Shown here: in pieces, positions 1 to 64,000 of the stretch
Position numbering within the stretch: the stretch's first letter is position 1
How the letters are laid out: every line of letters begins with the position of its first letter
DNA from: an uncultured Legionellales bacterium
GTDB lineage: Bacteria; Pseudomonadota; Gammaproteobacteria; JAHCLG01
Direction of reading: 5' to 3'
Length of the DNA stretch: 64,000 nucleotides
Assembly (NCBI GenBank): GCA_964352985.1
Contig: CAYGUK010000005.1
Location: 125-64,124 of the forward strand
Notes under the pieces: model-generated
Seen by the model: only the letters and a program-made list of their open reading frames with translations
Database searches by the model: none
Told to the model about the DNA's origin: nothing
Made by a program: the position numbers and the translations under genes

Positions 1-29
1 GTAACTTATTAATAGGATTTAGTGGTGCT

Positions 30-2228
30 TTGCTTGCTGTTACTGCTATTTTTTTTTCACTTATAGTCTTTTCTATGCAAGTCAATGTTGAACGTATGCC
101 ATACGGTTTATTTAAAAGTTTAAATTCAGATAAAACAATTTTATTTTATTTCCTAATAATTGTGATGTTAGCAGTGTTTATAGGGTTTTTATCGTTAGGG
201 GTAAATAAACAATATATTTTCACATTATTAATTACTTTAATTTGGTGTATATATTTTATATTTTCATTATTAATTTCATCTTATAAACGAGCTTTAGCTT
301 TAATAAATCCAATTGAGCAAATCAATACTATATTAAAATTGGTAAAAAGGGATTGTCAATTTTGGACAAAAGCATCTAATAGAATAAAAAACAAAAAAAA
401 GAACAATGTTACTGACGATGCAACTTCTAATGGCCTAGAGACCAGGAGAGCAGCATTTTTTATCAGAAATCCTCAGTGGGTTGAATCGCCAAAGAATGCA
501 ATTAATTACATATTTTCGTTAGCAATGAACCATGCAAAGTTGGGCGATTACGAAGCCATGCAAGTAGCATTCGAGTCAATCATTGTAATTAATCAATATT
601 ATATTGAAGCTAAAGGATTCACGTTTTATTTTCAACCACCATTTTTTAGTAATCCACTTGCTAATGATGATTTCATTAAAAATACACTACAGAATTACAA
701 ACATTATTATCAATTAATGCTTTCAAACTCGGATGAAAAACAGATTATAATAATTCTTGGCTCCATGAAAAAATTAATTCTCTTGTATCTTTCTATTGAC
801 TATCGTGAACCAATAGCTAATCCAACGCATGCAATGCTCGCTTTATATCAGCTCAATGAGTTTGTCGAGAATTTATATTCTCACGCTGTAATGTTTGCAA
901 ATGCGATTATATATGGAATTCATTCTCAGGCTAACATTGTAATATCAATTATTCATAATAATATTTATATGGATCAGCTATCTATCATTGATGATAAGAT
1001 CGCATTAACTTCTGCAATTATGGTATCACAAGAAAAATCTAGACGCATTGCATTAACTGGTGTTGAGTGTTTAACAAATATTGTTAAGGCTCTATTGACT
1101 AGTGATTTTATAGACATTTCTATTCTAGCTGATAACTTGATGAGCAATTTTTTATTCATCACACGCGAAGTATTAAAAATCAAAGAATACAGTTATGAAA
1201 CAACCCACAGTGACATATTAAGCCATTATTTTGGGACTTCAAAGCAAAATACATTTATCCTTTGGCTAACTAATATTATCAATATACTTGTAAATAGTGA
1301 GTATGTTCTATCAGACTTTACCTATGAAGATTGGTTGGACTTCAAAGACCAAATAAAGGATATGGGTGATTTACCTGTTGGATTAACTAAAAAAATAAGT
1401 GACGTTAATGATGAGAATAAAAAATGGGGTGGCATAAAATTCACTAATGATGAAGTTCAATCAATAATATCTATTGCTAAAAGTAGTAATAATGATGCGT
1501 TGATTAAAAAAGTAGAAGCCAAAACAAAGATATCACATGATGAGGCTGAAAGGATTACTCGGCATGTCAATGCTTGGTCTAAAAATTTGTGGATGTCAAT
1601 AAAAGAGATTTTGCCATTAACAATTGAAAACCGATCTAGCTTAACATCTCATATTGTTCACTGGTCAAGTTATGTTACCATTTTATTACTAAACGTATCT
1701 GAGCTTGATATTTCTCATCAACATTATAGTACTGAGGCAGTGAAAAATGCTTATTTGCTTGGTTCACAATTAATTCATATACCCGATGATAAAGAAACTA
1801 TTGATTTTGTAGCGAATCTTCGCCTAACCGAGGAGTTGCTAAGGATACTTATTGAAATTAATAAATTAGGTTGTTTCCAACACTTAGAAGATTTTAAGAA
1901 AATATTTATATCGTGGATAAATAAACTTACCCTTCTTAAGGGAAACTACCGATTTCAAGAGGCTATACTTGCATTAGCCTATTTCAATTTATTGAATAAA
2001 TTTGATAATGATGTATTTATTAATGATACTAAGCCAATTATACAAAAATATCTTGAACAACAAGGAATCGATGATTTTATCAAAGCATTAGCCAAAAAAG
2101 TAGAGGATATACATAAAGATAGCATGACTGTGCTTTTTATAGAAAAATGTATTAAATCATTAAATGAAGCAGATGTATTAAAGTTATTAAACAATTTAAA
2201 CACAATTGATACACGTAACACGAAATGA
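30..2228 (+). CDS. Large hypothetical protein with N-terminal transmembrane helices and a long helical soluble part. The reading frame is open from the window edge, so it may be 5'-partial.
   Basis: 732-aa ORF. The N-terminal ~80 aa are hydrophobic. No recognisable catalytic motif. The frame is open back to nt 3. Confidence 0.4.
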   Translation: MLAVTAIFFSLIVFSMQVNVERMPYGLFKSLNSDKTILFYFLIIVMLAVFIGFLSLGVNKQYIFTLLITLIWCIYFIFSLLISSYKRALALINPIEQINTILKLVKRDCQFWTKASNRIKNKKKNNVTDDATSNGLETRRAAFFIRNPQWVESPKNAINYIFSLAMNHAKLGDYEAMQVAFESIIVINQYYIEAKGFTFYFQPPFFSNPLANDDFIKNTLQNYKHYYQLMLSNSDEKQIIIILGSMKKLILLYLSIDYREPIANPTHAMLALYQLNEFVENLYSHAVMFANAIIYGIHSQANIVISIIHNNIYMDQLSIIDDKIALTSAIMVSQEKSRRIALTGVECLTNIVKALLTSDFIDISILADNLMSNFLFITREVLKIKEYSYETTHSDILSHYFGTSKQNTFILWLTNIINILVNSEYVLSDFTYEDWLDFKDQIKDMGDLPVGLTKKISDVNDENKKWGGIKFTNDEVQSIISIAKSSNNDALIKKVEAKTKISHDEAERITRHVNAWSKNLWMSIKEILPLTIENRSSLTSHIVHWSSYVTILLLNVSELDISHQHYSTEAVKNAYLLGSQLIHIPDDKETIDFVANLRLTEELLRILIEINKLGCFQHLEDFKKIFISWINKLTLLKGNYRFQEAILALAYFNLLNKFDNDVFINDTKPIIQKYLEQQGIDDFIKALAKKVEDIHKDSMTVLFIEKCIKSLNEADVLKLLNNLNTIDTRNTK

Positions 2229-2301
2229 GAATAATGTGGCGTCCTGCAAAGTGATTAATTCAAATAAACATTAAACATCTGGGAAAACTTTATATTATTA
2301 A

Positions 2302-3051
2302 CTAATCTGTATTTTTAGTTGAGTCTAATATCTGAGATAAATATTTTAAACAAGATTTGTCTTTTAAATCGAGCTGAAATGTACTTCTAACTGCTTCAAA
2401 AGCCAGATCGAGATACTTAGCTGATAACAATAAATAGTGTTCGTCAGAAATCCATGTTTCTGCTAAGCTACCTGGTATAAAATGAAATTTATGTAATGCT
2501 TGTTTACATCTCATCACGTCATATTTGCCAACATGATGCCATTGATTATGAACTGCTGCTGAAAAAGGGTCGAAAGCTCCATCATACAAATCTTTTAAAT
2601 CAACGTCTTCTGACATTTTTCTAATATCGGTGCCACTCCAGCTTCCGAGGTTAAGGTTGATAAATTCTTCACGTCTTTGACTGTTTAACCATTGGTCTAA
2701 ATATTCATTAATTTTATAGTTAGGATTGGAAGGGTACATTTTTTCTTTTACTAATTGGTGTCGCCCTAGACCATATTCAATAAACTGTTGGGTGCGATTG
2801 TCTAGATCTAAGATAATCCACTTTAATGTTATTATTAACTCTACCATTGGCCTTAAAATTAATGGGGCAAGGTGAGGAGTTAATAAAATATTTGATTCTG
2901 CCATTGAAACCGCTAGTATTAACTGTCTATGCAATAAGCCACCGACAACATCATATCTATGCGAATTATTTAGATCATATTGTAAATTTCCCCAAATATT
3001 CGCTAAATAGGTTTCGCAATGTTCAATATATTTATCAAGAATTAAATTCAT
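2302..3051 (-). CDS. Hypothetical protein.
   Basis: 249-aa ORF with no recognisable motifs. Co-oriented with the two ORFs upstream of it. Confidence 0.3.
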   Translation of the reverse strand: MNLILDKYIEHCETYLANIWGNLQYDLNNSHRYDVVGGLLHRQLILAVSMAESNILLTPHLAPLILRPMVELIITLKWIILDLDNRTQQFIEYGLGRHQLVKEKMYPSNPNYKINEYLDQWLNSQRREEFINLNLGSWSGTDIRKMSEDVDLKDLYDGAFDPFSAAVHNQWHHVGKYDVMRCKQALHKFHFIPGSLAETWISDEHYLLLSAKYLDLAFEAVRSTFQLDLKDKSCLKYLSQILDSTKNTD

Positions 3052-3069
3052 ATATTTTCCTATATTTTA

Positions 3070-3282
3070 TTAGCAATTTATTAGCATATAATTAGTTGTC
3101 CAAAATTGTTCGATCCAAGTTTTATTCGAAATAAATTGATTCATCATTGCATTAATTGTTGCTTTTAGTTTTGTAAATTCAGCAGTAAAATCATTATGCC
3201 AAGGCTGCTGTGTTATGAGATTTATATCAGGAGGGGTGGTTTTACCATTTAAATACTTAATAGTACCTTTCTCTAAAAGCAT
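3070..3282 (-). CDS. Small hypothetical protein. It may be a fragment of a disrupted larger gene together with 3316..3795 and 2302..3051.
   Basis: 70-aa ORF. It is contiguous and co-oriented with its neighbours, separated only by short gaps. Confidence 0.2.
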   Translation of the reverse strand: MLLEKGTIKYLNGKTTPPDINLITQQPWHNDFTAEFTKLKATINAMMNQFISNKTWIEQFWTTNYMLINC

Positions 3283-3315
3283 AAAGAAAAAAGAGCACTG
3301 TGTATCAATTGATAG

Positions 3316-3795
3316 TCAACTATTTCTGTTACTGGAATTATTTACAATTTTATCTAATTTATTTATTGAAGAATATTTAGTTATAGCAACTCTTGCGGTA
3401 TCTAAGTAAGTGTATAAATTTTGAATTTCGTATACTATTCCTAATAAACCAAATACGTCGCTAATTTGACCAATAAATTGGTTTTTAAGCGCATAATTTT
3501 TAAATTCTATGTGTGTTTCTGGTGATAGATTAATAAAGTCTGAAATTAAAAATTGAAAATTTCTTGTATCTTTAAAATATAGAGACATTTTTTGTAAAAT
3601 TTTTACGGATGACTCTATTTCGATTTGATCATTTAGTAAAATTAGCCAAATTAGTTCAGGAACCATATCTTCAAACCAGCTAATTTCCACTAAATCTAGA
3701 TAATGATTATACGGTGAATACATAACTTTACCGCGTGTGACATACTTCTTTTTCCAATCCATTGCTGCTTGCTTTAAACGTTCTAGTACTTTCAA
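3316..3795 (-). CDS. Hypothetical protein.
   Basis: 159-aa ORF, no motif recognised. Confidence 0.3.
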   Translation of the reverse strand: MKVLERLKQAAMDWKKKYVTRGKVMYSPYNHYLDLVEISWFEDMVPELIWLILLNDQIEIESSVKILQKMSLYFKDTRNFQFLISDFINLSPETHIEFKNYALKNQFIGQISDVFGLLGIVYEIQNLYTYLDTARVAITKYSSINKLDKIVNNSSNRNS

Positions 3796-4048
3796 TTATG
3801 GAGCATAATCAAATGTTTTGATAGATTCTGATTTGACATATTTAAATTTGGTGCGAATTTTAAATATGATACTGTTTAATAACATTTGGAATATCATTTA
3901 TTTATACAATGCATGCATTAAGTGTTTTGGTTTTAATCTTATTTTCAATAATGAAACTTTGCTCTGAATATGTCGTCAGAAACCGCTAGTGTTGTTTTTC
4001 TTTTTATACTGTTTTTAAAAAGGTGAAGCTCAGTTTATATCAGATGTA

Positions 4049-4150
4049 TTAACGTTCACTTTCGGAATTCGTTTGATAGTGAACGTGAACACATATATGC
4101 TTGTGTTCACGTTCACTTTTAGATAGAATTCAATTGTGAACGTGAACACA
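4049..4150. promoter_or_regulatory. Operator-like cluster of a 15-bp GTGAACGTGAACACA motif (direct, inverted, direct, plus a half-site) immediately upstream of the ATPase gene.
   Basis: GTGAACGTGAACACA at 4079-4093. Its reverse complement TGTGTTCACGTTCAC is at 4102-4116. TGTGAACGTGAACACA is at 4135-4150. A half-site AACGTTCAC is at 4051-4060. The start codon is at 4167. Confidence 0.5.
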
Positions 4151-4166
4151 AAGGTATTGTATTGTA

Positions 4167-5639
4167 ATGAAGATAATAGGTAGAGAAGAAGAAACCAAGA
4201 TTCTTGATGAGGTTTTTAAATCTAATAACGCAGAGTTTTTAGCTCTATATGGGAGAAGAAGGGTTGGAAAAACGTTTCTGATCAAAAATTACTTTAAAGG
4301 GAAAAAAGTCGTATTCTTTTTTATTACAGGTGAAAAGGATGCGCCAATGAACCAGCAAATAGCGCACTTTACTAAACAAATTAGTGATGTATTTTATGAG
4401 GGTGTCGAATTGCTACCAAAAAATAACTGGGATGAAACATTCGATCTATTAACTAAAGCAATTAATAAGAAAGATATTAAGAGCAAAAAAATAATTTTGT
4501 TTTTTGATGAGTTTCCTTGGATGGCTACACGTAACTCAAAATTATTACAGAACCTGGATTATTACTGGAATCAATATTGGGTAGATAATGACAAGTTAAA
4601 ATTAATCATTTGTGGGTCAGCAGCCTCTTGGATTATCAATAATATTGTTAATAATAAAGGTGGGTTACATAATCGAATTACAAGGAATATCTGTTTAGAA
4701 CCGCTAAAATTACCAGCAACTAAAAACTTTTTAAAGGCAAATGGGGTTATGTTAGATAATAAACACATTGTTGATTTATATATGAGTATGGGAGGAGTTC
4801 CATATTATTTGAAACAGATAAAACCTGGGCAATCTTCTACACAGATCATAGAATCATTAGCATTTAGGAAAAACGGATTTTTATTAGCAGAGTTCAATAA
4901 TTTATTTGCTTCTCTATTTAAAGACGGCGAAATATATGAAGAAATTATTCGAAATATTGCCTCGCGCAGATATGGAATAGGCAAAAAGGAATTGTTAAAG
5001 GCCATGGGCAAAAATATGGTCGGCAAAGGTGGCTTGGAAAAACTAAATGCTTTAAAACAAGCTGGTTTTATTATGGACTTTAAACCACACTCACATAAAG
5101 AAAAAGGAATTTATTATAAACTAATCGATAATTACACATTATTTTATTTGTATTGGATAGCACCAGTTTATGACACCTTGCTTACTAAAAGTCTAGCTAA
5201 AGGTTATTGGAGTAAAATGAAAAAAATGCCTACGTGGCGAAGTTGGTCAGGTTTAGCTTTTGAATCTATTTGTCATGAACATATACCGCAAATAATGAAT
5301 GCACTTGATTTAAGTCCGTCTGCTATACCAAGTACTTGGCGATACGTTCCGAGAAATACGGATGAAAATGATGGAGCTCAAATTGATTTGCTGTTTGATC
5401 GCGATGATGATGTAATCACATTATGTGAAATAAAATATACAGAAAATCTGTTCACTATTACTAAAGACTATGCTGAAAATTTAAAGAAAAAAGTTGAGGT
5501 GTATAGGAAAATAACAAGAACAAATAAACAATTGTTTATTACATTGATTTCAGCAAATGGAGTTAAAGTGAATAAATATTCAAAAGAGCTAATTAGTGGG
5601 GTAGTGACGCTGGATGACTTATTCAAAGACATCCAATAA
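4167..5639 (+). CDS. AAA+ ATPase of the archaeal-type ATPase / DUF234 family (ATP-binding protein).
   Basis: The N-terminus 'IGREEE..LALYGRRRVGKTFLIKNYF' (P-loop GRRRVGKT) and the DEFPW (DExx) motif fit the PF01637-type ATPase family. Confidence 0.7.
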   Translation: MKIIGREEETKILDEVFKSNNAEFLALYGRRRVGKTFLIKNYFKGKKVVFFFITGEKDAPMNQQIAHFTKQISDVFYEGVELLPKNNWDETFDLLTKAINKKDIKSKKIILFFDEFPWMATRNSKLLQNLDYYWNQYWVDNDKLKLIICGSAASWIINNIVNNKGGLHNRITRNICLEPLKLPATKNFLKANGVMLDNKHIVDLYMSMGGVPYYLKQIKPGQSSTQIIESLAFRKNGFLLAEFNNLFASLFKDGEIYEEIIRNIASRRYGIGKKELLKAMGKNMVGKGGLEKLNALKQAGFIMDFKPHSHKEKGIYYKLIDNYTLFYLYWIAPVYDTLLTKSLAKGYWSKMKKMPTWRSWSGLAFESICHEHIPQIMNALDLSPSAIPSTWRYVPRNTDENDGAQIDLLFDRDDDVITLCEIKYTENLFTITKDYAENLKKKVEVYRKITRTNKQLFITLISANGVKVNKYSKELISGVVTLDDLFKDIQ

Positions 5640-5641
5640 GT

Positions 5642-6256
5642 GTGATAATTTTTATTATCACACTTATTGTGGTAAGCTATATACTACTAGGGGTAACGAT
5701 AAATAGCTGCTTTTCCAGCATTTTATACCATAGTAGAAAAGGATGTATTATGTGGTTTCAAATTATTACTACTGTAGCAAGTATATTAGCAATCATTGTT
5801 AGCATTGTTTCCTTAATGATTAGTTATAAATCAAGTAAAGCATCTGAGAAATCAGCAGAGTCAGCAAAGATATCTGCTGGTGAGTCAATGCGAGCTAACA
5901 ATATTGCACGTGCTGATATTATTAGACCAATCTCAACAAATTTAATAAATTTTTTGAAATTCCTCAATAACGAAGAAAAATGGACAACCATGGAAGAAAT
6001 AAAGTTAGTTCGAGAATCAATACATGAATTACGTTCATTAGTTTCTGGTAATAAAGAATTGCTTGAATTACTTAACATTATAGATACATGGTTAAATAAT
6101 GATTTTAGCCAAGTAATTACACAATATGAAAATAATAATAATAAAACAAAATTTGGGAAACCTCGTAATTTTTTTGATGATAACATTGAAATAATTGGAC
6201 AAGTTAAACTTGATTTTCAAAATATTATGCAGAAACTTATGAATTTAGATTATTAG
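5642..6256 (+). CDS. Hypothetical membrane-anchored protein.
   Basis: 204-aa ORF with two N-terminal hydrophobic segments, then a helical region. Confidence 0.35.
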   Translation: MIIFIITLIVVSYILLGVTINSCFSSILYHSRKGCIMWFQIITTVASILAIIVSIVSLMISYKSSKASEKSAESAKISAGESMRANNIARADIIRPISTNLINFLKFLNNEEKWTTMEEIKLVRESIHELRSLVSGNKELLELLNIIDTWLNNDFSQVITQYENNNNKTKFGKPRNFFDDNIEIIGQVKLDFQNIMQKLMNLDY

Positions 6257-6349
6257 ATTATTGGTTGTTGAATATGTTGATATTGATTTTATTGCCATTA
6301 GTTGTAGTTATTACATAACTATAAATTGTTATATTATTAGGAATTTACT

Positions 6350-6733
6350 TTGATGAAAGTATTTAATCATGTTCAGATTAAGGTCAGCAACTTAACAAAC
6401 AGTAAATTATTTTATGATGCAATAATGAATATTTTAGGTCATGATGTTGTTCTATTTATTGATAAGACCGTTATTGGTTATGGAACTACAGTTCATGATA
6501 TGTTTGAAATAAGACTTGCTACCAATGAAACACCATTATCATCAGCCGTTCATATCGCTTTTAATGCGCCGACTCTACAAAGTGTCGATGAGTTTTATTG
6601 GACCGCAATTGGTAAAGGCGGTAAATGTAATGGTAAGCCTGGATTTAGAAAAGAATATGAAAAAGGATATTACGCTGCTTTTGTTACCGATCCAGATGGA
6701 CATAATGTCGAAGCTGTTTATAGCGTGAAATAA
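6350..6733 (+). CDS. VOC (glyoxalase/bleomycin-resistance/dioxygenase) family protein.
   Basis: 127 aa. N-terminal 'FNHVQIKVSNL..S..FY' and C-terminal 'YAAFVTDPDGHNVEAVY' are typical of the VOC fold. Confidence 0.55.
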   Translation: MMKVFNHVQIKVSNLTNSKLFYDAIMNILGHDVVLFIDKTVIGYGTTVHDMFEIRLATNETPLSSAVHIAFNAPTLQSVDEFYWTAIGKGGKCNGKPGFRKEYEKGYYAAFVTDPDGHNVEAVYSVK

Positions 6734-6749
6734 TTGATGCAATAATTAA

Positions 6750-7433
6750 TTGCCATCGGTTAATTTATTATTGCTGTATAAGGGGATTGTTATGGCAAGT
6801 ATTTTAGTGCATGGCTATCGAATTAAAGTAGATTGGTATGATTCACTGATTAATAGTTTTCTATTTTTGTGGGATTGTAATGAAACAGGTGTTAGAAAAA
6901 TACCGAGAAATGTTTGGGATCATAAATTTGCTATTGCGTATATCGCTACAGGAACTTTGTTGCTTCCCATTGCTTGGTTATTAAGCCATATTCCGTTTAT
7001 TTGGCCTGAATCAATGGCTTTTTTCTTATTTTTTATTTGTGTCATTATTTTGATAAAGCCCTATGCCGATCCTTTCAGAGCGTTGATTGGCTTACTCATA
7101 GGTGGGCTATTATTGTATTTTAATGTTACGTTTGATTGGACAATATTTGGATATCATCTTGAAAAATACTTGTATTACTGCATGATTGTGACCAGTATCT
7201 TTGCACTGTGGCGGCGTTTTGTTAATTGGACATGTTGGGCTCAGATTGATCGTATTTGTAAAAAATATAATTTTCCGCATTATGATCAAAAAACTCTAAT
7301 GGATAATTATGAAGGTATTGATACTCACTATGGTGAAAAATTGGTGACTTATGATAATTATGATGATGCCATGACGAAACAACAACGGTTTCGTAAAATA
7401 AATGATCCATCCACTGAGATTGAAAATAATTAA
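6750..7433 (+). CDS. Hypothetical integral membrane protein.
   Basis: 227 aa with several hydrophobic helices. Its stop overlaps the start of the following recombinase gene. Confidence 0.35.
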   Translation: MPSVNLLLLYKGIVMASILVHGYRIKVDWYDSLINSFLFLWDCNETGVRKIPRNVWDHKFAIAYIATGTLLLPIAWLLSHIPFIWPESMAFFLFFICVIILIKPYADPFRALIGLLIGGLLLYFNVTFDWTIFGYHLEKYLYYCMIVTSIFALWRRFVNWTCWAQIDRICKKYNFPHYDQKTLMDNYEGIDTHYGEKLVTYDNYDDAMTKQQRFRKINDPSTEIENN

Positions 7434-8668
7434 TGAAGCGTGGATCTAAAAAAACAAGTCTTGCTTCACCACTAGCATTATTTGATGCAGTGGAATATTT
7501 AGATGAAACGATTCCTGTTAATATAAAAAGCGATCATGATTTTCAATTTTCGACACAATTTTTACAATCTTATAAGGGCAGTAAAGCCACATTTAATACT
7601 TATCGACGTGAAGTTGAACGTTTAATACAATGGACATGGTTTGTTCGTAATAAAACATTACGTGAAATCAAAAGGCAAGATATCGAAGATTATATTGAAT
7701 TTTGTCAAAAACCACCACGCACATGGATTGGTGTTAAGAAACCCCCTCGCTTTATTCTTCAAGAAGGACAACGAAGACAAAACCCTGAGTGGCGACCATT
7801 TAATGTAACCGTCTCAAAATCCGCTAACCGTGCAGGAGTAGAGCCAGATCCTAAACTGTTTGAATTTTCCAATGCTGCAATAAAAGATTTATTAGCAGTG
7901 CTCAGCACATTTTATAATTTTTTAATTGCTGAAGATTATACGGAAATTAATCCTATTTTACAGATCCGGCAAAAAAGTCGATTTGTTCAAAAATCACAAG
8001 CTAATATAAAACAAATACGACGATTAAGTGAATTACAATGGCGCTATGTGATCAATACTGCTGAGCGTTTAGCTGAAACCAATCCTGAGTTACATCAACG
8101 AACACTTTTTATGATGAATGCCCTATTTGGCATGTATTTGCGAATTTCAGAGCTGGTATCAAGTGAACGATGGTCGCCAAAAATGTGCGATTTTTATCGC
8201 GATCAATATAATAATTGGTGGTTTGTTACTGTGGGTAAAGGTAATAAAAAACGTCAAATCGCTGTGAGTAATGCTATGTTAAAAGCACTTAAACAATGGC
8301 GAAAATATTTAGGGTTATCGCCACTACCCTCGCCTGCCGATCAAAGTCCTTTATTGCCAAAGTCAAAAGGCCATGGGCCAATCACGAGCACGACTTATGT
8401 CCGTAGACTAGTACAGTTGTGTTTTGATGAGGCAAGTGATTTGCTTAAGGCGGATAATCAAACAGAAGAAGCCGATGCTTTATTAGATGTAACAGTCCAT
8501 TGGCTGAGGCACACAGGAATATCAGAAGATGTTAAAATAAGACCTCGTGAGCATGTCAGAGATGACGCAGGTCATAGTTCAAGTGCGATTACTGATCATT
8601 ATATTGATATTGAGTTAAAGGCGCGCCATCGTAGCGCTAAAACGAAACGAATTAAACCAGATGAATAG
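7433..8668 (+). CDS. Tyrosine site-specific recombinase (integrase family). Homologous to 13354..14592.
   Basis: The C-terminus 'HWLRHTGIS...GHSSSAITDHYIDI' carries the R-H-R-Y box pattern. The N-terminal region shares 'ERLI(L)QW...NP(E/K)WRPF' with the recombinase at 13354..14592. Confidence 0.75.
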   Translation: MKRGSKKTSLASPLALFDAVEYLDETIPVNIKSDHDFQFSTQFLQSYKGSKATFNTYRREVERLIQWTWFVRNKTLREIKRQDIEDYIEFCQKPPRTWIGVKKPPRFILQEGQRRQNPEWRPFNVTVSKSANRAGVEPDPKLFEFSNAAIKDLLAVLSTFYNFLIAEDYTEINPILQIRQKSRFVQKSQANIKQIRRLSELQWRYVINTAERLAETNPELHQRTLFMMNALFGMYLRISELVSSERWSPKMCDFYRDQYNNWWFVTVGKGNKKRQIAVSNAMLKALKQWRKYLGLSPLPSPADQSPLLPKSKGHGPITSTTYVRRLVQLCFDEASDLLKADNQTEEADALLDVTVHWLRHTGISEDVKIRPREHVRDDAGHSSSAITDHYIDIELKARHRSAKTKRIKPDE

Positions 8669-8685
8669 AATGCAGGTCAAAAACA

Positions 8686-9564
8686 GTGTATAGAGTTAAT
8701 TATATTCAAGATGGTGATAGTCAAGTCGTTGATGCGTTGTGGGTTGATTCTCGTTCAGATGATGAAATTAAAATGATGCGTGATCATTTTTTCTGTCCCG
8801 ATTGTGGCGTGCAAATGACTTTTTTTACTCGCTCCGATAGTGGCACAAATGCTCATTTTAAAACGCGCGTTAAAAAGAGGCATGATAAAAACTGTTCTAA
8901 AGTAACGATTTTATCAATAGACGATGCAACAGAAGAAATAAGACATATAATTAATGACGTTCAAAAAGCTATTCAAGAGACGGATTTTTTCAAGGTGGTG
9001 TTTTCACCAACGACTCATGATGACGAAGACCAAACCTTTCAGCAGGAAGATGAGTCTGATGAAGGTAAAATAGTTATTCGTAGTCAAACACCACGTGATT
9101 ATCATTCGAAAGAACCGGCTAAACGTTGTTATACAGGTGTTTCATTAAAACGCATATTAATTTTGTTGGTACATGATGAATTAGAGAAATTACAAAAAAA
9201 AGTGAAGGTTAAAGCGGACATAGGTGATAAGTATCTCGAGTTTAATGTCTCGAACTATTTTATTCGATTAGAGCAAGCAACAACACAAAAATTCAGTCGT
9301 TGCTATTGGGGAAAAATTTCAACAATCTCATCTGGCTATCAATATATTAATACCGATCAAGATTATAGTAATCAAGTCATAATTATTATTGATGAAGCGA
9401 TCAGAGAAAAATTAGCTAAACGATATCGATTTAAAGAGAATAAAACTCTGAAAAACACTTATGTTATTATTCATTCTACATGTAAAGGTAAGGAGAATGG
9501 TAAGCGGTGGATCAATGTGGATTCACTTGCCGATATTTCGATTCAACGAATTAGGCCAAAATAG
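8686..9564 (+). CDS. Hypothetical protein with an N-terminal CxxC zinc-ribbon-like motif, possibly CoiA-like.
   Basis: 'FFCPDCGV...NAHFKTR...H..NCS' loosely resembles the CoiA N-terminus (CP.C...HFAH). The family assignment is weak. Confidence 0.3.
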   Translation: MYRVNYIQDGDSQVVDALWVDSRSDDEIKMMRDHFFCPDCGVQMTFFTRSDSGTNAHFKTRVKKRHDKNCSKVTILSIDDATEEIRHIINDVQKAIQETDFFKVVFSPTTHDDEDQTFQQEDESDEGKIVIRSQTPRDYHSKEPAKRCYTGVSLKRILILLVHDELEKLQKKVKVKADIGDKYLEFNVSNYFIRLEQATTQKFSRCYWGKISTISSGYQYINTDQDYSNQVIIIIDEAIREKLAKRYRFKENKTLKNTYVIIHSTCKGKENGKRWINVDSLADISIQRIRPK

Positions 9565-9670
9565 TTATGATATATCTGTAAATTACTTGATATTTATCTA
9601 CTTGTTACGTTTTGTAGGAAATTATACGTTTAAGTAGAGAGTAATTTAATTTATAATTATTTCATTTTGC

Positions 9671-10261
9671 GTGATTATCATGTCATTCTGGAGCTGGGTT
9701 TTTATAATATATGTAGCTGGATTATTTTATTTCAGCTATAAATCTATTTCTTCATATATAACGTGTAGAGATAATGAAAAAGTTATTAACTACATAAAGT
9801 TTTATTTAATTTTCAAACCGTTATTATGGCCATATTTTTTGTTTTTGATGACCAATCCACTTAAGATAATCTCTCAACTATTTTTTAGACACTATGGTGT
9901 TGGTGAGCATGGTTTAAATTGTGGCACAAGAGGTTTACGTTATTTTTTAAATGATATCTTTCATGGTAAGAAGCGACACATTAGTAAGAATTATAATATT
10001 GAATTTTTTGAAAGACTCAATAATATTGAAATTAATAATAAAAACAATAGTCTCCTGGAAATTCTTAATAGTAAATATTGTGAACTGATTTACCACATAA
10101 TCAATAATAATAAAGTTGCAATGAGAATCTATTGTTACGAAGATCCAACAGAGTATCGAAAACTTGAAGACTTCACACGATATGAACTTGATGATTTGGC
10201 AATTGTTAGCTGGCAAGCTTTTATCAAAGAAATAGCTGAAATAAATGACAAAGTGGGGTGA
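9671..10261 (+). CDS. Hypothetical membrane protein. Its last codons run into the transposon terminal repeat, so its 3' end was altered by the Tn3-family insertion.
   Basis: 196-aa ORF whose stop TGA (10259-10261) lies inside the 38-bp inverted repeat. The undisrupted frame would continue about 9 codons into the sequence at 28368 onward. Confidence 0.4.
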   Translation: MIIMSFWSWVFIIYVAGLFYFSYKSISSYITCRDNEKVINYIKFYLIFKPLLWPYFLFLMTNPLKIISQLFFRHYGVGEHGLNCGTRGLRYFLNDIFHGKKRHISKNYNIEFFERLNNIEINNKNNSLLEILNSKYCELIYHIINNNKVAMRIYCYEDPTEYRKLEDFTRYELDDLAIVSWQAFIKEIAEINDKVG

Positions 10262-10292
10262 ATTGACATAAGCGGCGGGATCTTTCATTCGT
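10255..10292. repeat. Left terminal inverted repeat of the Tn3-family transposon (38 bp, begins GGGG).
   Basis: GGGG-initiated 38-mer. The tnpA stop codon abuts its inner end, as in many Tn3-family elements. Confidence 0.75.
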
Positions 10293-13200
10293 TATGATAA
10301 GTTATTGATATTTAGTGACAATATTTTTGCTATATCAAAGAATGATTCATTGGCAGCCTTCCGTTTGAAGTCAAATTCACCATGCAAATTGACATGCGCC
10401 CAGGATAATACCGAACCTTCTTTGATTAATGAAATCATTTCATTTCTTTCTTTTTCATTAGAGCAGTTAGTTAAGAGCTGTGATAAATATAAATAATTCC
10501 ACAACACAATACTATTTTGAATAAGCACTTTACACGCAACAGCAATATTTTGCTCATGTTGTTCGGCTTGTCTAAATTCACTATTGTTTGCATAAAAAAT
10601 AGCTTTAGCGAATTTATTAGATGATTCAACACGATTTAATTGTTTCTCAATTCGTTGTCGTAATTGCACATCATCATAATAAGTTAGTATAAATAATGAT
10701 TTTATAATTCGTCCAAATTCCTTTAATGCCTTATATAATGGATTGTCTTTAGCATAAGAGCTTAAACGTTTAAATAATTGTGAAGCGCTAGCCTTATTTA
10801 ATTTTATCGTGGCAATAAATCTTAAAATATCTTCCCAATGATTAATAATTAAATGTTGTCTAATTGGTCTTGAAGGAATTATTTGATAACCACGATTTTG
10901 ATAATATTTTTTAGAGTGAAATGAATATATTTTTTGGCTCGAAATATTTTTAATTCTTGGCGCAAAAGTTGTCTCAAAAAGATGTGTGGCACCAAAGATC
11001 AATTCTGTATAGCCATGTGTATCGGTTGAATGAATATCAATTTTTGGTGAATTAATATTATTCAGACCATCAAGGACATAAGCTGCTTCTCGCTCAGATG
11101 CACTCATCACATTATGATGAAACAACACTTGTCTATCATCAATAAACGTATAAATGCTAACACCTTTATCTTTTCCAAAGTATTTAAAAGAGTAGGTTGC
11201 TAATAAGCTTTCAACCGCAACACCCACTTTCCTACCATCACTCGAACTATGTCGTTTATTTTTTGAATTAGCAAAAATATGGGGTAGGGCTAGTTGATTG
11301 ATAAAGGCTCGAATGCTTTCATTTGCTGCTGAAATATTTTTTAATGAGAAAAACCAATTAATAGTATTACTCATCGTATTTTGATTAATACCCGATGATA
11401 TCTGAGCCATTTTAGTCACGCCAATATTACAACCCAGTCCTATAATACCGGCATAAAACAGCTGGCTTGATGGTTTAGACTTGGTATGTTTGACAGAATG
11501 GTGTGTAAAAGCACCCGTAAATTGTGCGACTTTATCAACTTCAGTCAACACTTGTAGTATTGGAATATAACCTACTTGGTTTAGGAAAGCTGAAATATGT
11601 TTCGTTTCTTTTTCATCAAGTGCTGGTGTTTTTATATGTAGAGCACCACGATCTTCAGCACTGATAGTAAAATGGGGATTTAAATTATTCAGTATTCGAT
11701 GATTAACCGTATGATATTTATCATCGAGCATTTCTTTAAGTTCATTTAATACCGTTTCAGGATCGGAGAATTGATTTAATTTTGCTAAGGTTAATAATTC
11801 ATCTCGTTCATTATTCCATGTGGCTGTATCAACTAAATACTCTTGAATTGCTAAATACCGATATGAATATATTAAGTTCAATTTGCCAGACTTAATATTA
11901 TCTGCAACAGCCATGAACAAAAGTATTTTGTATAAAGATACTCTAAAGTTATTGTGGTTATCGATTAAAGCTTCACGTTCATCGTCATTCAAAAAATCTT
12001 GAGGAGCACTAGCATTAATGTTGCCATCTTTCTGTTTATAGTGCTGTATTGCCTTTAATAAAGTAGGACATGAATTATCCTCATTAAAGACGAGCACTTT
12101 CAAAATCTCTGCAACACGAGCTTGTAATTTTCTAGAGAGCTTTTCTAAGTGATCAAAATAATCTTTATCTTTAGCCAAATTATCCAGTGATTGTTCTAGC
12201 ATGACAGTTTTTTTCTTTTCTTTAGCATCTTGTTTATTTTCATGCTCGCTTAATAACTCTGCTATTCGATTTACTTTACCACTATCCGTTAAGACAGTTG
12301 AATGCGTTACTTCAGTTATGGCATCTATCAGAGAGCGATAATTTTTGTTGCTTGTAGTGACATGCTTAATCGCTTTGCGGCGCTTAAAGCGTGTTAATCC
12401 ATCATTTTCGCGCAATTTACTGATCGCTGCATTGATAGCAGTTCTGACTGAACGTAAAAATATATCAACAAAGTTGTCTTGTCTCATATAATATTGATGT
12501 TGTAGGAAAGCGGCAAGATAAAGATAACGTTTACGATCATCATTGAATTGTTTTAACTGAGATAGTTTCGCCTTTTTTACCCAAGTTGCATAATACTCTG
12601 ATGATTGTGGTGTCAGTGACAATGCATTTATCAGTGGCCTTAGTGGTATGGTTAGCTCACTTAATGATCGGAATGTTTTAATACTATTGTGAATAGTTTT
12701 AGGTTGTAAAGATTGATTAATCACTTTATATCGGGATAAAGTTGTTTGATGCTGATGATTCTTAGTAACAAGAAGGGCATCGAGCACTATTTTTTGATTA
12801 TCTTTTAAGTGACTATCAATAGTATCAAGCGATCGTTTTTCATGATCATAATAATAGTGTGAAATCAATTCAGCTAAGGTATTATAACTTGGGATCTCAA
12901 TGTTATGATGATGTAATTGATGCAACACATCAAAAAAAATTGCTTTTGGCTCGATCACTTGTTGAACTTTCAACGCTATTTCTTTTTCAACCCAGTTTTT
13001 TTCTTGCTGAAAGGATTTACAGTTAAAGAGTGTTAATATTTTGCCACGATGTTTTTTTGGTGTGGTATTTTTATAGTTCCCTAAATCGACACGATAATGT
13101 GGGATGTTGAGTAATTTACTCGCATAGTCAATATCCTCTAGGCGAAATTTTTTAATTGTGAAAAAACGTCTACTTGCTTTAAAGTAAGCGTACTGCAATA

Positions 13201-13357
13201 AAAATCCGACTTTATTCGTTGCGCCGCGTAGTTTTTTTAATTGTTGTGATAATGGTTTATCGATAGCAAAAGCTAGGGCTTTTGTCTCTGCTGATAAAGT
13301 CGGTGGCGCATCAAATTCAATTTGTTCATTATCATCTAAAATAGTTAATCGTGTCAT
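10292..13357 (-). CDS. tnpA: Tn3-family transposase (DDE).
   Basis: 1021 aa. The C-terminal region contains 'HSTDTHGYTELIFGATHLFETTFAPRIKN', the hallmark Tn3-family TnpA motif. The size is typical. Confidence 0.85.
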   Translation of the reverse strand: MTRLTILDDNEQIEFDAPPTLSAETKALAFAIDKPLSQQLKKLRGATNKVGFLLQYAYFKASRRFFTIKKFRLEDIDYASKLLNIPHYRVDLGNYKNTTPKKHRGKILTLFNCKSFQQEKNWVEKEIALKVQQVIEPKAIFFDVLHQLHHHNIEIPSYNTLAELISHYYYDHEKRSLDTIDSHLKDNQKIVLDALLVTKNHQHQTTLSRYKVINQSLQPKTIHNSIKTFRSLSELTIPLRPLINALSLTPQSSEYYATWVKKAKLSQLKQFNDDRKRYLYLAAFLQHQYYMRQDNFVDIFLRSVRTAINAAISKLRENDGLTRFKRRKAIKHVTTSNKNYRSLIDAITEVTHSTVLTDSGKVNRIAELLSEHENKQDAKEKKKTVMLEQSLDNLAKDKDYFDHLEKLSRKLQARVAEILKVLVFNEDNSCPTLLKAIQHYKQKDGNINASAPQDFLNDDEREALIDNHNNFRVSLYKILLFMAVADNIKSGKLNLIYSYRYLAIQEYLVDTATWNNERDELLTLAKLNQFSDPETVLNELKEMLDDKYHTVNHRILNNLNPHFTISAEDRGALHIKTPALDEKETKHISAFLNQVGYIPILQVLTEVDKVAQFTGAFTHHSVKHTKSKPSSQLFYAGIIGLGCNIGVTKMAQISSGINQNTMSNTINWFFSLKNISAANESIRAFINQLALPHIFANSKNKRHSSSDGRKVGVAVESLLATYSFKYFGKDKGVSIYTFIDDRQVLFHHNVMSASEREAAYVLDGLNNINSPKIDIHSTDTHGYTELIFGATHLFETTFAPRIKNISSQKIYSFHSKKYYQNRGYQIIPSRPIRQHLIINHWEDILRFIATIKLNKASASQLFKRLSSYAKDNPLYKALKEFGRIIKSLFILTYYDDVQLRQRIEKQLNRVESSNKFAKAIFYANNSEFRQAEQHEQNIAVACKVLIQNSIVLWNYLYLSQLLTNCSNEKERNEMISLIKEGSVLSWAHVNLHGEFDFKRKAANESFFDIAKILSLNINNLS

Positions 13358-14592
13358 TCTTCTAAAGCCTTTATTTTTCGTAATTTTGTTAATGATAATG
13401 ATTGAGTCGCATTATGACGATCGGTTTGTGCAATGTGACGATAATGCATGGTAGTACCAATATCGCTATGGCCTGCATTTTCTTGCGCAACTTTTAACGG
13501 TGCACCTGAATCTAATAAGAAGGTTACATAGCTATGACGTAACCAATGGGCTGAGGCTTGTCTTAGCTTAGATGCGCGTCGTGGTTGCTCGACATCAAAT
13601 TGGGTAGCACCTAAATTAAATGCCCATTTAATTATTTGGTCAATGCGACGAGTGCTGATAGGCTGTTTCATATTTTGCATTGGAATAAGCGGTGTCCTTT
13701 CTCTAAATTTTGGTTCAGCGGAGGGTAACCCAGTAAACCGCCTAAAATCAATTAAAGCACTTAATAAATCATCAGGGACTGGAATTTCTCTTAGTTTTTT
13801 ACCTTTGCCAGTCACTCTTAAAAACCATTTATCTTCACGCTGTATAAAATGTCCCATACGATGAGTGGCTGCTTCATTAATGCGAAGCCCAGTATAGAGT
13901 AACAGTAAGATAATATAGCGTGCGCGAGCTACTTGAAAAGCGTGTGATTCATTTTTAATAGCATAATCATTTAATGCGTTTATTATTGCCTCTATTTCAT
14001 CTAATTCTAAGTAGCGATCGATTAATTGTGATTTTTGTTTGTTACGCCGTTTCCGTCGACGCTCAACCGCTAAGGGATTACCCGTTAAATAATTGGTTTG
14101 CACTAAATAATTAAAAAAAGAATCAAGAATTGTTGTGACTTTATTAATAGTCGTTTGGCTTAATGCTTTAGCAAACGGTCTCCATTTAGGGTTGGCAGTA
14201 TCATCTTGAAGTCGTCTAGCAGCTTTAGCACCGACCCAAACTAATTTAGGTTGAGGATTTTTTAAAAAATGTTGGTACTCCACTAAATCATTTCGCCTTA
14301 AACTGGATATATTTAAATGGGCTATGTGGATGCACCATAATAATAATCGCTCGATTTCCTTAGCATAAGATTTTAAGGTCAATGGTGAGTCACGAAACTC
14401 TAGTAAAAATGAAGAAATTGCATCAGCATCATTCTTTGCATCGATTAATGATTCACCAATGGCTTTGTTATAATCATCTTTAGCAAATGAAATGATTTGC
14501 TTGCCAATATCAAAGCTATCATCTGACATCAGAAATAATGGCTTTATTACTTCATGTTTCGGGCATGGGCCTTTGAGCATTATACAGTTCAT
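13354..14592 (-). CDS. Tyrosine recombinase transcribed just upstream of and overlapping tnpA. Probable TnpI-like cointegrate resolvase of the transposon.
   Basis: 'HWLRHSYVTFLLDSG...GHSDIGTTMHYRHI' (R/H-R-H-Y box). There is a 4-bp overlap with tnpA. The same operon layout occurs in Tn4430 tnpI-tnpA. Confidence 0.7.
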   Translation of the reverse strand: MNCIMLKGPCPKHEVIKPLFLMSDDSFDIGKQIISFAKDDYNKAIGESLIDAKNDADAISSFLLEFRDSPLTLKSYAKEIERLLLWCIHIAHLNISSLRRNDLVEYQHFLKNPQPKLVWVGAKAARRLQDDTANPKWRPFAKALSQTTINKVTTILDSFFNYLVQTNYLTGNPLAVERRRKRRNKQKSQLIDRYLELDEIEAIINALNDYAIKNESHAFQVARARYIILLLLYTGLRINEAATHRMGHFIQREDKWFLRVTGKGKKLREIPVPDDLLSALIDFRRFTGLPSAEPKFRERTPLIPMQNMKQPISTRRIDQIIKWAFNLGATQFDVEQPRRASKLRQASAHWLRHSYVTFLLDSGAPLKVAQENAGHSDIGTTMHYRHIAQTDRHNATQSLSLTKLRKIKALEE

Positions 14593-14712
14593 CCTTGATC
14601 ACTGGCAGTTTCACCCTACTCTAGCATAAATCTCTACTTCTTAGAATAATATTACTATGAAATATTAAGTTATAATCATAAATTCAACCTAGAAATTTAT
14701 TACCTTATTTAC

Positions 14713-14744
14713 TTGACCCTCTACTTAGGTTTAGGGTTTATACT
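14713..14744 (+). promoter_or_regulatory. MerR-type promoter: TTGACC, a 19-20 bp spacer containing the dyad ACCCT-N12-AGGGT, then TATACT.
   Basis: TTGACC at 14713-14718. Dyad ACCCT 14716-14720 and AGGGT 14733-14737. -10 TATACT at 14739-14744. The over-long spacer with an internal palindrome is the signature of MerR-family activated promoters. It could alternatively be a recombinase (res) subsite. Confidence 0.4.
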
Positions 14745-14804
14745 TTATATAAATAGAATGATGTTAATGTATAATGTGATTATACAAACTTGTGAGTTCA
14801 CGAT

Positions 14805-15233
14805 ATGAGTTTGATTACAATCGGTGAATTGGCCAAAGGCTCAGGCGCGAGCATTACTGCAATTCGCTATTATGAAAAAAATCAGTTAGTCATACCAGAC
14901 TCTCGCACTAAGGCTGGCTACAGATTATATACGAAAGATACCATCGTAAAATTGCGATTTATTAAAAATGCGCAGCAACTCGGTTTCACATTAGATGAAA
15001 TAGCAGAACTTACTCAACTACAGAATAATTCTTCCGCCACTTGCAAACAAATTAAAGCACGTGCCTATAAAAAACTACAATCTGTTGAACAAAAAATACA
15101 AGCATTAATGAAAATTAAAACGGCATTATCATCGTTATATCAACATTGTGATAGTAAAAAGGCAATTAATGGTTGCCCTATCTTAGAAGCACTCAACGAA
15201 AACGACATAATAGAGGAAAATGATGATAGTTGA
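14805..15233 (+). CDS. MerR-family metal-responsive transcriptional regulator (CueR/ZntR-like).
   Basis: N-terminal HTH 'IGELAKGSGASITAIRYYEK..L'. A coiled-coil dimerisation helix. C-terminal 'HCDSKKAINGCP' (Cys-x8-Cys metal-binding loop). Confidence 0.75.
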   Translation: MSLITIGELAKGSGASITAIRYYEKNQLVIPDSRTKAGYRLYTKDTIVKLRFIKNAQQLGFTLDEIAELTQLQNNSSATCKQIKARAYKKLQSVEQKIQALMKIKTALSSLYQHCDSKKAINGCPILEALNENDIIEENDDS

Positions 15234-15933
15234 ACTCATTTACGATCTAGCCTGTCCAAATGTAGATGCAACAAGAGAAAATCTCTTGAAGGCATTTGCC
15301 AAAACAGCACTCACGGCAAAATGGCAAGAATGGGATCGCAATGCGCCTGATTCACCCAATTATGTGCAACAATATGGCTCTCCAACACTATTAATCAATG
15401 GGCAAGATATTGTTGGTGAGAAGCCCACATCAAATAACTGCTGTCGAATTTATCAAGATGACCAGACAGGGAAGCTTACCCCTATTCCAACAATTGCTAC
15501 TATCAGTAAAAAACTAAATGAAGCTAATACAAAATCGAAAACTAAAAAACAACTCTTTTCATTAAAATCGTTAGTCGCTACTCTACCCAGCATTTTTATT
15601 GCCTTATTACCAAAACTCACTTGCCCATTATGCTGGCCTGCCTATGCTGGATTATTAAGTACCTTCGGAATTTCATTTACCAATTACACACCCTATTTAT
15701 TACCACTGATGATTGGTTTTTTATTAATCGCATTATTTACATTATATTATAAAGCCACCTCACGTCGTGGGTACTATCCATTATATTTAGGAATAGTTGC
15801 CGCGATTATTATTGTATTGGGTAAATTTGTTTTACATCTTAATGCCATTCTTTACCTTGGCATTTTAATTTTACTTCTCGCAAGTATTTGGAATAGTTTT
15901 CCTAAAAAGAAAACGAATTGTTGTCGTCAATAA
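15220..15933 (+). CDS. Fusion of a thioredoxin-like soluble domain with a C-terminal polytopic membrane domain carrying a CPLC motif. Possible metal/thiol-handling membrane protein.
   Basis: N-terminal 'LACPNV' motif. C-terminal hydrophobic segments with 'TCPLCWPAYAGLL' and a terminal 'NCCRQ'. It overlaps the merR-like stop, which suggests an operon. Confidence 0.35.
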   Translation: MMIVELIYDLACPNVDATRENLLKAFAKTALTAKWQEWDRNAPDSPNYVQQYGSPTLLINGQDIVGEKPTSNNCCRIYQDDQTGKLTPIPTIATISKKLNEANTKSKTKKQLFSLKSLVATLPSIFIALLPKLTCPLCWPAYAGLLSTFGISFTNYTPYLLPLMIGFLLIALFTLYYKATSRRGYYPLYLGIVAAIIIVLGKFVLHLNAILYLGILILLLASIWNSFPKKKTNCCRQ

Positions 15934-16001
15934 AGGTTGACTCTCAACGATGGTAGAGAGTTTACACTGTTAACTGTTGAATTAATATAGGAGTATTTAA
16001 C

Positions 16002-16262
16002 ATGAGCAAACGTAAAGTTGAAATATTTAGTGCTGGCTGTCCAGCTTGTCAAGAAACAATTGATCTTGTAAACAAAATTGCTTGCCCATCTTGTGAGATT
16101 TCAGTGTTAGACATGCATTCACAAGACGTTGCTAAACGGGCAAAATCCTTAGGTGTCCACAGTGTGCCCGCTGTTGTCATTGATGGCAAACTAGCAACCT
16201 GTTGTCAGGGAAAAGGTCCGAATGAACAAGCATTGCGTGATGCAGGGATTGGACAAGCTTAA
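16002..16262 (+). CDS. Small thioredoxin/glutaredoxin-fold redox protein.
   Basis: 86 aa. CPAC active-site motif near the N-terminus ('FSAGCPACQE'). An additional CPSC and a CC pair. Confidence 0.55.
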   Translation: MSKRKVEIFSAGCPACQETIDLVNKIACPSCEISVLDMHSQDVAKRAKSLGVHSVPAVVIDGKLATCCQGKGPNEQALRDAGIGQA

Positions 16263-16286
16263 TAACATTTATTATTCTTTCACATC

Positions 16287-16331
16287 ATGCTTTTATCATT
16301 TCATCAAATAATTATGATGATAAAAGCATGA
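16287..16331 (+). terminator. Stable hairpin (14-bp stem) directly downstream of the redox gene. Candidate intrinsic terminator.
   Basis: CATGCTTTTATCAT (16287-16300) pairs with ATGATAAAAGCATG (16318-16331). It lacks a clear U-tract. Confidence 0.35.
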
Positions 16332-16411
16332 ACATCACTGTGACTTGACTTTCACCTAAGGGTTAATGATTAACTCAAGATCATCTAATAATAATAATAA
16401 TAAGGATCGAT

Positions 16412-17089
16412 ATGCTGGGTTATGTAAAAAAAATATTAGCAAAAGTTCCCTTTATTGGTGCACTATTTCACGAGCAACCGAAACGAAAACTCATTCGAGA
16501 AACTATGCTTTTAGGTAGCATGGCGGCAATTAATAAATTAATTCACACCATCGATCCTGAATTTATGATGGGATCACATAAGAATATGCAAGAGATGGAT
16601 ATGAATTCCCATATAGACTATGGTATTGTTTATGGCAAAATGTTATTGATGATGTTTCTTGTGGCATATACTAGAAACATTGTTTACAGCATTGGCGAGC
16701 AGATTGTAGATCAGACTCAAGAAGATTTAGTATCAGATTGGCGCGATAATCCTATGAGTAAAGCCTTAGTTAAAACCATTCCCATTGTCGGTAATCTGGC
16801 TGATAAAGCATTAACGACAAGACACACAAAAACAGAAATAATATTTACCATGGCAGATGAAACAGCGATGTTAACCATTGGCACACTTACTATGGCATTA
16901 CCACTTATGCCACAGCAAGATGTTGCTCATTTCTTTTTACGTTATGTGCGCATGATGGGTGGCATGGGACTCGGTAGCGTTTCAGTTGAAACATTAAAAC
17001 AGTTCTTAACAAGCTGCCAGCCAACATTATTTACAGAGCATGACTCAACTCAGCGACAACGATTATTAACACAAGCCTCTAGCGTTTAA
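16412..17089 (+). CDS. Hypothetical protein (transposon cargo).
   Basis: 225-aa ORF with no recognisable motif. Confidence 0.35.
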   Translation: MLGYVKKILAKVPFIGALFHEQPKRKLIRETMLLGSMAAINKLIHTIDPEFMMGSHKNMQEMDMNSHIDYGIVYGKMLLMMFLVAYTRNIVYSIGEQIVDQTQEDLVSDWRDNPMSKALVKTIPIVGNLADKALTTRHTKTEIIFTMADETAMLTIGTLTMALPLMPQQDVAHFFLRYVRMMGGMGLGSVSVETLKQFLTSCQPTLFTEHDSTQRQRLLTQASSV

Positions 17090-20000
17090 TCATTAACGCA
17101 CGTCGTTTCCATAAATAATAAATTGCCGGGATCACAATCAACGTTAAAAGCAATGCGCTGATCATTCCACCGACCATGGGTGCTGCGATCCGCTTCATCA
17201 CTTCTGATCCTACGCCATGACCAAGCATCACTGGTAATAAACCGATAACAATTGAAAGCACTGTCATAGCAATTGGCCGAACACGCAATAAGCTACCTTC
17301 TATTACGGCTTGTTTTAACTGTGCTAAAGATAATTGTGGTGTTGCTTCTTCTTCTGCCACCAGTGATTGATTTAAATACGTCAACATTAACACACCAATT
17401 TCAACAGCAACCCCTGCTAGTGCTATAAAACCAACGCCTACTGCAACCGATAGATTATAGTCAAGACTATATAGCAACCATACACCACCGGTTAAGGCTA
17501 AAGGAAGTGTCAGTAAAATAATCAAGACTTCTTTCACTGATTTAAAATTAAGATACAGTAAAACAAAAATAATTAATAATGTTAAAGGAGCCACTCGCAT
17601 TAACTTTGCTTTTGCCCGCATCATATATTCATATTGGCCTGACCACGTTAAACTATAACCTGGGGGTAATGATAATTTTTCAGCTAATACATTTTTTGCA
17701 GTTTTTATATACTGTCCAATATCAATATTATCAATATCGATTAATACCCACCCCGTTAATCGCGCATTTTCACTTTTGATCACAGGCGGACCATTAGTGA
17801 TAGACACTGTTGCCACATCAGCCAGTGGTATATTAGCACCTGATGATGTTACGATGGGTAGTAACTTGATTGCTTGCAATGAATCGCGGTTAGTTTGTGG
17901 ATAACGTAAATTGATGGGGTAGCGCTCTCGCCCTTCAACTGATTCACTAATGGTCATACCACCAATAGCCGTTTGCACCACTTGATTAATGTCTTTAATC
18001 GATAAACCATAGCGTGCGGCTTTTTTGCGATCAATATCAATTGATATATAGCGTCCACCTGCGGCGCGATCGGCATAAACTGATAATGTGCCAGATAAAG
18101 GTTTTAATAGTCTTTCTATTTCCCCACCTATTTTTTCAATTTCGGTTAACGAAGGGCCGGAAACTTTTATTCCAATAGGCGTTTTAATGCCTGTTGCTAA
18201 CATATCGATCCTAGTTTTAATAGGCATAACCCACGCATTCGTGATCCCTGGCAATTTGACGATTCTATTTAACGCTTCTTTTAATTTTTCTTTCGTCATG
18301 CCTTTTCGCCATTGTGATTGTGGTTTAAATTGGATCACTGTTTCTATCATCGTCAACGGTGCTGGATCGGTTGCTGTGTTTGCTCGCCCAATTTTACCGA
18401 AAACGGATTTTACTTCGGGTACACTTTTAATTAATTTATCGGTCTGTTGCAATATTTGCTGTGCTTTACCAATAGAGACACCGGGTAACGTTGTTGGCAT
18501 ATACATCCAATCACCTTCGTCAAGATTTGGCATAAATTCAGTGCCTAAATGCGTTAATGGCCATAAACTTGCAATAACAAAAACCAGAGTTAAGACTAAT
18601 AAGGTCACTGGATAGTTTAGTGTTACATTAATCACTGGCCGATAAAGCATCATTAAAAAACGATTCAATGGATTTTTATTTTCACTGATAATCTTACCTC
18701 GGATCAAATACCCCATTAATACTGGCACCAATGTAATAGAAAGTATCGCAGCAGCTGCCATCGCATAAGTCTTGGTAAATGCAAGCGGACTAAATAATCG
18801 CCCTTCTTGTGCTTGTAAGCTAAACACGGGTAAAAAGCTCAACGTAATGATCAATAACGAGAAAAATAAAGGTGGTCCAACTTCAATACTCGCTATTTTA
18901 ATTAATGTCCAGTGATCACAATTTGGATCGCGTGCCTTGTGTTGATGAACATTTTCTATCATCACAATGGCCCCATCAACCATCGCACCAATGGCGATTG
19001 CTATTCCACCTAAAGACATTATATTGGCGTTGATCCCTTGAACTCGCATGACAATAAACGCTATCAATATGCCTACTGGTAAACTAATGACAATAATTAA
19101 CGAGGATCGAAAATGAAATAAAAAGAGTAAACAAATGAGCATGACGACGATACATTCCTCAATTAATTTTGCACTTAAAGAGTGGATCGCTTTTTTAATT
19201 AATGTTGCGCGGTTATAGGTTTCAACAATTTTGACACCTTGTGGTAAACTTTTTTGTAATTCCGCTAGTTTTGTTTTTACCGCTTTAATAGTGGCAAGTG
19301 CATTGCCACCTTGTCGCATAATAATAGTGCCGCCAACGGTTTCACCTATTCCATTATATTCAGCAATCCCGCGTCGTAATTTGGGGCCTAATTGAACTCT
19401 CGCAATATCAGACAGTAAGATCGGTGTACCATGCTCACTGACACCTAACGGAATATTGTCAAGATCAGCTATCTTTTGAATATAACCATTGGTTCTCACC
19501 ATATATTCTGCTTCACCCATTTCAACCACTGAGCCGCCGGTTTCGGTATTGGCATTTAAGATTGCTTTCTTGACTTGATTAAGTGAAATATTAAATGCGC
19601 GTAATTTATTAGGCTCAACCACAACTTGAAATTGTTTCACCATACCGCCAACCGTTGCCACTTCCGCAACACCTTTGACAGTTTGTAATTCAAATTTTAA
19701 AAACCAATTTTGTAGGCTGGTTAATTCGCTTAAATCATGAGAGTGTGTTTTGTCGACTAACACATATTGATAAATCCAACCAACCCCCGTTGCATCTGGG
19801 CCTAGTTCTGGTTTGGCGTTTGCGGGCAATTGACTCGACACTTGATTTAAATATTCCAATACGCGCGATCGCGCCCAATAGGGATCGGTGCCATCTTTAA
19901 AAATCACATAAACATAAGAATCACCAAAAAAAGAAAATGCCCTGACTGTTTTTGCATCGGGTACGGCAAGCATGGCAGTCGCAAGTGGATAAGTGACTTG

Positions 20001-20189
20001 ATCTTCGACCACTTGCGGTGCTTGCCCCGGATATGATGTTTTTACAATGACTTGCACATCGGAAAGATCAGGAATTGCATCAACTGGCGTGTGATATAAA
20101 GTATCTATTCCAATCGCTATCATGACAATCATTGCGATCAATATTAAAAAACGATTTTTAATCGACCAATTTATGATAGCTTCAATCAT
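17079..20189 (-). CDS. Heavy-metal efflux RND transporter, CusA/CzcA family (HME-RND), pump 1.
   Basis: 1036 aa with 12-TM RND architecture. 'AIGAMVDGAIVMIENV' (proton-relay D-G-A..EN motif). The size is typical of HME-RND. Confidence 0.85.
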   Translation of the reverse strand: MIEAIINWSIKNRFLILIAMIVMIAIGIDTLYHTPVDAIPDLSDVQVIVKTSYPGQAPQVVEDQVTYPLATAMLAVPDAKTVRAFSFFGDSYVYVIFKDGTDPYWARSRVLEYLNQVSSQLPANAKPELGPDATGVGWIYQYVLVDKTHSHDLSELTSLQNWFLKFELQTVKGVAEVATVGGMVKQFQVVVEPNKLRAFNISLNQVKKAILNANTETGGSVVEMGEAEYMVRTNGYIQKIADLDNIPLGVSEHGTPILLSDIARVQLGPKLRRGIAEYNGIGETVGGTIIMRQGGNALATIKAVKTKLAELQKSLPQGVKIVETYNRATLIKKAIHSLSAKLIEECIVVMLICLLFLFHFRSSLIIVISLPVGILIAFIVMRVQGINANIMSLGGIAIAIGAMVDGAIVMIENVHQHKARDPNCDHWTLIKIASIEVGPPLFFSLLIITLSFLPVFSLQAQEGRLFSPLAFTKTYAMAAAAILSITLVPVLMGYLIRGKIISENKNPLNRFLMMLYRPVINVTLNYPVTLLVLTLVFVIASLWPLTHLGTEFMPNLDEGDWMYMPTTLPGVSIGKAQQILQQTDKLIKSVPEVKSVFGKIGRANTATDPAPLTMIETVIQFKPQSQWRKGMTKEKLKEALNRIVKLPGITNAWVMPIKTRIDMLATGIKTPIGIKVSGPSLTEIEKIGGEIERLLKPLSGTLSVYADRAAGGRYISIDIDRKKAARYGLSIKDINQVVQTAIGGMTISESVEGRERYPINLRYPQTNRDSLQAIKLLPIVTSSGANIPLADVATVSITNGPPVIKSENARLTGWVLIDIDNIDIGQYIKTAKNVLAEKLSLPPGYSLTWSGQYEYMMRAKAKLMRVAPLTLLIIFVLLYLNFKSVKEVLIILLTLPLALTGGVWLLYSLDYNLSVAVGVGFIALAGVAVEIGVLMLTYLNQSLVAEEEATPQLSLAQLKQAVIEGSLLRVRPIAMTVLSIVIGLLPVMLGHGVGSEVMKRIAAPMVGGMISALLLTLIVIPAIYYLWKRRALMIKR

Positions 20190-20198
20190 TATTATCCC

Positions 20199-21680
20199 TT
20201 AATGTGAATGAGTTTCATCTTTTATCACATGGATCATCGTCAATTCGTAATGATCATTAGCGCAATGTTTCATTACAAAATGAATGTTATCGCCAACGTT
20301 AACACGCTTGAGATCGACCTTGTTAGCAACCGTAAACGTCATCGTCATCGCCGGCATATTGATCGCTTTAATTGGCTCATGATCTAAGGTGATGGTGCGA
20401 TTTTCACGATTTATTTTTGTCACCTTCCCCATTCCGATTAACTCTATGGGCTTTGTTGATGATTTTTGATGTTGGTCGCTATTCATTCTTTTAAGACTTG
20501 CTAAAGTATTCGCTTCTGAGTCAATTAAAAATTGTGCGCTGGTCACAACTTTATCACCCGCTTTTAGTCCACGAGTGATCTGATAATAATGACCCGATTC
20601 AATACCAATAGTGACTGATTGTGTTGTAAATTTTCCATCGCCTAATGCAATAATCACGCGATCACCGTCACCTGTTCTTATTAATGCTGATGTTGGGATC
20701 CCTATTGTATTATGAATTGGTTTACCCAAAATGGTAATATTTGCAAACATATTAGGTTTGAGGCTTAAGTCAGGATTTGGAAAAACTAAACGGACTTTTA
20801 AACTGCGTGTTTTCCTATCAAGTGTTGGGTATATAAAATCGACTTTACCCGCCCAGACTTTTCCAGGATAGGCATCTAAACTTGCTTTTGCATCATCGCC
20901 AACGTTAAACCATGTTGCAAGGCGTTCAAAAACATCGGCTATAATCCAAATATGGGAAAGATTTTCAATTGACATTATTTCTTTATCAGGGGTCACATAC
21001 ATGCCTTCACGAATGGATAGCTTAGCAATTATGCCGTCTGTTTTTGCATAGATGTTAACAAGTTGATCCGCGCGATTATTTTTTTTCACGAGATTAATCT
21101 GATTAAGTGACATCCCTAGTGCTTGCAATTTTTGTTTTGCGCCATCAATAATAATTTTATTTCTACCACTTAAGGCTAGGAGATATTCTTCTTGAGCGTT
21201 GATAATTTCTGGTGAATAAATAGCATAAAGTAATTGTCCTTTTTTGATGTATTCACCGGTTGTTTTAACATTTAATTGTTTGATCCAGCCTGATAATAAA
21301 CTGTGGACATGGAAAATATTGTTTTCGTCAACGCTAACGTAACCTACTGTGTTGATTAGACGAGGCAAGTCCATCATTTTAACCGTTGAAATTTTCACAC
21401 CAATGTTATTAACGACAGTGGGAGAGATTTTTATTGATGAACCCTGTTCATCAGTTAGTGGGTTCTCATAGACGGGAACCAGATCCATGCCCATCGGTGA
21501 TTTACCTGGTTTATCCCGTCGATAATTGGGATCCATTGGTGCAACCCAATATTTAATTTTCTTTTTTATCGTTGCTGATGGCGTATTGTTTTGAGTTGGT
21601 TGATTGAAAGTGTATTGGATCCACATGCCTAGCAAGACTGCAAAAATAATAATTAACAAAATTAAGAGCTTTTTTTTCAT
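20199..21680 (-). CDS. Membrane fusion protein (CusB-like) with a C-terminal CusF-like metallochaperone domain.
   Basis: 493 aa. N-terminal TM, then a biotinyl-lipoyl/beta-barrel MFP region. The C-terminal ~90 aa contains 'INMPAMTMTFTV' (CusF-type Met-x-Met Cu/Ag site) and ends His-rich. Confidence 0.75.
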   Translation of the reverse strand: MKKKLLILLIIIFAVLLGMWIQYTFNQPTQNNTPSATIKKKIKYWVAPMDPNYRRDKPGKSPMGMDLVPVYENPLTDEQGSSIKISPTVVNNIGVKISTVKMMDLPRLINTVGYVSVDENNIFHVHSLLSGWIKQLNVKTTGEYIKKGQLLYAIYSPEIINAQEEYLLALSGRNKIIIDGAKQKLQALGMSLNQINLVKKNNRADQLVNIYAKTDGIIAKLSIREGMYVTPDKEIMSIENLSHIWIIADVFERLATWFNVGDDAKASLDAYPGKVWAGKVDFIYPTLDRKTRSLKVRLVFPNPDLSLKPNMFANITILGKPIHNTIGIPTSALIRTGDGDRVIIALGDGKFTTQSVTIGIESGHYYQITRGLKAGDKVVTSAQFLIDSEANTLASLKRMNSDQHQKSSTKPIELIGMGKVTKINRENRTITLDHEPIKAINMPAMTMTFTVANKVDLKRVNVGDNIHFVMKHCANDHYELTMIHVIKDETHSH

Positions 21681-21838
21681 TCCTTTGTCCTTTACTAGGC
21701 GATATCTAGTTTGATCCTCGTTAAATTAAACAAAATCAGTCATTATGTATTTGATAATATCATAGTAATTAACTAATATTTAAAGATGTAGATAATTTAA
21801 GCACCGAATATATTTAGATAAAATTATTAACGCCCACC

Positions 21839-21858
21839 CATAAGTACGCACACTTATG
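21839..21858. promoter_or_regulatory. Palindrome CATAAGT-ACGCAC-ACTTATG in the intergenic region upstream of the cusB-cusA-like operon. Candidate operator.
   Basis: 7-bp arms are exact inverted copies. It lies about 180 bp upstream of the cusB-like start (21680) in the minus-strand promoter region. Confidence 0.3.
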
Positions 21859-21921
21859 TTTTATACCCTACCTCTCACAGAGCAGATCCTTGAACTGTTT
21901 TGTTAAAGTAACAAATCAAAT

Positions 21922-22518
21922 CTAAGCATTTAATTCTTGATACGCTTTTTTGATCACAGCAAAGGATGCTTTAATGCCAAGGAGTCCAATAATCAGTGCC
22001 ACAATCGTATCAGGCCACGTTTGATGAGTAATTGTGATTGTTGCGCCTGAAAATAACACAAGCAGATTGATAATTGCATCATTTCGGCTACACAACCAAA
22101 CAGATAACATATTACTATCGCCTTTGCGAAAATAATATAATAGATAGGCGACAAACAGATTAACAAATAGTGCTAATAATGCTACACACATCATGAGGAT
22201 CCCATTGGGAGAGTTAAATATCGACCGTCCAAAAATAACTAAAATAATAACCAAAATACCGTAACTCCCCATTACGATCCCTTTTGCCATTGCAATTCGC
22301 GATCGCCAATGCGGATGATACTTTAATGCAATAAGACTTGTGCCATAATTTCCTGCATCGCCTAGAAAATCCATTGCATCAGCAAAAACTGCTATGGAGC
22401 CTGCAAACCAACTGACGATAATTTCAATAATAAACATTATCAAGTTTAGCAATAAGGCAATCCATAAAACACGCCAATACTTCACTTCAACTGTTTCACC
22501 ATTACAACAATCAGTCAT
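21922..22518 (-). CDS. Cation diffusion facilitator (CzcD-like) protein, short form comprising only the transmembrane domain.
   Basis: 198 aa with 5-6 TM helices. The 'FADAMDFLGDAG' motif is typical of CDF TM2. There is no cytoplasmic C-terminal domain. Confidence 0.55.
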   Translation of the reverse strand: MTDCCNGETVEVKYWRVLWIALLLNLIMFIIEIIVSWFAGSIAVFADAMDFLGDAGNYGTSLIALKYHPHWRSRIAMAKGIVMGSYGILVIILVIFGRSIFNSPNGILMMCVALLALFVNLFVAYLLYYFRKGDSNMLSVWLCSRNDAIINLLVLFSGATITITHQTWPDTIVALIIGLLGIKASFAVIKKAYQELNA

Positions 22519-25500
22519 TATTATCCTTATTTTTTATCGTCATTTTTTTATGTCGTTTGTTATGCGTTAGATAATACAAGCAAGGTAAAACAAACAACGT
22601 GAGTAATGTTGATGAAATTATTCCGCCTATAACGACAGTTGCCAATGGGCGTTGTACTTCTGCACCCGTACCCGTGGATATTGCCATCGGAATAAAACCA
22701 AGCGATGCAACGAGTGCTGTCATTAATACTGGGCGTAATCGTTGTAGCGCACCTTGAAAGACAGCCTCTTTGATAGGGACATCTTGCTGAACAAGATTTT
22801 TGATAAAGGTTATAATCACAAGGCCATTTAATACTGCGACACCGGATAATGCGATAAAGCCCACACCTGCTGAAATTGATAACGGAATACCACGCAACAA
22901 CAGTGCAAATACGCCACCTGTTAACGCCAAGGGAACACCGGTAAAAACGATGATACTATCGAGCACACTACTCAATGACATGAACAGTAGTACAAAAATT
23001 AATATTAATACAATGGGGACAACAATCATTAATCGTTTTGTTGCAGTCGCTAACTGTTCAAATTGTCCACCCCAGGTGATCCAATAGCCACTCGGTAGTG
23101 ATAACAATTTATCAATTTTGACTTGTGCTGCATCAACAAACGATCGCAAATCTCTGCCTCTTACATTCGCAGTCACTACGATTCGACGTTTACCATTTTC
23201 TCGACTAATTTGATTGGGGCCAGCTTTTACGGTGAATGTTGCGATTTCATTAAGTGGAATGAAATGTCGATTACCATCGTCATTAAGTGGTAAGTCAATG
23301 TATATTTTTCTTAATATATTTTTATCTTTTCTCGCTTTGTCTGATAAACGAACAGTCAAATCAAAACGCCTGTCGCCTTGATAAATTTTACCCACTTCTC
23401 TGCCACCGAGTGCTGTTGCTATGGTATTTTGAACTTGTGACATGGTTAAACCATAACGCGCTAATAGCTGGCGATCGACATGAATGGTTATTGTCGGTAA
23501 TCCGGTTACCTGCTCTACTTTGACATCAGCAGATCCTTTGATTTGTTTTAATATTGCGGCTACTTTATTAGCATTTTCAAGTAATACTTTCATATCATCA
23601 CCAAATATTTTAACCGCAACATCACTTCTAACACCAGAAATCAATTCATTAAATCGCATCTGGATCGGTTGAGTGAATTCATAATTATTACCCGGTAATT
23701 GCTTTAATGCGGTTTGTAGTTGATGGATGAGTTCTAATTTTGAAAGTTTGGGATTTGCCCACTGACTTCTTGGTTTTAAAATCACAAAGGTATCAGCCAC
23801 ATTCGGTGGCATTGGATCGGTAGCCACTTCAGCGGTGCCAATTTTCGAGAACACATGGCTCACTTCAGGAAATTTTAACAACCTTTTTTCTACAAGTTCT
23901 TGCATTTTTACTGATTGCGTTAGGCTGGTCGATGGCGTTCTCATGGCATGAAGGGCAATATCACCTTCATCCAAACTTGGAACAAATTCACCACCCATCG
24001 TTGATGCAACCAACGCTGCAATAATTACAATAACAATGGCAATAATTAAACTTATCCAAGGTGATTTCAAACTCAAACGTAGGCTAGGTTTGTAAATCTT
24101 TTGACAACTTCGAACAATGAGGTTGGGTTTTTCTGTTATTTTTCCTGTTAAAAATATCCCAATCGCGGCAGGTACAAAGGTCAGGGATAATACAAGTGCC
24201 GAGAGCAAGGCTAGAATAACCGTTTGCGCCATTGGTATAAACATTTTTCCTTCTACACCGCTTAACGTTAGGATTGGAATATAGACAATGGTAATAATTA
24301 AAACACCAAATAAGCTAGGCTTAATGACTTCCTGACTTGCTGATAAGGTAATACTGAGTCTTTCTTTTAATGGTAATGATAAACCATGGGATTGTATTCC
24401 TAACTGTTTAATACAATTTTCAACAATTATCACTGCGCCATCGACGATTAAGCCAAAATCCAATGCGCCCATACTCATTAGATTGGCACTGATTTTATAA
24501 TGCACCATCCCTGTAATTGTCATCAGCATTGACAGTGGAATAACAGCAGCGGTGACTAAAGCCGCACGAATATTCCCTAGAAATAAAAATAAAATGACAC
24601 AAACTAATAATGCGCCTTCTAGTAAATTATTTTTAACTGTATTTATTGTTGCATTTACTAATTGCGTGCGATTATAAACAGGGGTTGCAATAACACCTTT
24701 TGGCAATGTTTTATTAATCTCTTTTAAACGTTTTGCAATTCTTTTTGCAACGACGCGGCTATTATCGCCCATTAACATTGAAACCGTTCCAATGACTGCC
24801 TCATGTCCTGCACTTGTTCCCGCGCCACTGCGAAGCGCATGACTAATGGTGACATTTCCTAAATCAGAGATACGAAGACTGACACCGCGATGTGAACGAA
24901 CAACAACATTACCTATTGCTTGCTCTGTTTTTAATTGCCCCGGTATACGAATTAGAAATTGCTCACCGTGTTGCTCAATATAACCAGCCCCCATATTATC
25001 ATTATTCTTTTCTAATGCTTGCTCAATATCATGTAATGTTACGCCATATTGGATCAATTTTTTAAGATCAGGGGTAACTTGATATTGTTTTTCGTAACCA
25101 CCAATAGCATTTACCTCTGCAACTCCTGGAAGGTTTCGCAATTGTGGCCGAATAATCCAATCTTGGATCGTGCGTAATTGCATCGGTGTATACGGTTTCC
25201 CTTTTTCATTTATCGCGTCGGGCTTTGCTGTTACCGTATACATGAAAATCTCACCTAATCCCGTTGAGATTGGCCCAAGCTGTGGTTCAATGCCATCAGG
25301 CAATTGGCTTTTTATTGATTGCAATCGTTCAGTGATTAATTGCCTAGCAAAATAGATATTGGTTCCATCTTTGAATACAACGGTAACTTGCGATAACCCA
25401 TAGCGCGAAAGCGAACGTGTATAATCTAATTTAGGCAAACCACTCATTGCCACTTCAATAGGATAGGTGATCCGTTGCTCCACTTCATAAGGGGTTAAAC

Positions 25501-25666
25501 CGGTTGCTTCTGTATTAATCTGTACTTGCACATTAGTGATATCGGGGACAGCATCGATAGGGAGTCGTGTGAAATTATAAATCCCTAAAACGATAATCCC
25601 AAGGATAGCTAATAAAATAAGCCAACGTTGTTTAAGAGAAAATTGTAAAATCCGTTCTATCATCAT
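22511..25666 (-). CDS. Heavy-metal efflux RND transporter, CzcA/CusA family, pump 2.
   Basis: 1051 aa. 'DFGLIVDGAVIIVENC' motif. 12 TM plus large periplasmic loops. Confidence 0.85.
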   Translation of the reverse strand: MMIERILQFSLKQRWLILLAILGIIVLGIYNFTRLPIDAVPDITNVQVQINTEATGLTPYEVEQRITYPIEVAMSGLPKLDYTRSLSRYGLSQVTVVFKDGTNIYFARQLITERLQSIKSQLPDGIEPQLGPISTGLGEIFMYTVTAKPDAINEKGKPYTPMQLRTIQDWIIRPQLRNLPGVAEVNAIGGYEKQYQVTPDLKKLIQYGVTLHDIEQALEKNNDNMGAGYIEQHGEQFLIRIPGQLKTEQAIGNVVVRSHRGVSLRISDLGNVTISHALRSGAGTSAGHEAVIGTVSMLMGDNSRVVAKRIAKRLKEINKTLPKGVIATPVYNRTQLVNATINTVKNNLLEGALLVCVILFLFLGNIRAALVTAAVIPLSMLMTITGMVHYKISANLMSMGALDFGLIVDGAVIIVENCIKQLGIQSHGLSLPLKERLSITLSASQEVIKPSLFGVLIITIVYIPILTLSGVEGKMFIPMAQTVILALLSALVLSLTFVPAAIGIFLTGKITEKPNLIVRSCQKIYKPSLRLSLKSPWISLIIAIVIVIIAALVASTMGGEFVPSLDEGDIALHAMRTPSTSLTQSVKMQELVEKRLLKFPEVSHVFSKIGTAEVATDPMPPNVADTFVILKPRSQWANPKLSKLELIHQLQTALKQLPGNNYEFTQPIQMRFNELISGVRSDVAVKIFGDDMKVLLENANKVAAILKQIKGSADVKVEQVTGLPTITIHVDRQLLARYGLTMSQVQNTIATALGGREVGKIYQGDRRFDLTVRLSDKARKDKNILRKIYIDLPLNDDGNRHFIPLNEIATFTVKAGPNQISRENGKRRIVVTANVRGRDLRSFVDAAQVKIDKLLSLPSGYWITWGGQFEQLATATKRLMIVVPIVLILIFVLLFMSLSSVLDSIIVFTGVPLALTGGVFALLLRGIPLSISAGVGFIALSGVAVLNGLVIITFIKNLVQQDVPIKEAVFQGALQRLRPVLMTALVASLGFIPMAISTGTGAEVQRPLATVVIGGIISSTLLTLFVLPCLYYLTHNKRHKKMTIKNKDNND

Positions 25667-25677
25667 AGTTCCTATGA

Positions 25678-26697
25678 TTAATGGGAATGCCCAGCACTAC
25701 TTTTTTCAAGCTCTGCTTTTAAAATAAAACTATTTTTTGACACGTAGCGCATTCCGCTTTTTAACCCCGCTTTTATCTGAACAAATTTATCATCACCAAC
25801 ACCCAACGTGACATGTTCTGCTTCAAAATAATTAGCTTTATTTTCGACAAATACCACTTTTTCACCATCGACCTCTTGAACAGCATCACGGGTGACCGCA
25901 ACGGGAACATTTTTAGCATCAACAACAACCGTTGCATCAACATAGAGTCCAGGGATCCATTGATTATGAGGATTAGCGAGCGAAGCTCGAGCAATGATAC
26001 TTTGGGTATGTTCATTACCAATTGGTGATATATAATGAATAACACTCTTAATCTTTTTCTTGTTTTTACCTTCGGCAGTTACATAAATCCTATCACCTTT
26101 AGCAACACGATGGGCGTCTTTTCGATAAATTGAAAGCTCAACCCAGACTGTCGATAGATCGGCTAATTCATAAATAGGTTGCTCAGGTTTCACTAATTTT
26201 CCAACATTCACATGTTGTTGGATTAATGTCCCCGCTAAAGGTGTTTTAACAGAATAGTTTTGCAAACTTTCATTACTCTCTATAACGGCAAGCACATCGC
26301 CTTTTTTAACATAGTCACCCAACTGAAAAGCAAGTGATTTTACAACACCTGTAAATCGAGGATAAATGGCGACTTGTTTATTTTGCTCAGGTACTATTTT
26401 TCCATAAACTGGTAATGTTTGTTCAATGAGTTGAGATTTTATTGTGGACACTTCGATATGATTTGATTTTAATGCATCAGGTGATAAATAAATAATGTTG
26501 TTTTCTTCAGCGTGTTCATCATGTGTATCGTCAGATTGGTTCTTATGCTCTTTAGTCGTTTCATTAGAGTGCGTTTTATGTTGTTCTTCATTTTGAAGAT
26601 GATGCTCATGATCGTTATCGTGACTTCCACTAGCAATAGCGATACCCATTGTTAGCATCAACGCAATTATAAAACTAACAACAACAGATTTGTTCAT
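25678..26697 (-). CDS. Membrane fusion protein (CzcB-like) with a His-rich N-terminal metal-binding region.
   Basis: 339 aa. A signal/TM segment is followed by 'SGSHDNDHEHHLQNEEQHKTH...HDEHAEEN', then MFP beta-barrel motifs. Confidence 0.75.
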   Translation of the reverse strand: MNKSVVVSFIIALMLTMGIAIASGSHDNDHEHHLQNEEQHKTHSNETTKEHKNQSDDTHDEHAEENNIIYLSPDALKSNHIEVSTIKSQLIEQTLPVYGKIVPEQNKQVAIYPRFTGVVKSLAFQLGDYVKKGDVLAVIESNESLQNYSVKTPLAGTLIQQHVNVGKLVKPEQPIYELADLSTVWVELSIYRKDAHRVAKGDRIYVTAEGKNKKKIKSVIHYISPIGNEHTQSIIARASLANPHNQWIPGLYVDATVVVDAKNVPVAVTRDAVQEVDGEKVVFVENKANYFEAEHVTLGVGDDKFVQIKAGLKSGMRYVSKNSFILKAELEKSSAGHSH

Positions 26698-26706
26698 ATG
26701 CTTCCC

Positions 26707-27957
26707 CTAGTGTGATCCTTTTCCAAGCAAACCATTTATTTCAACTAATGTCTTATCAAAATTAGCGTGCGCTTGCCAATACTCTCTTTCTGCGTTTAAT
26801 AGCGTTGCTTGTGCGTTAGCTAACGTAACATAAGGATATTTCCCTTGAAAGTAACCTTGCTTAGCCATCGTTACTGCTTGTTGAGCTTTTGGTAATATTT
26901 GATGGTAAATTAAACGCGCTTGAAATTGAGCTGATTGAGCTATCTGAAATAAAGTCACGAGTTGACTTTTTAATTCAATTAAAACTTGTCGTTGATTAAA
27001 TAAGGCCGCATTATACTCTGCTAATCGACTAACAACATTACCCTGATTAAGATCATAGATCGGTATTGGCAGTGAAAAGTCGGCAACTAAACTGTTATCA
27101 TGGGTATCAGCAAAATGTCTCGTGCCAATTGCCACCGTAAGATCGGGCCAGATTTGTTTTTTTGCTAAAATAATCCGTTTGTAAGCAACATCTGACTCAA
27201 TAACTTGAGCTTTCCAAGTGGGACTACTCATCAGTGAGCGATATAACGTTGAATATGACGCAAGATAATGAGGTAGCCCCTTATCAATGACGTTATGATA
27301 TTTTAATTTTTTGCGCCCCATTAACAGCGTTAATCGTCTCCATGCGGCATGCAATTTTTGATAGGCAATCGTTCTTGCTATTTTTGCTTGTGATAATTGA
27401 ATTTGAGCGGTTAACAAATCAAGAGGCGATCCGCTACCGGCGTGTAGTTTTCTTTTTAAGGTAATAACAATGCTCCCATTGATACGGACTAATTTATCCG
27501 TTGAATGTAGCCAGTTTTGAGCATAAAGAACATTCACATATCGCTCACCTAAAAGAATATATAATTTTGATTGTGCCGTTAATAACGTTGCTCGGCTCAA
27601 TCGAACCAAGCCATGTTGAACATTTTGGTTGGCAATACGTTTACCACCTAAAGGGATCGGCTGTGCTATTTGCACCGTGGTCTCTGCCGATTCAAAATTT
27701 TGATATTCTCCACTACCCGCTATATTTTCAGCTGATACACTGAGTGAAGGGTTTGGATAAGTGAGTGACTGGATTAGCTGCCCATTTGCTGAGCGAATAG
27801 AAGCATGAGCTGATTTTAGTAGCGGGCTATATCGTTTTGCAATTGACCAAGCACGATTAAAGGTAAACATCGAGCTTGCTTGAATAGTTGTCACAAAAAA
27901 ACACCAAGTTACTATCATTAAAAAACTGAGTAATCTTGGTGCTAATCTAATTTTCAT
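26707..27957 (-). CDS. Outer-membrane efflux factor (CzcC/CusC/TolC family). The start is probably the internal Met (MKIRLAP...), avoiding overlap with the ArsR gene.
   Basis: The signal peptide begins at 'MKIRLAPRLLSFLMIV'. Helical repeats are OMF-like. The ORF track extends to 28029, but that would overlap the arsR-like gene by 83 nt. Confidence 0.7.
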   Translation of the reverse strand: MKIRLAPRLLSFLMIVTWCFFVTTIQASSMFTFNRAWSIAKRYSPLLKSAHASIRSANGQLIQSLTYPNPSLSVSAENIAGSGEYQNFESAETTVQIAQPIPLGGKRIANQNVQHGLVRLSRATLLTAQSKLYILLGERYVNVLYAQNWLHSTDKLVRINGSIVITLKRKLHAGSGSPLDLLTAQIQLSQAKIARTIAYQKLHAAWRRLTLLMGRKKLKYHNVIDKGLPHYLASYSTLYRSLMSSPTWKAQVIESDVAYKRIILAKKQIWPDLTVAIGTRHFADTHDNSLVADFSLPIPIYDLNQGNVVSRLAEYNAALFNQRQVLIELKSQLVTLFQIAQSAQFQARLIYHQILPKAQQAVTMAKQGYFQGKYPYVTLANAQATLLNAEREYWQAHANFDKTLVEINGLLGKGSH

Positions 27958-28318
27958 TATTATTTTTTCCTTTATGTTTATCTTTGGTATGCGCAATAAC
28001 ATCCCGAATGATGCAGCGAGCACATTCATCTTTCACATGATAAAGTACACGTTTACCGTCACGAGTGGCATGAATTAAATTAGCTTCTCTTAATAGTTTT
28101 AAATGATGACTTATTAATGATTGTGAAAGCGTTTTCATTTTTGTCATGATGTCGCTGACAGAAAGAGACTGCTCAAGACATAACCACATAATTTTCAAGC
28201 GGTTTGGTTGGCTTAGCATACGAAATGTATTGGCAACTTTTTGAAAATATTGATCATCCATAGCATAGAGATTACTATCACAAGGTATTGATGTCAATTC
28301 ATATGAATAGATGTTCAT
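27947..28318 (-). CDS. ArsR/SmtB-family metalloregulatory repressor.
   Basis: 123 aa. 'LSQPNRLKIMWLC...LSVSDI...LSQSLISHHLKLLREANLI' is the winged-HTH signature. Additional Cys/His residues are present at the C-terminus. Confidence 0.75.
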   Translation of the reverse strand: MNIYSYELTSIPCDSNLYAMDDQYFQKVANTFRMLSQPNRLKIMWLCLEQSLSVSDIMTKMKTLSQSLISHHLKLLREANLIHATRDGKRVLYHVKDECARCIIRDVIAHTKDKHKGKNNNEN

Positions 28319-28329
28319 TAGTTAGAATA

Positions 28330-28367
28330 TCGAATGAAAGATCCCGCCGCTTATGTCGATCCACCCA
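28330..28367. repeat. Right terminal inverted repeat of the Tn3-family transposon.
   Basis: tCGAATGAAAGATCCCGCCGCTTATGTCGATCCACCCa is the reverse complement of the left repeat, with 4-5 mismatches near the tip. Confidence 0.7.
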
Positions 28368-28508
28368 AAGTGGCGAAAAAAATTGACCAAAAAAAGAGTT
28401 AATTAATTTATCGTAAAATGGTAATCCGGCTGGAATCCTGGTAAAACATAGTAAAATCATACATGGATCTGTAGTAGCTCAAATGCTCTCATATCATAAT
28501 TTTTCGCT

Positions 28509-28910
28509 TTATCCTAAATTTAAACGTATATAACGATTTAATGACAATTGGTAGGCTGAGCGAATATTATCGATATTGTTATAATGAACCCCTAATAAAA
28601 TTTTGAGTTTGTTTGTATCGCAAGAGGTTTCTTGAAAATAATTGAAAACCTCATAAACATTTATTAATTCATAATAATACACACTTACTGGAACATGAAT
28701 TGAAGGTACTAAACATATCAACAATTGTTGGATGACATAAGGTGATTCAAAGTAGCGGGTATCATCATTCCAATCAATAATATTATGTTCAACTAAATAA
28801 TCAATAAGATAATCTAAAATCGAAACTATATCTTGATAGCTTAGATCCGGTCTAATGAAATAATCTGTTGGATTAAATTCATATTGATGTTCTATTTTGT
28901 AAATATTCAT
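28509..28910 (-). CDS. Hypothetical protein.
   Basis: 133-aa ORF, no motifs. Confidence 0.3.
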   Translation of the reverse strand: MNIYKIEHQYEFNPTDYFIRPDLSYQDIVSILDYLIDYLVEHNIIDWNDDTRYFESPYVIQQLLICLVPSIHVPVSVYYYELINVYEVFNYFQETSCDTNKLKILLGVHYNNIDNIRSAYQLSLNRYIRLNLG

Positions 28911-28951
28911 TTCAATATTCCTTCATATTACAAATTGCATTGATTGCACCA

Positions 28952-29167
28952 TCAGTAATTTAAGTAATCTTTTAATGGATCATCTTCACAAGATAGTTTA
29001 AGTAGTAAATTTAATTGCCACGCTAGTTCTTTAATTAAAGCTAAATCGATAGTATCAAAAAGCGTAATAATTTTAGCTAAATTTATTATATTATCATTAA
29101 TCACGTTCATTAATTGACTAAGGTCATTATTGTTTTTTAAATTCATTATGTTACTCCAATATTGCAA
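28952..29167 (-). CDS. Small hypothetical protein.
   Basis: 71-aa ORF. Confidence 0.2.
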   Translation of the reverse strand: MQYWSNIMNLKNNNDLSQLMNVINDNIINLAKIITLFDTIDLALIKELAWQLNLLLKLSCEDDPLKDYLNY

Positions 29168-29206
29168 ATTATCTAATTTTATTAAATATCATCATATTTA
29201 ACCCAC

Positions 29207-29635
29207 CTATAAGCATTGTGTGATGAATTGATGTAGTTTTTCGCCAATAATCAACACAATATCTTTATTTAAATTTTTATAAGATACCCTACCGGTTTTA
29301 CCAGTATGAATAAAAAAGCCACCATCACCCGTATGCGCTTTATTATGCCTGACGCGATATCCTCTTTCTTTAAAACTTAGCCATAGTACTTCTTCAAAAG
29401 TTAGGGCATTAATTTTTCGAATGCAGGTGAAAAATTTTACAGGCGTTACCCTAAATACATTAGTATTTAGCAAACAAAGTGTTTTCCTCGCTTGCAACAA
29501 GCTCAGTTTGTGCGTTTTGTTTTTCACAATCAATATAACCCATAATTTAACTCTTATTGATGATATTAATCTCATTATTTTAATTTTATTTTTTTGATTT
29601 TTTTCAAAATACTGTAGAGACGGCTTGTTTGTCAT
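29207..29635 (-). CDS. Hypothetical protein. Weak Mrr-like 'TGDGG' motif.
   Basis: 142-aa ORF overlapping the helicase gene's 3' end by about 30 nt. 'GYRVRHNKAHTGDGGFFIHTGKTG'. Confidence 0.25.
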   Translation of the reverse strand: MTNKPSLQYFEKNQKNKIKIMRLISSIRVKLWVILIVKNKTHKLSLLQARKTLCLLNTNVFRVTPVKFFTCIRKINALTFEEVLWLSFKERGYRVRHNKAHTGDGGFFIHTGKTGRVSYKNLNKDIVLIIGEKLHQFITQCL

Positions 29636-31550
29636 TTATATTGCCTTGTAATAAAGTATTACCACATTCATAAATAAAGGGTGATGACTTGCGAGTCGTT
29701 GGTAATTTTTTGTTGTTTGAATTAAAATAGTGTTCGAGTTCTGTCACATCATTATCACCAATTAAATATAACTGCTTTCTTGCTCGAGTAATGGCGACAT
29801 AGAACACACGCCTTTCGGCTTCAAGTGAAATATCTTCAATGTCTTTTGATGGTACATTACCATCGAAAAGACCAGGAATGATGACACAATCCCATTGCAA
29901 TCCTTTTGCTCGATGCATGGAAGTAATGAGGACGCTATTATCTATATGATCTTTACTCACAAGTTGTTGTGCGTTAAACCAACTCAATAGCTCACCAACA
30001 TTAAATCGATTGAGATGAGTGAAATCAATGAAGCTATTTAAGCATGCTTTTTTGTACTCAGCATCCTCCTTACGAATGCTGGTAAAATCAAAATATCGCT
30101 CATAACCTAATTGATAGTAGAGATCTTTTAATATAAGAAAAGCATTGTCTGTTTCAGATATCCCCAGAGCATAATTCCAAATATCTTCGCGTTTATTGAG
30201 TAATTTCTTTTTATGTTTATTTTTAATGGTATCACTGACATCTTGAAATAAATTAATGTCGAGTGGATTACTGGATAAATTATCAATTAATAGTTTTATT
30301 GTTGTCCTTGGTATAAACATGCCCGGATATTGAAATATGGCATCGATGATTTTTAATCGATTTTCGTTTGTATCATCTATTAATGCTTTTGCATTGTCGG
30401 CTAATTTTAGGTAACCCATTATAGATAATATTATTGGATTAAATAATATTTTTTCTGATCCTTCAATTCGATATGGAATGTTGTGATTCAATAAATCCAA
30501 TTCTGTCTTAATAGCATGAGAATATTGCCTGACTAAAACAGCAACTTTATTCAATGAACAATAATTGTTATTGATATAGTGATTAATCAATTTAGCAGGC
30601 TGATAGACTTCTCGAGTAATAAAGTTGATTTGTGTTGTTGATTTGCTATTAAACGAATGACAGTCGATAGGATAACGGTTGTTGTTATAGGCAATAAAAT
30701 GATTTGCCATGTCAGATAACGTTTGTCCAAATCGAAATGTATAGGACAAATTGTAATAATTTGGATCAACAAAGTCTTGCTTAAACTCATTCAACATGAT
30801 CTTAGGATCGGAACCACGAAATTCATAAATAGTCTGATTGACATCACCAACCACCATAACGTTAGCTTTATCACCTGCTAACAGTTTAACGATTGCTTGT
30901 TGGCAGCGATTAATATCTTGATATTCATCAACAATGATTTCAGTAAGTCTGTTATGGAATAACTGAATAAGGTCACTATTTTGGCTTAAGGCTTGTACCA
31001 AATCATATTGTAAATCATCATAAAAACGTATTTTTTGGTGATGTCGAAATGTTTCAAATTGATTAAACCAGTCAATTTCTTTCCCCGATAGCTTGCCATT
31101 ATACTCTGGCTGCTGTGTGAAATTAGATTTTATAACGGTAATAATTTCTTGTAGGGTTTCTACAGCATGATTGCTATCGTCAACTTCAAAATGTTGTAAC
31201 GTCTTTCGACAAATTGCATTATAAGCGTGTGTATTTGTTTCTAATCTAAATGGTTCAACCAACTCTAAAGCTATTAATCGTTGTAACATGCGATAAGCCA
31301 GTGAATGAAATGTTCTCACTTCAGGCAACACACTTTGATTGATAATAACTTCAAGTCGGCGATAAAAATCACGTTGCGCTGATTTATTAAACATGATCAC
31401 CATAATTTTTCTTGCATCATGACCATTATCGATAAGATACTTTGCTCTACCCACTAAGCACTGTGTCTTACCTGATCCTGGTACTGCATTTACTATTGCA
31501 TGACCTGAACTATGCTGGATGATAGACTGTTGCTCATCGGTGTATTTCAT
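29604..31550 (-). CDS. UvrD/REP-family (superfamily 1) DNA helicase.
   Basis: N-terminal 'AVPGSGKTQCLVGR' Walker A. 'IIVDEYQDIN' (motif II). A later 'VLITSMHRAKGLQWDCVII' segment. 648 aa. Confidence 0.7.
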   Translation of the reverse strand: MKYTDEQQSIIQHSSGHAIVNAVPGSGKTQCLVGRAKYLIDNGHDARKIMVIMFNKSAQRDFYRRLEVIINQSVLPEVRTFHSLAYRMLQRLIALELVEPFRLETNTHAYNAICRKTLQHFEVDDSNHAVETLQEIITVIKSNFTQQPEYNGKLSGKEIDWFNQFETFRHHQKIRFYDDLQYDLVQALSQNSDLIQLFHNRLTEIIVDEYQDINRCQQAIVKLLAGDKANVMVVGDVNQTIYEFRGSDPKIMLNEFKQDFVDPNYYNLSYTFRFGQTLSDMANHFIAYNNNRYPIDCHSFNSKSTTQINFITREVYQPAKLINHYINNNYCSLNKVAVLVRQYSHAIKTELDLLNHNIPYRIEGSEKILFNPIILSIMGYLKLADNAKALIDDTNENRLKIIDAIFQYPGMFIPRTTIKLLIDNLSSNPLDINLFQDVSDTIKNKHKKKLLNKREDIWNYALGISETDNAFLILKDLYYQLGYERYFDFTSIRKEDAEYKKACLNSFIDFTHLNRFNVGELLSWFNAQQLVSKDHIDNSVLITSMHRAKGLQWDCVIIPGLFDGNVPSKDIEDISLEAERRVFYVAITRARKQLYLIGDNDVTELEHYFNSNNKKLPTTRKSSPFIYECGNTLLQGNINDKQAVSTVF

Positions 31551-31556
31551 TTTACG

Positions 31557-33491
31557 TTACCTGTTTTCGAGTGGATTAAGATCGAACCGACCATGATAAA
31601 TAGGTTCGTTAAAATAATAGGCCTTTTGACAACGGATCGGACGACAACCACGAATAAAAACAAATTGCTCATTATCATTCATCTCACGAATATCACTAAA
31701 ATGAATTAAATCAGTCGCATGTTCAGATAAACTAATACTTTCAGAGGTGCTTGCCTGTTTGCTCTTTAATGAATGATTGATATTGCGTGAAATATTTTCG
31801 GTAAGAACAGTGGTTTTATCGCCGAGTTTTTGTATCCATTCAAGCGTTTTAAGATCATCACAACCTAAAAATTGCTTGATTGGCATTCCTTTAAATATGG
31901 CATCATCAACATATTTTTCAACTTGCCCAATGGTTTGAAACGATGCCCACACCTTCACACCACGAGAACGCATGGTATTAATCACTTGTTCTACATCAGG
32001 GCTATAGCCAAATTGACCAAGCTCATCAAGCACAAAACAATAATGTTGTTTAAGATTACTCGGCGAAGTCTGAATTAATTTTACTTTCACTAATGCCATG
32101 ATAACTCGTACTAATCGCGAAAAAGCACCGATCATGTCTTCTGGTAATACAACATAGATATCACACTCACCTGTCACAAAGGCATTCAAGTCGATTTCAT
32201 CTTTTGTGAAAATGTTTCTAACATTTTCACTGCGTAACCACTGCAATTGTCGATAGATGGTTGTTTTCATACTCCCTGATTCATCTTTACCCGACACGGA
32301 CATTTGCGCAGCCGCAGCACGTGCCTTATGAGAATTTACGCGCATGCGGGTTAAAATTTCTTCTTCTGGATCGCTGACAAGATCCAACCACCAATCATGC
32401 AATTCCACCAAATTTAATTTATCCGGTTGACCAAAATTTTCTGAAACAAAAAAATCAAGAACACCTTCTAATATAATTTGCGCATTTTCATTAAAATGTG
32501 CCTCTGTTTCAGAGCGTGTACCATGATCACTACTACACAGCGCTGTTGCAAGCGAGGCAATCATTCTATCTTTTTCTGTTTCATCATGTTGATTGATGTA
32601 GGCTAATGGATTTAAGCTATGTGTTTTGATTTGGATGCCAAGAGATTTTAAAACATTAAATGGATCGATAATAAAGACTGCTCTACCAGCATCGATTGCA
32701 CGCCTGGCAGTAACAGCACTCAATTCACCTTTAATATCAGTAATCAGCTTATTAACGGATAAATTGTCAAGAATAAAGGGTATTAGCACAGATGACGTTT
32801 TCCCACTACCACGATAAGCCAAGATTAATCTATCGCAGAGTGTTTGTGATCGAATATACCCTAAGCTATCTTTACCAATGAGCGATCCACTTTTAACCCG
32901 TAATCCATATTGTGTAATATCTTGTGTGCTAGCCATTTGTGATGCACCTAAATTATTGGATGTATCACCCGTTTTACGATGAACATTCATTTTATAGCTA
33001 AGCCATTTTTTTCTAATAGCAAGCACGACTATTAAAATTATAAAGTTTATTAAATAGTAGTTAGTGTTATGCTTAACATAACTTGCTAAATATTGATGAA
33101 AGGTAATTGGTGAATGACGTGAAATAATATTAGCAAGTGCTAATTGACTCACTATTTCAAATAATAATCCGATAACAATCCCAAAATACACGCCGCGGCA
33201 AATATTAATTATAATAAGATTGCCTGATTGTAGCTTTAACCGACCATAATAAGCGATGTTAAGTCCGAGTAATACAAAGCCAAAATAAATTAATGAAAAT
33301 AAAATTCTTGGATTATTGGTGACTAGGCTGACGCTTGAAAAATACTCATAGATTCTTATTAAATCAATCAATGATAGTAAAACAATCCCAAGTAAAAAAA
33401 ATATAACAAATAAACTTGTCCCAGTTAATCGTGCTGTAGATGAATAATTTCTTGAATCAACGCCCCAGTTTCTTAACGCAAGCATTGCCAT
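31557..33491 (-). CDS. traG: Type IV coupling protein (TraG/VirD4 family).
   Basis: 644 aa. N-terminal TM helices, Walker A 'YRGSGKTSSVLIP', and 'VLDELGQFG' (Walker B region). The size and position next to the trb cluster fit a T4CP. Confidence 0.8.
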   Translation of the reverse strand: MAMLALRNWGVDSRNYSSTARLTGTSLFVIFFLLGIVLLSLIDLIRIYEYFSSVSLVTNNPRILFSLIYFGFVLLGLNIAYYGRLKLQSGNLIIINICRGVYFGIVIGLLFEIVSQLALANIISRHSPITFHQYLASYVKHNTNYYLINFIILIVVLAIRKKWLSYKMNVHRKTGDTSNNLGASQMASTQDITQYGLRVKSGSLIGKDSLGYIRSQTLCDRLILAYRGSGKTSSVLIPFILDNLSVNKLITDIKGELSAVTARRAIDAGRAVFIIDPFNVLKSLGIQIKTHSLNPLAYINQHDETEKDRMIASLATALCSSDHGTRSETEAHFNENAQIILEGVLDFFVSENFGQPDKLNLVELHDWWLDLVSDPEEEILTRMRVNSHKARAAAAQMSVSGKDESGSMKTTIYRQLQWLRSENVRNIFTKDEIDLNAFVTGECDIYVVLPEDMIGAFSRLVRVIMALVKVKLIQTSPSNLKQHYCFVLDELGQFGYSPDVEQVINTMRSRGVKVWASFQTIGQVEKYVDDAIFKGMPIKQFLGCDDLKTLEWIQKLGDKTTVLTENISRNINHSLKSKQASTSESISLSEHATDLIHFSDIREMNDNEQFVFIRGCRPIRCQKAYYFNEPIYHGRFDLNPLENR

Positions 33492-33547
33492 TGTCGTGTT
33501 ACCTCATTGACTTATTAACAATTAATGCGAATATTTTAAAAACAATT

Positions 33548-33862
33548 TTATTCATCATTTTCATCTTTATTTGCAATGATGAAAAATCCACTCGTGTAAC
33601 TGTAACCTAGGCCATAACCAAATCCACCGACTGTAAGCTTCATCCATTTAGTGAGATTTAATCCTTTTTGCGGAATTGCACCACATTCATATTGACCGAT
33701 CCCAGATTGGATAGGCACAACAGAATCAATCACAAATCCATTTTTATGACAATGGATCATGATTCGGTTAATAGCATCATTCGTTTTTTCTAAATCGACA
33801 CCCACTGATAGCCCATGAGGATCAACATTGAACACTGATTCAACAAAAAATGATTGCTTCAT
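33548..33862 (-). CDS. Hypothetical protein.
   Basis: 104-aa ORF. Confidence 0.3.
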   Translation of the reverse strand: MKQSFFVESVFNVDPHGLSVGVDLEKTNDAINRIMIHCHKNGFVIDSVVPIQSGIGQYECGAIPQKGLNLTKWMKLTVGGFGYGLGYSYTSGFFIIANKDENDE

Positions 33863-34302
33863 ACATCCTTACCCATTTTATTACCCCAATAGCGACTTTC
33901 TTCAGAATTCACCATTGCTTTTGCTTGGAAAAATGTTTGACAATTACCTCCCGCAATTGAGCTATTGTGACAAAGCTTTAAACCTGCTTTTGATAACAGG
34001 GTGTGATAGTGAAGTTGTTGTTTCCAAAAATCATACCAATTGACACCCATTAACTGACCACCATTATTCCAAGTGGGATTGTTATGTTTTAACCAAGCAA
34101 GTGCCTGACTATCTGTCACGTGCCAATTATTGTTGATCCTTTTTTTATATTGGTTCTGTAATGGCTGTGAAGATACAATCTTATCACCAGTGATTTGTGA
34201 TAATCCTTGATTAATACCATGTAAACCACTCGTTACTTGCTGACAACCTGTAAGTATTACGATAACAGATACCGCTGAGACTGAACTGAAAAGTTTGAAC
34301 AT
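33859..34302 (-). CDS. Lipoprotein, possibly a TrbH-like T4SS lipoprotein.
   Basis: Signal peptide with lipobox 'ILTGC'. 147 aa. It lies next to the trb cluster. Confidence 0.3.
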   Translation of the reverse strand: MFKLFSSVSAVSVIVILTGCQQVTSGLHGINQGLSQITGDKIVSSQPLQNQYKKRINNNWHVTDSQALAWLKHNNPTWNNGGQLMGVNWYDFWKQQLHYHTLLSKAGLKLCHNSSIAGGNCQTFFQAKAMVNSEESRYWGNKMGKDV

Positions 34303-34313
34303 TACAATACTCC

Positions 34314-34682
34314 TTATTTAGTGAACATACTTGGAAAACTAAGAACAATAACACCAGATGAACTGAATTTAGCTTCATGAGTTGAATGATAAATAGTGGT
34401 GGCTTGTGTAATATTATTCGTAACATAAGCCGTAATAGGTAATGCAAAACCATCAATGCTATTCACACGCTGATGAATAAATAATGGATGCCCTGTTAAA
34501 TAGGATCCAATGCTTTCTTCTGCTAAATGGTTCGGATCGTAAACAGTAAAGAAAAGATTATTATTTTGAAAATCTGAGTCAATCACGATATCAATTGTTG
34601 TTTTATTTGATTGTGCTGCGAATACAGGACTCATTGATAATACAGAACTAACGATAACAATAATTAAATTTCTGATTTTCAT
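34314..34682 (-). CDS. Secreted hypothetical protein.
   Basis: N-terminal signal peptide 'MKIRNLIIVIVSSVLSMSPVFAA'. Confidence 0.3.
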   Translation of the reverse strand: MKIRNLIIVIVSSVLSMSPVFAAQSNKTTIDIVIDSDFQNNNLFFTVYDPNHLAEESIGSYLTGHPLFIHQRVNSIDGFALPITAYVTNNITQATTIYHSTHEAKFSSSGVIVLSFPSMFTK

Positions 34683-34693
34683 CCCAGCAGCTC

Positions 34694-35377
34694 CTACGCA
34701 AAGTTATACATTAAATCAAGGCCGAATACATGATCACCTTGATGACTGAGATTACCGGGTAAAGGATAGCGAACTTGGAAATACGTATAACCAATTCTGG
34801 CACTAATGTTGGTTTGTAAATCGACTTTTACACCAATGCCACCATTAGCCGCACCATGGTTAATATTGCCGGAGCGGATCAAACTTCCATTATTAATATT
34901 GTAATTGTAACGCGTAAAATTAAGCCCATAGCCACCTTTGCCATAAACACTCACGGTATAATCATCTTTACGAATGAGAGGATACGTTAATACCGCATCA
35001 AAACTAATATTATTGATCCTTGTCTTATACATTAATGGGAAAGGACCAGCGCTAGAATTAGTATTTAATTTACCTAATCGTCTTAATGATACTTCAACAC
35101 TAATATAGGGATTAATTTGATATCCACCTGTAATCCCTATACCGAAAGCCTGACTGTCAACGGTATTACTTAATCCACCAAAATTAATCGTACTATCAGT
35201 AAAATTTGATAAATCTAAATTAATACCAATATAAAATTTACTGGGTAACTCATAAGCGATATTGTTGCTACCACTATTTTGATAAACATCGGGAACGTCA
35301 GCAAATACTTGAGTAACAAATAAAGTACTACTTAACGTTAATAACGATAAAGCAGATAATTTTTTAATAAAACACAT
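34694..35377 (-). CDS. Outer-membrane beta-barrel protein (OmpA-like/porin-like).
   Basis: Signal peptide, alternating hydrophobic/aromatic beta-strand pattern, Gly/Tyr-rich sequence. 227 aa. Confidence 0.45.
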   Translation of the reverse strand: MCFIKKLSALSLLTLSSTLFVTQVFADVPDVYQNSGSNNIAYELPSKFYIGINLDLSNFTDSTINFGGLSNTVDSQAFGIGITGGYQINPYISVEVSLRRLGKLNTNSSAGPFPLMYKTRINNISFDAVLTYPLIRKDDYTVSVYGKGGYGLNFTRYNYNINNGSLIRSGNINHGAANGGIGVKVDLQTNISARIGYTYFQVRYPLPGNLSHQGDHVFGLDLMYNFA

Positions 35378-35390
35378 ACTTTTTTTTCTC

Positions 35391-36659
35391 CTATTTAAAA
35401 TACTGCTGTGAATGTGAATGGTATGAAATATGCGTGCGGTAAGGTGCAGGTAATACCATATCGCGCGTGAGTAAAATATTAAAATTCGCGCCGGGTCTTA
35501 TTGTGATCGTTGGTTGAATATTCATATTCTTTTCTACTAATTGCGCGCCTGTTTGACTCATTTGTTGACCAATAGCACCATAAATAATTTGTTGGTTAGT
35601 TAACACGCCATTGGCTTGTTGTGGTTGTGATAATTGGCCAAGTGCGCCAAAGACTGAAAACATCAGTGCTGAACCAAATATCTTGGTATAATGATTGTCA
35701 ACTTGATCGTATAATCCTGACATACCCATTAAATCAACACCCGGTTGACCTTGTAGATCAAAGCTATTGCCACTTGGAAAAATTAATCGTGACCAAACAA
35801 TGAGTACGCGTTTTTGCCCATACGATACTTTGCTATCGTATACGCCGAGAACACGCGTTCCCTGTGGGATCAATAAATAATTACCCGTCACTGTATCATA
35901 AATATTTTGTGATACCTGCGCCGTTATTTGCCCAGGTAGATCAGAATCAATACCCGTTATAAGTGTTGCAGGAATGATCGTACCGGCTTTAACTTCATAC
36001 GGTGAAATAGGTTTTTGTAGTGTTGAACTTAAATAAAAATGATTTTTATTTTGACGTGCTGCTTGCAAAAAGGCTGTTTTTTCCTGCTGCATATTTTGAC
36101 TTTGATAATTGCCATTTCTTCTTTCCTCTGACAAGTTACCATTGGAAAGTTGTGCCAATTCTCTTGTATTCATCATTATGTTGTCTTGATTATTTGTGTT
36201 GGCATCATTGGCAAGAACAGGCGCTGACATTGGCCCGTGATAATTATTCATCACAGAAATAACCGAGCTAGCAGCTTGTTGCAATTGTTGTAACTGTTCG
36301 TGATTATAAACAGGTATTGTTGAGGATGACTTATTCATTTGCTGTATATCACTGTTCGTAGGATTCTTTTGTTGAAGCGTTGAACTAATTAACAACCCAT
36401 TTTTCTCATTTTGATTAAGTTGATTAATAGCAGCTTCAGGTGAGATACCATTTTGATTGGCCACTAACGTGTTAGGATCATCTGTGTGGAAGCTTTCATG
36501 CTTGCCACGATAATTTATCACCATCACCATCACAAATAAAAATAACACTGTTAAAGTAACAATAACCATCATAAATAATTTTGGCGAAATACCAACGCCT
36601 TTCGGCGGTGCTTGAAAAGTACTTTGTGTTTGATTATCTTCACTCATAGCGTCACGCAT
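35391..36659 (-). CDS. trbI: T4SS TrbI/VirB10.
   Basis: 422 aa. N-terminal TM, a Pro/Gln-rich linker, and a C-terminal conserved VirB10 beta-barrel region ('RGDRILGVYD'-like 'QGTRVLGVYDS'). Confidence 0.8.
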   Translation of the reverse strand: MRDAMSEDNQTQSTFQAPPKGVGISPKLFMMVIVTLTVLFLFVMVMVINYRGKHESFHTDDPNTLVANQNGISPEAAINQLNQNEKNGLLISSTLQQKNPTNSDIQQMNKSSSTIPVYNHEQLQQLQQAASSVISVMNNYHGPMSAPVLANDANTNNQDNIMMNTRELAQLSNGNLSEERRNGNYQSQNMQQEKTAFLQAARQNKNHFYLSSTLQKPISPYEVKAGTIIPATLITGIDSDLPGQITAQVSQNIYDTVTGNYLLIPQGTRVLGVYDSKVSYGQKRVLIVWSRLIFPSGNSFDLQGQPGVDLMGMSGLYDQVDNHYTKIFGSALMFSVFGALGQLSQPQQANGVLTNQQIIYGAIGQQMSQTGAQLVEKNMNIQPTITIRPGANFNILLTRDMVLPAPYRTHISYHSHSQQYFK

Positions 36660-36673
36660 TCCATCCTACCTTG

Positions 36674-37648
36674 TTAACTGAATTGATTTTGATTAATTAA
36701 TTCAACACGTGTTTGTGCTTGGCCTTTTCCTGAAATTAACCACGCCTTTTGAAATAAACCATCAACCACAAAATAAGGTTTCTCATAACGATAATTCACC
36801 ATTTGCATCGATTGATTTCGTTCTAAATATAAAACAGGTAACGTGGTCTGCGAGGTAATCGCAGGCATTTCAATATAGGTTTTATTACCATCATCAAAGA
36901 CTCTTAAAGGTCGCCAGGGTGGTGAATCCCCTTTAATACGATAATTAAAATCTACATGATTAAGATCAACATCAGTTGTTGAATTCATCGGTGTTGAATT
37001 AACGACGTCATTGTCTTGTTGACTTTGCATAGCCGCGACTTTTATTAAATTATCTTTTAAGGTTTCCTCTGGATAATAAAACCTTAAAACACTTGTCTCC
37101 ATCCCAGATTTTGCCACTAACCCAATTAAATAGGTTCGTTTGTTAGTGCTGATGGTCATGTCTGTTGATAAATCATTGGTAATCGGTTTTACTTGAATAG
37201 ACACTGAGGCATTTTTACCTTGTCCCGTAATAAACGCATTTGTTTTCCAATCTTGTGTATCACCTAAACCATACGAATTTAATCGTTCCCCTGCTTCAAG
37301 TTGCACTATACAAAAATGATAGGTTGAACAAGCAATGATTGGTTTTGAATTTTCACTATAGGGATACGTAACCCAGCCATGCCCCTTAACAGTTTCCATA
37401 CGACCTGTTTTTTGATAATCACGATACGCCCTCACAATAGCCGGATCGTTTCCAATACCATATGTTGCTTTAACGCTTGGTAATTCAGGTACTTTAACAG
37501 TTTTATTCACTACTCGATTGGGATTAACAAAATCATCGGGCGAATAAGTCACTGTTGGCCCACTCGCGCACGCGGTTAATAATATTGAACTCATACTTAG
37601 CGTCATGAGCGAAATTATTGTCTTTTTCATGCAGAAACTCCTGTCCAA
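36674..37648 (-). CDS. trbG: T4SS TrbG/VirB9 (lipoprotein).
   Basis: Lipobox 'LLTACASG'. 324 aa. CagX/VirB9-like C-terminal region. Confidence 0.75.
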   Translation of the reverse strand: MDRSFCMKKTIISLMTLSMSSILLTACASGPTVTYSPDDFVNPNRVVNKTVKVPELPSVKATYGIGNDPAIVRAYRDYQKTGRMETVKGHGWVTYPYSENSKPIIACSTYHFCIVQLEAGERLNSYGLGDTQDWKTNAFITGQGKNASVSIQVKPITNDLSTDMTISTNKRTYLIGLVAKSGMETSVLRFYYPEETLKDNLIKVAAMQSQQDNDVVNSTPMNSTTDVDLNHVDFNYRIKGDSPPWRPLRVFDDGNKTYIEMPAITSQTTLPVLYLERNQSMQMVNYRYEKPYFVVDGLFQKAWLISGKGQAQTRVELINQNQFS

Positions 37649-38397
37649 GAAATATTAGTTACATAAAAACCAAACGGATTATTATTTAAAATAAATTCAT
37701 TTTGAGAAGGCTTTTTCCAAACGTAATCAAATTCACCCACAAATTGTTTTTGAAATAAAATATTCCCTGATTGACTATCTCGTGATATTTCAGTCCACCC
37801 CACTTGAAAATCATGGTTGGGTAATTGATTAACATAATTGATAGACACTGAAATCGTTCTTTTTTTAACAATTGAAAAGGGATCGCGTGATTTGAAAAAT
37901 TGATCAAGCTCTGTTGTAGCCGCACCAGTTGATAACGCGTAGGACTTTTTTTGATTACTATTTTCAAAGAAACCATCAACACTGACGCTGCGAGCACTGC
38001 TAACAAAATCTTGAATGAAGAATTTAGCAAGCGCTGGTTTCATCGTATCAAAATTAGAACTATTAGCCGCACTCGTATAAATCACTTGGCCATTTTGAAC
38101 TTGAACGACGTAAGGTATAAACTTTGATTGGCTTCCAATATAGATTATTCCAAGAATAGACATAGCAATCAGTAATGTTAAAGCAAGATTTAATCGCCTC
38201 GATTTTGTATAGCGTTCTTCACTTGCGCCATAAATATCATTCCAAAGCGCCCGACTTTGCAAATAAGGATTATTTTCAATGGATGCTTGTTCATGATCCT
38301 TAAGATCGTACTTTGTTTCTTTTTTATTTAATTTTTTTGAGACAATTTGTTGAAAACGTTGCTTGATTGCTAATATCGACATAAAGATCACCCTCAC
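37627..38397 (-). CDS. trbF: T4SS TrbF/VirB8.
   Basis: 256 aa. Single N-terminal TM after a cytoplasmic segment, then an NTF2-like periplasmic part. Its position between trbL and trbG fits. Confidence 0.7.
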   Translation of the reverse strand: MRVIFMSILAIKQRFQQIVSKKLNKKETKYDLKDHEQASIENNPYLQSRALWNDIYGASEERYTKSRRLNLALTLLIAMSILGIIYIGSQSKFIPYVVQVQNGQVIYTSAANSSNFDTMKPALAKFFIQDFVSSARSVSVDGFFENSNQKKSYALSTGAATTELDQFFKSRDPFSIVKKRTISVSINYVNQLPNHDFQVGWTEISRDSQSGNILFQKQFVGEFDYVWKKPSQNEFILNNNPFGFYVTNISWTGVSA

Positions 38398-39581
38398 TGT
38401 TTATCGACTTTGTTTGGTTTAAATTGGCTGCCAGGTGAGCTTGCTTTAGTTGCGCTATGAGCCTCTTGTGACATTCTTGCAGCCATTTTTGCATTGACCT
38501 TTTGCCCGAAACTCATATGTTGATTGGTTCTCATCACGCTATCTTTCACCGCACTGCCCATACTCCGCCCCATTTGTTTAGCCGCATGTCCCATAGCACT
38601 AGAGATACTCGTCCCCGTTTTCATTTGATTTGCAAATGAGTGTCCCATTTGATAAGCACCTTTAGCACCTTGCCCAAATGATTGAGCGCCACTTCCACCC
38701 AAACGAGTAGCGCTCATCATTCCCCTTGCCCCTACACCACTAGCTGTCAATGCTGTGCCAATTGCAGCATCCCCATAATTTTTAAAACCACCAACACCAC
38801 TTAACCCAGCGATAAATGCTGGAATGTTTCTTACGATTAAATAAAAGAAAATCACGGCCGCGGTTACGATTAAAAATGGTTTGAGTTCGTGATGTGCGGC
38901 TGCTTTACCCAATAAGTCAGCCCAATCATGACCAATGGTGACACCGACACCCATAAGCATATATAACGTGAGTAGATGTAAACCAATACCAATCACCGCT
39001 TTAAAATAATTCATTGCCATGGGTCTAAGTGGTTCTGTGGCACCGAAAGTAAACATCAAGCCACTGAGCGTCACAAGCGTATAACTTTTAATTAATATGA
39101 TGGCAACTTCGGCTGCAAGAAACGCATAAACAATAATAATAAACAATAAAATTGTAGCAGCTAAAATACTGCCTACCGGATGTGTTAACCAACCCCAATG
39201 ACTAAAATTATCCATGATCGAAAAACCAATCGAGATCCCTTGATCAAGCACTGATGATGGCGTTAACGAATGAATACCTGATGCATTTGAGCCAATAGAA
39301 ATAAAACCGTTAATAATCTGCGGCATCCACTGACCACCAAAAAGCACTAACGTATAGAAAACAGAAATAGTAAAAAATAGTTGAATTGTTTTTACCGCTG
39401 CCTCAATTGGATCACCTTTAAAAAACATCCAAACAGCACTTATAGCAATTTGAATTGCAGCAAGATAATAAAATAAACCTTTCGCAAGCGTCTCAATATT
39501 GCCGTAATTATTTTGAAAAGATTTTAGAAATTCACCCGTGACTTGATCTAACACACCTGAATTAATTGCAGTTTGTAGCAT
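38394..39581 (-). CDS. trbL: T4SS TrbL/VirB6.
   Basis: 395 aa, polytopic (at least 5 TM), with a Gly/Ala/Ser-rich hydrophilic C-terminus typical of TrbL. Confidence 0.75.
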   Translation of the reverse strand: MLQTAINSGVLDQVTGEFLKSFQNNYGNIETLAKGLFYYLAAIQIAISAVWMFFKGDPIEAAVKTIQLFFTISVFYTLVLFGGQWMPQIINGFISIGSNASGIHSLTPSSVLDQGISIGFSIMDNFSHWGWLTHPVGSILAATILLFIIIVYAFLAAEVAIILIKSYTLVTLSGLMFTFGATEPLRPMAMNYFKAVIGIGLHLLTLYMLMGVGVTIGHDWADLLGKAAAHHELKPFLIVTAAVIFFYLIVRNIPAFIAGLSGVGGFKNYGDAAIGTALTASGVGARGMMSATRLGGSGAQSFGQGAKGAYQMGHSFANQMKTGTSISSAMGHAAKQMGRSMGSAVKDSVMRTNQHMSFGQKVNAKMAARMSQEAHSATKASSPGSQFKPNKVDKQ

Positions 39582-39583
39582 TA

Positions 39584-40372
39584 TTACTCTCCGTTACCAA
39601 AAGAAGGTATCGTTGAAAAGTCACTGTCTTCTTTATAAGGTGGATATTGGTCATTTGCATTTTTAACTACTTCATTAACTGACTGTTGAGTAGCGGCGTC
39701 TTTTTGTGATTGATACGTGTAATACTCTGCCTGAGCATTAGTTTGCGCCATCATCATCGCTTTGAGTTTTTGAATTTGCGCGACTTCTTCAGCACCTATT
39801 TCATTGCCTACTTGTAATGCTTGCATTCGTCCTTGTGCGCTGTTTGCTTTTTGGGAGAATAATTGATCCATCGCTTCTTCTTGTGATTCTTGCTCATAAC
39901 TCGTGTTCACTTGATCCATCACGGCATTCATAGTGCTTTGATTGGTTTTCACCCATTTTTGATATTCTGATGAATAATCAGTGGTGGTGCTCTGATCCGC
40001 ATATCCTGGAAATTTTTGCCGAAATTGTTGATCTATATTAGCTGAAGTATAAGCAAGTGCGTTGGCTTGTTGCATAGTACTTGCTAATTGCATTAAATTT
40101 TGTCTTGCGTTATCCCAATTCAGTGAAGTAAATGCATTCGAATTTTTTACCATGTATTGGATTTGCTCTAATTGCTGTTTTATTTGCGTTGCTTGTCTTT
40201 CTAGCATTTCAGCTTCTCTTAGCTCCGCTAACCAATCTGTCACAGGAATAATGGCAAAGCATGTTTTACTAATCAGTAAAAAACAAGCTAAAGAGATTAG
40301 TGTTAATTTAGAGATTCTCAACATGATATCCCTCACTAAAATAAACTTTCCTAGTATAATCAATCCAATCAT
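39584..40372 (-). CDS. trbJ: T4SS TrbJ/VirB5.
   Basis: 262 aa. Signal peptide, then a long Gln/Ala-rich coiled coil. It sits at the trbJ position between trbE and trbL. Confidence 0.6.
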   Translation of the reverse strand: MIGLIILGKFILVRDIMLRISKLTLISLACFLLISKTCFAIIPVTDWLAELREAEMLERQATQIKQQLEQIQYMVKNSNAFTSLNWDNARQNLMQLASTMQQANALAYTSANIDQQFRQKFPGYADQSTTTDYSSEYQKWVKTNQSTMNAVMDQVNTSYEQESQEEAMDQLFSQKANSAQGRMQALQVGNEIGAEEVAQIQKLKAMMMAQTNAQAEYYTYQSQKDAATQQSVNEVVKNANDQYPPYKEDSDFSTIPSFGNGE

Positions 40373-42824
40373 CTAATCCTTTATAAGCTAACCAATCAAC
40401 GATCCACGATGGATCATTCGCACGAAAATGTTTTTTAAATTGTGTAATAGCATGGTCTGTCGAATTACCAATAAACGCCAATTCCAATGGGCTAAGATCT
40501 AATTGAAATAATCGACATCCTAACGGCGATGTCATGTAATAATCATGTTTAGGAATAGCGTTCAACAAAATATCAATTTGTTGTTCATTTAAACCAAAGT
40601 GCTCATATTTTTTAATCACCGCTCTATCATTTAATGAGTTATTAGGCAAATAGAATTTTGTTGGACACGATTCTTTAATGGTGTCGCTTATTCGTGAGGC
40701 GGTAACATGATCTAGATTTTGCGATATAAAACCCACAGCCACATTATATTTACGTAATGTTAATAGCCAATCTTCAAGCATTGATTCAAAAATAGAATGA
40801 CGCAGAAAAGACCACGCTTCTTCTAAAATTAATAACGTAGGTCGCCTATCTTTAAACAATTGTGTTAGTCTGTGAAATACGCAACGAATAATGGGAATAT
40901 ACAATGCTTCGGGTAATTTTAATAATTCACCCATTTCAAGACCAATCACTGAATTCAGACCAAACTTATCTTCTAAGCCATTTATCATTTTTGCAATGGC
41001 ACCACTATTGAAATTATCTATCGCTTGCCTAACCTCTGGATCTTGGATCGATAATAATTCTAATCGTAAATGCTCTTTTCCTGCTTTTGATAATGATCGA
41101 AGACTATGGATAATTTTTTCTTTGCGATCGGGTGTTATCTTTACCTCTTGTAATTCGCAAATTTCGCTTACCCATTGCGTTAAGAATGTTAATTCTGCCT
41201 CATAAGCAATTGTCCCTTCTTTAACATCGGCCAATAATGCTAACGGTGCAAAACTAGCACCACCATAAACATCAAAATAATCACCACCTAAAGTTTTTAA
41301 CCAAATTTCATTAGAATTATCTTTATCAAAAACAATGATACGTGAACGCGGATATTTTCTAAATTGACAGCCCATTAGTGCAATCAATGTAGATTTACCA
41401 TTACCTGTTGGACCAAGTACGGTAAAATGCCCCACATCGCTAACATGAATATTCACACGAAAAGAGCGTGATCCTTTAGTTCTCACATACATCAATGCAG
41501 GTGATTTTTTTGGATACAGTGGGCATGGGCATGTGTGACTACCCTGCCACACTGATGACGTTGGAACAGTATGAGAAACATAAATACTATCAACCATTGG
41601 CTTTCTAATATTATAACAGCCATGCCCAGGCAATGATCCGAGATAACCTTCTGTGGCATTAAACTGCTCATCTCGCACCTTAAATGATAATGATTCCACC
41701 AAAGCACACAGCGATTCACTTGCTTTTGATAATGCTTCTCGATCTTCATGCATCAATATGATAACCGATGACATAAAACCAAAACGAACAAGGCCGGCAC
41801 CATTTTCAAGCATTGCATCACTGGTTTGTAGTTTTCTAAGCTCTGCACTTTCATCAATTTGTGGTGCAATCCCTAACGCCATTTTGATCACACCAATTAA
41901 GCCAATAGCCTTATTCGACCATCTATTTTTTTGTGATTTAAGATATTTTCCAGCAGTACTTTTTGATAATGGTATAAAACGTGTTGACCAGCGATATTCA
42001 AATCCTAAATAATTTAATTCATCTAAAATAGCGGGATAGGTTAATTCTGGTAAGTCATCAATAGCAATCACCTTAATCCATTTATTTCCAATTTTAGGAA
42101 TAACGCCTGCAATAAAATTATCTGTAGAGAGAAAAGCGTCTAAGAAAAATCCTGTTTTGGGAATGTTAATTCGATTTGATTTTCCTGTGATATTTCTGTT
42201 TAAAAAAGTCGTCAAGTCAGAGCCAGCTAACCTCACCATTTGACTTAAGTCTAATCGTTCTAACCCTCTAATCGTTTCATCGCCATTATCAGGTACTCGA
42301 GTGATTTTTTTAAATTGTGTAATGAATCGTTGAACAGTATTTTCAAATGATTGATGCTCATCAACTAATGACTTTGAACGCTCATCACTATCAACCATCA
42401 ATTTAGAAAGTTTTTTCCCAAACATCGATGTTGGCACATACGATAATGAGAGAAAACAAGTTGAGCGATAAAACGTATCATCTTGCTCGAAGTGATATCT
42501 TCTTGCATCATCGATTAAGGCGGAAACAACATCCTGAAAACCTTGTGCTTTGCTATATTTTTTTTCTTCACTACTCACTAGGTTAGTTTCTATCATCCAA
42601 CCATCTTCAAGTAATCCCAATGCTTGAAAAACGGCATAAGCATTCGCATCAAGTTGACTACCCGTCGATGAATCGACATCTTGTGCGACATATCGAAAGT
42701 GAGCGGAAAACGCACCATCTTTATGGATCACAGTATTTTCGTTATAAAGATAGGCATAACTTAATAACTCACTTAACTCTCGTTGACGTCGCAATTTTAA
42801 GAAATATCGATGCAAGCTAAACAT
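40308..42824 (-). CDS. trbE: T4SS ATPase TrbE/VirB4.
   Basis: 838 aa. Walker A 'GPTGNGKST' and Walker B 'LILEEAW'. CagE/TrbE family size. Confidence 0.9.
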   Translation of the reverse strand: MFSLHRYFLKLRRQRELSELLSYAYLYNENTVIHKDGAFSAHFRYVAQDVDSSTGSQLDANAYAVFQALGLLEDGWMIETNLVSSEEKKYSKAQGFQDVVSALIDDARRYHFEQDDTFYRSTCFLSLSYVPTSMFGKKLSKLMVDSDERSKSLVDEHQSFENTVQRFITQFKKITRVPDNGDETIRGLERLDLSQMVRLAGSDLTTFLNRNITGKSNRINIPKTGFFLDAFLSTDNFIAGVIPKIGNKWIKVIAIDDLPELTYPAILDELNYLGFEYRWSTRFIPLSKSTAGKYLKSQKNRWSNKAIGLIGVIKMALGIAPQIDESAELRKLQTSDAMLENGAGLVRFGFMSSVIILMHEDREALSKASESLCALVESLSFKVRDEQFNATEGYLGSLPGHGCYNIRKPMVDSIYVSHTVPTSSVWQGSHTCPCPLYPKKSPALMYVRTKGSRSFRVNIHVSDVGHFTVLGPTGNGKSTLIALMGCQFRKYPRSRIIVFDKDNSNEIWLKTLGGDYFDVYGGASFAPLALLADVKEGTIAYEAELTFLTQWVSEICELQEVKITPDRKEKIIHSLRSLSKAGKEHLRLELLSIQDPEVRQAIDNFNSGAIAKMINGLEDKFGLNSVIGLEMGELLKLPEALYIPIIRCVFHRLTQLFKDRRPTLLILEEAWSFLRHSIFESMLEDWLLTLRKYNVAVGFISQNLDHVTASRISDTIKESCPTKFYLPNNSLNDRAVIKKYEHFGLNEQQIDILLNAIPKHDYYMTSPLGCRLFQLDLSPLELAFIGNSTDHAITQFKKHFRANDPSWIVDWLAYKGLDDWIDYTRKVYFSEGYHVENL

Positions 42825-42826
42825 TA

Positions 42827-43168
42827 TTAAATCCTCGATATCAATTTCACAGGTACAGTTTGAACTTTACGAACTTTTTGAATATTTCCGGCAAATCCGC
42901 GTGCAAGATAAAATCGATTCTGTAATAAAAAACGGCTGTTTCGTCTGAATACAGCAACACCTAGTGGATCATTTTTAGCGGCAGACTGTAAAATATATAT
43001 CGTCCCAATATAACCAACCAAAACAATAATCATTGGCCAATGTGGAAATACTCCCATTAAAACCCAACCCCAAAAAAATGATGTCACAATCACAAGGCTA
43101 CGTTCTGCACCCATGAATAATATCGGCTCAGATAAAGCTTGATTGGTTTGTCTTTCAGTGCCTCTCAT
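42827..43168 (-). CDS. trbD: T4SS TrbD/VirB3.
   Basis: 113 aa, two TM segments. It sits immediately upstream of trbE, as is usual. Confidence 0.7.
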   Translation of the reverse strand: MRGTERQTNQALSEPILFMGAERSLVIVTSFFWGWVLMGVFPHWPMIIVLVGYIGTIYILQSAAKNDPLGVAVFRRNSRFLLQNRFYLARGFAGNIQKVRKVQTVPVKLISRI

Positions 43169-43191
43169 ATAAAAATCTCCAATTTAATCGT

Positions 43192-43518
43192 TTAGAAAAC
43201 GACTGCACCACTAAACGTAAACATTAATCCGATAATTTGCACAGCACCGAATGCAATAGAGATCCCCATCGCGGCCTGCACAAATTTTTTCCCACCACCT
43301 TGCAAATCCATAAATGCCATGGTTAATCCTGCCAACACTATGGCAATACCCGATAAAAAATAGGCAACCGGGCCATCGATTGAATCGAATATTGTTTTTA
43401 ATGTCGTTGCCCATGGATATTGCGCCACAGTTGACGCCTGAGCCGTTGTGACAATAAACAAACAAAGCAGTGTAGAGCTTATTTGATAGAATCTTTTTTT
43501 CATGACTAACTTCTCCAT
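43192..43518 (-). CDS. trbC: T4SS pilin TrbC/VirB2.
   Basis: 108 aa. Signal peptide plus two hydrophobic helices. Located between trbB and trbD. Confidence 0.65.
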   Translation of the reverse strand: MEKLVMKKRFYQISSTLLCLFIVTTAQASTVAQYPWATTLKTIFDSIDGPVAYFLSGIAIVLAGLTMAFMDLQGGGKKFVQAAMGISIAFGAVQIIGLMFTFSGAVVF

Positions 43519-43521
43519 TGA

Positions 43522-44490
43522 TTATGCAAGTTGTTTAAATTGAAATTGTTTATTTTCAAATGCAGAAAAACTTGAGATTGCACGCACGATACGCCCCGCT
43601 CGATGTGATGAATCACGAACAACGTTAACTAGCACATCAATGGTTTCATAAACCAATTCATAAGGAGGTGGGACATTCGCTTCCTCTGCTAACGAAAGTA
43701 AGCGTAATACCGAGCTTTCTGTTGAGTTTGCATGAATTGTTGCAATACCACCTGGGCAACCCGTATTCCAAGCTTTTAATAAATCAAGTGCTGCACCGTC
43801 ACGCACTTCCCCAACTAAAATACAATCAGGTCTTTCACGCATTGCAATTTTTAATAGTGTCGTCATTGATACATTACGCGTTGTTAACATCGCTTTTGTA
43901 TTTTTCATTTTGCATTGAATTTCTGGTGTATCTTCCAAAATTAAAATTCGACGAGACGCATCACAAATTTCACTCATCTTTTTTATAATGGCATTGGCTA
44001 ATGTTGTTTTACCTGTACCCGGACCACCGGAAACTAAAATATTTTTACGATTGATAATCGCATCACAAATCGCATCAAATTGATTAACAGTAATAATGTT
44101 TTGTTCTAAATAATTTTCGAGTGGATAAACAAATTTTGCCGGTTTCCTAATAGTAAATGATGCTCGCTTTGTTACAGGAGGTATTTCCCCTTCTAATCGC
44201 TCCCGGTTAAATGGCATAAATGTTTCAATGTAGGGATTTTCAAAATTGAGATATAGATCTTGAAGTCTTGCGAGTTGCAGTAAGAAATTTTGTGCCTCGA
44301 ACTCGCCAATTTCTGTTGCAATATACATCCCCTTCTCTCTTGACTCAAACCAGACTTGACCATCTGGATTTGCCATAATTTCGGTAATGTCATCATCATT
44401 AAGTCCGGCACATATTGTTTTGCCTAGCATTGTTTTAAGAAAATCAATTTTTGATGATGCTTGCTCTTTATCAGTGGAATTCATGTTCAA
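43522..44490 (-). CDS. trbB: T4SS ATPase TrbB/VirB11.
   Basis: 322 aa. Walker A 'VSGGPGTGKTT', Walker B 'LILEDTPE', and a His box 'GGIATIHAN'. Confidence 0.9.
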   Translation of the reverse strand: MNMNSTDKEQASSKIDFLKTMLGKTICAGLNDDDITEIMANPDGQVWFESREKGMYIATEIGEFEAQNFLLQLARLQDLYLNFENPYIETFMPFNRERLEGEIPPVTKRASFTIRKPAKFVYPLENYLEQNIITVNQFDAICDAIINRKNILVSGGPGTGKTTLANAIIKKMSEICDASRRILILEDTPEIQCKMKNTKAMLTTRNVSMTTLLKIAMRERPDCILVGEVRDGAALDLLKAWNTGCPGGIATIHANSTESSVLRLLSLAEEANVPPPYELVYETIDVLVNVVRDSSHRAGRIVRAISSFSAFENKQFQFKQLA

Positions 44491-44540
44491 TAACTCCTTT
44501 ATTCATTGCAAAGCATCCAATGTTTATAATATTTAAAAAA

Positions 44541-44618
44541 AGGGTGCGCAAAGAAAAGCGACTTTCAATTTGATGAATTATTGAAGCAGCAGAAAGACGC
44601 GGCGCGTTGGCGCACCCT
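44541..44618. promoter_or_regulatory. GC-rich imperfect inverted repeat (AGGGTGCGC ... GCGCACCCT) in the AT-rich leader upstream of trbB. Candidate oriT or regulatory hairpin.
   Basis: Arms are at 44541-44549 and 44610-44618. The internal GACGCG is duplicated (44596-44601, 44623-44628). It is the only strongly GC-rich island in this intergenic region. Confidence 0.3.
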
Positions 44619-44720
44619 AATTGACGCGCATTTTTAAATAAAAGCATTCTTACCTTTAGCAATGAAACAAATAAACAAAGGCTGAGATATTTATTCACAA
44701 TATCCCAGCCTTTGTTTTTA

Positions 44721-45101
44721 TTAGAGCAAGCCGATTGCATTTTTATTTCCTTCATTTCTCAGATATAAATTGCTAAATGTGTTGTGACTTTCTTTAACAA
44801 GATAATCAAACAAATTTACTTTGTTATTTAATCTATTTCCAAAAACCTGATTTATTGCCTGACCAACTGTGTAAACTGATGGTGGGAAATAAAATGTGGA
44901 TTCTGCTAATAATGGATTAACTTCAGATTTTGTAGATCCGTTTTTTATTGTCATGTAGCGACTAATTTGTGTTACATTCAAATGAGACTCATGAAATGAA
45001 ATTTCTGCAAAGCTATTGTCTATAAAAAGGAAGATTATATTCAATAATATGATAGTGATTAATGAATAACGAATCTTCATAAAAACCCCCAAGTAATACA
45101 C
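44721..45101 (-). CDS. Secreted/membrane-anchored hypothetical protein.
   Basis: The N-terminal hydrophobic segment 'IILLNIIFLFIDNSFA' looks like a signal peptide. Confidence 0.3.
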   Translation of the reverse strand: MYYLGVFMKIRYSLITIILLNIIFLFIDNSFAEISFHESHLNVTQISRYMTIKNGSTKSEVNPLLAESTFYFPPSVYTVGQAINQVFGNRLNNKVNLFDYLVKESHNTFSNLYLRNEGNKNAIGLL

Positions 45102-45170
45102 ATTTTTATATCCTCTTTGTTTAGCTTATTAGGAATAAAGCCCATATCATTAATACCAGATCGAGCATCC

Positions 45171-45362
45171 CTATGATTTACTCTGATTCTTACGACTATC
45201 ATTTTTTTTTAATCTTACTTCTTCCCGATCGATTTCTAACTCTTTTGGCGCAATAAAGCCTACTTTTACATAATTATCATCCACACTTAAAACCTGTAAT
45301 TTGCAATTATCACCAATCCACGCAGCCTTTCCTTGCCTTAATGTAAACACTAACATTTTCAT
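45171..45362 (-). CDS. CsrA/RsmA-family RNA-binding regulator paralog (LvrC-like, as found on Legionella integrative elements).
   Basis: 63 aa. 'MLVFTLRQGKAAWIGDNCKLQVLSVDDNYVKVGFIAPKELEIDREEV' aligns to the CsrA fold (L-x-L-T-R..GE...IGD.I...V......V..GI.AP....I.R.E). Confidence 0.75.
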   Translation of the reverse strand: MKMLVFTLRQGKAAWIGDNCKLQVLSVDDNYVKVGFIAPKELEIDREEVRLKKNDSRKNQSKS

Positions 45363-45557
45363 CTCTCCTTTATTAATCTGAAACTCATGACAATCGATAT
45401 TTATTATTTACTCGTCATCAAAAAGCATTACTTTTTATAAATCCTTACTATGGGACACCCTTAAAAAACCATCGGGATGATTTCAATATCACCCCGAAGT
45501 TTTTCTTCTTTAAGCAAGCCAACTGAGTGCTAAAAATCATAAGTAAACAGCTCATTG

Positions 45558-45752
45558 TTACAGTTCACCCTGTTTTTTCTTATACCAAGACAAATGAATT
45601 GATATCTTCTCAGATAATTCTCTTATATCATCAGAACTAGGATAACTGACACTTAATAATAATTGATGACTTATTCTGTTAATCCAATCATGAATATCTT
45701 TCGCATTACGCCAATAATCATCAACGCTTTCTTGTTTGTTTTTAAATATCAT
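45558..45752 (-). CDS. Small hypothetical protein.
   Basis: 64-aa ORF between the LuxR-HTH gene and the csrA-like gene. Confidence 0.25.
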   Translation of the reverse strand: MIFKNKQESVDDYWRNAKDIHDWINRISHQLLLSVSYPSSDDIRELSEKISIHLSWYKKKQGEL

Positions 45753-45835
45753 GTTTCACCACTATGGAAATAATTTATATGAATTTTACCAGGAATAAAT
45801 TTTATTACTTTGCGTAAAACGCAAGGTTGAAAAAT

Positions 45836-46156
45836 TTATTGGAAATTTTTTTCGTAGATTCTTTTGTAAAAATTATATAATTCGAAGGGAAGTTTAAACA
45901 TTGACTCTTTTTGAAATTTTTCTTTTATTTCTTTCATGTGATATTGGATTGTCCTGGGTGAAAGATTTAGTTCATTCCCCACTAGGATAGGTTCGCCGTA
46001 TTTTAGAAGTAACAACCCTATATCAGCTTGTCTATGCGTTAATTTTTCATTGAGATAGTTTGATCCAAGCTCAAACTCAATTGCTTTATTTTGAAAAAGA
46101 AAACTAAATATATGATTAAAATTCGATTCGAAGTCTTCCATTTTATGCTTTCTCAC
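45836..46156 (-). CDS. LuxR/GerE-type HTH transcriptional regulator.
   Basis: 'LTHRQADIGLLLLKYGEPILVGNELNLSPRTIQYHMKEIKEKF' is a LuxR-C-type HTH. Confidence 0.5.
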   Translation of the reverse strand: MRKHKMEDFESNFNHIFSFLFQNKAIEFELGSNYLNEKLTHRQADIGLLLLKYGEPILVGNELNLSPRTIQYHMKEIKEKFQKESMFKLPFELYNFYKRIYEKNFQ

Positions 46157-47030
46157 TCAGTATTTTTGATATAGCGTCCTTAATTTTAATTATTTCGTTG
46201 GAAAAATATTTGGCATCATCTAATCGGCCACTTTTTTCAGCAAAGGATTTATGGATTTTTAGTGAGTTAATATCAGAACTCTTTTTCCGAATAATTTCGC
46301 ACATTTTTTTATTTTCAATTTCCAGCTTACTCTCGGCTATGTTTAATATCTGAACGGGTGTACTCCAAACGCCATCTTTAATTTGTTTTAATATGGCATT
46401 TAGTTTTCGTTTAAAATCATTTCCAATCAGCGTAAACGCATTTTTATCCAGAATAACATAAACGATTTCTTCATATAGCCTTTCTATTATTTCATCATCA
46501 CTCACATAGCCTGATATTTTTCTCTTAATCAGACTTTTTTGACTATCTGTTAATACCCCACCTTTGAAGTCAATAGCTGAATTACACACATCAAGTGCAA
46601 CAGCTGCATTACATTGCTTTGTTGCTGTTATTTCTTTGTTCTTTTTTTCTTTGTATATATTATTATTTTGTAGTTGCGGGTTATCCTGATCCGGGAAATC
46701 CGGATCTTGTTCACCATGATCCGGGAAATCCGTTTTTGGTATTTCATAAACATCGTAGGTTGTTTTTGTAATTCTGCCTTTTTCGTCTCTTAATTTTGAC
46801 TCAACAATATAACCGTGTTTTTTAAGTTCGCTTATACCGCTATACACTGCATCTCGTCCATCGGGTGTTTTTTCAATTATATTTTTAATGCTAATCACCC
46901 AATCTTCGGGTAAGCTCAGAAGGTAAAGAAGGATCCCCCTTGCCTTGAATGATAATCTTGGATCTTGAGGACATGTGTTTGAAACAATTGTAAAATTTCT
47001 TGTCCGTTTTTTTACTTTAAAAGTTGCCAT
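46143..47030 (-). CDS. Winged-helix DNA-binding protein (replication-initiator/LvrA-like) with an internal acidic tandem repeat.
   Basis: N-terminal 'DPRLSFKARGILLYLLSLPEDWVISIKNI...SKLRDEKGRITKTTYDVYE' resembles the RepA/DnaD-N winged-helix. The repeat TGATCCGGGAAATCCG x2 at 46685-46732 encodes a DFPDxD repeat. Confidence 0.4.
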   Translation of the reverse strand: MATFKVKKRTRNFTIVSNTCPQDPRLSFKARGILLYLLSLPEDWVISIKNIIEKTPDGRDAVYSGISELKKHGYIVESKLRDEKGRITKTTYDVYEIPKTDFPDHGEQDPDFPDQDNPQLQNNNIYKEKKNKEITATKQCNAAVALDVCNSAIDFKGGVLTDSQKSLIKRKISGYVSDDEIIERLYEEIVYVILDKNAFTLIGNDFKRKLNAILKQIKDGVWSTPVQILNIAESKLEIENKKMCEIIRKKSSDINSLKIHKSFAEKSGRLDDAKYFSNEIIKIKDAISKILSEKA

Positions 47031-47390
47031 TCCTACACCAGTTTTTCCATATTAAAGGTTATTGTCCATAATTTGATTTGTTAATTTCATGATAGGTTAC
47101 TTATACAACCTATAATTCAAACGGTAATTTTTATCTCTATTATCAAATCGGTTGCGTCAGAAAAGTATGTTTAGGCATCGTTTCTTTCCATTAGTTACCT
47201 GTATTAAAAGATTATCATCACGAAAATGTAATAGCAATTAATTTTTATACCTGTATTACAGTTATAAAAATTTTGTTAAAATTCACTCCATTATAGCTAT
47301 TCGAAAAAATCGCAATTGAATTAGTTTTCTATTGTCTTTACGTCAGGGTTGACTAAGTCAAATTTTAGGTTGAAAATTTAATTCAATCTT

Positions 47391-48509
47391 ATGAATAAAT
47401 TAGGGTATTTCTTAGAAATGTATAATGAAAAAACAACAATTCGTGATCGATCACCTTGTCAAACATTAGCGATAATAAAGCCTTATATAAAACAAGCTGG
47501 TATTACACGAATTGCCGATATAACACAATTAGATACTATCGGTCTCCCTGTTTATACGTGTATAAGGCCGTTATCACGAAGCATAAGCACATCTCAAGGA
47601 AAAGGTCTAACCAAAGAATTAGCAAAATGCAGTGCCTATATGGAAGCCATAGAGCATTACTTTGCAGAAATTGTGAAATATGATTTTTATGGTAACGAAC
47701 TAGAAAATAAAGAAAAAAAATTCATAACGCCAGCTGATTTAGAATCAAATAATTTAAAATTAAAATATGATAATTCCACCTATATCGGCTGGAAAAAAGT
47801 TACAAATTTAAAGAATCATAGTTACTGTTATGTTCCGTTAGACGCAATATCTTTAGATTTAACAGTTAATAAAAAAACATCGAGTAAAACTTCATCAACA
47901 GGATTAGCATCCGGTAATAACCTAAACGAAGCTATATATTATGGATTACTTGAGGTTATAGAAAGGATCTATACAAAAAGATTTTTTAATCTTACAAAAT
48001 CAGAAAAGTTCGATTCAATAATAGAGATCAAATCTATAACTGATGATAACTGCCATTTATTATTTAAAAAATTAAAAAATAACAATATTAAAGTGACTAT
48101 ATTTAATATAACAAACAGATTAGAAATTCCTACATTTATGTGCTTACTAGAATCTCACGATAAATATAGCAATCATTATAATTACTATGGAATAAGTTCA
48201 AATTTAAATAGTGATATCGCTTTACAGCGATCAATTGTAGAAGCAATCCAATCAAGATTAACAGGGATTGCAAGCAGTAGAGATGATATTGATTATAAAA
48301 CAACAGCTAATACATCACCAATTAGTATCAACACAACAGGAAAACCATATAACTATCAAAACACAGAATTCACTTCATTTAATGAAGCTATCAATAAGAT
48401 ATTAAATAACGATTATTTTCATAATACCGATTTCTATTATTGCGATCTATTACCTAAGAACTCAGATATTTCAGTCATTAAAATTATTTCTTCCGGGGAT
48501 ATATCATGA
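47391..48509 (+). CDS. ycaO: YcaO-domain protein (ATP-dependent amide-backbone activating enzyme; cyclodehydratase/thioamidation family).
   Basis: 'SISTSQGKGLTKELAKCSAYMEAIEHYFA' matches the YcaO ATP-binding signature (S.GKG.T...A..SA.GEAIERY). 372 aa, minimal YcaO size. Confidence 0.85.
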   Translation: MNKLGYFLEMYNEKTTIRDRSPCQTLAIIKPYIKQAGITRIADITQLDTIGLPVYTCIRPLSRSISTSQGKGLTKELAKCSAYMEAIEHYFAEIVKYDFYGNELENKEKKFITPADLESNNLKLKYDNSTYIGWKKVTNLKNHSYCYVPLDAISLDLTVNKKTSSKTSSTGLASGNNLNEAIYYGLLEVIERIYTKRFFNLTKSEKFDSIIEIKSITDDNCHLLFKKLKNNNIKVTIFNITNRLEIPTFMCLLESHDKYSNHYNYYGISSNLNSDIALQRSIVEAIQSRLTGIASSRDDIDYKTTANTSPISINTTGKPYNYQNTEFTSFNEAINKILNNDYFHNTDFYYCDLLPKNSDISVIKIISSGDIS

Positions 48510-49795
48510 ATGAAATTATTGTCTTTTGTGGTTCAACCATTAAAAGAAGTGAAGTTCTTAAAATTTTACCCTTAGCAAATTGCCTGTCACCTATAAAAAA
48601 TGGGGATATTATTAAAGCAGTACGTTTGAAGCCAAAGATTATAATAATTATAGACGGATACTTTGCGAATCACATTTCGATTTGGCATAAAGAAATTTTA
48701 TTCGCCATTTCATGTGGTATAACTGTATATGGCGCCAGTAGTATGGGAGCACTTAGAGCCTCTGAATTATCTCAATTTGGAATGATTGGCTTTGGAGAAA
48801 TATATAATTTATACGATCAAAATATCATTGATGGCGACGATGAAGTTGCCGTTTCAATATATAAGACTAATGATAATATTCATACATCAATACCTCTAAT
48901 TGACATAAGGTTCACATTAGAAAAACATCAACATTCATTCACAGAGAAAGAAGTCGATTCATTTATTAGAGATATTAAAAGTATCGGTTATCCTCTTAGA
49001 GAATGGGATTATCTTTTGACAGATAAGAATTTCACATGCTATAGGACATTAATAAACTATATAAAAGAAAACTACATTAATCAAAAATTAATCGATGCAG
49101 AAAATTTATTAAATCACGTAAAAAATAATGCTAATGTGATAATTAAACAAAACATAGATACTTCTGATATAATAACTGTATATTTTAGAAAACTGTATCG
49201 TCACTATATTAATGAACCATTTGATCATGCTTATGATTGGTTACCTAAAGAAGAAAAAATGCTTTTCGGTATTAAATCAAAGAATAAATATTATGAATAT
49301 TTTCACGGCTTGAGTATACTTATACACATATATTACGACTTAAAAAAAACAAATAAAACACCCTTGAAATTTATAAGTGAAATAAAAGAACGCGCATCAA
49401 CAACAAACACAGGAGTTGAAATAAAGTCTTCTATTAATGATTACTATAATATCGAGACGAACAAGAGCGATAGTAAACAACTAGATATTAACAATATGTT
49501 TTATTTTTTAATATTAAACATAAAAAATCTTTTAAATAATTCAGGCTATTACTTAAACGCAAATTATGTAAGTGAAATTACCTTAAAATTTAGAGTAAGT
49601 AAAAAATTATTAACTAAAAACGAATTTCAAAACTGGGTCTCATCTAAAAAATTTAATAAAAAACAAACTAAAGAGTTTTTTCTGATTTATAGTTTTGTAG
49701 AATTATTAAACAATAAAATAGACAATATTGAATTCAATATGAAATATAATAAAGTAAATTGGTTAAGGCATTTAGTTGAAACACTAAGTGATTAA
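48506..49795 (+). CDS. tfuA: TfuA-like protein with a C-terminal extension of about 200 aa.
   Basis: 'IIIIIDGYFANHISIWHKEILFAISCGITVYGASSMGALRASELSQFGMIGFGEIY...DDEVAV' matches the TfuA domain. There is a 4-bp overlap with ycaO. 429 aa, whereas ~200-260 aa is typical. Confidence 0.85.
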   Translation: MNEIIVFCGSTIKRSEVLKILPLANCLSPIKNGDIIKAVRLKPKIIIIIDGYFANHISIWHKEILFAISCGITVYGASSMGALRASELSQFGMIGFGEIYNLYDQNIIDGDDEVAVSIYKTNDNIHTSIPLIDIRFTLEKHQHSFTEKEVDSFIRDIKSIGYPLREWDYLLTDKNFTCYRTLINYIKENYINQKLIDAENLLNHVKNNANVIIKQNIDTSDIITVYFRKLYRHYINEPFDHAYDWLPKEEKMLFGIKSKNKYYEYFHGLSILIHIYYDLKKTNKTPLKFISEIKERASTTNTGVEIKSSINDYYNIETNKSDSKQLDINNMFYFLILNIKNLLNNSGYYLNANYVSEITLKFRVSKKLLTKNEFQNWVSSKKFNKKQTKEFFLIYSFVELLNNKIDNIEFNMKYNKVNWLRHLVETLSD

Positions 49796-49902
49796 TGACT
49801 GTCAGGATCAATTTTATTCATACTAGCAGCATCGAAATAATCTTCTCCGATCATAGACTCATCTATATCATCAATAATTAATTCAAACGCATCATCTTGC
49901 AT
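49792..49902 (-). CDS. Candidate small acidic peptide ORF (36 aa, MQDDAFELIIDDIDESMIGEDYFDAASMNKIDPDSH), convergent with tfuA and overlapping its stop codon.
   Basis: Hand translation of the minus strand. It is below the 60-aa cutoff of the ORF track. No RBS could be confirmed. Confidence 0.15.
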   Translation of the reverse strand: MQDDAFELIIDDIDESMIGEDYFDAASMNKIDPDSH

Positions 49903-50077
49903 CACTATATCCTCTAGACAAATTAAGACATAAATTATGAGTATTCCTTACTATATACATAATTTACTTTGACTTTTTATACTTTAATGGCTGAAATTTA
50001 TCCAAAAATTTCATATATCGCTGTATTTTAACATAAAAACCCGAATTGGTATATATTTATCATATACATATGTCGGT

Positions 50078-51427
50078 TTATTTATTTGATATTCTTATAC
50101 ATCCATGAAAAAACAAGGAATGGATGGGAAAAGATAAATCTTTACTAAGTTCCCCTTTATATGGCATGTTACTAAATCTGTTATCTTCATCAATCAACTC
50201 TAAAATATCACCATTAATATCATCAGTATCTGATTTTGGATGAAAGAAATCAAATTTAACGCTGTTAATAATGTTATATAAAGGAGTATTGGTAATATCA
50301 CAATGAAATTTTTTATCTATGACAAAATCACAAAAGTTATCCATCAATTGTTTTAGTGCCTTAAGCTGTTTTACAGTTTGTTTCGTTGTTGCTTTTTTGA
50401 CGGTTTCATAAAAAAATGTGGGTTTTTGTAATGAATAATAAACAGGTAATTTACCGCTATAATTGCATAGCTCCATAAAGACTGGTAGATGAAATCTGAT
50501 TTTATAGATATTTAAAAATACATCTATTAATTCACTCACTGGGCCAGAAATATTAGAAGTAGCGGGAATATAACCAGGTGCTTCACCCAGCGCAATATTA
50601 AATAATTGTTTAGCTATATGTAAAGTTTCAGCGTCATTACGGACAACTAAAGGTTGCTTTAATAAAAATGTTGACCAAATCATTTCATGGATATATGAAA
50701 AACGTTCGAAATCTGTTGCATTCCAAATTCTATAAAGCAAACTTCTGTTAAACCAAACTGTATCGTTATTAAGATCAACAAAATCTTTACTAAAAAATAA
50801 TATCTCATTTGACCATTCAATTTCAGTATTAGTACTATTTATTATGTGTTCAAGTAACTCCCATTGATCCAATAAATCATTAGGAGTTAAATTATCAGGA
50901 ATATTTAATCGATCAACTAATCGTTTATTGCCGATTGCATCTTTAGTGCTAGGTAAAAGAATCAATGATCGACAACCTGATTTTGTAGAATAAAGCTCTG
51001 GTACGAAATAAGGGTGTGGCTTATCATCAAAAATAGATAACAGTGAAAATAATTGACCTGGCCTTTGTAACATAAACGGCATAACTTTCGATGTATATGC
51101 CATATGTGATTCCGCAGTATTTTTACTAATAATTCCAAATGGAATAGTCGACCATCTGTATTGCAATAACTTGGCGATTTTTGAGTTTTTAGACAGTTCT
51201 GAAAAAGGAGTAATGTTACCTTCAATATTTAATTGGAATTCCCCTCTTTTTATTATGTCAGCTCCATAAGGATATGTAACTTTAATTAACTTAAAGTTAT
51301 CAATACCCTTAACATCTTCAGCCTCATTATAAAACCAAGGATTAATTTTTTTTACCTGAAGCTTTACATCAGACCATGTAACAACTTCCAAGCTATTTAT
51401 TTTTGACATTATTAACCAACCATCCAA
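50078..51427 (-). CDS. Hypothetical protein (449 aa), co-transcribed with the upstream transporter gene.
   Basis: ORF overlaps the transporter gene's 3' end by 35 nt. No recognisable motif. Confidence 0.4.
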   Translation of the reverse strand: MDGWLIMSKINSLEVVTWSDVKLQVKKINPWFYNEAEDVKGIDNFKLIKVTYPYGADIIKRGEFQLNIEGNITPFSELSKNSKIAKLLQYRWSTIPFGIISKNTAESHMAYTSKVMPFMLQRPGQLFSLLSIFDDKPHPYFVPELYSTKSGCRSLILLPSTKDAIGNKRLVDRLNIPDNLTPNDLLDQWELLEHIINSTNTEIEWSNEILFFSKDFVDLNNDTVWFNRSLLYRIWNATDFERFSYIHEMIWSTFLLKQPLVVRNDAETLHIAKQLFNIALGEAPGYIPATSNISGPVSELIDVFLNIYKIRFHLPVFMELCNYSGKLPVYYSLQKPTFFYETVKKATTKQTVKQLKALKQLMDNFCDFVIDKKFHCDITNTPLYNIINSVKFDFFHPKSDTDDINGDILELIDEDNRFSNMPYKGELSKDLSFPIHSLFFHGCIRISNK

Positions 51428-52808
51428 ATCTAGATAATATTATAAATATAATTATCGAAATGCCAAATATGATATACACATACGTATAAAGTTTATAACT
51501 ATCACTTAGAATTAAACTGTTTGATAAAGTGTTTGTATGACTAAATTTTATTAGATAGTAAGCACAGACAGCTGCTACTGAAGATACAAATTGTATTAAT
51601 CCCATATAAAAACCTTGTTTACTAGAACTTTTTGCAATATCCGAAACTTGAGATTGTAAAGTTGGGAATATTAAAAATTCACCAACTGCAATGAAGCTAA
51701 TACTAATAAAAACCCAATAAACTGGTATTCTTTCACTCTCACTATATAAATAGTGAATATTTCCCAAAATAAAAAATGCAATAAATATAGCTACAAGACC
51801 AAAAACTAACATGTATGAAGTATTAAGTTCTCTTCTTGAAAATAATTTAATTATACCCGTACCAAATAACATATTAACAATCGGATCAACCATTAAGGCT
51901 ATTAGTGGTGGAAAATATATGCCAAAAATAGTTTCATTAACATGGTTATTTAAGAAAATAGAAAACTGGTTATAATATATAGCTATTGCTAACCAATATG
52001 GAAAACAACAAAGAAAAAGCAATAATGAAAATTTAAGGTATTTGCTATTTTTCGTGGAGAATGAATCTTTTAAAACAAGACAAACACAAACGATAAATAA
52101 CCCTAAGATGAAGTATCTTGTATAATCCCTAAACTGCATTAATAAGTAACAAAATAATAAGAAGAATATAATAAAACTATACTTTACAAAAACATTCCAA
52201 TTACTTGTATCATTACTATGGATATCTACAATTTTACGACTACTAAGAGATAATAAATTTAAAATTAAACATAATGTTCCAGCTATTAAAATTAAAGCAC
52301 TATGGCAATATATACCACTTATTAGAATGATTAATCCAATTAATGCTCCTAAGTTTAGCATCACCTGGTATATATTATTTGCTTGGTGTCGTTTGTTACT
52401 TTCACTGTAATGTTTATTTATGAATAAGTTTAAATTAATACAATACAAGGCCGCACCAACAATAAAGAAGGTTAATGCTATGATTACTAATTTCTTATTG
52501 AACATTGAAAATAGTGAAAAACCTAGACATGAAAGTATTACGCCAAATAACATTAACTTTTTATGGCTTCCTAGTTTCGGTGATATAACACCAAGTAATA
52601 AATTTGAAATATAAAATAATGCTGAAGCAGTTGTACTAACTGAGTAAGCGTACATTAGTGAAAAACCATTCTCTTTAAGTAGTAATGATAAGCCAACCTT
52701 AATTACAATATATCCAGCCATAAAAAGGGATTCAGCAAACATTAATCTTTTGAAGCTGTCATTATCAAAACTTAATATCAAAATGTATCCTATTTTTTTT
52801 ATTACCAC
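51393..52808 (-). CDS. Polytopic membrane transporter, MFS-like (about 12 TM).
   Basis: 471 aa, hydrophobic throughout, with roughly 12 predicted helices in two halves. No specific subfamily motif identified. Confidence 0.5.
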   Translation of the reverse strand: MVIKKIGYILILSFDNDSFKRLMFAESLFMAGYIVIKVGLSLLLKENGFSLMYAYSVSTTASALFYISNLLLGVISPKLGSHKKLMLFGVILSCLGFSLFSMFNKKLVIIALTFFIVGAALYCINLNLFINKHYSESNKRHQANNIYQVMLNLGALIGLIILISGIYCHSALILIAGTLCLILNLLSLSSRKIVDIHSNDTSNWNVFVKYSFIIFFLLFCYLLMQFRDYTRYFILGLFIVCVCLVLKDSFSTKNSKYLKFSLLLFLCCFPYWLAIAIYYNQFSIFLNNHVNETIFGIYFPPLIALMVDPIVNMLFGTGIIKLFSRRELNTSYMLVFGLVAIFIAFFILGNIHYLYSESERIPVYWVFISISFIAVGEFLIFPTLQSQVSDIAKSSSKQGFYMGLIQFVSSVAAVCAYYLIKFSHTNTLSNSLILSDSYKLYTYVYIIFGISIIIFIILSRFGWLVNNVKNK

Positions 52809-53111
52809 TTTAAATGATAAATAGTTAAAACTTAAATATTTACAGCTAGTGTGTAATAGTTAATCACCTTTATAATAGCTGCACAAATATTATCATATTC
52901 TGTTAATTGATCTATAGCTTTGTGATACAAATACTAATTTTAATTCATTTATGTAAATATTTTTTTCGCTTACCTATTGTAATTTGTTCATAATTTGAAC
53001 AACAATAAACTAACTTGTGACCATGTCAAAAATCGCTTGTTGATTCTTTGTGAAGAAATCGATATATACACAGCTAATTAAATATTAAAAAATAGTTAAA
53101 AGGAAAGAGAA

Positions 53112-54029
53112 TTGAAAAGTGTAAAAGTCATCGGTCTTGTGATGTTTTTTCTTTTGTCTACTACATCATTTTCGTGGAATTTTCGAGGCCATGTTGTCAT
53201 TGCTCAAATTGCTTATAGCCAACTTTCAACAACACAACAACAGGAACTCGATCAACTTGCAGAAAAGATCTATGAAAGATTGCCAAAAAAAGCAAAGGCG
53301 ACGATAGCAAAACAATATCCTGGAGCGAATCGTTTTGCACAGCTTGCGTTTTTACCTGACTACTGGCGACTGTGGAAAATTAAAACTTTATTTCACAAAT
53401 TCGATTCACCGATCCCGAGTGATCTCGTTTCAATCGAAAATCAGTCGACTAAATCATGGCATTTTATTAACCTAGATTTCCCGAATACTGGAAAATGCCA
53501 GATCACAAAAAAATACAATATTGAATGGGCGATCCCTGTTTTAATTAATGATATTAAACTTGCAAAGAACGAAAACGAAAAAGCATTACTTTTAATTGAG
53601 CTTTCTCATTTAGTCGGTGATGCGCATCAACCTTTGCATGGCTATTCACGTGTAACGAGTAGTTGTGAAGAAGATCAAGGTGGGAACAAAGTTTGTTTGT
53701 ATCAAAGTAGGAATGGACGTTGCTCGCTCAGCTTACATGCACTGTGGGATAGGGGAGTAGGTTATATTCGTAATACTCGTAAAATTAAGCAGCTTGCAAA
53801 AACAATTAAAATTAAATTTCCAGAGTCATCATTATCGAGTTATTTAAATAATCTAAATCCTAGTGATTGGGTAAATGAAAATTATCATTATTTAAGTTTT
53901 ATCTATTCAGCAAAATCTGAGCCTTTAACAAAACAATATAAAAAAGAAGGTAAATCAATTGCTGAGAAGCAAATGGCTATAGCTGGGTATCAATTAAGTA
54001 AAATAATTGGTAGTATATTTGGAAATTAA
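53112..54029 (+). CDS. Secreted S1/P1-family zinc-dependent nuclease.
   Basis: Signal peptide, then 'WNFRGHVVIAQIAY' (the mature N-terminal W and H are zinc ligands). 'HLVGDAHQPLH' is the S1/P1 signature. Confidence 0.75.
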   Translation: MKSVKVIGLVMFFLLSTTSFSWNFRGHVVIAQIAYSQLSTTQQQELDQLAEKIYERLPKKAKATIAKQYPGANRFAQLAFLPDYWRLWKIKTLFHKFDSPIPSDLVSIENQSTKSWHFINLDFPNTGKCQITKKYNIEWAIPVLINDIKLAKNENEKALLLIELSHLVGDAHQPLHGYSRVTSSCEEDQGGNKVCLYQSRNGRCSLSLHALWDRGVGYIRNTRKIKQLAKTIKIKFPESSLSSYLNNLNPSDWVNENYHYLSFIYSAKSEPLTKQYKKEGKSIAEKQMAIAGYQLSKIIGSIFGN

Positions 54030-54500
54030 ACATATTACTCTAGCTAATTCAAATATATTTAAAAATATTTTGAAAAAGATAGAACAAATCTTTAATTTTC
54101 TATAGGTAGTATAGAAGATGAGAAAATTCTTTTTATTTAAAGTTGAGGATCATTTCCAAATATCTAATTGGGGGCTAGTGATTTCTCCGGGAATCCCGCT
54201 CGAGCATTATGAAGGACCTAGAGATATTAGGCTTTACCTAAAGAAACCTGATTGCAAAGAAATTGAAGAAACGGCAGAGATATTCTATTCATTTCCTAAA
54301 CCTACGCCAGTAAAAAAAATGCTTACCATTTTATTTCCACACCTGAAAAAAGAAGACGTCCCTGTTGGAACTGAAGTTTGGTTTATTTCGGATAAATGAG
54401 GAATTTTGAGCCTTTAACAAAACAATATAAAAAAGAAGGTAAACCAATTGCTGAGAAGCAAGTGGCTATAACTGGGTATCAATTAAGTAAAATAGTGAGT
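53918..54500. repeat. About 95-bp imperfect direct repeat (53918-54013 and 54405-54500) duplicating the nuclease gene's 3' end around a small ORF.
   Basis: Both copies read GAGCCTTTAACAAAACAATATAAAAAAGAAGGTAAA(T/C)CAATTGCTGAGAAGCAA(A/G)TGGCTATA(G/A)CTGGGTATCAATTAAGTAAAATA. They diverge only in the last ~20 nt. Confidence 0.8.
54118..54399 (+). CDS. Small hypothetical protein located between the direct repeats.
   Basis: 93-aa ORF, no motif. Confidence 0.3.
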   Translation: MRKFFLFKVEDHFQISNWGLVISPGIPLEHYEGPRDIRLYLKKPDCKEIEETAEIFYSFPKPTPVKKMLTILFPHLKKEDVPVGTEVWFISDK

Positions 54501-54576
54501 GAATTATTGAAATAATTAATTAAATAAATGTTTAAATATTTTAGGGAAAATAAAGTCAAGGAAAGGATATAGGCGG

Positions 54577-54948
54577 GTGAAAAAGGCAATACAATTATTT
54601 TCCTTAAAAATTAAAAAACATATTTTTGTACTATATGAAGTCAATAAACATCCAAAAACACCTAAAAGTGCCAAAATAATAATAATGATTGCCCTTGGAT
54701 ATGCTTTAAGTCCTATTGATCTTATTCCAGACTTCATCCCAGTCTTAGGTTATTTAGATGATTTAATTATTTTGCCAATGTTAATTTATTTAGCTCTTAG
54801 ATTTATTCCATCTGAAATCTGGAATGATTGTGTTATAAAAGCTGAACAAAATGAAAATAAACTACCTAAAATATGGTTAGTTGGGGGACTCATAATTTTA
54901 ATTTGGGTATCAATATTAATTTATCTTTTAGTGAAAATTTTTCAATAA
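54577..54948 (+). CDS. DUF1232 (YkvA-like) membrane protein.
   Basis: 'SPIDLIPDFIPVLGYLDDLIILP' is the DUF1232 signature. It is flanked by TM segments. Confidence 0.55.
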   Translation: MKKAIQLFSLKIKKHIFVLYEVNKHPKTPKSAKIIIMIALGYALSPIDLIPDFIPVLGYLDDLIILPMLIYLALRFIPSEIWNDCVIKAEQNENKLPKIWLVGGLIILIWVSILIYLLVKIFQ

Positions 54949-55260
54949 ATAATAAGTTAATATTGTTCATTTTTGTAATCTTTCTCACACAATACTTTAA
55001 GCTTGAAAATATTTAAAATGTTGTCATTATGTGTTTAAAAGAGGATGTGACATTCTTTTAAGTGAGATTGATAATCTTGCCTACAATATTTTATATTATC
55101 AATCTCGCTTTTTTTATTAGCTAACGAGAACAAACACATTGCGATTACTAATACGTAGAGAACAAAATGAAAAGAATTACCTAATATAGGGATGTTTGAG
55201 GTACTAATAGTTTTAATTTTGGTATCAATATTAATTTCTTTAATGCATCGAGTAAATTGA

Positions 55261-55677
55261 ATGAATGAATTAAAGTTTACAATAAAATCTAACCCTAGTT
55301 CGGAAGAACAGAGGGTTATTCGTGATGGCATCATAGAATTTAACCAATCAATCATTAGTGATAAACCAAGTTGCTTTAATATCTTTGTTAAAGATAATGA
55401 AAATGTTATAGGTGGTGCAATTGTTTATCAGCATAAGGATGCACTATATATCGATGTTTTATGGTGCATGGAAAGATATAGATTTAAAGGGATCGGCTCT
55501 AAACTTATTGCAATGATTGAAAACGAAGCAAATAATAAATCTATCAAAAAACTATTTGTTGATACATTTGCTTTTCAAGCGGAGGAATTTTATAAGAAAC
55601 ACGGCTTCTCGATCATAGGTATTATTCCGGAGTATTTGCTTGATCATGATAGAATTTTTATGAGGAAAGATCTTTAA
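55261..55677 (+). CDS. GNAT-family N-acetyltransferase.
   Basis: 138 aa. 'RYRFKGIGSKLIAMIENEA' is the acetyl-CoA-binding motif A region (R/Q-x-x-G-x-G/A). 'KHGF' is at the C-terminus. Confidence 0.65.
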   Translation: MNELKFTIKSNPSSEEQRVIRDGIIEFNQSIISDKPSCFNIFVKDNENVIGGAIVYQHKDALYIDVLWCMERYRFKGIGSKLIAMIENEANNKSIKKLFVDTFAFQAEEFYKKHGFSIIGIIPEYLLDHDRIFMRKDL

Positions 55678-55910
55678 ATGGTCTTCTGACATAAAAGTTG
55701 GCCATATTTTTAAAAAAATCAGGCTATGTCTTGCTTAGTTGGGCGAGAAACGCAAAACACAACTTGAGTTGCATTGACCACTTGAGCTATCGCATAATAT
55801 GATATATTATTACCAATAAGCTTTCTTATCGGAACCTAGATCCTAAGCGTTCAGAACGTTCAAGTCGTGGTAATTTAACCACGTAAATCAACTATTGATG
55901 GAGAACGTTC

Positions 55911-56984
55911 ATGAAGGTTCAACAAGTGAGAAATTATCACGGTTTAACGCTTTGGATAGTTATTGATGATAGCTATTTGCCCGTAGCACCTATTACAGAG
56001 TTTATAATCTATCTTGCCAATACTGAGAAATCACCATTTACCATTCGATCTTATGCGAACCATTTAAAGCTATTCTGGGATTATGTAGTAAGCAATAAGA
56101 TTAATTGGCAAACAATTAAGTTAAATCAATTAGCAAGCTTTATAGCGTATCTCAGACGCCATAATGTTGATGATACGGTTATTGATATTACACAAAAAGC
56201 TGATAGGAAAATATCGACTGTGAACACGATTTCATCGTGTGTATGTAGTTTTTACCAATATCATAATCAAGTTGGTCACACTTCAATAGATTTCACAGAA
56301 TCCACATTTTATAGTGGTAGTCGTTATAAAGGCTTGTTGCATCATCTTTATCGAGGAAAACCGACGCGTAAAAAAATATTAACCTTAAAAAATGTTAAAG
56401 AAGCACCAAAAACAATTACAACAGAGCAATTTAATAAACTAATAAATAATTGTTGTAATAAACGTGATATTTTCCTTGTGACATTATTATTTGAAACAGG
56501 ATTAAGAATTGGTCAAGCATTAGCTTTAAGACATGAAGATATCGTTAGCTGGGATAATATTATTAATATTAAGTATCGTTATGATAATTTAAATAACGTT
56601 AGAAACAAATCTAAAAGACAAAATATTATCCATGTATCAAATAGTTTGTTAAACGCCTATACAGATTATGTGATTTCATTAGAGCAAAGCAAAATTGGTG
56701 AATATGTTTTTATTAACTTAAATGATTATACGCCTTTACGATATTCAGCTGTTAGAAAGCTATTTTCAAGATTCACTAAACAATGTGGTTTCAAGGTAAC
56801 ACCACATATGCTTCGACACAGTCATGCTACACAACTAATTGAGGCTGGCTGGGATAGCTCATTAATACAAAAGAGACTTGGCCATTCAAGTGTTCAAACA
56901 ACCATTAATACATATGCGCATATTGATAACAAAACTTTAAAACAAGCCTACAAAGAATATCAAAATAGCAAGGAGGTAAAATAA
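55911..56984 (+). CDS. Tyrosine recombinase (TnpA-like, Tn554 family).
   Basis: 'HMLRHSHATQLIEAGWDSSLIQKRLGHSSVQTTINTYAHI'. 357 aa. Confidence 0.8.
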   Translation: MKVQQVRNYHGLTLWIVIDDSYLPVAPITEFIIYLANTEKSPFTIRSYANHLKLFWDYVVSNKINWQTIKLNQLASFIAYLRRHNVDDTVIDITQKADRKISTVNTISSCVCSFYQYHNQVGHTSIDFTESTFYSGSRYKGLLHHLYRGKPTRKKILTLKNVKEAPKTITTEQFNKLINNCCNKRDIFLVTLLFETGLRIGQALALRHEDIVSWDNIINIKYRYDNLNNVRNKSKRQNIIHVSNSLLNAYTDYVISLEQSKIGEYVFINLNDYTPLRYSAVRKLFSRFTKQCGFKVTPHMLRHSHATQLIEAGWDSSLIQKRLGHSSVQTTINTYAHIDNKTLKQAYKEYQNSKEVK

Positions 56985-58396
56985 TGACTATTCAAACAAC
57001 AAAGCTAAAATCATTAAGTATTTCTTTTAATGATAAACAGGAAAAACTATTGAATAAAAATAGATGGCATGTAAGTGATATTAATTTAGCTGCTGATAAG
57101 ACTCATAGCACATATTACTTAGACTTTAATAAAATAAGCATTGATTGGTTAAGACAATGCGCTAAAAAGTTCGTGATATTTCAATCTGTGACAAAATCTT
57201 TAGCATCATGCAAAGCGTATATCACGTCCCTATTCCATTTTAATAGTTATTTACTAACATTAGATATCATTATTAAACAAGAAAATGTTAATAGACAACT
57301 GATTGTGGGATATATTGAATATCTTTCCGCATCTAAACTTGGTGTTGTGGCCAAACAAATAGCGCTTATTAATTTACGAACATTTCACCAAGTTGTATTA
57401 CAAGAAGAGTGGTTAAGTTGGCCAGAGAGGCCACTAATCTATTCCAGTGATCTACCAAAAAATATTAATAATTACCCAAGATTTATACCGGAAACTGTAA
57501 TCAAACAGTTATTGAAACATATTGTTAATTTACCAGAATATCTCCAAGCAATAGTTATTGTCTTATTGGAAACTGGTCGAAGAGTCAGTGAAGTAGTTGC
57601 CCTACCCGTTGATTGCTTAGAGCAAGATTCTGATAAAGATTGGTTATTAAAAGTTTATGAAAGAAAAATGAAACGTAAACGATTATTACCTATCTCTGCT
57701 GAATGTTTAAAAGTGATAAAAAATCAACAAAAGAATATTAATAAACAAAGTGATTCGACTTATTTATTTCCATCTCGCCGTAAAGATTCTAGTAGTTCAC
57801 ATATTACCGCTAGATACATCAATATGGTATTAAATAAATTATCAGATAAATACAATATTGTTGATGATAATGAAAAACGTTGGCAATTTTCATCTCATCA
57901 GTTTCGCCATACTGTAGGAACGAGAATGATCAACTCTGGTGTTAGTCAATTTGTTGTTCAGAAGTATCTAGGTCATGAATCACCAGAAATGACAGCAAAA
58001 TATGCTTATATCCATGATGAAACAATGAAGAAAGCATATTTTGATTTTAAGAAAAATATGATTGATATTAATGGTGAGATAGTCAGAAATGATAAGTCAA
58101 TGCTTGATGTTCAGTGGTTAAAAAAGAACATCACTACACAAGCGCTGCCTAACGGATTATGTGGCTTGCCACTAACACAAAATAAATGTCCTCATGCTAA
58201 TGCTTGCCTAACATGTTCTAATTTTAGAACAAGCAAGCAATATATTAATCAACATAAAAATCAACTTAAAGAAACTGAAATAATTATTGAAAATGCCAAT
58301 AAAAATGGTTGGACAAGAATAGTTGAAATGAATACTACTGTCAAAGAGAACTTAACTAATATAATTGAAACTCTTGAGGAGCAAGAGAATGAATAA
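56984..58396 (+). CDS. Tyrosine recombinase (TnpB-like, Tn554 family).
   Basis: 'FRHTVGTRMINSGVSQFVVQKYLGHESPEMTAKYAYI'. 470 aa. Its start overlaps the stop of the upstream recombinase gene. Confidence 0.8.
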   Translation: MTIQTTKLKSLSISFNDKQEKLLNKNRWHVSDINLAADKTHSTYYLDFNKISIDWLRQCAKKFVIFQSVTKSLASCKAYITSLFHFNSYLLTLDIIIKQENVNRQLIVGYIEYLSASKLGVVAKQIALINLRTFHQVVLQEEWLSWPERPLIYSSDLPKNINNYPRFIPETVIKQLLKHIVNLPEYLQAIVIVLLETGRRVSEVVALPVDCLEQDSDKDWLLKVYERKMKRKRLLPISAECLKVIKNQQKNINKQSDSTYLFPSRRKDSSSSHITARYINMVLNKLSDKYNIVDDNEKRWQFSSHQFRHTVGTRMINSGVSQFVVQKYLGHESPEMTAKYAYIHDETMKKAYFDFKKNMIDINGEIVRNDKSMLDVQWLKKNITTQALPNGLCGLPLTQNKCPHANACLTCSNFRTSKQYINQHKNQLKETEIIIENANKNGWTRIVEMNTTVKENLTNIIETLEEQENE

Positions 58397-58778
58397 TGAT
58401 AAAATTAATTCAAGGCAAATTAATGCACTAAAGAAAGCGACAGCCAATAGAAAAGCAGATATTTTTGTGCGTGTTAATGAAGCATTAAAATTAATGAAAC
58501 AAGATGAAATCCCTATATCATTCCAATCTGTCGCTAAATATGCAAATGTATCCAAAACAACACTATATGCGAGATCAGAGTTAAAATCTCTAGTTGAGCA
58601 AGAACGAAACAATAATGAAAATATTAATCGCTTACACGAAAAAGATAAAGTAATCCTTCGACAAAAAAAAGAAATATCTGTTTTGACTAAACGTGTTGGT
58701 TATTTACAAACAGAGTTATCTGAACTTAAACAGCAGTTAGAGGTGATTTATGGTAAGTATTTGACTAATATCAAATAA
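58365..58778 (+). CDS. Small HTH/coiled-coil protein (TnpC-like accessory protein).
   Basis: 137 aa. HTH 'ISFQSVAKYANVSKTTLYA', then a coiled coil. It overlaps the 3' end of the second recombinase gene. Confidence 0.5.
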   Translation: MKLLRSKRMNNDKINSRQINALKKATANRKADIFVRVNEALKLMKQDEIPISFQSVAKYANVSKTTLYARSELKSLVEQERNNNENINRLHEKDKVILRQKKEISVLTKRVGYLQTELSELKQQLEVIYGKYLTNIK

Positions 58779-58844
58779 ATACAAAAGATTATACCACCTT
58801 ATAGAGTATTTGTAGTTTACAATAATATTTACTAAGCTAAGAAT

Positions 58845-59087
58845 GTGAGGCTGGTGTCTTCTCGGTATGGTTTAACATGTTTGCAGTTGATGATGATGCA
58901 ACATTTTGCTGTGTCGATTCTGTGGGATTTAACCCACACCTTTTATGGAGTACTCAACATGAGTAAATACTATAAACGTGGAAGAGACTCTCGAACTGGC
59001 AGATTCATAACTGTCAAAGAAGCAGAACGTCGTAAAGCTACGACAACTGTAGAAAGAGTTCCTCGAAGTAAGAAGAAATCTAAATAA
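58845..59087 (+). CDS. Small basic hypothetical protein.
   Basis: 80-aa ORF. The C-terminal half is Lys/Arg-rich. Confidence 0.2.
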   Translation: MRLVSSRYGLTCLQLMMMQHFAVSILWDLTHTFYGVLNMSKYYKRGRDSRTGRFITVKEAERRKATTTVERVPRSKKKSK

Positions 59088-59472
59088 TATTTAGGTTTTA
59101 ATACCAGCTTCACTTTAATTCTGGGTTAGCCACAGTAAATAATTTGAAAATTAAATTACCCGAATAAATTCTTAAATAGCTACCAGAAGTCTCAATTTTA
59201 TCAATAGCGCAAGTTTTACATTTATTTTTCGACTCACAAACCATAATTTTTTTTTCTTATTGGTATGATAGCAATTGTATAATTACGAATTAATTTATTA
59301 CAGCCATCAAGATGGCAATGGAAATAACTTATTCCCTTAAAAACCAATGGGCTTTTGCCATCATATATGTGCAATTTAGCAGCAATAATATTTGAACTAA
59401 TAAAATAATAAGATTAAAAAAAATATTCTATTGGTTAACATTAAAGTTTTTCCCTAAATAAAAAAATAATTT

Positions 59473-59865
59473 TCAAAAACTAGAATTATCAAATGCTCTT
59501 GCAACACATCTATTTCTTACCAAAAATACTTTCTTAATAAGGGTTTTAATCTCCTTATCTTTTTCTTTCCTAATCATTTCATTTTTATCTTTAAGTATAA
59601 TATACACATAAGATTCGAATGTTAGAACGTGAGGCAGCTCATCTCTAAGACAAGAACAAAATATTACATTTCCAACGGCTTTTAAACAGCCATAGTATCG
59701 TTTGATATCGATATTCTTGGAGATCGCTTTATATTGCTCCGCTGCTGCTAATCCTTGCTCAATCTGCTGTGATTGTTCAATAGACTTAAAATCATGGTTG
59801 GTCGCATGTACCAAAGTAAATACAAACATACTAACTAATATAATACATGAAAATTTAATATGCAT
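59473..59865 (-). CDS. Secreted hypothetical protein.
   Basis: Signal peptide 'MHIKFSCIILVSMFVFTLVHA'. 130 aa, several Cys. Confidence 0.3.
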   Translation of the reverse strand: MHIKFSCIILVSMFVFTLVHATNHDFKSIEQSQQIEQGLAAAEQYKAISKNIDIKRYYGCLKAVGNVIFCSCLRDELPHVLTFESYVYIILKDKNEMIRKEKDKEIKTLIKKVFLVRNRCVARAFDNSSF

Positions 59866-59974
59866 TGCCTGCTCCTCTGACGCTTATTAATTAGTATAAA
59901 ATAAATTTGATTTATTAAAAGTTATCACTCGCTCGAACAATGACATTTTGGACACTATAAGAAATATAAAAATA

Positions 59975-60574
59975 CTAAAAAATATCTTCCGAAATTTTAC
60001 CCAATCGCACCGGATTATCTTCCACGTATTTCGCGGTCATCGTAATTGAGCGATGTCCCATTAATGTTGAGACCGCTTTGATATCAACGCCCTTCTCGAT
60101 TAAGCGTGTTGCAAATGTGCGTCGCCCGGAATGAGAGCTTGCCCCTTTAATACCTGCCAGTTGATATAAATGATACAACAATTGTTGTATCGAGTTTGGT
60201 GAAAATCGCCCTGCTTTTTGTGATAAAAATAATGGCCGCTCTGGATGGTAAGGAAAATCGTGTTTTGGTTTTGTTTCTTCTATGTAAGTAGCTAAGGCTT
60301 TTCGTAACTTGGAATTAGTGAGATAAAGAAAGCGAGCACTCTCCCCTTTTACTTGCAAGCTATTCATAAACGCTTGGTCATAGATTTTTTGTTGTACACA
60401 ATCAAAAACATCACCCAGGTTGAGCAATGCCAGTTCTTTTGCGCGTAATCCCAACCCAAAAGAAAAATACAGTATTGTGATATTACGGTTTGCGTGTTGC
60501 CCAGATTGCGCAACACGCAAAAGTCGTTTAAATTCATCGTCGGTTAATACTTTCGCTTTCCCTTGCTTGGCCAT
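59975..60574 (-). CDS. Short tyrosine recombinase (catalytic domain only; FimB/ResD-like size).
   Basis: 'LRAKELALL' (box I Arg), 'SSHSGRRTFATRLIEKGVDIKAVSTLMGHRSITMTAKY' (H-x-x-R ... H ... Y). 199 aa. Confidence 0.7.
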   Translation of the reverse strand: MAKQGKAKVLTDDEFKRLLRVAQSGQHANRNITILYFSFGLGLRAKELALLNLGDVFDCVQQKIYDQAFMNSLQVKGESARFLYLTNSKLRKALATYIEETKPKHDFPYHPERPLFLSQKAGRFSPNSIQQLLYHLYQLAGIKGASSHSGRRTFATRLIEKGVDIKAVSTLMGHRSITMTAKYVEDNPVRLGKISEDIF

Positions 60575-60607
60575 TTATCCTCCAGTTTATTAACTAACTC
60601 AATTTAA

Positions 60608-60841
60608 CTATTTCTTGCCTGGAGTAAGCTGAGTACTTGTGCCTTCTTCCTGAACATGACGAATAACAGCGGATGCATTAGGAGCAACTCTAAATTCTCC
60701 ATCTGCTATATTTGCTGGTACAGACAAATCACCTGATGTAATCATAGCATTATTCACCCGTAGTAATTCGGCTTTAGTGTAAGTAAATTTTCCACCGTGT
60801 TGTTGCTTACCTATTTTTAATTTATCTGCATCATGAGGCAT
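60608..60841 (-). CDS. Small hypothetical protein upstream of and co-oriented with the short recombinase.
   Basis: 77-aa ORF. Confidence 0.3.
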   Translation of the reverse strand: MPHDADKLKIGKQQHGGKFTYTKAELLRVNNAMITSGDLSVPANIADGEFRVAPNASAVIRHVQEEGTSTQLTPGKK

Positions 60842-61053
60842 TATGTATCTTTTCCTTTTAAAATTGTAAGAAAGTCATGTTAAAAAAATATTGGGTAAAT
60901 AATCACCAAAATTAAACATTGGCGATTAAAACTAAGTTACTGCACATTTTAAGGATATAACAGCAGAATAGGTTAAAAATACCATAAAACAATAGTATTA
61001 ACATATTAATTTTTAAGCTTCGTTTTTACCTGTCTAAGAGGCCGCATAAACAC

Positions 61054-61091
61054 TGATAATCTGTTAAAAGTATACTTTTAACAGATTATCA
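61054..61091. repeat. Perfect 38-bp palindrome (19-bp arms, no spacer): TGATAATCTGTTAAAAGTA|TACTTTTAACAGATTATCA.
   Basis: Exact reverse-complement symmetry read directly from the sequence. It lies about 105 bp upstream of the coiled-coil gene and about 480 bp from the short recombinase. Confidence 0.85.
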
Positions 61092-61196
61092 ATTTCAGGC
61101 TAAACCCTTGCTTTGTATTAATGGCAAAACGCGGTAAAATAATCAAGACCGAGAAATCAAGGCTGATTATTCCAATAACTGCGAGGTATTTTTTGT

Positions 61197-61781
61197 ATGG
61201 CTAAAAACAGGGAAATAGTAATTAACCGCTATGAAGAGAATCAGAAAGCAAAAGGCATCGTCGTATTTAAGCTTAGACTACATGAAAAATACCGAGACAG
61301 ATTTCGTAACATTGCAGAACAAAAAGAAATTGAGCTTAGAGAAGATCTAAACGTAGATCTCCGTACAGTAGAAGCTTTAGCAAATCGATTAACACTTGAG
61401 GAAATGATGGATCATGATTGGCAAAAGTTTACTCAACTAAAGAATATTATAGAGGAAAAAAGCATTGCATTGGCTAAATCCCTCCCCTACTATATTAAAG
61501 AATCGCCTGATCAAGATACCAATATTCCTGAGCCCATTAAACAATTACCAGATGATCCTTTTGAGCTAAAGCGACGACTAGCATTGAGTGAAAAAGCACG
61601 AATTGATGCACATAATGAAATCCAACAATTAAAAGAAAAATGCAAAAATTTAAAAAACAAACTGAAAAATATAGAAAGGGTCTATCAGCAACAAATTGAA
61701 ATAAATGATGCACAAGAAAATACGATTAAAAATTTAACAGCAATATTAAATGATTATGATTTACCTTACGACTTAATCTAA
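61197..61781 (+). CDS. Coiled-coil protein, possibly a KfrA-like DNA-binding/plasmid-maintenance protein.
   Basis: 194 aa, rich in heptad-type E/K/L repeats. Positional association with the par region. The assignment is weak. Confidence 0.3.
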   Translation: MAKNREIVINRYEENQKAKGIVVFKLRLHEKYRDRFRNIAEQKEIELREDLNVDLRTVEALANRLTLEEMMDHDWQKFTQLKNIIEEKSIALAKSLPYYIKESPDQDTNIPEPIKQLPDDPFELKRRLALSEKARIDAHNEIQQLKEKCKNLKNKLKNIERVYQQQIEINDAQENTIKNLTAILNDYDLPYDLI

Positions 61782-61870
61782 TGCCTACATGCTCAAATAT
61801 TAAATTTATAAATTAGATCCTGAAAAATGTTGGTAGCCATTTAAACATATCCAAAATATTAAGAATTTAA

Positions 61871-62648
61871 ACGGTAAACAATTATTGTTTAGGAACAACT
61901 TTTGAATAAAAAAAACGGTAAACAAGCAAATAAGGAAAAAGATCATATGGCACAATAAACGGTAAACAGAGGAAACTTTCAGCTTAACAACGGTAAACAA
62001 ACGGTAAACAATACAAGCAATAACTATTTAGTTAACTTAAACTACTTTCTAAAATAAGGATATTAACTACATAAAACGGTAAACAACATCGCGTCAAATA
62101 ATAATTATTATACAATTAGTTAGACATCTACGGTAAACAATAAAAAACTGTTCGCAGATGAACAGATAATTAAAAGGAAAGCACAAAATGAGCCCCTATT
62201 TAATGGTAAACAAACGGTAAACATTAATCATAACGAGATACGTAAACGGTAAACAAATATATAAAGGATAAAATTTTTAATCATTTAAAACGGTAAACAA
62301 ATTTATTTTACAGGGCGTCTGCTTAAACATTGAACGGTAAACAATAGAGTTTAAACGGTAAACAATCGGTGAACAAACGGTAAATATTTCAGTAAATATT
62401 AATATTATAAATTCAATATCTTAAATAATAACGGTAATCAAACGGTAAACAATGTACAATTTCTAAATTTTGTAAATTTAATTACACCTTTTAACGGTAA
62501 ACAAAGCGGTATCACAACGATAAACAAACGGTAAACAAATTGGTAACATTTAATAATTTTATTACTTTGATTTAATGTATTATTTAAGTTAACGGTAAAC
62601 AAGCGGTAAACAAAGTGGTATCACAACTAGTATCAGAAGTGGTAACAA
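61871..62648. repeat. Iteron array: at least 20 copies of an 11-bp ACGGTAAACAA motif and close variants (GCGGTAAACAA, AATGGTAAACAA, GTGGTATCACAA) over about 780 bp, with irregular spacing, upstream of parA.
   Basis: Copies start at 61871, 61915, 61959, 61990, 62001, 62076, 62130, 62202, 62214, 62246, 62290, 62334, 62355, 62366, 62377, 62431, 62442, 62494, 62518, 62528, 62592, 62603, 62614 and 62638. Confidence 0.85.
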
Positions 62649-62738
62649 TTGATGCTAATAGTAGTATTTATTAATAAATTTAAAATAATACTATTAATTT
62701 AAAATGAGATAATGATTTAAATATTTTAAACTTAATGT

Positions 62739-62766
62739 TTGACATAGTTTAAGTTTTTAGTAAAAT
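62739..62766 (+). promoter_or_regulatory. Putative sigma70 promoter of parA (TTGACA-16-TAAAAT), embedded in an AAACTTAA / TTAAGTTT inverted repeat.
   Basis: TTGACA at 62739-62744, TAAAAT at 62761-62766. Flanking AAACTTAA (62728-62735) and TTAAGTTT (62748-62755) form a dyad across the -35. Confidence 0.4.
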
Positions 62767-62802
62767 TTAAGAAAATCTTAAACTTACTGTGGAAACGGAT
62801 TT

Positions 62803-63849
62803 ATGAAATCTTCTAATTATGGAAATTTGAATACCCAACCCAAAATAGCAATTGCAAATGTAGCAGACTTTCTAGGTGTAACCACTCAAGCTGTGCATAA
62901 ACAATTAAAAGACCGTAATATCGTCTGTCCAAGAATGGGAAATAAATTATTTATTAATTTTGAAATCGCAAGAAAATTACTAGGGATTAATTTTCACAAG
63001 AAGAAAATAGTAGGGCAGATTGTTAAGGGTGGTACAGGTAAAACTACAGCGATTGATAATATTTCTAGTTGTGCTAATTCATATGGCGCACGTGTATTAA
63101 AAATAGATGCTGATCCTCAAGGAAATTTAACTGACGCAAATGGAGTTGATGCAGAAGAATTACCAGTGCTCATTGACGCCATTAAAAATGATGTAACTAT
63201 AAGCGAGTGTATTGTTAATCTTGCGCCTGGAATGGATTTGATCCCAAGTAGAATAGAAAATGTAATTTTAGATAATGAAATTGTTAATAAAAGATTACCG
63301 TTGGATAAGCTATATTCAAATCTTTTACATGAAATTGAAGATAATTACGATTTTATTTTTATTGATTGTCCTCCAACTATGGGACAGGCTGTTACAGCTG
63401 CAAGTCTATATGCAGATATAATACTAGCACCTTTGAATCCTGATCAGTTTAGTGCAAAAGGTCTTAAAATACTTAGGAATGAAATTAAGACATTGAATGA
63501 CAATTTTTTTAAGGATAAAGCTAAGAAAATTGAATATAAGATTTTTCTTAACAAATTTAGTGGTAAAACATTGCTTTCTGATAAAGCTCTTTATTCCTTA
63601 CTTAGCGATCCCGATTTGGATAATAGATTACTGCCAAATACAATACAGTATACCCAGGAGATCCCAAATATTACTGATGAAAGTAAAAACCTTTTTTCAG
63701 TATTAAAGAAATCAGTAGTTCGTGATGACTTTGATCAAATAACTAAAAGTTTACTCGATATCGAACCTGTAAAATTATCTAAAAAGGATAATAATACTGT
63801 CAGCATAAAGAATAGTTTTGAAGTCCAAGAAGAGGTTGCTAGCGCATAA
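62803..63849 (+). CDS. parA: ParA/SopA-family partition ATPase with an N-terminal HTH (type Ia-like).
   Basis: Deviant Walker A 'KGGTGKTT'. N-terminal 'VADFLGVTTQAVHKQLK' HTH. 'FIDCPPT' (Walker B region). 348 aa. Confidence 0.85.
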   Translation: MKSSNYGNLNTQPKIAIANVADFLGVTTQAVHKQLKDRNIVCPRMGNKLFINFEIARKLLGINFHKKKIVGQIVKGGTGKTTAIDNISSCANSYGARVLKIDADPQGNLTDANGVDAEELPVLIDAIKNDVTISECIVNLAPGMDLIPSRIENVILDNEIVNKRLPLDKLYSNLLHEIEDNYDFIFIDCPPTMGQAVTAASLYADIILAPLNPDQFSAKGLKILRNEIKTLNDNFFKDKAKKIEYKIFLNKFSGKTLLSDKALYSLLSDPDLDNRLLPNTIQYTQEIPNITDESKNLFSVLKKSVVRDDFDQITKSLLDIEPVKLSKKDNNTVSIKNSFEVQEEVASA

Positions 63850-63850
63850 G

Positions 63851-64000
63851 GAGTGGCAACATGCCAAAATTGGAAGAATTAATGGCTAGTCGGAGTAAAA
63901 AATTTGTAAAAAAAACATATCGTCCATGGGATTTAAGTGGTGAAAACAATGTTGATGCTGAACGTCTTCCTGAAAGTGAAACATCTAAATCTAAAAAAAC
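63851..64000 (+). CDS. 5' portion of the gene downstream of parA, probably parB. It runs off the window.
   Basis: ATG at 63851, two nt after the parA stop. Only about 50 codons are visible, so no motif can be confirmed. Confidence 0.3.

Follow-up and report, generated by a model that had tools for sequence, protein, structure and literature searches.

An apparently intact 18.1-kb Tn3-family transposon carrying copper/silver-type and zinc/cobalt/cadmium-type efflux pumps

The sizes of Tn3-family transposons span 18 kb (Tn21 is about 20 kb long, Tn4651 56 kb), and unit transposons of the Tn21 and Tn501 type carry MerR-regulated metal-resistance passengers. The layout of Tn21 has been described, as has that of Tn4430, in which tnpI and tnpA are colinear and the res site lies upstream (PMC7157771). 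ISVsa19, an IS-like member of the family from an Aliivibrio salmonicida plasmid, is described as devoid of resolvase and passengers (PMC4337579). As for target duplications, 5 bp is usual in the family (PMC4337579), and experiments with Tn3-derived elements yielded duplications of 5 or 6 bp in AT-rich targets (PMC4133298). Here, a stretch of 64,000 nucleotides from an uncultured Legionellales bacterium (the window) was analysed. The element it holds is of an ordinary kind, and belongs to a little-described branch, where a large tyrosine recombinase replaces the usual resolvase. Its features are collected in Table 1.

Table 1. Features of the element and its flanks (window coordinates)
Feature	Position	Strand	Basis
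Orphan target ORF interrupted close to its 3' end; N-terminal stretch hydrophobic	9671..10261	+	in-silico joining of flanks
Left flanking direct repeat AAAGTG (target-site duplication; AAAGT if 5 bp)	10250..10255		identical to 28367-28372
IRL, transposase-proximal terminal inverted repeat (GGGTGAATTGACATAAGCGGCGGGATCTTTCATTCG...)	10256..10292	+	repeat search; same register as relatives' IR consensus
tnpA, Tn3-family DDE transposase, 1021 aa	10292..13357	-	Pfam and NCBIfam profiles, alignment
Tyrosine recombinase, 412 aa, putative cointegrate resolvase	13354..14592	-	Pfam Phage_integrase 6e-21
Conserved motif beyond res core, ATTTATGCTAG + AGTAGGG	14614..14631	-	conservation; role inferred
Predicted res core ATTTCATAGTA-atatta-TTCTAAGAAGT, 28-bp 11-6-11 imperfect palindrome	14636..14663	-	conservation; function inferred
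Putative MerR-type promoter, TTGACC-20-bp spacer-TATACT, into merR operon	14713..14744	+	read from sequence
MerR-family metal-sensing regulator, 142 aa, Cys80/Cys115/Cys124	14805..15233	+	profile searches
Thioredoxin-fold DF-family domain fused to MerC-like membrane domain, 237 aa	15220..15933	+	profile searches
Small thioredoxin/glutaredoxin-like protein, 86 aa, CPAC motif	16002..16262	+	profile searches
ORF of 225 aa without family match	16412..17089	+	family searches
CusA-type HME-RND pump, 1036 aa	17079..20189	-	TIGR00914, 1233 bits
CusB-like adaptor, N-terminal HMBD and fused C-terminal CusF domain, 493 aa	20199..21680	-	profile searches
Short CDF transporter, membrane domain only, 198 aa	21922..22518	-	profile searches
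CzcA/ZneA-type HME-RND pump, 1051 aa	22511..25666	-	TIGR00914, 1577 bits
CzcB/IhpB-like periplasmic adaptor, 339 aa	25678..26697	-	profile searches
Outer-membrane factor, ~440 aa, start approximate	26707..28029	-	Pfam OEP; IhpA-like, below cut-off
ArsR/SmtB metalloregulator, listed ORF 123 aa	27947..28318	-	profile searches
Putative arsR-czc promoter TTGACA-17-TAATCT with overlapping dyads ATGAACATCTATTCAT, ATTCATATGAAT	28269..28318	-	read from sequence
IRR, cargo-side terminal inverted repeat (reverse complement GGGTGGATCGACATAAGCGGCGGGATCTTTCATTCGA)	28330..28366	-	repeat search, alignment
Right flanking direct repeat AAAGTG	28367..28372		identical to 10250-10255

We conclude that window positions 10256-28366 very probably represent a single Tn3-family unit transposon of 18,111 bp, inserted in one piece with duplication of the target AAAGTG. 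An intact unit transposon of about 18 kb had been proposed in the initial annotation, and the inverted repeats, the target duplication and a full-length TnpA all support this. A repeat search revealed in-register inverted arms at 10256-10314 and 28308-28366. Over their first 37 nt (10256-10292 and 28330-28366), 34 positions are identical; the three mismatches all fall among the first nine, and the inner 27 nt are identical. Within the window, the exact 27-nt core GACATAAGCGGCGGGATCTTTCATTCG occurs only at 10265-10291 (+) and 28331-28357 (-); from 100 shuffles the chance expectation is zero, even when three mismatches are allowed. The inner end of IRL is abutted by the tnpA stop codon. The repeats had previously been given as 38-bp sequences starting with GGGG at both ends: they are indeed inverted copies with 27 bp of identity, but GGGG is present at the left end alone (10255-10258), the right end reading CCC (28364-28366) and then A. 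Moreover, the right repeat so drawn (to 28367) shares one base with the right direct repeat (from 28367). The termini are symmetric when read as GGGT...ACCC.

The pentamer AAAGT was correctly reported on both sides (10250-10254 and 28367-28371); with symmetric termini, however, the simplest reading of the duplication is 6 bp, AAAGTG, and not 5 bp. Keeping to the canonical 5 bp implies that one inverted repeat exceeds the other by one base (GGGG on the left, GGG on the right), the sixth matching base being a coincidence. In its favour, 5 bp is the family norm (PMC4337579), the classical family terminus is GGGG, and the relative L011, whose ends are symmetric, shows a clean repeat of 5 bp. Against this, symmetric GGG(T) ends give exactly six matches in the window and in the relatives L036, L037 and L042; a one-base asymmetry would be needed in each of four independent elements, a coincidence of about (1/4)^4, and inverted repeats in this transposon clade start with (N)GGGT, not GGGG. 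We regard the shorter duplication as rather unlikely.

The insertion appears to have occurred at the 3' end of an orphan ORF carried by a conjugative, T4SS-bearing element, whose backbone T4SS has at most 35% identity to anything in PLSDB. The GC content of the transposon (36.7%) differs mildly from its surroundings (31-32% for the flanks, 36% for the T4SS genes). When the flanks are joined in silico, the frame does continue, as first described, through nine codons and a stop at 28373-28402, so that the ORF ends in EINDKVAKKIDQKKS rather than in the DKVG of the interrupted version. This restoration lends weak support to the insertion, because only nine codons are added, because about half of random frames in such AT-rich DNA stay open for at least the same length (an estimate from base composition), and because the ORF has no homologue but itself among 5.8 billion proteins.

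The transposase was assigned through Pfam (DDE_Tnp_Tn3, 1e-118, plus DUF4158) and NF033527, against which it scored 694.5 bits (NCBIfam equivalog cut-off 500). Residues 40-998, nearly its whole length, align with Tn4430 TnpA (PDB 7QD4), and 17 relatives all retain the catalytic D707, D779 and E911. By analogy with the family, TnpA would bind both ~37-bp inverted repeats and carry out replicative (paste-and-copy) transposition via a cointegrate. Since neither a second copy of the exact element nor an empty-site allele was found in the collections searched, the case for mobility is drawn from anatomy. The single known copy, the missing empty site and the absence of flanking duplications in most relatives with both inverted repeats on one contig would also suit an immobile fossil, made of remnant repeats and genes, whose flanks match by coincidence or came along within a larger duplicated segment. 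Yet neither transposition gene is truncated, the catalytic residues of both are intact, the core of the inverted repeat is intact at both ends, and the joined flanks form one continuous reading frame; a chance match of five to six flanking bases is expected at about 1e-3 (0.0006-0.002 in DNA of ~31% GC, estimated from base composition). A fossil is thus highly improbable, and the apparently intact transposon is the reading we retain. Points that weigh against this reading are the mismatches in the outer parts of the inverted repeats, the mild GC contrast, the shortness of the CDF and the missing outer-membrane factor of the Cus-like system.

The tyrosine recombinase was not mentioned as a resolution enzyme in the initial annotation. 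Its gene lies directly upstream of tnpA in the same direction, with a 4-nt overlap, and is likewise a neighbour of tnpA in 12 or more relatives (56-79% identity); the R, K, H-x-x-R, H and Y motifs are kept in 12. The same gene pair is found in L002, a minimal 4.5-kb element with the order IR, recombinase, tnpA, IR. The predicted res core precedes the recombinase ATG by 71 bp, and a matching 28-bp site is present in 11 relatives, upstream either of the recombinase or of an operon of passenger and recombinase. At this dif-like core just upstream of its own gene, the recombinase would, as judged from the family, resolve the cointegrate, and it probably also autoregulates its expression there. Beyond the core, ATTTATGCTAG is similar, in direct orientation, to the left arm of the core, and TTTATGGTAGAGTAGGG recurs in L002, L005, L017, L036 and L048; this motif is possibly an accessory recombinase site and/or a -10 region. 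The passenger DNA is located between the res site and IRR.

Family searches confirmed the cargo first listed, namely Cus-like and Czc-like HME-RND systems, a CDF, MerR with thiol-redox genes, and ArsR. The CusA-type pump scores 1306 bits to E. coli CusA versus 580 to ZneA and has the TM4 motif AIGAMVDGAIVMIEN; with its CusB-CusF adaptor it would form a Cu/Ag-type unit, which has no outer-membrane factor gene of its own. The second pump has ZneA as its top PDB match (679 bits) and carries a DFG...DGA...VEN motif. Together with the outer-membrane factor, the adaptor and the short CDF, it may constitute an ArsR-controlled operon directed at divalent cations. The start of the outer-membrane factor is uncertain because its ORF overlaps arsR, and the true ArsR start is probably Met20 at 28261, in view of the promoter/operator layout. 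A divergent operon, putatively under MerR control, would comprise the DF/MerC-like fusion, the thioredoxin-like protein and the 225-aa ORF, for which family searches returned no match. The regulator matches ZntR, MerR and CadR models, every score being under the equivalog cut-off. Its candidate promoter is suggested by spacer length, since known MerR-family promoters have spacers of 19-20 bp; the spacer contains the dyad ACCCT...AGGGT.

This payload had been considered unusually large, a view that we do not retain: 18 kb falls within the sizes known for the family, and the relative L042 (11.8 kb, with a 6-bp duplication) has a syntenic OMF-MFP-CzcA-CDF module, its CzcA being 62% and its short CDF, at the equivalent position, 40% identical to those described here. 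An alternative is a mosaic origin. An IRL-tnpA-recombinase-res part may have recombined at res with a relative contributing res, cargo and IRR, or the Cus and MerR modules may have joined an ancestral czc+CDF transposon later, the whole then moving as a unit. Hybrid Tn3-family elements are well known to arise through exchange at res. The inverted repeats diverge in their outer 9 nt and are identical across the inner 27, the GC content is 33.9% in the transposition module versus 37.5% in the cargo, and L042 has the czc+CDF part alone, in conserved order and orientation, beside res. On the other hand, a donor with either half was not found in the collections searched, and the identities to L042 fit a long co-divergence equally well. 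We hold a mosaic origin to be possible but doubtful; it is compatible with insertion of the element as a single unit transposon.

The metagenomic relatives (for example L002 and L007, both 4.5 kb, L005, L036, L037 and L042) come from MAGs of Coxiellaceae, Legionellales, other Gammaproteobacteria and Paracaedibacter. They share the inverted-repeat consensus in register, a recombinase of ~405 aa overlapping or abutting tnpA, and the 28-bp res-like site. Their TnpA is 43-69% identical over its full length, and up to 78% for contig-truncated fragments. In several, RhuM/Fic-DOC or ORF6N genes separate res from the recombinase, and none has Cus or MerR modules. The closest named TnpA in PLSDB, that of ISVsa19, has 44% full-length identity, well under the 57-69% of full-length metagenomic relatives. 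Tn3-family elements of Legionella plasmids (such as L. israelensis NZ_CP038274) also combine, within Legionellales, a colinear tyrosine recombinase and tnpA, but their TnpA is 39% identical, and their recombinase is short and TnpI-like (291 aa; 27% identity, in the catalytic domain only). Tn21 and Tn501-type elements differ by their serine resolvase TnpR and their mer operons, HME-RND pumps being absent there. With Tn4430 of Bacillus thuringiensis (TnpI/IRS), the element shares the colinear order of res, tyrosine recombinase and tnpA, the end of tnpA lying beside one inverted repeat (PMC7157771), as well as a core in which two recombinase-binding motifs form an inverted pair, next to a probable direct-repeat motif (PMC2847244). 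TnpA aligns from end to end, yet at just 26% identity. The recombinase has 412 aa versus 284 in Tn4430, with 22% identity and large insertions; the core is 11-6-11 instead of two 14-bp motifs with a 4-bp spacer. The GGGT termini, the apparent 6-bp duplication, the Gram-negative, low-GC host and the ~13.7 kb of cargo, where Tn4430 has no passengers, further separate the two. The arrangement is thus the sparsely described Tn4430-like one (tnpI followed by tnpA), with a distinct recombinase.

An unbiased repeat search returned, as the top inverted repeat of the region, two 59-nt arms (10256-10314 and 28308-28366, 81% complementary) placed at the two ends of the putative transposon (10256-28366). 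On the left, 10250-10292 reads AAAGT followed by GGGGTGAATTGACATAAGCGGCGGGATCTTTCATTCG; on the right, 28330-28372 reads TCGAATGAAAGATCCCGCCGCTTATGTCGATCCACCC followed by AAAGTG. When the tnpA-side repeat (IRL) and the cargo-side repeat (IRR) were set in register, 34 of the 37 outer nucleotides were identical, and the 27-nt core of the repeat occurred exactly twice in the 64-kb window, where no occurrence would be expected by chance, even with three mismatches. The inverted repeats that the initial annotation had reported at 10255-10292 and 28330-28367 are therefore real. The GGGG termini it described are found at the left end, but the right end has three Cs only. The arms begin with GGGT (GGGGT on the left), as in the clade of related elements, where GGGG is the classical start in the Tn3 family, and their 37 nt agree with the length of about 38 bp expected of Tn3-family inverted repeats. 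Internal relics of inverted repeats, second res sites and other Tn3-family ends were searched for in the window, and none was found.

A target duplication of 5 bp had also been proposed. AAAGT is indeed present on both flanks, but one base had been counted both in the right inverted repeat and in the right flanking repeat. If the two ends are taken as symmetric, 6 bp are repeated (AAAGTG); if IRL is extended by one base, 5 bp are. Duplication length could be read in five informative elements, namely that of the window and those of four relatives (L036, L037, L042 and L011; such handles designate contigs or loci bearing related Tn3-family elements, many of them from MAGs), and the repeats observed with termini in the family register are listed in the table. 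A strict 5-bp rule would suit L011, but it requires a one-base asymmetry of the inverted repeats in four independent elements. In experiments with Tn3-derived TIME elements, AT-rich targets were duplicated over 5 or 6 bp (PMC4133298), so that either length fits the Tn3 family.

Most other relatives checked had no flanking repeat. Among them, L005, L007, L009, L026, L027, L028, L048 and L051 look complete. Seven of these have matching bases (T/T or A/A) immediately beyond the GGG of their two ends, for which flank exchange between copies and intramolecular replicative transposition are candidate explanations. A flanking direct repeat was also absent from both miniature elements found on metagenome contigs (L094, 260 bp, and L095, 351 bp). 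These carry the inverted repeats of the clade, leave no room for a transposase gene of about 3 kb, and look like TIME/MITE derivatives of the clade.

The element cuts an orphan ORF near its 3' end. The interrupted ORF ends with ...DKVG*, and joining the flanks produces, as annotated, a continuous frame ending with ...DKVAKKIDQKKS*, but the gain is only nine codons. Because the DNA is rich in AT and the ORF an orphan, the restoration gives weak support to the insertion. In a search of 5.8 billion proteins for an empty site, the restored 201-aa target protein matched nothing but the truncated version of itself, so that no record of an intact allele was obtained. As for further copies, the 27-nt core had no exact match in JGI metagenome contigs, and a megablast of the whole element against PLSDB returned weak RND similarity only.

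The transposase matches Pfam PF01526 (DDE_Tnp_Tn3, 9.6e-119) and PF13700 (DUF4158, 2.9e-19), and scores 694.5 bits against NCBIfam NF033527 (cut-off 500). It can be aligned over nearly its whole length with the Tn4430 TnpA of solved structure; D707 (SSSDG), D779 (STDTHG) and E911 (LNRVES) align with Tn4430 TnpA and are invariant across 17 relatives. A large TnpA with DUF4158 and DDE_Tnp_Tn3 domains, the DDE residues and the inverted repeats together argue for membership of the Tn3 family.

The exact TnpA was found on one further contig only (Logan), whose left flank is identical to that of the window; the next full-length TnpA is 69% identical. A genome scan with the TnpA alignment yielded 80 loci, mostly in MAGs of Coxiellaceae, Legionellales, other Gammaproteobacteria, Halieaceae, Paracaedibacter and Rickettsiales. 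The immediate clade is defined by three traits, its inverted repeats, its recombinase and a res-like site. The consensus of the inverted repeats in the clade is (N)GGGTG-N4-ACATAAGCG[GC]CG..ATCT, the register of which corresponds to position 10256 of the window. In the clade, a recombinase of about 405 aa, 56 to 79% identical to that of the window, is encoded directly upstream of tnpA and co-oriented with it, whereas in a sister clade the recombinase is about 30% identical and divergently oriented. The smallest relative (L002/L007, 4.5 kb) consists of inverted repeat, recombinase, tnpA and inverted repeat, and nothing else.

The tyrosine recombinase has XerC/XerD as its top PDB matches (about E 1e-9), and all 12 aligned relatives keep the Arg, Lys, His-x-x-Arg, His and Tyr motifs, the Tyr lying in the context TTMHY. 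A 28-bp imperfect palindrome, ATTTCATAGTA-N6-TTCTAAGAAGT (11-6-11), precedes the recombinase gene, or an operon of passenger and recombinase, in the window and in 11 relatives. Its conservation, position and architecture suggest that it is the core of res. On the minus strand the order would then be res, recombinase, tnpA, and the recombinase gene with its catalytic motifs, together with the conserved palindrome, would make up a cointegrate-resolution module. The palindrome often precedes TTTATGGTAGAGTAGGG, whose initial 11 nt resemble the left arm in direct orientation; the ATTTATGCTAG motif beside the core is a possible recombinase contact. When the res region was scanned for consensus promoters, no match exceeded those in shuffled sequences. 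In several relatives a RhuM/Fic-DOC or ORF6N gene sits between res core and recombinase; the call was confirmed by Pfam for L005 and L048, and for L014, L029, L030, L036 and L051 it is based on how similar the sequence preceding the recombinase gene is. Toxin-antitoxin genes occupy a like position in other Tn3-family transposons (PMC7157771). L001, a Logan contig from an independent assembly of the source run (ERR3534985), ends within the recombinase gene after about 150 nt of it, near position 13500 of the window; the recombinase/res region may be repeated or variable in that sample.

Features of the transposon, its surroundings and related loci
Locus	Feature	Position	Strand	Particulars
window	flanking repeat AAAGTG	10250-10255 and 28367-28372		6 bp; termini in family register
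window	IRL	10256-10292		
window	tnpA	10292-13357	-	Tn3-family transposase, 1021 aa
window	tyrosine recombinase	13354-14592	-	412 aa; 4-nt overlap with tnpA start
window	predicted res core	14636-14663		
window	possible MerR-type promoter	14713-14744		TTGACC-20 bp-TATACT
window	MerR-family regulator	14805-15233		Cys80/115/124
window	DF-thioredoxin-fold/MerC-like fusion	15220-15933		
window	small thioredoxin-like protein	16002-16262		
window	ORF without family assignment	16412-17089		
window	CusA-type pump	17079-20189		AIGAMVDGAIVMIEN motif
window	CusB adaptor with fused CusF domain	20199-21680		
window	short CDF	21922-22518		198 aa
window	CzcA/ZneA-type pump	22511-25666		DFG-DGA-VEN motif
window	adaptor	25678-26697		
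window	outer-membrane factor	26707-28029		OEP
window	ArsR/SmtB regulator	27947-28318		
window	possible second promoter	28269-28318		TTGACA-17-TAATCT
window	IRR	28330-28366		
window	ATPase_2/AAA_14 protein	4167-5639		faint REase-ARP match
window	backbone tyrosine recombinase	7433-8668		
window	interrupted target ORF	from 9671		
window	conjugation block	29604-44490	-	
window	YcaO and TfuA-domain genes	47391-49795		372 aa and 429 aa
window	backbone tyrosine recombinase	55911-56984		
L004	protein with the same ATPase domains	5287-6393		
L005	RhuM/Fic-DOC or ORF6N gene	1181-2155		between res core and recombinase
L011	flanking repeat AATTT			5 bp; termini in family register
L036	flanking repeat CTATCA			6 bp; termini in family register
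L037	flanking repeat TGATTT			6 bp; termini in family register
L042	flanking repeat AATTAT			6 bp; termini in family register
L042	element	1263-13104		JAYPYM010000013.1 (Gammaproteobacteria MAG); OMF-MFP-CzcA-PEMT/ICMT-like methyltransferase-short CDF, then res-recombinase-tnpA
L048	RhuM/Fic-DOC or ORF6N gene	8238-8549		between res core and recombinase
L094	miniature element	445-704		260 bp
L095	miniature element	1954-2304		351 bp

The cargo includes two RND systems. The CusA-type pump scored 1306 bits against E. coli CusA and 580 against ZneA, and is accompanied by CusB with a fused CusF domain. A full Cu/Ag HME-RND system of CusCFBA type would also comprise the outer-membrane factor CusC. 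No outer-membrane factor gene adjoining this pair was found within the element, the only one of the element lying beside the czc-like genes. The second pump matched TIGR00914 with 1577 bits and had ZneA as its top solved relative; with DFG-DGA-VEN in TM4, and adaptor and OEP genes upstream, it belongs to a CzcCBA-type HME-RND system, the putative substrates of which are divalent cations. Two putative promoters were read by eye: one of MerR type with an internal dyad, and one with overlapping dyads, the layout of which would place the true arsR start at Met20.

The element of L042 (11.8 kb) encodes a CzcA 62% and a short CDF 40% identical to those of the window, next to res and in the same order and orientation; its TnpA is 43% and its recombinase 64% identical. 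Metal-efflux cargo is therefore recurrent in the clade, and the window element looks like a czc and CDF transposon that additionally holds Cus and MerR modules. In Xanthomonas, mobile insertion cassettes of the Tn3 family likewise include RND pumps in their passenger DNA (PMC4337579). Given these two precedents, the payload is not exceptional, and its earlier description as unusually large is not supported.

The surrounding DNA includes a conjugation block with genes for a UvrD-like helicase, a VirD4-type coupling protein, VirB10, VirB9, VirB6, VirB4 and VirB11; the ORFs scanned included no recognisable relaxase. No plasmid protein in PLSDB shares more than 35% identity with VirB4, so that the backbone, a conjugative plasmid or an ICE, is highly divergent. 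GC content is 36.7% in the element, 31 to 32% in its flanks and 36% in the T4SS region. Two other tyrosine recombinase genes, unrelated to that of the transposon, may help the carrier element to integrate or to resolve its multimers; no tRNA gene that could be an integration target was found in the window. Adjoining YcaO and TfuA-domain genes form a pairing typical of thioamide-forming peptide or protein modification. An ATPase gene lies a few kb from the transposon, and on L004 a protein with the same domains adjoins a related TnpA, which may be coincidence.

Judged from its sequence, the window element is a true unit transposon of the Tn3 family, to all appearances intact, which was inserted by transposition and bears metal-efflux cargo. 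It is a complete and probably active vehicle with which two heavy-metal efflux systems can pass, along with their regulators, from one replicon to another; the conjugative element around it can in turn move between cells, in a poorly sampled, low-GC lineage. We propose, tentatively and with some doubt, that it belongs to a formally undescribed clade, widespread in low-GC Gammaproteobacteria, Legionellales/Coxiellaceae and Paracaedibacter-type MAGs, combining GGGT termini, predominantly 6-bp duplications, long-standing czc and CDF cargo and a fourth resolution type. The latter would comprise a XerC/D-like tyrosine recombinase of about 410 aa, distinct from TnpI and TnpS/T, acting on a dif-like 11-6-11 core within the promoter region of its gene. 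The way in which Tn3-family elements are understood to work does not change; of interest to specialists are the GGGT ends, a duplication that is apparently of 6 bp, and a resolvase that is large, XerC/D-like and paired with a dif-like site.

Tyrosine-recombinase-type resolution was recorded for 3 of 190 Tn3-family transposons in a 2020 survey (PMC7157771), a number to which many cases are added by the present element and its relatives, together with a concrete candidate res site and a clade where 6-bp duplications seem the rule. The element is not of the TnpS-TnpT type (Tn4651 subgroup), in which tnpS and tnpT are transcribed divergently from either side of the rst site: the divergent neighbour here is the MerR-family regulator, no further unassigned gene that could be a helper adjoins it, and minimal relatives encode recombinase and TnpA only. 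The recombinase is not a TnpI ortholog: it shares 22% identity with TnpI, with 28% gaps (412 versus 284 aa, pairwise E 1e-12), a generic tyrosine-recombinase likeness. Nor does the element fall within the Tn4430 subgroup, as pairwise comparison gave TnpA 26% identity with Tn4430, versus 43 to 69% within its own clade and 44% with ISVsa19, a resolvase-less IS-like member (PMC4337579) whose TnpA is the closest named one. Legionella plasmid elements have a short 291-aa recombinase beside a TnpA 39% identical to that of the window. In the Tn4430 IRS, a 4-bp spacer separates inverted motifs of 14 bp each (PMC2847244), the stagger is 6 bp and DR1/DR2 serve as accessory motifs. The predicted core of the window element has the form 11-6-11, and a single arm resembling a direct repeat comes after it. 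The order res, tyrosine recombinase, tnpA is nevertheless that of Tn4430 and Tn5401, and the window element shares the Tn4430-type layout, with tnpI and tnpA colinear and the resolution site directly upstream of tnpI (PMC7157771). The element would work like Tn4430, by tyrosine-recombinase resolution, yet belongs to a distinct, sparsely described clade.

Follow-up and report, generated by a model that had tools for sequence, protein, structure and literature searches.

A probable reduced copy of a recurring YcaO–TfuA gene cluster on a conjugative element of a Legionellales bacterium

Described YcaO–TfuA systems and the gene pair of the Legionellales element

The nearest sequence and structure relatives of the proteins described here come from methanogens, where adjacent ycaO and tfuA genes are responsible for the thioglycine of McrA and TfuA delivers sulfide from a thiocarboxylated carrier (ThiS-COSH). 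This ThiS/TfuA sulfide route is established (PMC13063428; PMC9576775). YcaO and TfuA also occur together, sometimes accompanied by ThiS/ThiF (PMC9576775) and frequently by a transporter, in clusters for thioamidated RiPPs (thioamitides, thiovarsolins and thiopeptin-type compounds), and YcaO–TfuA pairs of Actinobacteria act on small precursors (PMC6511847; PMC8120280). Within the Pseudomonadota, YcaO of E. coli, which thioamidates uL16, offers a precedent for modification of a folded protein (PMC13063428), but it belongs to a different, longer clade that lacks TfuA.

The window, by which we mean the whole 64-kb stretch (64,000 nucleotides) of DNA from an uncultured Legionellales bacterium analysed here, contains ycaO and tfuA as adjacent genes on the same strand (Table 1). 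Their lengths and their 4 bp overlap, as read from the ORFs, are those given in the initial annotation. YcaO matches PF02624 with E=1e-43 (150.4 bits against a cutoff of 25.7; residues 69-367 cover profile positions 1-321 of 325), and its closest solved structure is M. jannaschii YcaO MJ1094 (6pe3, E=4e-20). The ATP-site motifs S-Q-GKG...SAYMEAIEHY and GLASGNNLNEAIYYGLLEVIER match those of MJ1094 in the alignment, in which the ATP/Mg2+ motifs GKG...SAxMEAIE and GLASGNNLxEAIxxxxLExIER are shared; the triplet first described as E-R-Y is E-H-Y in this protein. TfuA matches PF07812 over residues 50-165 (E=6e-36), the NCBIfam model ThioGly_TfuA_rel covers residues 3-207, and the AF2 model superposes on TfuA 6xp8 across 202 residues.

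The top NCBIfam models for both proteins concern McrA thioglycine, and the nearest structures are MJ1094 and a Methanosarcina TfuA. Neither protein reaches the equivalog cutoff for thioamidation of the McrA glycine, YcaO scoring 166.9 bits against 365 on TIGR03266 (methan_mark_1) and TfuA 179.7 bits against 235 on NF033432, so that they are related to the methanogen enzymes without being equivalogs. Adjacent and co-oriented ycaO and tfuA genes were found in all 13 related loci examined. The pair is thus a TfuA-associated YcaO module of predicted thioamide type, as had been proposed for it. In contrast to the methanogen systems it is bacterial, is carried by a mobile element, has no McrA, and is neighboured by a transporter and a protein that we designate U449.

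A further difference from methanogen TfuA is an additional conserved helical domain of ~200 aa. The limits of the TfuA fold, as given by the profiles and the superposition on 6xp8, leave ~220 residues beyond it, and structure prediction places these in a confidently folded, all-helical domain. The extra C-terminal residues noted in the initial annotation are real, but they are not peculiar to this locus, since a long TfuA is usual in this clade and no fewer than 32 of the 120 top TfuA homologue clusters share the domain. The suggestion that this extension might itself be thioamidated is not favoured, because it is a conserved, folded helical domain.

The setting of the locus

The cluster was described as AT-rich cargo on an element with a type IV secretion system (T4SS), and this is borne out by the GC content (0.34-0.40 within the T4SS block but 0.24-0.29 between 47 and 53 kb) and by upstream genes for VirB4, VirB6/TrbL, VirB10/TrbI, VirD4 and VirB11. 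At the DNA level positions 46000-53000 found no match in the plasmid collection by megablast, and VirD4 has plasmid matches at 25% identity only. A regulator block that includes a CsrA paralog precedes the pair, and the homologous cluster on the Legionella plasmids pLPP and pPC1000_1 likewise has CsrA and HTH genes beside it. The spacer between the block and ycaO contains promoter-like hexamers, a palindrome at 47240-47272 with arms of 16 nt and a direct repeat, TACCTGTATTA, both found by a repeat search. A scan of positions 46900-53200 detected no terminators, and promoter-like sites in that interval are fewer than in shuffled sequence.

Table 1. Features of the YcaO–TfuA locus and its surroundings (window coordinates)
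Feature	Position	Strand	Description
Regulator block	45171..47030	-	CsrA paralog (45171-45362), 64-aa ORF, LuxR-like (45836-46156), HTH_36 (46143-47030); Pfam
Spacer, HTH_36 gene to ycaO	47031..47390	.	Divergent promoter/operator spacer; palindrome and direct repeat
24-aa Cys-containing ORF	47167..47241	+	Unsupported as a gene; overlaps repeat/palindrome region
ycaO	47391..48509	+	372 aa; TfuA-associated YcaO, predicted ATP-dependent backbone-amide activation; PF02624
tfuA	48506..49795	+	429 aa; TfuA fold residues ~1-205, conserved all-helical C-terminal domain ~225-429
36-aa acidic ORF	49792..49902	-	SD-like AGAGGA 7 nt upstream of ATG; unsupported as a conserved gene
U449	50078..51427	-	443-449 aa, probable ATG start at 51409; conserved cluster partner
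MFS transporter	51393..52808	-	471 aa; 3' end overlaps U449 start; PF07690 E=7e-16

Downstream of ycaO-tfuA, and convergent with it, lie the genes for U449 and an MFS transporter, whose overlap suggests translational coupling. An anti-phage defence role was considered and dropped, as PADLOC defence models matched none of the four proteins YcaO, TfuA, U449 and MFS.

A recurring cluster with a conserved partner

We compared 14 distinct YcaO–TfuA loci: the window, L001 (where the pair lies 3 kb from a ribosomal-protein/rpoA operon), L003, L004/L023, L005, L021, L048-L051, L053-L055 and the P0010 locus. In its full form the cluster reads MFS – U449 – ThiS-like – ThiF/rhodanese – YcaO – long TfuA – POT, sometimes with an ATP-grasp ligase, and MAGs of Coxiellaceae, Thiotrichales and Francisellaceae encode it. 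An MFS/POT transporter is present in at least 11 of the 14 loci, ThiS plus ThiF/rhodanese genes in 11, and the ATP-grasp gene in four. U449 was found in 10 of the 14, including the P0010 locus, where it was scored from protein size and absence of a Pfam match rather than from DNA; it is absent from the available sequence of L001, L053 and L055. The P0010 locus has exactly the layout of the window, with YcaO-TfuA convergent with U449-MFS, and carries ThiS-ThiF upstream. The window has both an adjacent U449 homologue and an MFS/POT transporter, and we regard its locus as probably a reduced four-gene copy (ycaO, tfuA, U449 and MFS) of this uncharacterised thioamidation cluster, which recurs in Gammaproteobacteria of the Legionellales/Thiotrichales type.

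U449 matches no Pfam or NCBIfam model, and a CRP-like β-roll is its only recognisable element and its only structural relationship. Its family comprises ~1450 representative clusters, with near-invariant polar residues at E100, R147, H390, D409 and C437. The window protein is 30-43% identical to the corresponding neighbours in L003, L004, L005, L049, L050 and L054. The MFS protein is 33% identical to that encoded upstream of U449 in L004 and shows distant similarity to POT proteins (22% identical to PTR2 of L003, E=3e-10; phmmer against the pLPP POT, E=2e-5). Most members of the U449 family are solitary, in housekeeping contexts, and four loci possess an MFS-U449-ThiS-ThiF module with no YcaO-TfuA within 10 kb; the function of U449 is therefore not strictly bound to thioamidation.

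More diverged representatives are found on the Legionella plasmids pLPP, pLPL, pLLO and pPC1000_1, in the order POT – U449-like – ATP-grasp – ThiS – ThiF – YcaO – TfuA. As in the window, the cluster lies on a conjugative element beside a CsrA paralog and HTH regulator block. Identity to the window proteins is 37% for YcaO, 44% for TfuA and 22% for U449 (hhalign 99.8%). The Legionella TfuA, of 344 aa, has a shorter and different extension, and these clusters encode ThiS, ThiF and ATP-grasp proteins, with a POT and a LOG-family gene also in pLPP, whereas the window has the MFS transporter alone. The association of U449 with the pair is, judging by these alignments, one that survives deep divergence, and the initial suspicion that the 449-aa neighbour is linked to YcaO-TfuA holds in the 10 of 14 loci where homologues adjoin the pair, Legionella plasmids included. 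The accompanying statement that nothing of the kind had been described for this element family was too strong: in 2011 Gomez-Valero et al. depicted ycaO/tfu, with 'unknown function', in F-type conjugative elements of Legionella (PMC3218107), and pLPP carries a homologous cluster. A literature search by the locus tags of the pLPP cluster found nothing.

Genes for ThiS, ThiF and ATP-grasp are missing from the entire 64-kb window (best HMM E=0.18), and the spacer upstream of ycaO contains no ThiS remnant. The absence of the sulfur-carrier genes that most relatives have was overlooked in the initial annotation. Because of it, this copy may depend on its host or be losing function. The stronger version of the latter, a decaying, non-functional remnant that has lost ThiS, ThiF and POT, would accord with the contrast to the 11 of 14 loci that have ThiS and ThiF and with the very low GC content of the region, yet we consider it unlikely. 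All four ORFs are intact and full length with every family-invariant residue retained, and the ycaO/tfuA and MFS/U449 overlaps are still in place. L001 and L053 likewise lack ThiS and ThiF, which makes supply in trans plausible, and YcaO is able to use free sulfide in vitro (PMC13063428).

Candidate substrates and significance

Two small ORFs had been put forward as precursor peptides, and both exist in the sequence. Their lengths are those expected by chance: among 2000 dinucleotide shuffles of each spacer, the upstream one yielded an ATG ORF of 24 codons or more in 1342 (67%) and the downstream one an ORF of 36 codons or more in 587 (29%). Neither has a homologue across more than 50 related loci or on plasmids, and a tblastn search of plasmids with the acidic peptide gave a single match, to Streptomyces, at E=6. 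In L004 (Coxiellaceae) the U449 and tfuA stop codons are ~4 bp apart, so there is no space for an ORF of the 36-aa type, and the 24-aa ORF overlaps the operator-like repeats. The proposed neighbourhood comparison did reveal one conserved small ORF, which encodes no precursor peptide; its product, with SGG at the end, is a sulfur carrier of the ThiS type, and the ORF is present in ~11-12 of the 14 loci and missing from the window.

It is accordingly most improbable that a cryptic local RiPP precursor is thioamidated here and its product exported by the MFS pump, despite the good SD-like sequence of the acidic ORF, the presence of a transporter and the actinobacterial precedent (PMC6511847; PMC8120280). 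Clusters for thioamidated RiPPs are defined by a conserved precursor gene, and here there is no conserved precursor, leader peptidase or further tailoring enzyme, the partner being a folded protein of 450 aa. From the pattern of conservation, a small precursor encoded at the locus is apparently not what the pair modifies.

A second kind of target would be a housekeeping protein whose gene lies elsewhere, such as a ribosomal protein, with U449 and MFS as mere neighbours. The genes for E. coli YcaO and its target uL16 lie far apart (PMC13063428), and the L001 pair lies near ribosomal genes as mentioned above. However, such adjacency is seen in only one of the 14 loci, YcaOs of the uL16 type are never TfuA-associated (PMC13063428), and the window YcaO, which has a TfuA partner, reaches only 22 of the 700 bits required by NF040716, the model for the E. 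coli type. Carriage on plasmids and ICEs with dedicated transporters also argues for a self-contained module, and we judge this alternative very unlikely.

The accessory genes of the relatives point to di/tripeptide chemistry, to judge from their sequence similarities: the POT is DtpA-like, and the ATP-grasp protein is weakly similar to the amino-acid ligases BacD, DdaF, PylC and Ddl. Dipeptide-antibiotic clusters of the bacilysin BacD/BacE type combine an L-amino-acid ligase with an MFS exporter. The weakly BacD/DdaF/Ddl-like ATP-grasp in four related loci, and MFS/POT as the most constant neighbour, resemble this arrangement, but neither the window nor most long-TfuA loci have the ATP-grasp. 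We know of no YcaO that acts on dipeptides; the YcaO substrates known to us are peptides of ~10 or more residues or proteins, not di- or tripeptides. Our best guess, held tentatively, is that the substrate may be a short peptide handled by MFS/POT, with U449 as the partner, specific to this cluster, that binds or processes it.

Nearly as likely as the short-peptide substrate, if somewhat unlikely in itself, is that U449 is thioamidated, in the manner of McrA and uL16: a folded protein of 450 aa would gain a backbone thioamide, and the transporter would serve the function of U449 itself. U449 is the sole recurring neighbour of this YcaO-TfuA clade outside transport and sulfur relay, and is often the first gene of a U449-ThiS-ThiF-YcaO-TfuA operon. 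The absence of a conserved precursor peptide, the protein substrate (McrA) of the nearest characterised relatives and the precedent of uL16 (PMC13063428) are in line with such a role, and the frequent solitary occurrence of U449 is as expected for a protein with its own function. On the other hand, L053 and L055 contain YcaO-TfuA and a transporter but no U449, and the MFS-U449-ThiS-ThiF modules that have no YcaO-TfuA speak against U449 as the substrate. Its tight coupling to MFS (and to ATP-grasp where present) is more like that of an enzyme-transporter pair, and its conserved polar residues resemble an active site. Taking both roles together, a mobile thioamidation system might have U449 either as its dedicated target or as its catalytic partner.

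Family membership, conservation of the cluster and the lack of a conserved precursor are shown by the sequences, and chemistry, sulfur route and substrate are inferred. By analogy with the characterised methanogen system, ThiF–rhodanese would thiocarboxylate the ThiS-like carrier, TfuA would hydrolyse ThiS-COSH and pass sulfide to YcaO, and YcaO with ATP would activate a peptide backbone amide for conversion to the thioamide. Most relatives of the window cluster have dedicated ThiS/ThiF; in the window, since both are missing, the host would have to provide them in trans.

To our knowledge, McrA and uL16 are the only natural protein targets of backbone thioamidation, in addition to a few RiPP classes. 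More than 1000 proteobacterial YcaO–TfuA clusters are still orphans (PMC8120280). One of these orphans is now a defined system, with a fixed gene set, no conserved precursor, a partner family of 450-aa proteins that match no model, and dedicated transporters. L. pneumophila Paris, which carries pLPP, is culturable and genetically tractable. Thioamidation of U449 or of a transported peptide, if it is demonstrated, would widen the known substrate range of YcaO and assign a function to a cargo module that recurs in Legionella mobile elements beside the regulator block with CsrA. It would add either a third class to the proteins naturally thioamidated on the backbone, alongside McrA and uL16, or a route by which a small thioamide peptide is made without a precursor and exported, one that plasmids and ICEs have spread among Legionella, Coxiella and Francisella-type bacteria.

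The YcaO-TfuA pair and its conjugative setting

The initial annotation recognised ycaO and tfuA as overlapping by 4 bp, which proved correct, and both ORFs match the corresponding Pfam families (see the table below). The pair belongs to a known kind of enzyme and is unexceptional within it. For both proteins the top NCBIfam match is a methanogen McrA-thioglycine model (TIGR03266 at 167 bits for YcaO, and NF033432 at 180 bits over residues 3-207 for TfuA), in each case below the equivalog cutoff. Among solved structures, YcaO comes closest to M. jannaschii MJ1094 (E=4e-20), sharing its GKG…SAxMEAIE and GLASGNNL…LExIER motifs; azoline-forming cyclodehydratases score much lower.

TfuA had been considered unusually long, a view that the homologues do not support, as nearly all members of the best 120 homologue clusters are 340-590 aa and at least 32 of these clusters cover at least 87% of the query at 27-37% identity. 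In an alignment of 31 of these long homologues the extension is conserved throughout, with K194, D197, R363 and L368 invariant and L246, E250, W377 and W419 near-invariant. It is a conserved domain of a TfuA subfamily, and the suggestion that it is a tail acting as the substrate is not favoured.

The description of the region as AT-rich cargo beside a type IV secretion system was confirmed, with a GC content of 0.24-0.29 in the cluster compared with 0.34-0.40 in the block encoding VirB4, VirB6/TrbL, VirB10/TrbI, VirD4 and VirB11. Next come a CsrA paralog, a LuxR-like gene and, just ahead of ycaO, an HTH_36 gene. With a source contig of just 64,159 bp, the window could represent nearly all of a plasmid or excised ICE. 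The element also carries a Tn3-family transposase, two RND efflux pumps of the AcrB type, three genes for tyrosine recombinases (two of which are neighbours), a parA gene and, immediately past the MFS transporter, an S1/P1-family nuclease gene whose product has a hydrophobic N-terminus resembling a signal peptide. A CsrA paralog and HTH regulator block adjoin the cluster in three element types (VirB-type in the window, F-type in plasmid pLPP and ICE-type in plasmid pPC1000_1), which hints that the cluster is regulated by the element's own CsrA system.

Coordinates of features in the window and in related loci
Feature	Location	Strand	Remarks
ycaO	window 47391-48509	+	372 aa; Pfam YcaO across whole domain, E=1e-43
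tfuA	window 48506-49795	+	429 aa; Pfam TfuA over residues 50-165, E=6e-36
U449 gene	window 50078-51427	-	449 aa
MFS transporter	window 51393-52808	-	
24-aa ORF	window 47167-47241	+	upstream of ycaO
Acidic 36-aa ORF	window 49792-49902	-	convergent with tfuA
Palindrome	window 47240-47272		16-nt arms
Direct repeat	window 47196 and 47248		
Candidate operator	window 47196-47272		
Tn3-family transposase, two RND pumps	window 10292-13357, 17079-20189, 22511-25666		
S1/P1-family nuclease	window 53112-54029		
Tyrosine recombinases	window 55911-58396 and 59975-60574		
ParA	window 62803-63849		
CsrA paralog beside HTH block	window 45171-45362; L021 11713-11973; L051 6707-6934		L021, pLPP; L051, pPC1000_1
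87-aa ORF	L001 11299-11562		convergent with tfuA
LOG/TIGR00730 gene	L021 1993-2559		
Split U449-like gene region	L052 8801-12417		pPC1000_2
U449 tandem pairs or nearby duplicates	L008 4-2583; L027 987-3719; L042 7253-13699		metagenomic and MAG loci

A recurring cluster and the U449 family

Neighbourhoods were compared by retrieving contigs that encode TfuA homologues and, from the side of U449 (the family of the window's 449-aa protein), by genome and metagenome scans and plasmid tblastn, all loci being scored by tblastn. The proposed comparison yielded conserved partners; the conserved precursor-like small ORF it was expected to reveal was not found, only a ThiS-like carrier. The recurring order, complete in four loci (L003, L049, L050 and L054), is MFS – U449 – ThiS-like (83-100 aa, C-terminal SGG) – ThiF/rhodanese – YcaO – long TfuA, and a POT/PTR2 transporter gene faces tfuA convergently. 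An MFS/POT transporter is present in at least 11 of the 14 distinct YcaO-TfuA loci, ThiS with ThiF/rhodanese in 11, U449 in 10 (with size and the absence of a Pfam match as the only criteria at the P0010 locus) and an extra ATP-grasp gene in four (L005, L048, pLPP and pPC1000_1). One locus, L001, lacks all of these partners; in L053 just the transporter is present, and L055 matches L003 in synteny except that U449 is absent. The convergent layout of the window, with YcaO-TfuA facing U449-MFS, recurs together with ThiS and ThiF in a Coxiellaceae MAG locus (L004, identical to L023) and the P0010 locus.

Searches of six-frame translations of the 64 kb for ThiS-like (HMM), ThiF and ATP-grasp (phmmer) sequences gave nothing (best E=0.18), so the window holds a trimmed four-gene version without sulfur-carrier genes. 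ThiS and ThiF are also missing from L001 and L053. The four genes are full length, retain the family-invariant residues and keep both the ycaO/tfuA and MFS/U449 overlaps, which argues against simple decay.

A word-indexed search for U449 gave 27 matches. The family is larger than this suggested: when 1.84 billion representatives were searched with a profile, there were 1452 matches at E<=1e-3 (775 at E<=1e-30), the best 150 of which are almost all full-length, single-domain proteins of about 416-481 aa. Among 47 diverse members W12, P90, G145, W199, P290, F433 and G436 are invariant, and conservation reaches at least 90% at Y46, E100, R147, Y302, Y324, H390, D409 and C437; this would fit an active site. 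Most members are solitary in housekeeping neighbourhoods (glycolysis genes, kdpABC, IscS-like/TrhO/MnmA genes) and some form tandem pairs or nearby duplicates. Four loci (L006, L007, L025 and L026) encode MFS-U449-ThiS-ThiF/rhodanese without YcaO-TfuA within 10 kb, linking the sulfur-carrier pair to U449 even where the thioamidation enzymes are absent.

Small ORFs and the possible substrate

Two small ORFs had been proposed as precursors, and neither proposal held. When every ORF of 25-130 aa in the 14 loci was compared all-against-all, the one genuine conserved small protein was the ThiS-like carrier (12 loci); the other apparent families arise from alternative reading frames of ThiF, U449, YcaO/TfuA or tRNA genes. 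No homologue of the 24-aa or 36-aa ORF was found in any examined locus or plasmid, and ORFs of these lengths arise in 67% and 29%, respectively, of dinucleotide shuffles of their own spacers. The 24-aa ORF overlaps a direct repeat (TACCTGTATTA) and abuts a near-perfect palindrome (AATTTTTATACCTGTA t TACAGTTATAAAAATT), both between ycaO and the divergent HTH_36 gene, for which they look like a candidate operator. There is no place for the acidic ORF in L004, where the U449 and tfuA stops lie ~4 bp apart; a good SD-like sequence precedes it in the window, leaving it a small residual probability. In L001, whose YcaO-TfuA pair lies ~3 kb from a ribosomal-protein/rpoA operon, a convergent 87-aa ORF extends 4 bp over the tfuA stop, an arrangement like that of the acidic ORF, with no sequence similarity to it.

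The characterised archaeal system, as quoted in PMC13063428 and PMC8939145, involves loading of sulfur on ThiS by ThiF/rhodanese, hydrolysis of ThiS-COSH by TfuA, and phosphorylation by YcaO of the amide oxygen, which sulfide then displaces. The YcaO and TfuA steps here can be inferred from that system: where present, ThiF/rhodanese would charge ThiS, TfuA would hydrolyse ThiS-COSH, and YcaO would phosphorylate the amide oxygen so that sulfide could take its place. We tentatively favour, at somewhat less than an even chance, a small transported peptide as substrate, in which case U449 would be an enzyme or binding partner specific to the cluster. This is favoured by the transporter, which is the most constant neighbour and POT/DtpA-like in many loci, by the occasional ATP-grasp weakly resembling amino-acid ligases, and by the translational coupling of the MFS and ATP-grasp genes to U449. 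Somewhat less likely is that U449 is itself the modified protein, a reading favoured by the lack of any precursor, the closeness of the pair to protein-modifying archaeal enzymes and the position of U449 as first gene in its operon. The remaining probability is shared by three readings: a housekeeping target encoded elsewhere, a decaying copy, and the small ORFs.

Representation on Legionella plasmids

Diverged U449 homologues occur on 29 Legionella plasmids (21-27% identity across ~97% of the protein), and profile comparison of the window and pLPP proteins gives 99.8% probability (E=1.4e-29). The pLPP order is LOG-family – POT – (HTH and 64-aa ORF on the opposite strand) – U449-like – ATP-grasp – ThiS – ThiF – YcaO – TfuA (344 aa) – 61-aa ORF – CsrA – TraT – tra genes, YcaO and TfuA being 37% and 44% identical to those of the window. 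The LOG/TIGR00730 (Lysine_decarbox) gene directly upstream of POT was seen in no other locus. Another variant U449 context is found on the Legionella conjugative plasmid pPC1000_2, where a split U449-like gene lies beside a SAM-dependent methyltransferase and an MFS transporter, without YcaO.

The catalogue of TfuA clusters in proteobacteria exceeds a thousand (PMC8120280), and a plasmid survey predicted biosynthetic gene clusters on 34% of Legionellales plasmids (PMC10434180). Our literature search turned up no work on the function of this cluster. That Legionella-type conjugative elements carry YcaO-TfuA was known from Gomez-Valero et al. 2011, whose drawing of Legionella F-type elements includes "ycaO" and "tfu", labelled as of unknown function (PMC3218107); the new contribution lies in defining the conserved cluster and, as its partner, the U449 family.

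Follow-up and report, generated by a model that had tools for sequence, protein, structure and literature searches.

Research on Tn554-type transposons has dealt almost exclusively with the macrolide, phenicol and oxazolidinone resistance that they bring to staphylococci and enterococci, and a 2023 survey called their host range and transposition route unresolved (PMC10214605). The Tn554 TnpA protein has been placed among the Xer-like 'simple' tyrosine recombinases (PMC8138268). Tn554-related elements of actinobacteria carry an ordinary and an unusual tyrosine recombinase in tandem, often with a TnpC-like third gene (PMC3414803). [quoted passage not shown] 2012, PMC3414803). We found a related gene trio in DNA of an uncultured Legionellales bacterium. 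The window, which is the whole 64-kb stretch of DNA that was analysed, is part of a replicon of about 64 kb, apparently a conjugative plasmid, which is present in the samples ERR3534985 and ERR3534981. In our judgement the trio is very probably the core of a small, almost cargo-free site-specific transposon of the Tn554 superfamily, which belongs to a clade with a short TnpB and sits in a palindrome on this conjugative-type plasmid at about positions 55826–59250 (Table 1; compared loci are given as L numbers).

Table 1. Features of the trio locus and its surroundings, with the element bounded according to the preferred reading (window coordinates)
Feature	Coordinates	Strand	Remark
S1/P1 nuclease gene	53112-54029		Upstream of trio; Pfam
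DUF1232 gene	54577-54948		Upstream of trio; Pfam
GNAT gene	55261-55677		Upstream of trio; Pfam
Left half of target palindrome (X arm, TACCAATAA)	55811..55819	.	Plasmid DNA, outside the putative element
Left-junction spacer GCTTTC, 6 bp	55820..55825	.	Presumed crossover region
Left end of element (L arm, TTATCGGAACC)	55826..55836	+	Identical to the L106 L arm
Left subterminal region	55845..55911	+	9-bp repeats and palindrome
tnpA	55911..56984	+	357-aa tyrosine recombinase; Pfam Phage_integrase and Phage_int_SAM_1
tnpB	56984..58396	+	470-aa tyrosine recombinase, short form; Cys/His-rich C-terminal extension
tnpC	58389..58778	+	129-aa accessory protein; 137 aa if the start is TTG 58365
Canonical right end: R arm TTCTCGGTATGGTTTAA (58859-58875) and spacer CATGTT (58876-58881)	58859..58881	+	
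375-bp segment with 42-aa Lys/Arg-rich ORF (58959-59087)	58882..59250 (with spacer, to 59256)	+	Inside the palindrome halves
Right junction: spacer TTTTTC (59251-59256) and palindrome half TTATTGGTA (59257-59265)	59251..59265	.	
Gene for 130-aa protein with N-terminal hydrophobic stretch	59473-59865	-	Downstream of trio

The three ORFs overlap and are co-oriented on the plus strand, as the first-pass annotation had described. The ORF listing gives the first two as in Table 1 and the third as 58365–58778 (137 aa from a TTG). The end of tnpA and the start of tnpB share 1 nt (TAATG), and no gene intervenes. The small gene exists as claimed, but its product is more likely 129 aa than 137 aa long: the most likely start is ATG 58389, because GAGGAG lies 7 nt upstream and the ORF then shares 8 nt with the end of tnpB; relatives likewise have tnpC genes that overlap tnpB, and these encode 123–130 aa. 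Both large proteins match Phage_integrase in Pfam (E=1e-32 and 2e-30). TnpC matches DUF6262 weakly (E=4e-5, 24.1 bits, under the cut-off of 29); it is 31–44% identical to DUF6262 proteins of relatives, the TnpC proteins of relatives carry this domain, and those of Tn558- and Tn6260-type elements are named 'DUF6262 family protein' by PGAP. As read off its sequence, TnpC seems to have a helix-turn-helix-like N-terminal half and a coiled-coil-like C-terminal half.

Direct comparison with a genuine Tn554 copy (L094, an insertion in radC that encodes proteins of 361, 630 and 125 aa together with ANT(9) and Erm(A)) upholds the proposal that the trio reproduces the tnpA-tnpB-tnpC architecture, with true homologues at all three positions. 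TnpA is 40% identical to Tn554 TnpA over its full length (357/361 aa, E=7e-89), with the R..HxxR..H..Y residues aligned. TnpB is 39% identical over 455 aa (E=4e-101), and the region aligned, residues 183–628 of Tn554 TnpB, includes CPHANACL..C..F.TSK. TnpC is 33% identical over 80 aa (BLASTP, E=3e-9). All catalytic residues of both recombinases are intact; those of TnpB (R199, H305/R308, H331 and Y340) are invariant across 24 homologues, and so are its C393, C402, H404, C408 and C411. With 470 aa, TnpB lacks about 180 N-terminal residues of the 630-aa Tn554 protein, the alignment starting at Tn554 residue 183. The TnpB proteins of all relatives at ≥45% identity are about 457–485 aa long and, judged from these lengths, the short TnpB is a clade difference rather than a truncation of the window copy. 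The locus thus shares with the Tn554 family the homology of all three proteins and their co-oriented order at the left end, with the place for cargo to the right, whereas the long TnpB of about 630 aa, N-terminal region included, and an att554 insertion within radC are found in Tn554 and not here.

The closest relatives (45–57% TnpB identity) come from Legionella species and uncultured Gammaproteobacteria and make up a large clade with a TnpB of about 465 aa; no description of this short-TnpB clade was found in the searched literature. The A-B-C gene order is present in about 80 genome and 80 metagenome loci (about 160) and is therefore not a chance arrangement. The homologues of the two recombinases number roughly 1,400. 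Tn554-type relatives are common in Gammaproteobacteria, Cyanobacteria, Acidobacteriota and Chloroflexota, so the statement that the family is mainly known from Firmicutes holds for the literature (PMC10214605) but not for sequence databases. The label 'Legionella-type element' is borne out only in part: the trio has its nearest relatives in Legionella, and for the plasmid backbone megablast searches of positions 52000–64000 and 28000–52000 against PLSDB gave no match. The relatives appear in several sequence contexts. Three copies (L011, L012 and L029) are 99.5–100% identical and have different flanks, and near-identical copies with different flanks are also found for L021/L022, for L028/L035/L046 and, in Calothrix, for L041/L042. 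A 5.4-kb L. pneumophila copy is 94% identical to a copy in an uncultured gammaproteobacterial MAG. Many homologues are on contigs of 3.0–3.2 kb, and in contigs such as L106 and L026 the final bases repeat the L arm after the R arm and 6 bp, the only hint of a circular form. L011 and L012 differ in their left flanks and have the same right flank; they are short-read metagenome contigs, possibly mis-joined across a repeat. L029 provides an independent flank pair, so the L011/L012 pair is not relied on alone.

We then investigated the ends of the element. In at least 15 loci, a palindrome with a 6-bp spacer of variable sequence lies about 85–100 bp upstream of the tnpA ATG. The left junction of the window (55811–55836) lies 90 bp upstream of tnpA (about 135 bp in Tn554), the outer arm has the same position in relatives, and the distance from the L arm to tnpA is equal in the window, L028, L035 and L027. 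The full left site, CCRRTAA-N6-TTAYYGG, has a single mismatch-free occurrence in the window. The X arm with the next base (TACCAATAAG, 55811–55820) has one perfect inverted copy in the window, CTTATTGGTA at 59256–59265, and only 0.57% of 10-mers in the window have an inverted partner 2.9–4.6 kb downstream (empirical frequency 0.006). The Logan contig L019, from a sister sample, stops at 55810. Between the L arm and tnpA, tandem 9-bp repeats (AAGCGTTCA and GAACGTTCA) occupy 55845–55862, a palindrome, CGTGGT-AATTTA-ACCACG, lies at 55866–55883, and a third repeat (GAACGTTCA, 55903–55911) overlaps the tnpA ATG. This layout is conserved at the nucleotide level in L106, the closest relative, with analogous 9-bp repeats in L001, L011 and L028; the repeats may be accessory binding or operator sites.

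In relatives, the right end consists of an R arm ending in TTTAA, 6 bp and then a half-site that pairs with the left outer arm. The canonical right end of the window resembles those of L106 (TTCTGGGTTCGTTTAA-CATATA) and L028/L035 (GCTGTTAA-CATGTA) and contains the single occurrence of KTTAACATRT in the 64-kb window. It is also the best plus-strand local match of the L106 right end, a match of modest significance (21 of 500 shuffles scored as high; p about 0.04). The site was found by local alignment and motif search, and a MAFFT alignment of right-end regions left it unaligned. It is not followed by an L-arm-like half-site; 375 bp separate the canonical right end (58875) from the matching palindrome half (59257). 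Searches of this segment against Pfam and PHROG found nothing, the other loci contain no relative of it at the nucleotide or protein level, and the downstream DNA at 58779–59975 has no nucleotide relative in any fetched locus. The segment may have been captured through a downstream pseudo-end, a scenario that is a reconstruction because the sequence directly left of 59251 (AACCATAATTTT) is a poor R arm. Two other candidates for the right end were rejected. One, at 58816–58831 (TTTACAATAA-TATTTA), matches the left outer arm at 8/10 positions and resembles no mapped right arm; for the other, an L028-like sequence at 60968–61003 with a 16/17 match, shuffled queries score equally high against the window.

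Relatives insert into a palindrome that resembles dif, with two arms around a 6-bp spacer. In L. pneumophila strains that lack the trio, TTAAGTCTGATTA-TTTCGA-TAATCAGACTTAT lies at the exact point from which the right flank of the occupied strain extends. Both palindrome halves pre-exist at this empty site, which is intergenic. In the window the target palindrome TACCAATAA-N6-TTATTGGTA is also intergenic, with two convergent genes, the GNAT gene and the 130-aa ORF, on either side. The predicted empty site would read ...ATTATTACCAATAA-N6-TTATTGGTATGATAGC..., with the target sequence TACCAATAAGCTTTCTTATTGGTA. Target palindromes of this kind occur almost only at element junctions in about 2 Mb of fetched loci, and almost only beside elements in about 300 kb of Legionellales loci. 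About 25 nt to the right of the L. pneumophila empty palindrome there is an R-arm-like ATAGTACC, and because of this the 'empty' palindrome might be the relic of an earlier element. The first-pass annotation had proposed a search for the empty site in related genomes, and such a site is found in L. pneumophila; for the window element, neither an empty site nor a second copy was found. The exact left-flank 29-mer is absent from JGI metagenomes, and look-ups of the GNAT and 130-aa flank proteins yielded nothing but short contigs, each with the site occupied, from this sample or a sister sample, so that the ends rest on rules from relatives at ≤57% identity. The proposal that insertion leaves neither target duplication nor inverted repeats agrees with the relatives, where the left spacers of the 99.5–100% identical copies differ (TTTTGC in L011, CTCCTA in L012 and TTCCTA in L029) and no duplication is seen. 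In the window the spacers GCTTTC and TTTTTC are not a duplication, the right junction being uncertain.

The genes on either side of the trio are present as the first-pass annotation had named them (Pfam), and it had suggested that they could be passengers. A larger island, in which the trio would also move the nuclease, DUF1232 and GNAT genes on its upstream side, the secreted-protein gene on its downstream side, or both, would fit an AT-rich, mosaic region with direct repeats of gene 3' ends upstream and a borderline L028-type right-end-like sequence at 60968–61003. We consider it highly improbable. The left junction, as close to tnpA as in all mapped relatives, where the left end is about 90–100 bp from the ATG, puts the nuclease, DUF1232 and GNAT genes outside the element, and the right palindrome half puts the 130-aa protein gene outside as well. 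None of the flank genes recurs beside any other trio in the loci examined, the match at 60968 is within the shuffle range, and cargo, if any, is found only downstream of tnpC, in Tn554 and in every relative with mapped ends. The Tn554 reading of the trio is therefore supported and the cargo reading of its neighbours is not. Just as hard to credit is an immobile, domesticated recombinase module (for multimer resolution, an inversion switch or replicon integration) or a phage-type integrase/excisionase pair. Both recombinases have their best matches among Xer models (NCBIfam) and the generic phage integrase phrog_1, and the plasmid carries further tyrosine recombinases. Their scores, however, are well below the NCBIfam equivalog cut-offs for the dimer-resolution recombinases (139 bits against 220 for XerA, about 110 against about 330–335 for XerC/XerD). 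Among PHROGs they match only the generic phrog_1/216, TnpC has no PHROG match, and phage genomes are essentially without full-length homologues (2 of 50,697 phage records have a full-length TnpB-like match). By these searches the trio does not group with phage integrase-excisionase systems, and its close relatives are multi-copy and lie in different flanks.

The extent of the element is a closer question. It is possible, if doubtful, that a minimal cargo-free element ends at the canonical right end (55826–58875; 3,050 bp), in which case the 375 bp would be plasmid DNA and the inverted 10-mer at 59256–59265 coincidental or the result of a later rearrangement that displaced it. In support of this, the R arm and spacer at 58859–58881 fit the family consensus and are unique in the window, and 3.05 kb is the commonest size among relatives (about 3.04 kb for L035, 3.1 kb for L026, and the many contigs of 3.0–3.2 kb). 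On the other hand, no L-arm-like half-site follows the spacer (TGCAGTTGAT), unlike in about 12 mapped right junctions of relatives, with L046 as a weaker exception, and an inverted 10-mer at 59256 that pairs perfectly with the left outer arm has p about 0.006. It is unlikely that the outer arms belong to the element as perfect terminal inverted repeats, moving with it and allowing insertion at arbitrary sites. The homology of independent insertions does start exactly at the outer arm and stop at or just past the half-site on the right (L011/L029, L004/L021), the arm sequences change from one sub-group to the next together with the L arm of the element itself (GGTCTGATTA/TAATCAGACC, GGCCGGTAA/TTACCGGCC), and the near restriction of palindromes to the vicinity of elements in the 300 kb of Legionellales loci points the same way. 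Yet the L. pneumophila locus without tnpABC has a complete palindrome at the insertion point, the two outer halves are perfect partners of one another in the window and in L035 and differ there from the element's L arm, and both flanks of Tn554 are host radC codons. No target duplication is seen outside the arms in relatives.

With the palindrome taken as the target, the inserted DNA is about 3.43 kb long and comprises the left end, tnpA, tnpB, tnpC, the right end at 58859–58881 and the 375 bp with the 42-aa ORF. By analogy with known systems, the two Xer-like recombinases, TnpA and TnpB, would bind the dif-like sites (arm, 6-bp spacer, arm) and swap strands across the spacer, and TnpC could be an accessory or directionality factor. 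As in the Tn554 family, transposition would take all three proteins and a circular form. Excision would close the element into a circular intermediate by joining its right end to its left end, and the circle would integrate into another palindrome; depending on the right end used, the circle junction would read GGTATGGTTTAA-N6-TTATCGGAACC or CAAACCATAATTTT-N6-TTATCGGAACC. Such an exchange is expected to leave neither a target duplication nor long terminal inverted repeats. The simplest account of the extra 375 bp is flank DNA from an earlier site, taken up through use of a pseudo-end past the true right end. This capture, like catalysis, the circular intermediate, the role given to TnpC and any present mobility of the window copy, is inferred. 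Tentatively, the Legionellales-type elements could constitute a distinct, undescribed IS-like class, with a Xer-like recombinase pair, homing to perfect dif-like palindromes between convergent genes and growth via pseudo-ends downstream of the true right end. If so, they would spread toxin-antitoxin genes and further small cargo among the chromosomes of Legionella and the plasmids of intracellular bacteria. Their target palindromes are possibly terminator hairpins or relics of earlier copies.

These comparisons indicate that the three-protein machinery of Tn554 is widespread beyond Firmicutes and that one form of it is reduced to about 3 kb, with a shorter TnpB. The clade targets a simple palindrome, which genome sequences show both with and without the element. 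It offers a compact natural system for asking what each recombinase does and what the missing N-terminus of TnpB contributes. Annotation hides such elements under the generic labels 'tyrosine-type recombinase/integrase' and 'DUF6262'. At this locus, it would be wrong to take the nuclease, GNAT and secreted-protein genes for cargo of the transposon.

Several described systems resemble the element in part. SE/GInt elements likewise combine two RHRY tyrosine recombinases with a small accessory protein of coiled-coil type, and they have in common with it a 6-bp footprint logic, specificity for a target and Gammaproteobacterial hosts. However, they have a fourth core gene (tfp/ginC), with a catalytically dead recombinase fold, between the recombinases, a place for which the 1-nt overlap of tnpA and tnpB leaves no room. 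The gamma-mobile-trio recombinase model gave weak matches only. RIT (recombinase-in-trio) elements are defined by three adjacent tyrosine recombinases (RitA, RitB and RitC), whereas the third protein of the window has no Phage_integrase domain. The Xer/dif system and IMEX elements share dif-like sites with arms of about 8–13 bp ending in ..TAA, a 6-bp spacer and then TTA..; the window element differs in bringing its own recombinase pair, and its sites are not chromosomal dif. With the actinobacterial elements it shares the tandem recombinases and the TnpC-like gene, but one recombinase of those elements is abnormally long and the second recombinase of the window trio is shortened, and tblastn matches to Rhodococcus, Streptomyces and Mycobacterium plasmids are weak (22–32%). 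A further close group is Tn554, Tn558, Tn559, Tn6260, Tn6674 and Tn553 of Staphylococcus and Enterococcus. The window element differs from Tn554 in TnpB length (470 against 630 aa), in its intergenic palindromic target against the radC coding target (L094/L096) and by a protein identity of 33–40%, and from the whole group in having no resistance cargo and a Gram-negative host of an AT-rich lineage. It shares with them homologous TnpA, TnpB and TnpC, encoded in the same order by overlapping genes at the left end, which begins about 90–135 bp upstream of tnpA. Common to both is also a right arm with ..TAA at its end and 6 bp after it (CTCTTGATAA-GACCTA in Tn554), and the place for cargo is downstream of tnpC. 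In the relatives of the window element, as in this group, the 6-bp junction varies by copy, and target duplications and long terminal inverted repeats are absent.

We found that the window carries three co-oriented, overlapping genes, as claimed in the first-pass annotation and recovered in the ORF listing and a domain search. Their relationship to tnpA-tnpB-tnpC of Tn554, also proposed there, is supported by direct comparison of the proteins, by synteny and by the architecture of the ends. tnpA and tnpB overlap by one base (TAATG). A Phage_integrase catalytic domain was detected in TnpA and TnpB (E=1e-32 and 2e-30), with an additional SAM-like N-terminal domain in TnpA, and both proteins have the catalytic residues R, HxxR, H and Y. 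The third protein, TnpC, matches DUF6262 at E=4e-5 and 24.1 bits, under the cut-off of 29. ATG 58389 is a likelier start for its gene than TTG 58365, because GAGGAG lies 7 nt 5' of this ATG and the start overlaps the tnpB stop, matching the relatives, whose third gene encodes 123–130 aa and overlaps the second gene. As a direct comparator, we used a Jeotgalicoccus locus (L094) with a complete Tn554 in radC, where ORFs of 361, 630 and 125 aa are followed by ANT(9) and Erm(A). A tblastn search of plasmids with the 470-aa TnpB found a trio 54% identical on Legionella sainthelensi plasmid pLA01-117_113k and staphylococcal/enterococcal-type elements 38–46% identical, namely what remains of Tn558 on pSAM12-0145, with fexA, and an lnu(G) element from a Providencia plasmid. 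The small gene beside the latter matches is annotated as 'DUF6262 family protein'.

Features of the Tn554-type element and its surroundings (window coordinates)
Feature	Position	Size or sequence	Remarks	Against Tn554 counterpart
Left junction	55811-55836	TACCAATAA-GCTTTC-TTATCGGAACC		
tnpA	55911-56984	357 aa	ORF listing; co-oriented with tnpB, tnpC	40% identity, full length; E=7e-89
tnpB	56984-58396	470 aa	ORF listing; co-oriented with tnpA, tnpC	39% identity over 455 aa, against residues 183-628; E=4e-101
tnpC	58365-58778	137 aa if TTG start; 129 aa from ATG 58389	ORF listing	33% identity over 80 aa; E=3e-9
Canonical right end	58859-58881	TTCTCGGTATGGTTTAA-CATGTT	Matches L106, L028/L035	
Inverted half-site	59256-59265	CTTATTGGTA	Sole perfect inverted copy of TACCAATAAG (55811-55820)	
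S1/P1 nuclease, DUF1232, GNAT genes	53112-55677			
Secreted-protein gene	59473-59865	130 aa		
Direct repeats	53913-54005 / 54402-54494	93 nt	95% identity	
Direct repeats	54855-54922 / 55170-55237	68 nt	81% identity	
VirD4-type coupling protein	31557-33491 (-)			
YcaO cyclodehydratase + TfuA	47391-49795		Adjoining conjugation genes	
Tn3-family transposase, AcrB-type RND pump, tyrosine recombinase	10292-13357 (-), 17079-26700 (-), 7433-8668	Recombinase 411 aa	DDE_Tnp_Tn3, E=1e-118	
Recombinase, palindrome, iterons, ParA	59975-60574 (-), 61054-61091, 62200-62640, 62803-63849	Recombinase 199 aa; palindrome arms 19 nt	GGTAAACA-type iterons	

The trio does not group with phage integrase–excisionase systems: TnpC has no matching PHROG family, TnpA and TnpB match generic integrase PHROGs only, and among 50,697 phage records only 2 have a full-length TnpB-like sequence. 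Against the NCBIfam Xer models, TnpA and TnpB fall far short of the cut-offs. Two 9-kb GenBank records labelled 'Listeria phage' (OR846930.1 and OR848267.1) contain a TnpB homologue in full length, at 36% identity and 94% coverage, and probably represent Tn554-type transposons rather than phages. Across 24 aligned TnpB homologues, the catalytic residues are invariant, and so is the C-terminal cluster C393, C402-P-H404, C408 and C411. Together with H424, these residues form an invariant Cys/His cluster after the catalytic tyrosine (residues 393–424), which is kept from Legionella-type elements through to Tn554 TnpB and is probably a zinc-binding module.

Published work describes Tn554-related elements in Staphylococcus and Enterococcus (PMC10214605) and in Actinobacteria (PMC3414803), and a 'TnpA' subgroup is recognized among simple tyrosine recombinases (PMC8138268). 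No report of Legionella elements or of the short-TnpB form was found in the literature searched. At E<=1e-20, a protein search with TnpB identified 1,447 homologues. The top 118 of these are 409–485 aa long with 44–57% identity; they derive from L. pneumophila, L. feeleii, L. qingyii, Fluoribacter gormanii and numerous metagenomes, and many are on 3.0–3.2 kb contigs. Locus scans covering a single genome for each species, together with JGI metagenomes, yielded 160 loci, spanning Legionella, Berkiella, Acinetobacter, Idiomarina and other Gammaproteobacteria, many Cyanobacteria, Acidobacteriota, Chloroflexota, Clostridium and staphylococci, and the A-B-C gene order is seen in nearly all loci with a sufficiently long contig. 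TnpB falls into size classes of about 463, 530, 610–640 and 750 aa or more. All relatives at least 45% identical to the window TnpB are of the short class, so this protein is not a truncated copy but a member of a clade without the ~180 N-terminal residues of Tn554 TnpB.

The relatives bear marks of mobility. Identity between two loci (L011 and L012) is 100% and starts abruptly 100 bp upstream of tnpA, and L011 is 99.5% identical to a Berkiella MAG copy (L029) across 3,906 bp with unrelated flanks. Three copies (L028, L035 and L046) define an element of ~3.0–3.2 kb, and one MAG of an uncultured gammaproteobacterium has two copies (L021 and L022). A 5.4-kb L. pneumophila copy with PIN_12 and PemK-toxin cargo (L004, 3818-9233) is 94% identical to L021 (8767-14190), which points to recent horizontal spread. 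In L035 (8870-8935 and 11947-12010), the right-side DNA is the reverse complement of the left flank plus the first 25 nt; either an inverted duplication or misassembly of a long-read MAG may account for this.

At least 15 loci have, ~100 bp before the tnpA ATG, a left junction made of palindromic arms around a 6-bp spacer, for example GGTCTGATTA-N6-TAATCAGACC, GGCCGGTAA-N6-TTACCGGCC or CCAGTAA-N6-TTATCGG. The spacer varies among otherwise identical copies (TTTTGC in L011, CTCCTA in L012 and TTCCTA in L029). The relatives' right junction always consists of an R arm with TTTAA or TTAA at its end, 6 bp, and a half-site pairing with the left outer arm. Tn554 has the same geometry (CTCTTGATAA then 6 bp on the right, 6 bp then TTAACCATAG on the left), but its flanks are radC codons, unlike the relatives' palindromes. 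In trio-free L. pneumophila strains, TTAAGTCTGATTA-TTTCGA-TAATCAGACTTAT is found precisely at the start of the occupied strain's right flank, between convergent genes, as a palindrome with 13-bp arms. Because of the relatives' junctions and this empty site, conservative site-specific recombination into a pre-existing dif-like palindrome is the best-supported model: the element's L and R arms would exchange with the palindrome across the 6-bp spacer, and the left outer arm and right half-site are best explained as target DNA. The L. pneumophila 'empty' site (L191 reverse complement, 6930-6961; L004, 9209-9273) could itself be a relic of a miniature relative, since ~25 nt to its right lies an R-arm-like sequence, ATAGTACC, which forms the core of right arms in this family, and the L004/L021 homology continues ~40 nt beyond the half-site.

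In the window, the left end has several features in common with that of L106, the closest relative: the L arm, the 9-bp repeats in tandem (AAGCGTTCA GAACGTTCA), the small palindromic CGTGGT..ACCACG and, at the tnpA start codon, a third repeat, GAACGTTCA. The left site pattern has one mismatch-free occurrence in the 64 kb, and a sister-sample contig ends at 55810. The canonical right end corresponds to TTCTGGGTTCGTTTAA-CATATA in L106 and GCTGTTAA-CATGTA in L028/L035; the motif KTTAACATRT, taken from these ends, occurs once in the window, at this position. This is also the best + strand local alignment, with a score equalled by 21 of 500 shuffles. No half-site follows it. The second signal on this side is the inverted half-site at 59256-59265; only 0.57% of window 10-mers have an inverted partner at a comparable distance. 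We infer that ~3.43 kb of foreign DNA lies between the halves of the palindrome TACCAATAA-N6-TTATTGGTA, made up of a minimal element that is complete (3,050 bp, as far as 58875) and 375 bp with a 42-aa basic ORF. These 375 bp would be flank DNA captured at an earlier site via a downstream pseudo-end; accretion occurs in the family, since one locus (L024) has two right junctions in succession. A less likely reading is that the element stops at 58875 and its right flank was rearranged later. Further right, ATAGGTTAAAAATACCA...TATTAACATATT (60968-61003) resembles the L028-type right end in 16/17 bases followed by TTAACAT and could be a relic end, but shuffled queries score equally against the window.

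Under either right-end reading, the S1/P1 nuclease, DUF1232, GNAT and 130-aa secreted-protein genes lie outside the element, and none of them was found beside any other trio among the loci fetched. The suggestion that they are its passengers finds no support. Direct repeats occur among the upstream genes: the S1/P1 nuclease gene has its 3' end repeated after a 93-aa ORF, and the DUF1232 gene has its own repeated before the GNAT gene. These look like cassette-like insertions copying the end of the preceding gene.

The window, nearly all of a 64,159-bp contig, encodes P-type conjugation genes (VirB4, B6, B9, B10, B11 and VirD4), a UvrD-like helicase, ParA with iterons and two tyrosine recombinases besides those of the trio. 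One of these, stand-alone and with a catalytic domain only, is grouped with a perfect palindrome, iterons and the ParA gene in what is probably a plasmid maintenance region. The Tn3-family transposase, with the RND pump beside it, would mark another transposon of this replicon, unrelated to the first, and a YcaO–TfuA pair is also present. No near relative of the replicon was found in PLSDB, and the coupling protein is at most ~25% identical to any protein in 72,556 plasmids, the best match being on a plasmid from Candidatus Paracaedimonas acanthamoebae, a symbiont of amoebae. The host thus belongs to an under-sampled AT-rich lineage, and the replicon lineage is likewise poorly sampled. The label 'Legionella-type' holds for the transposon's relatives but not demonstrably for the replicon.

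These findings add Legionella-like bacteria to the range of a poorly understood transposon family and provide a compact model in which occupied and empty sites are both readable. The activity of the window copy is unproven, and its machinery is of a known type. Compared with classical Tn554, it has a short TnpB, an intergenic palindrome as its target, nearly no cargo and a different host.
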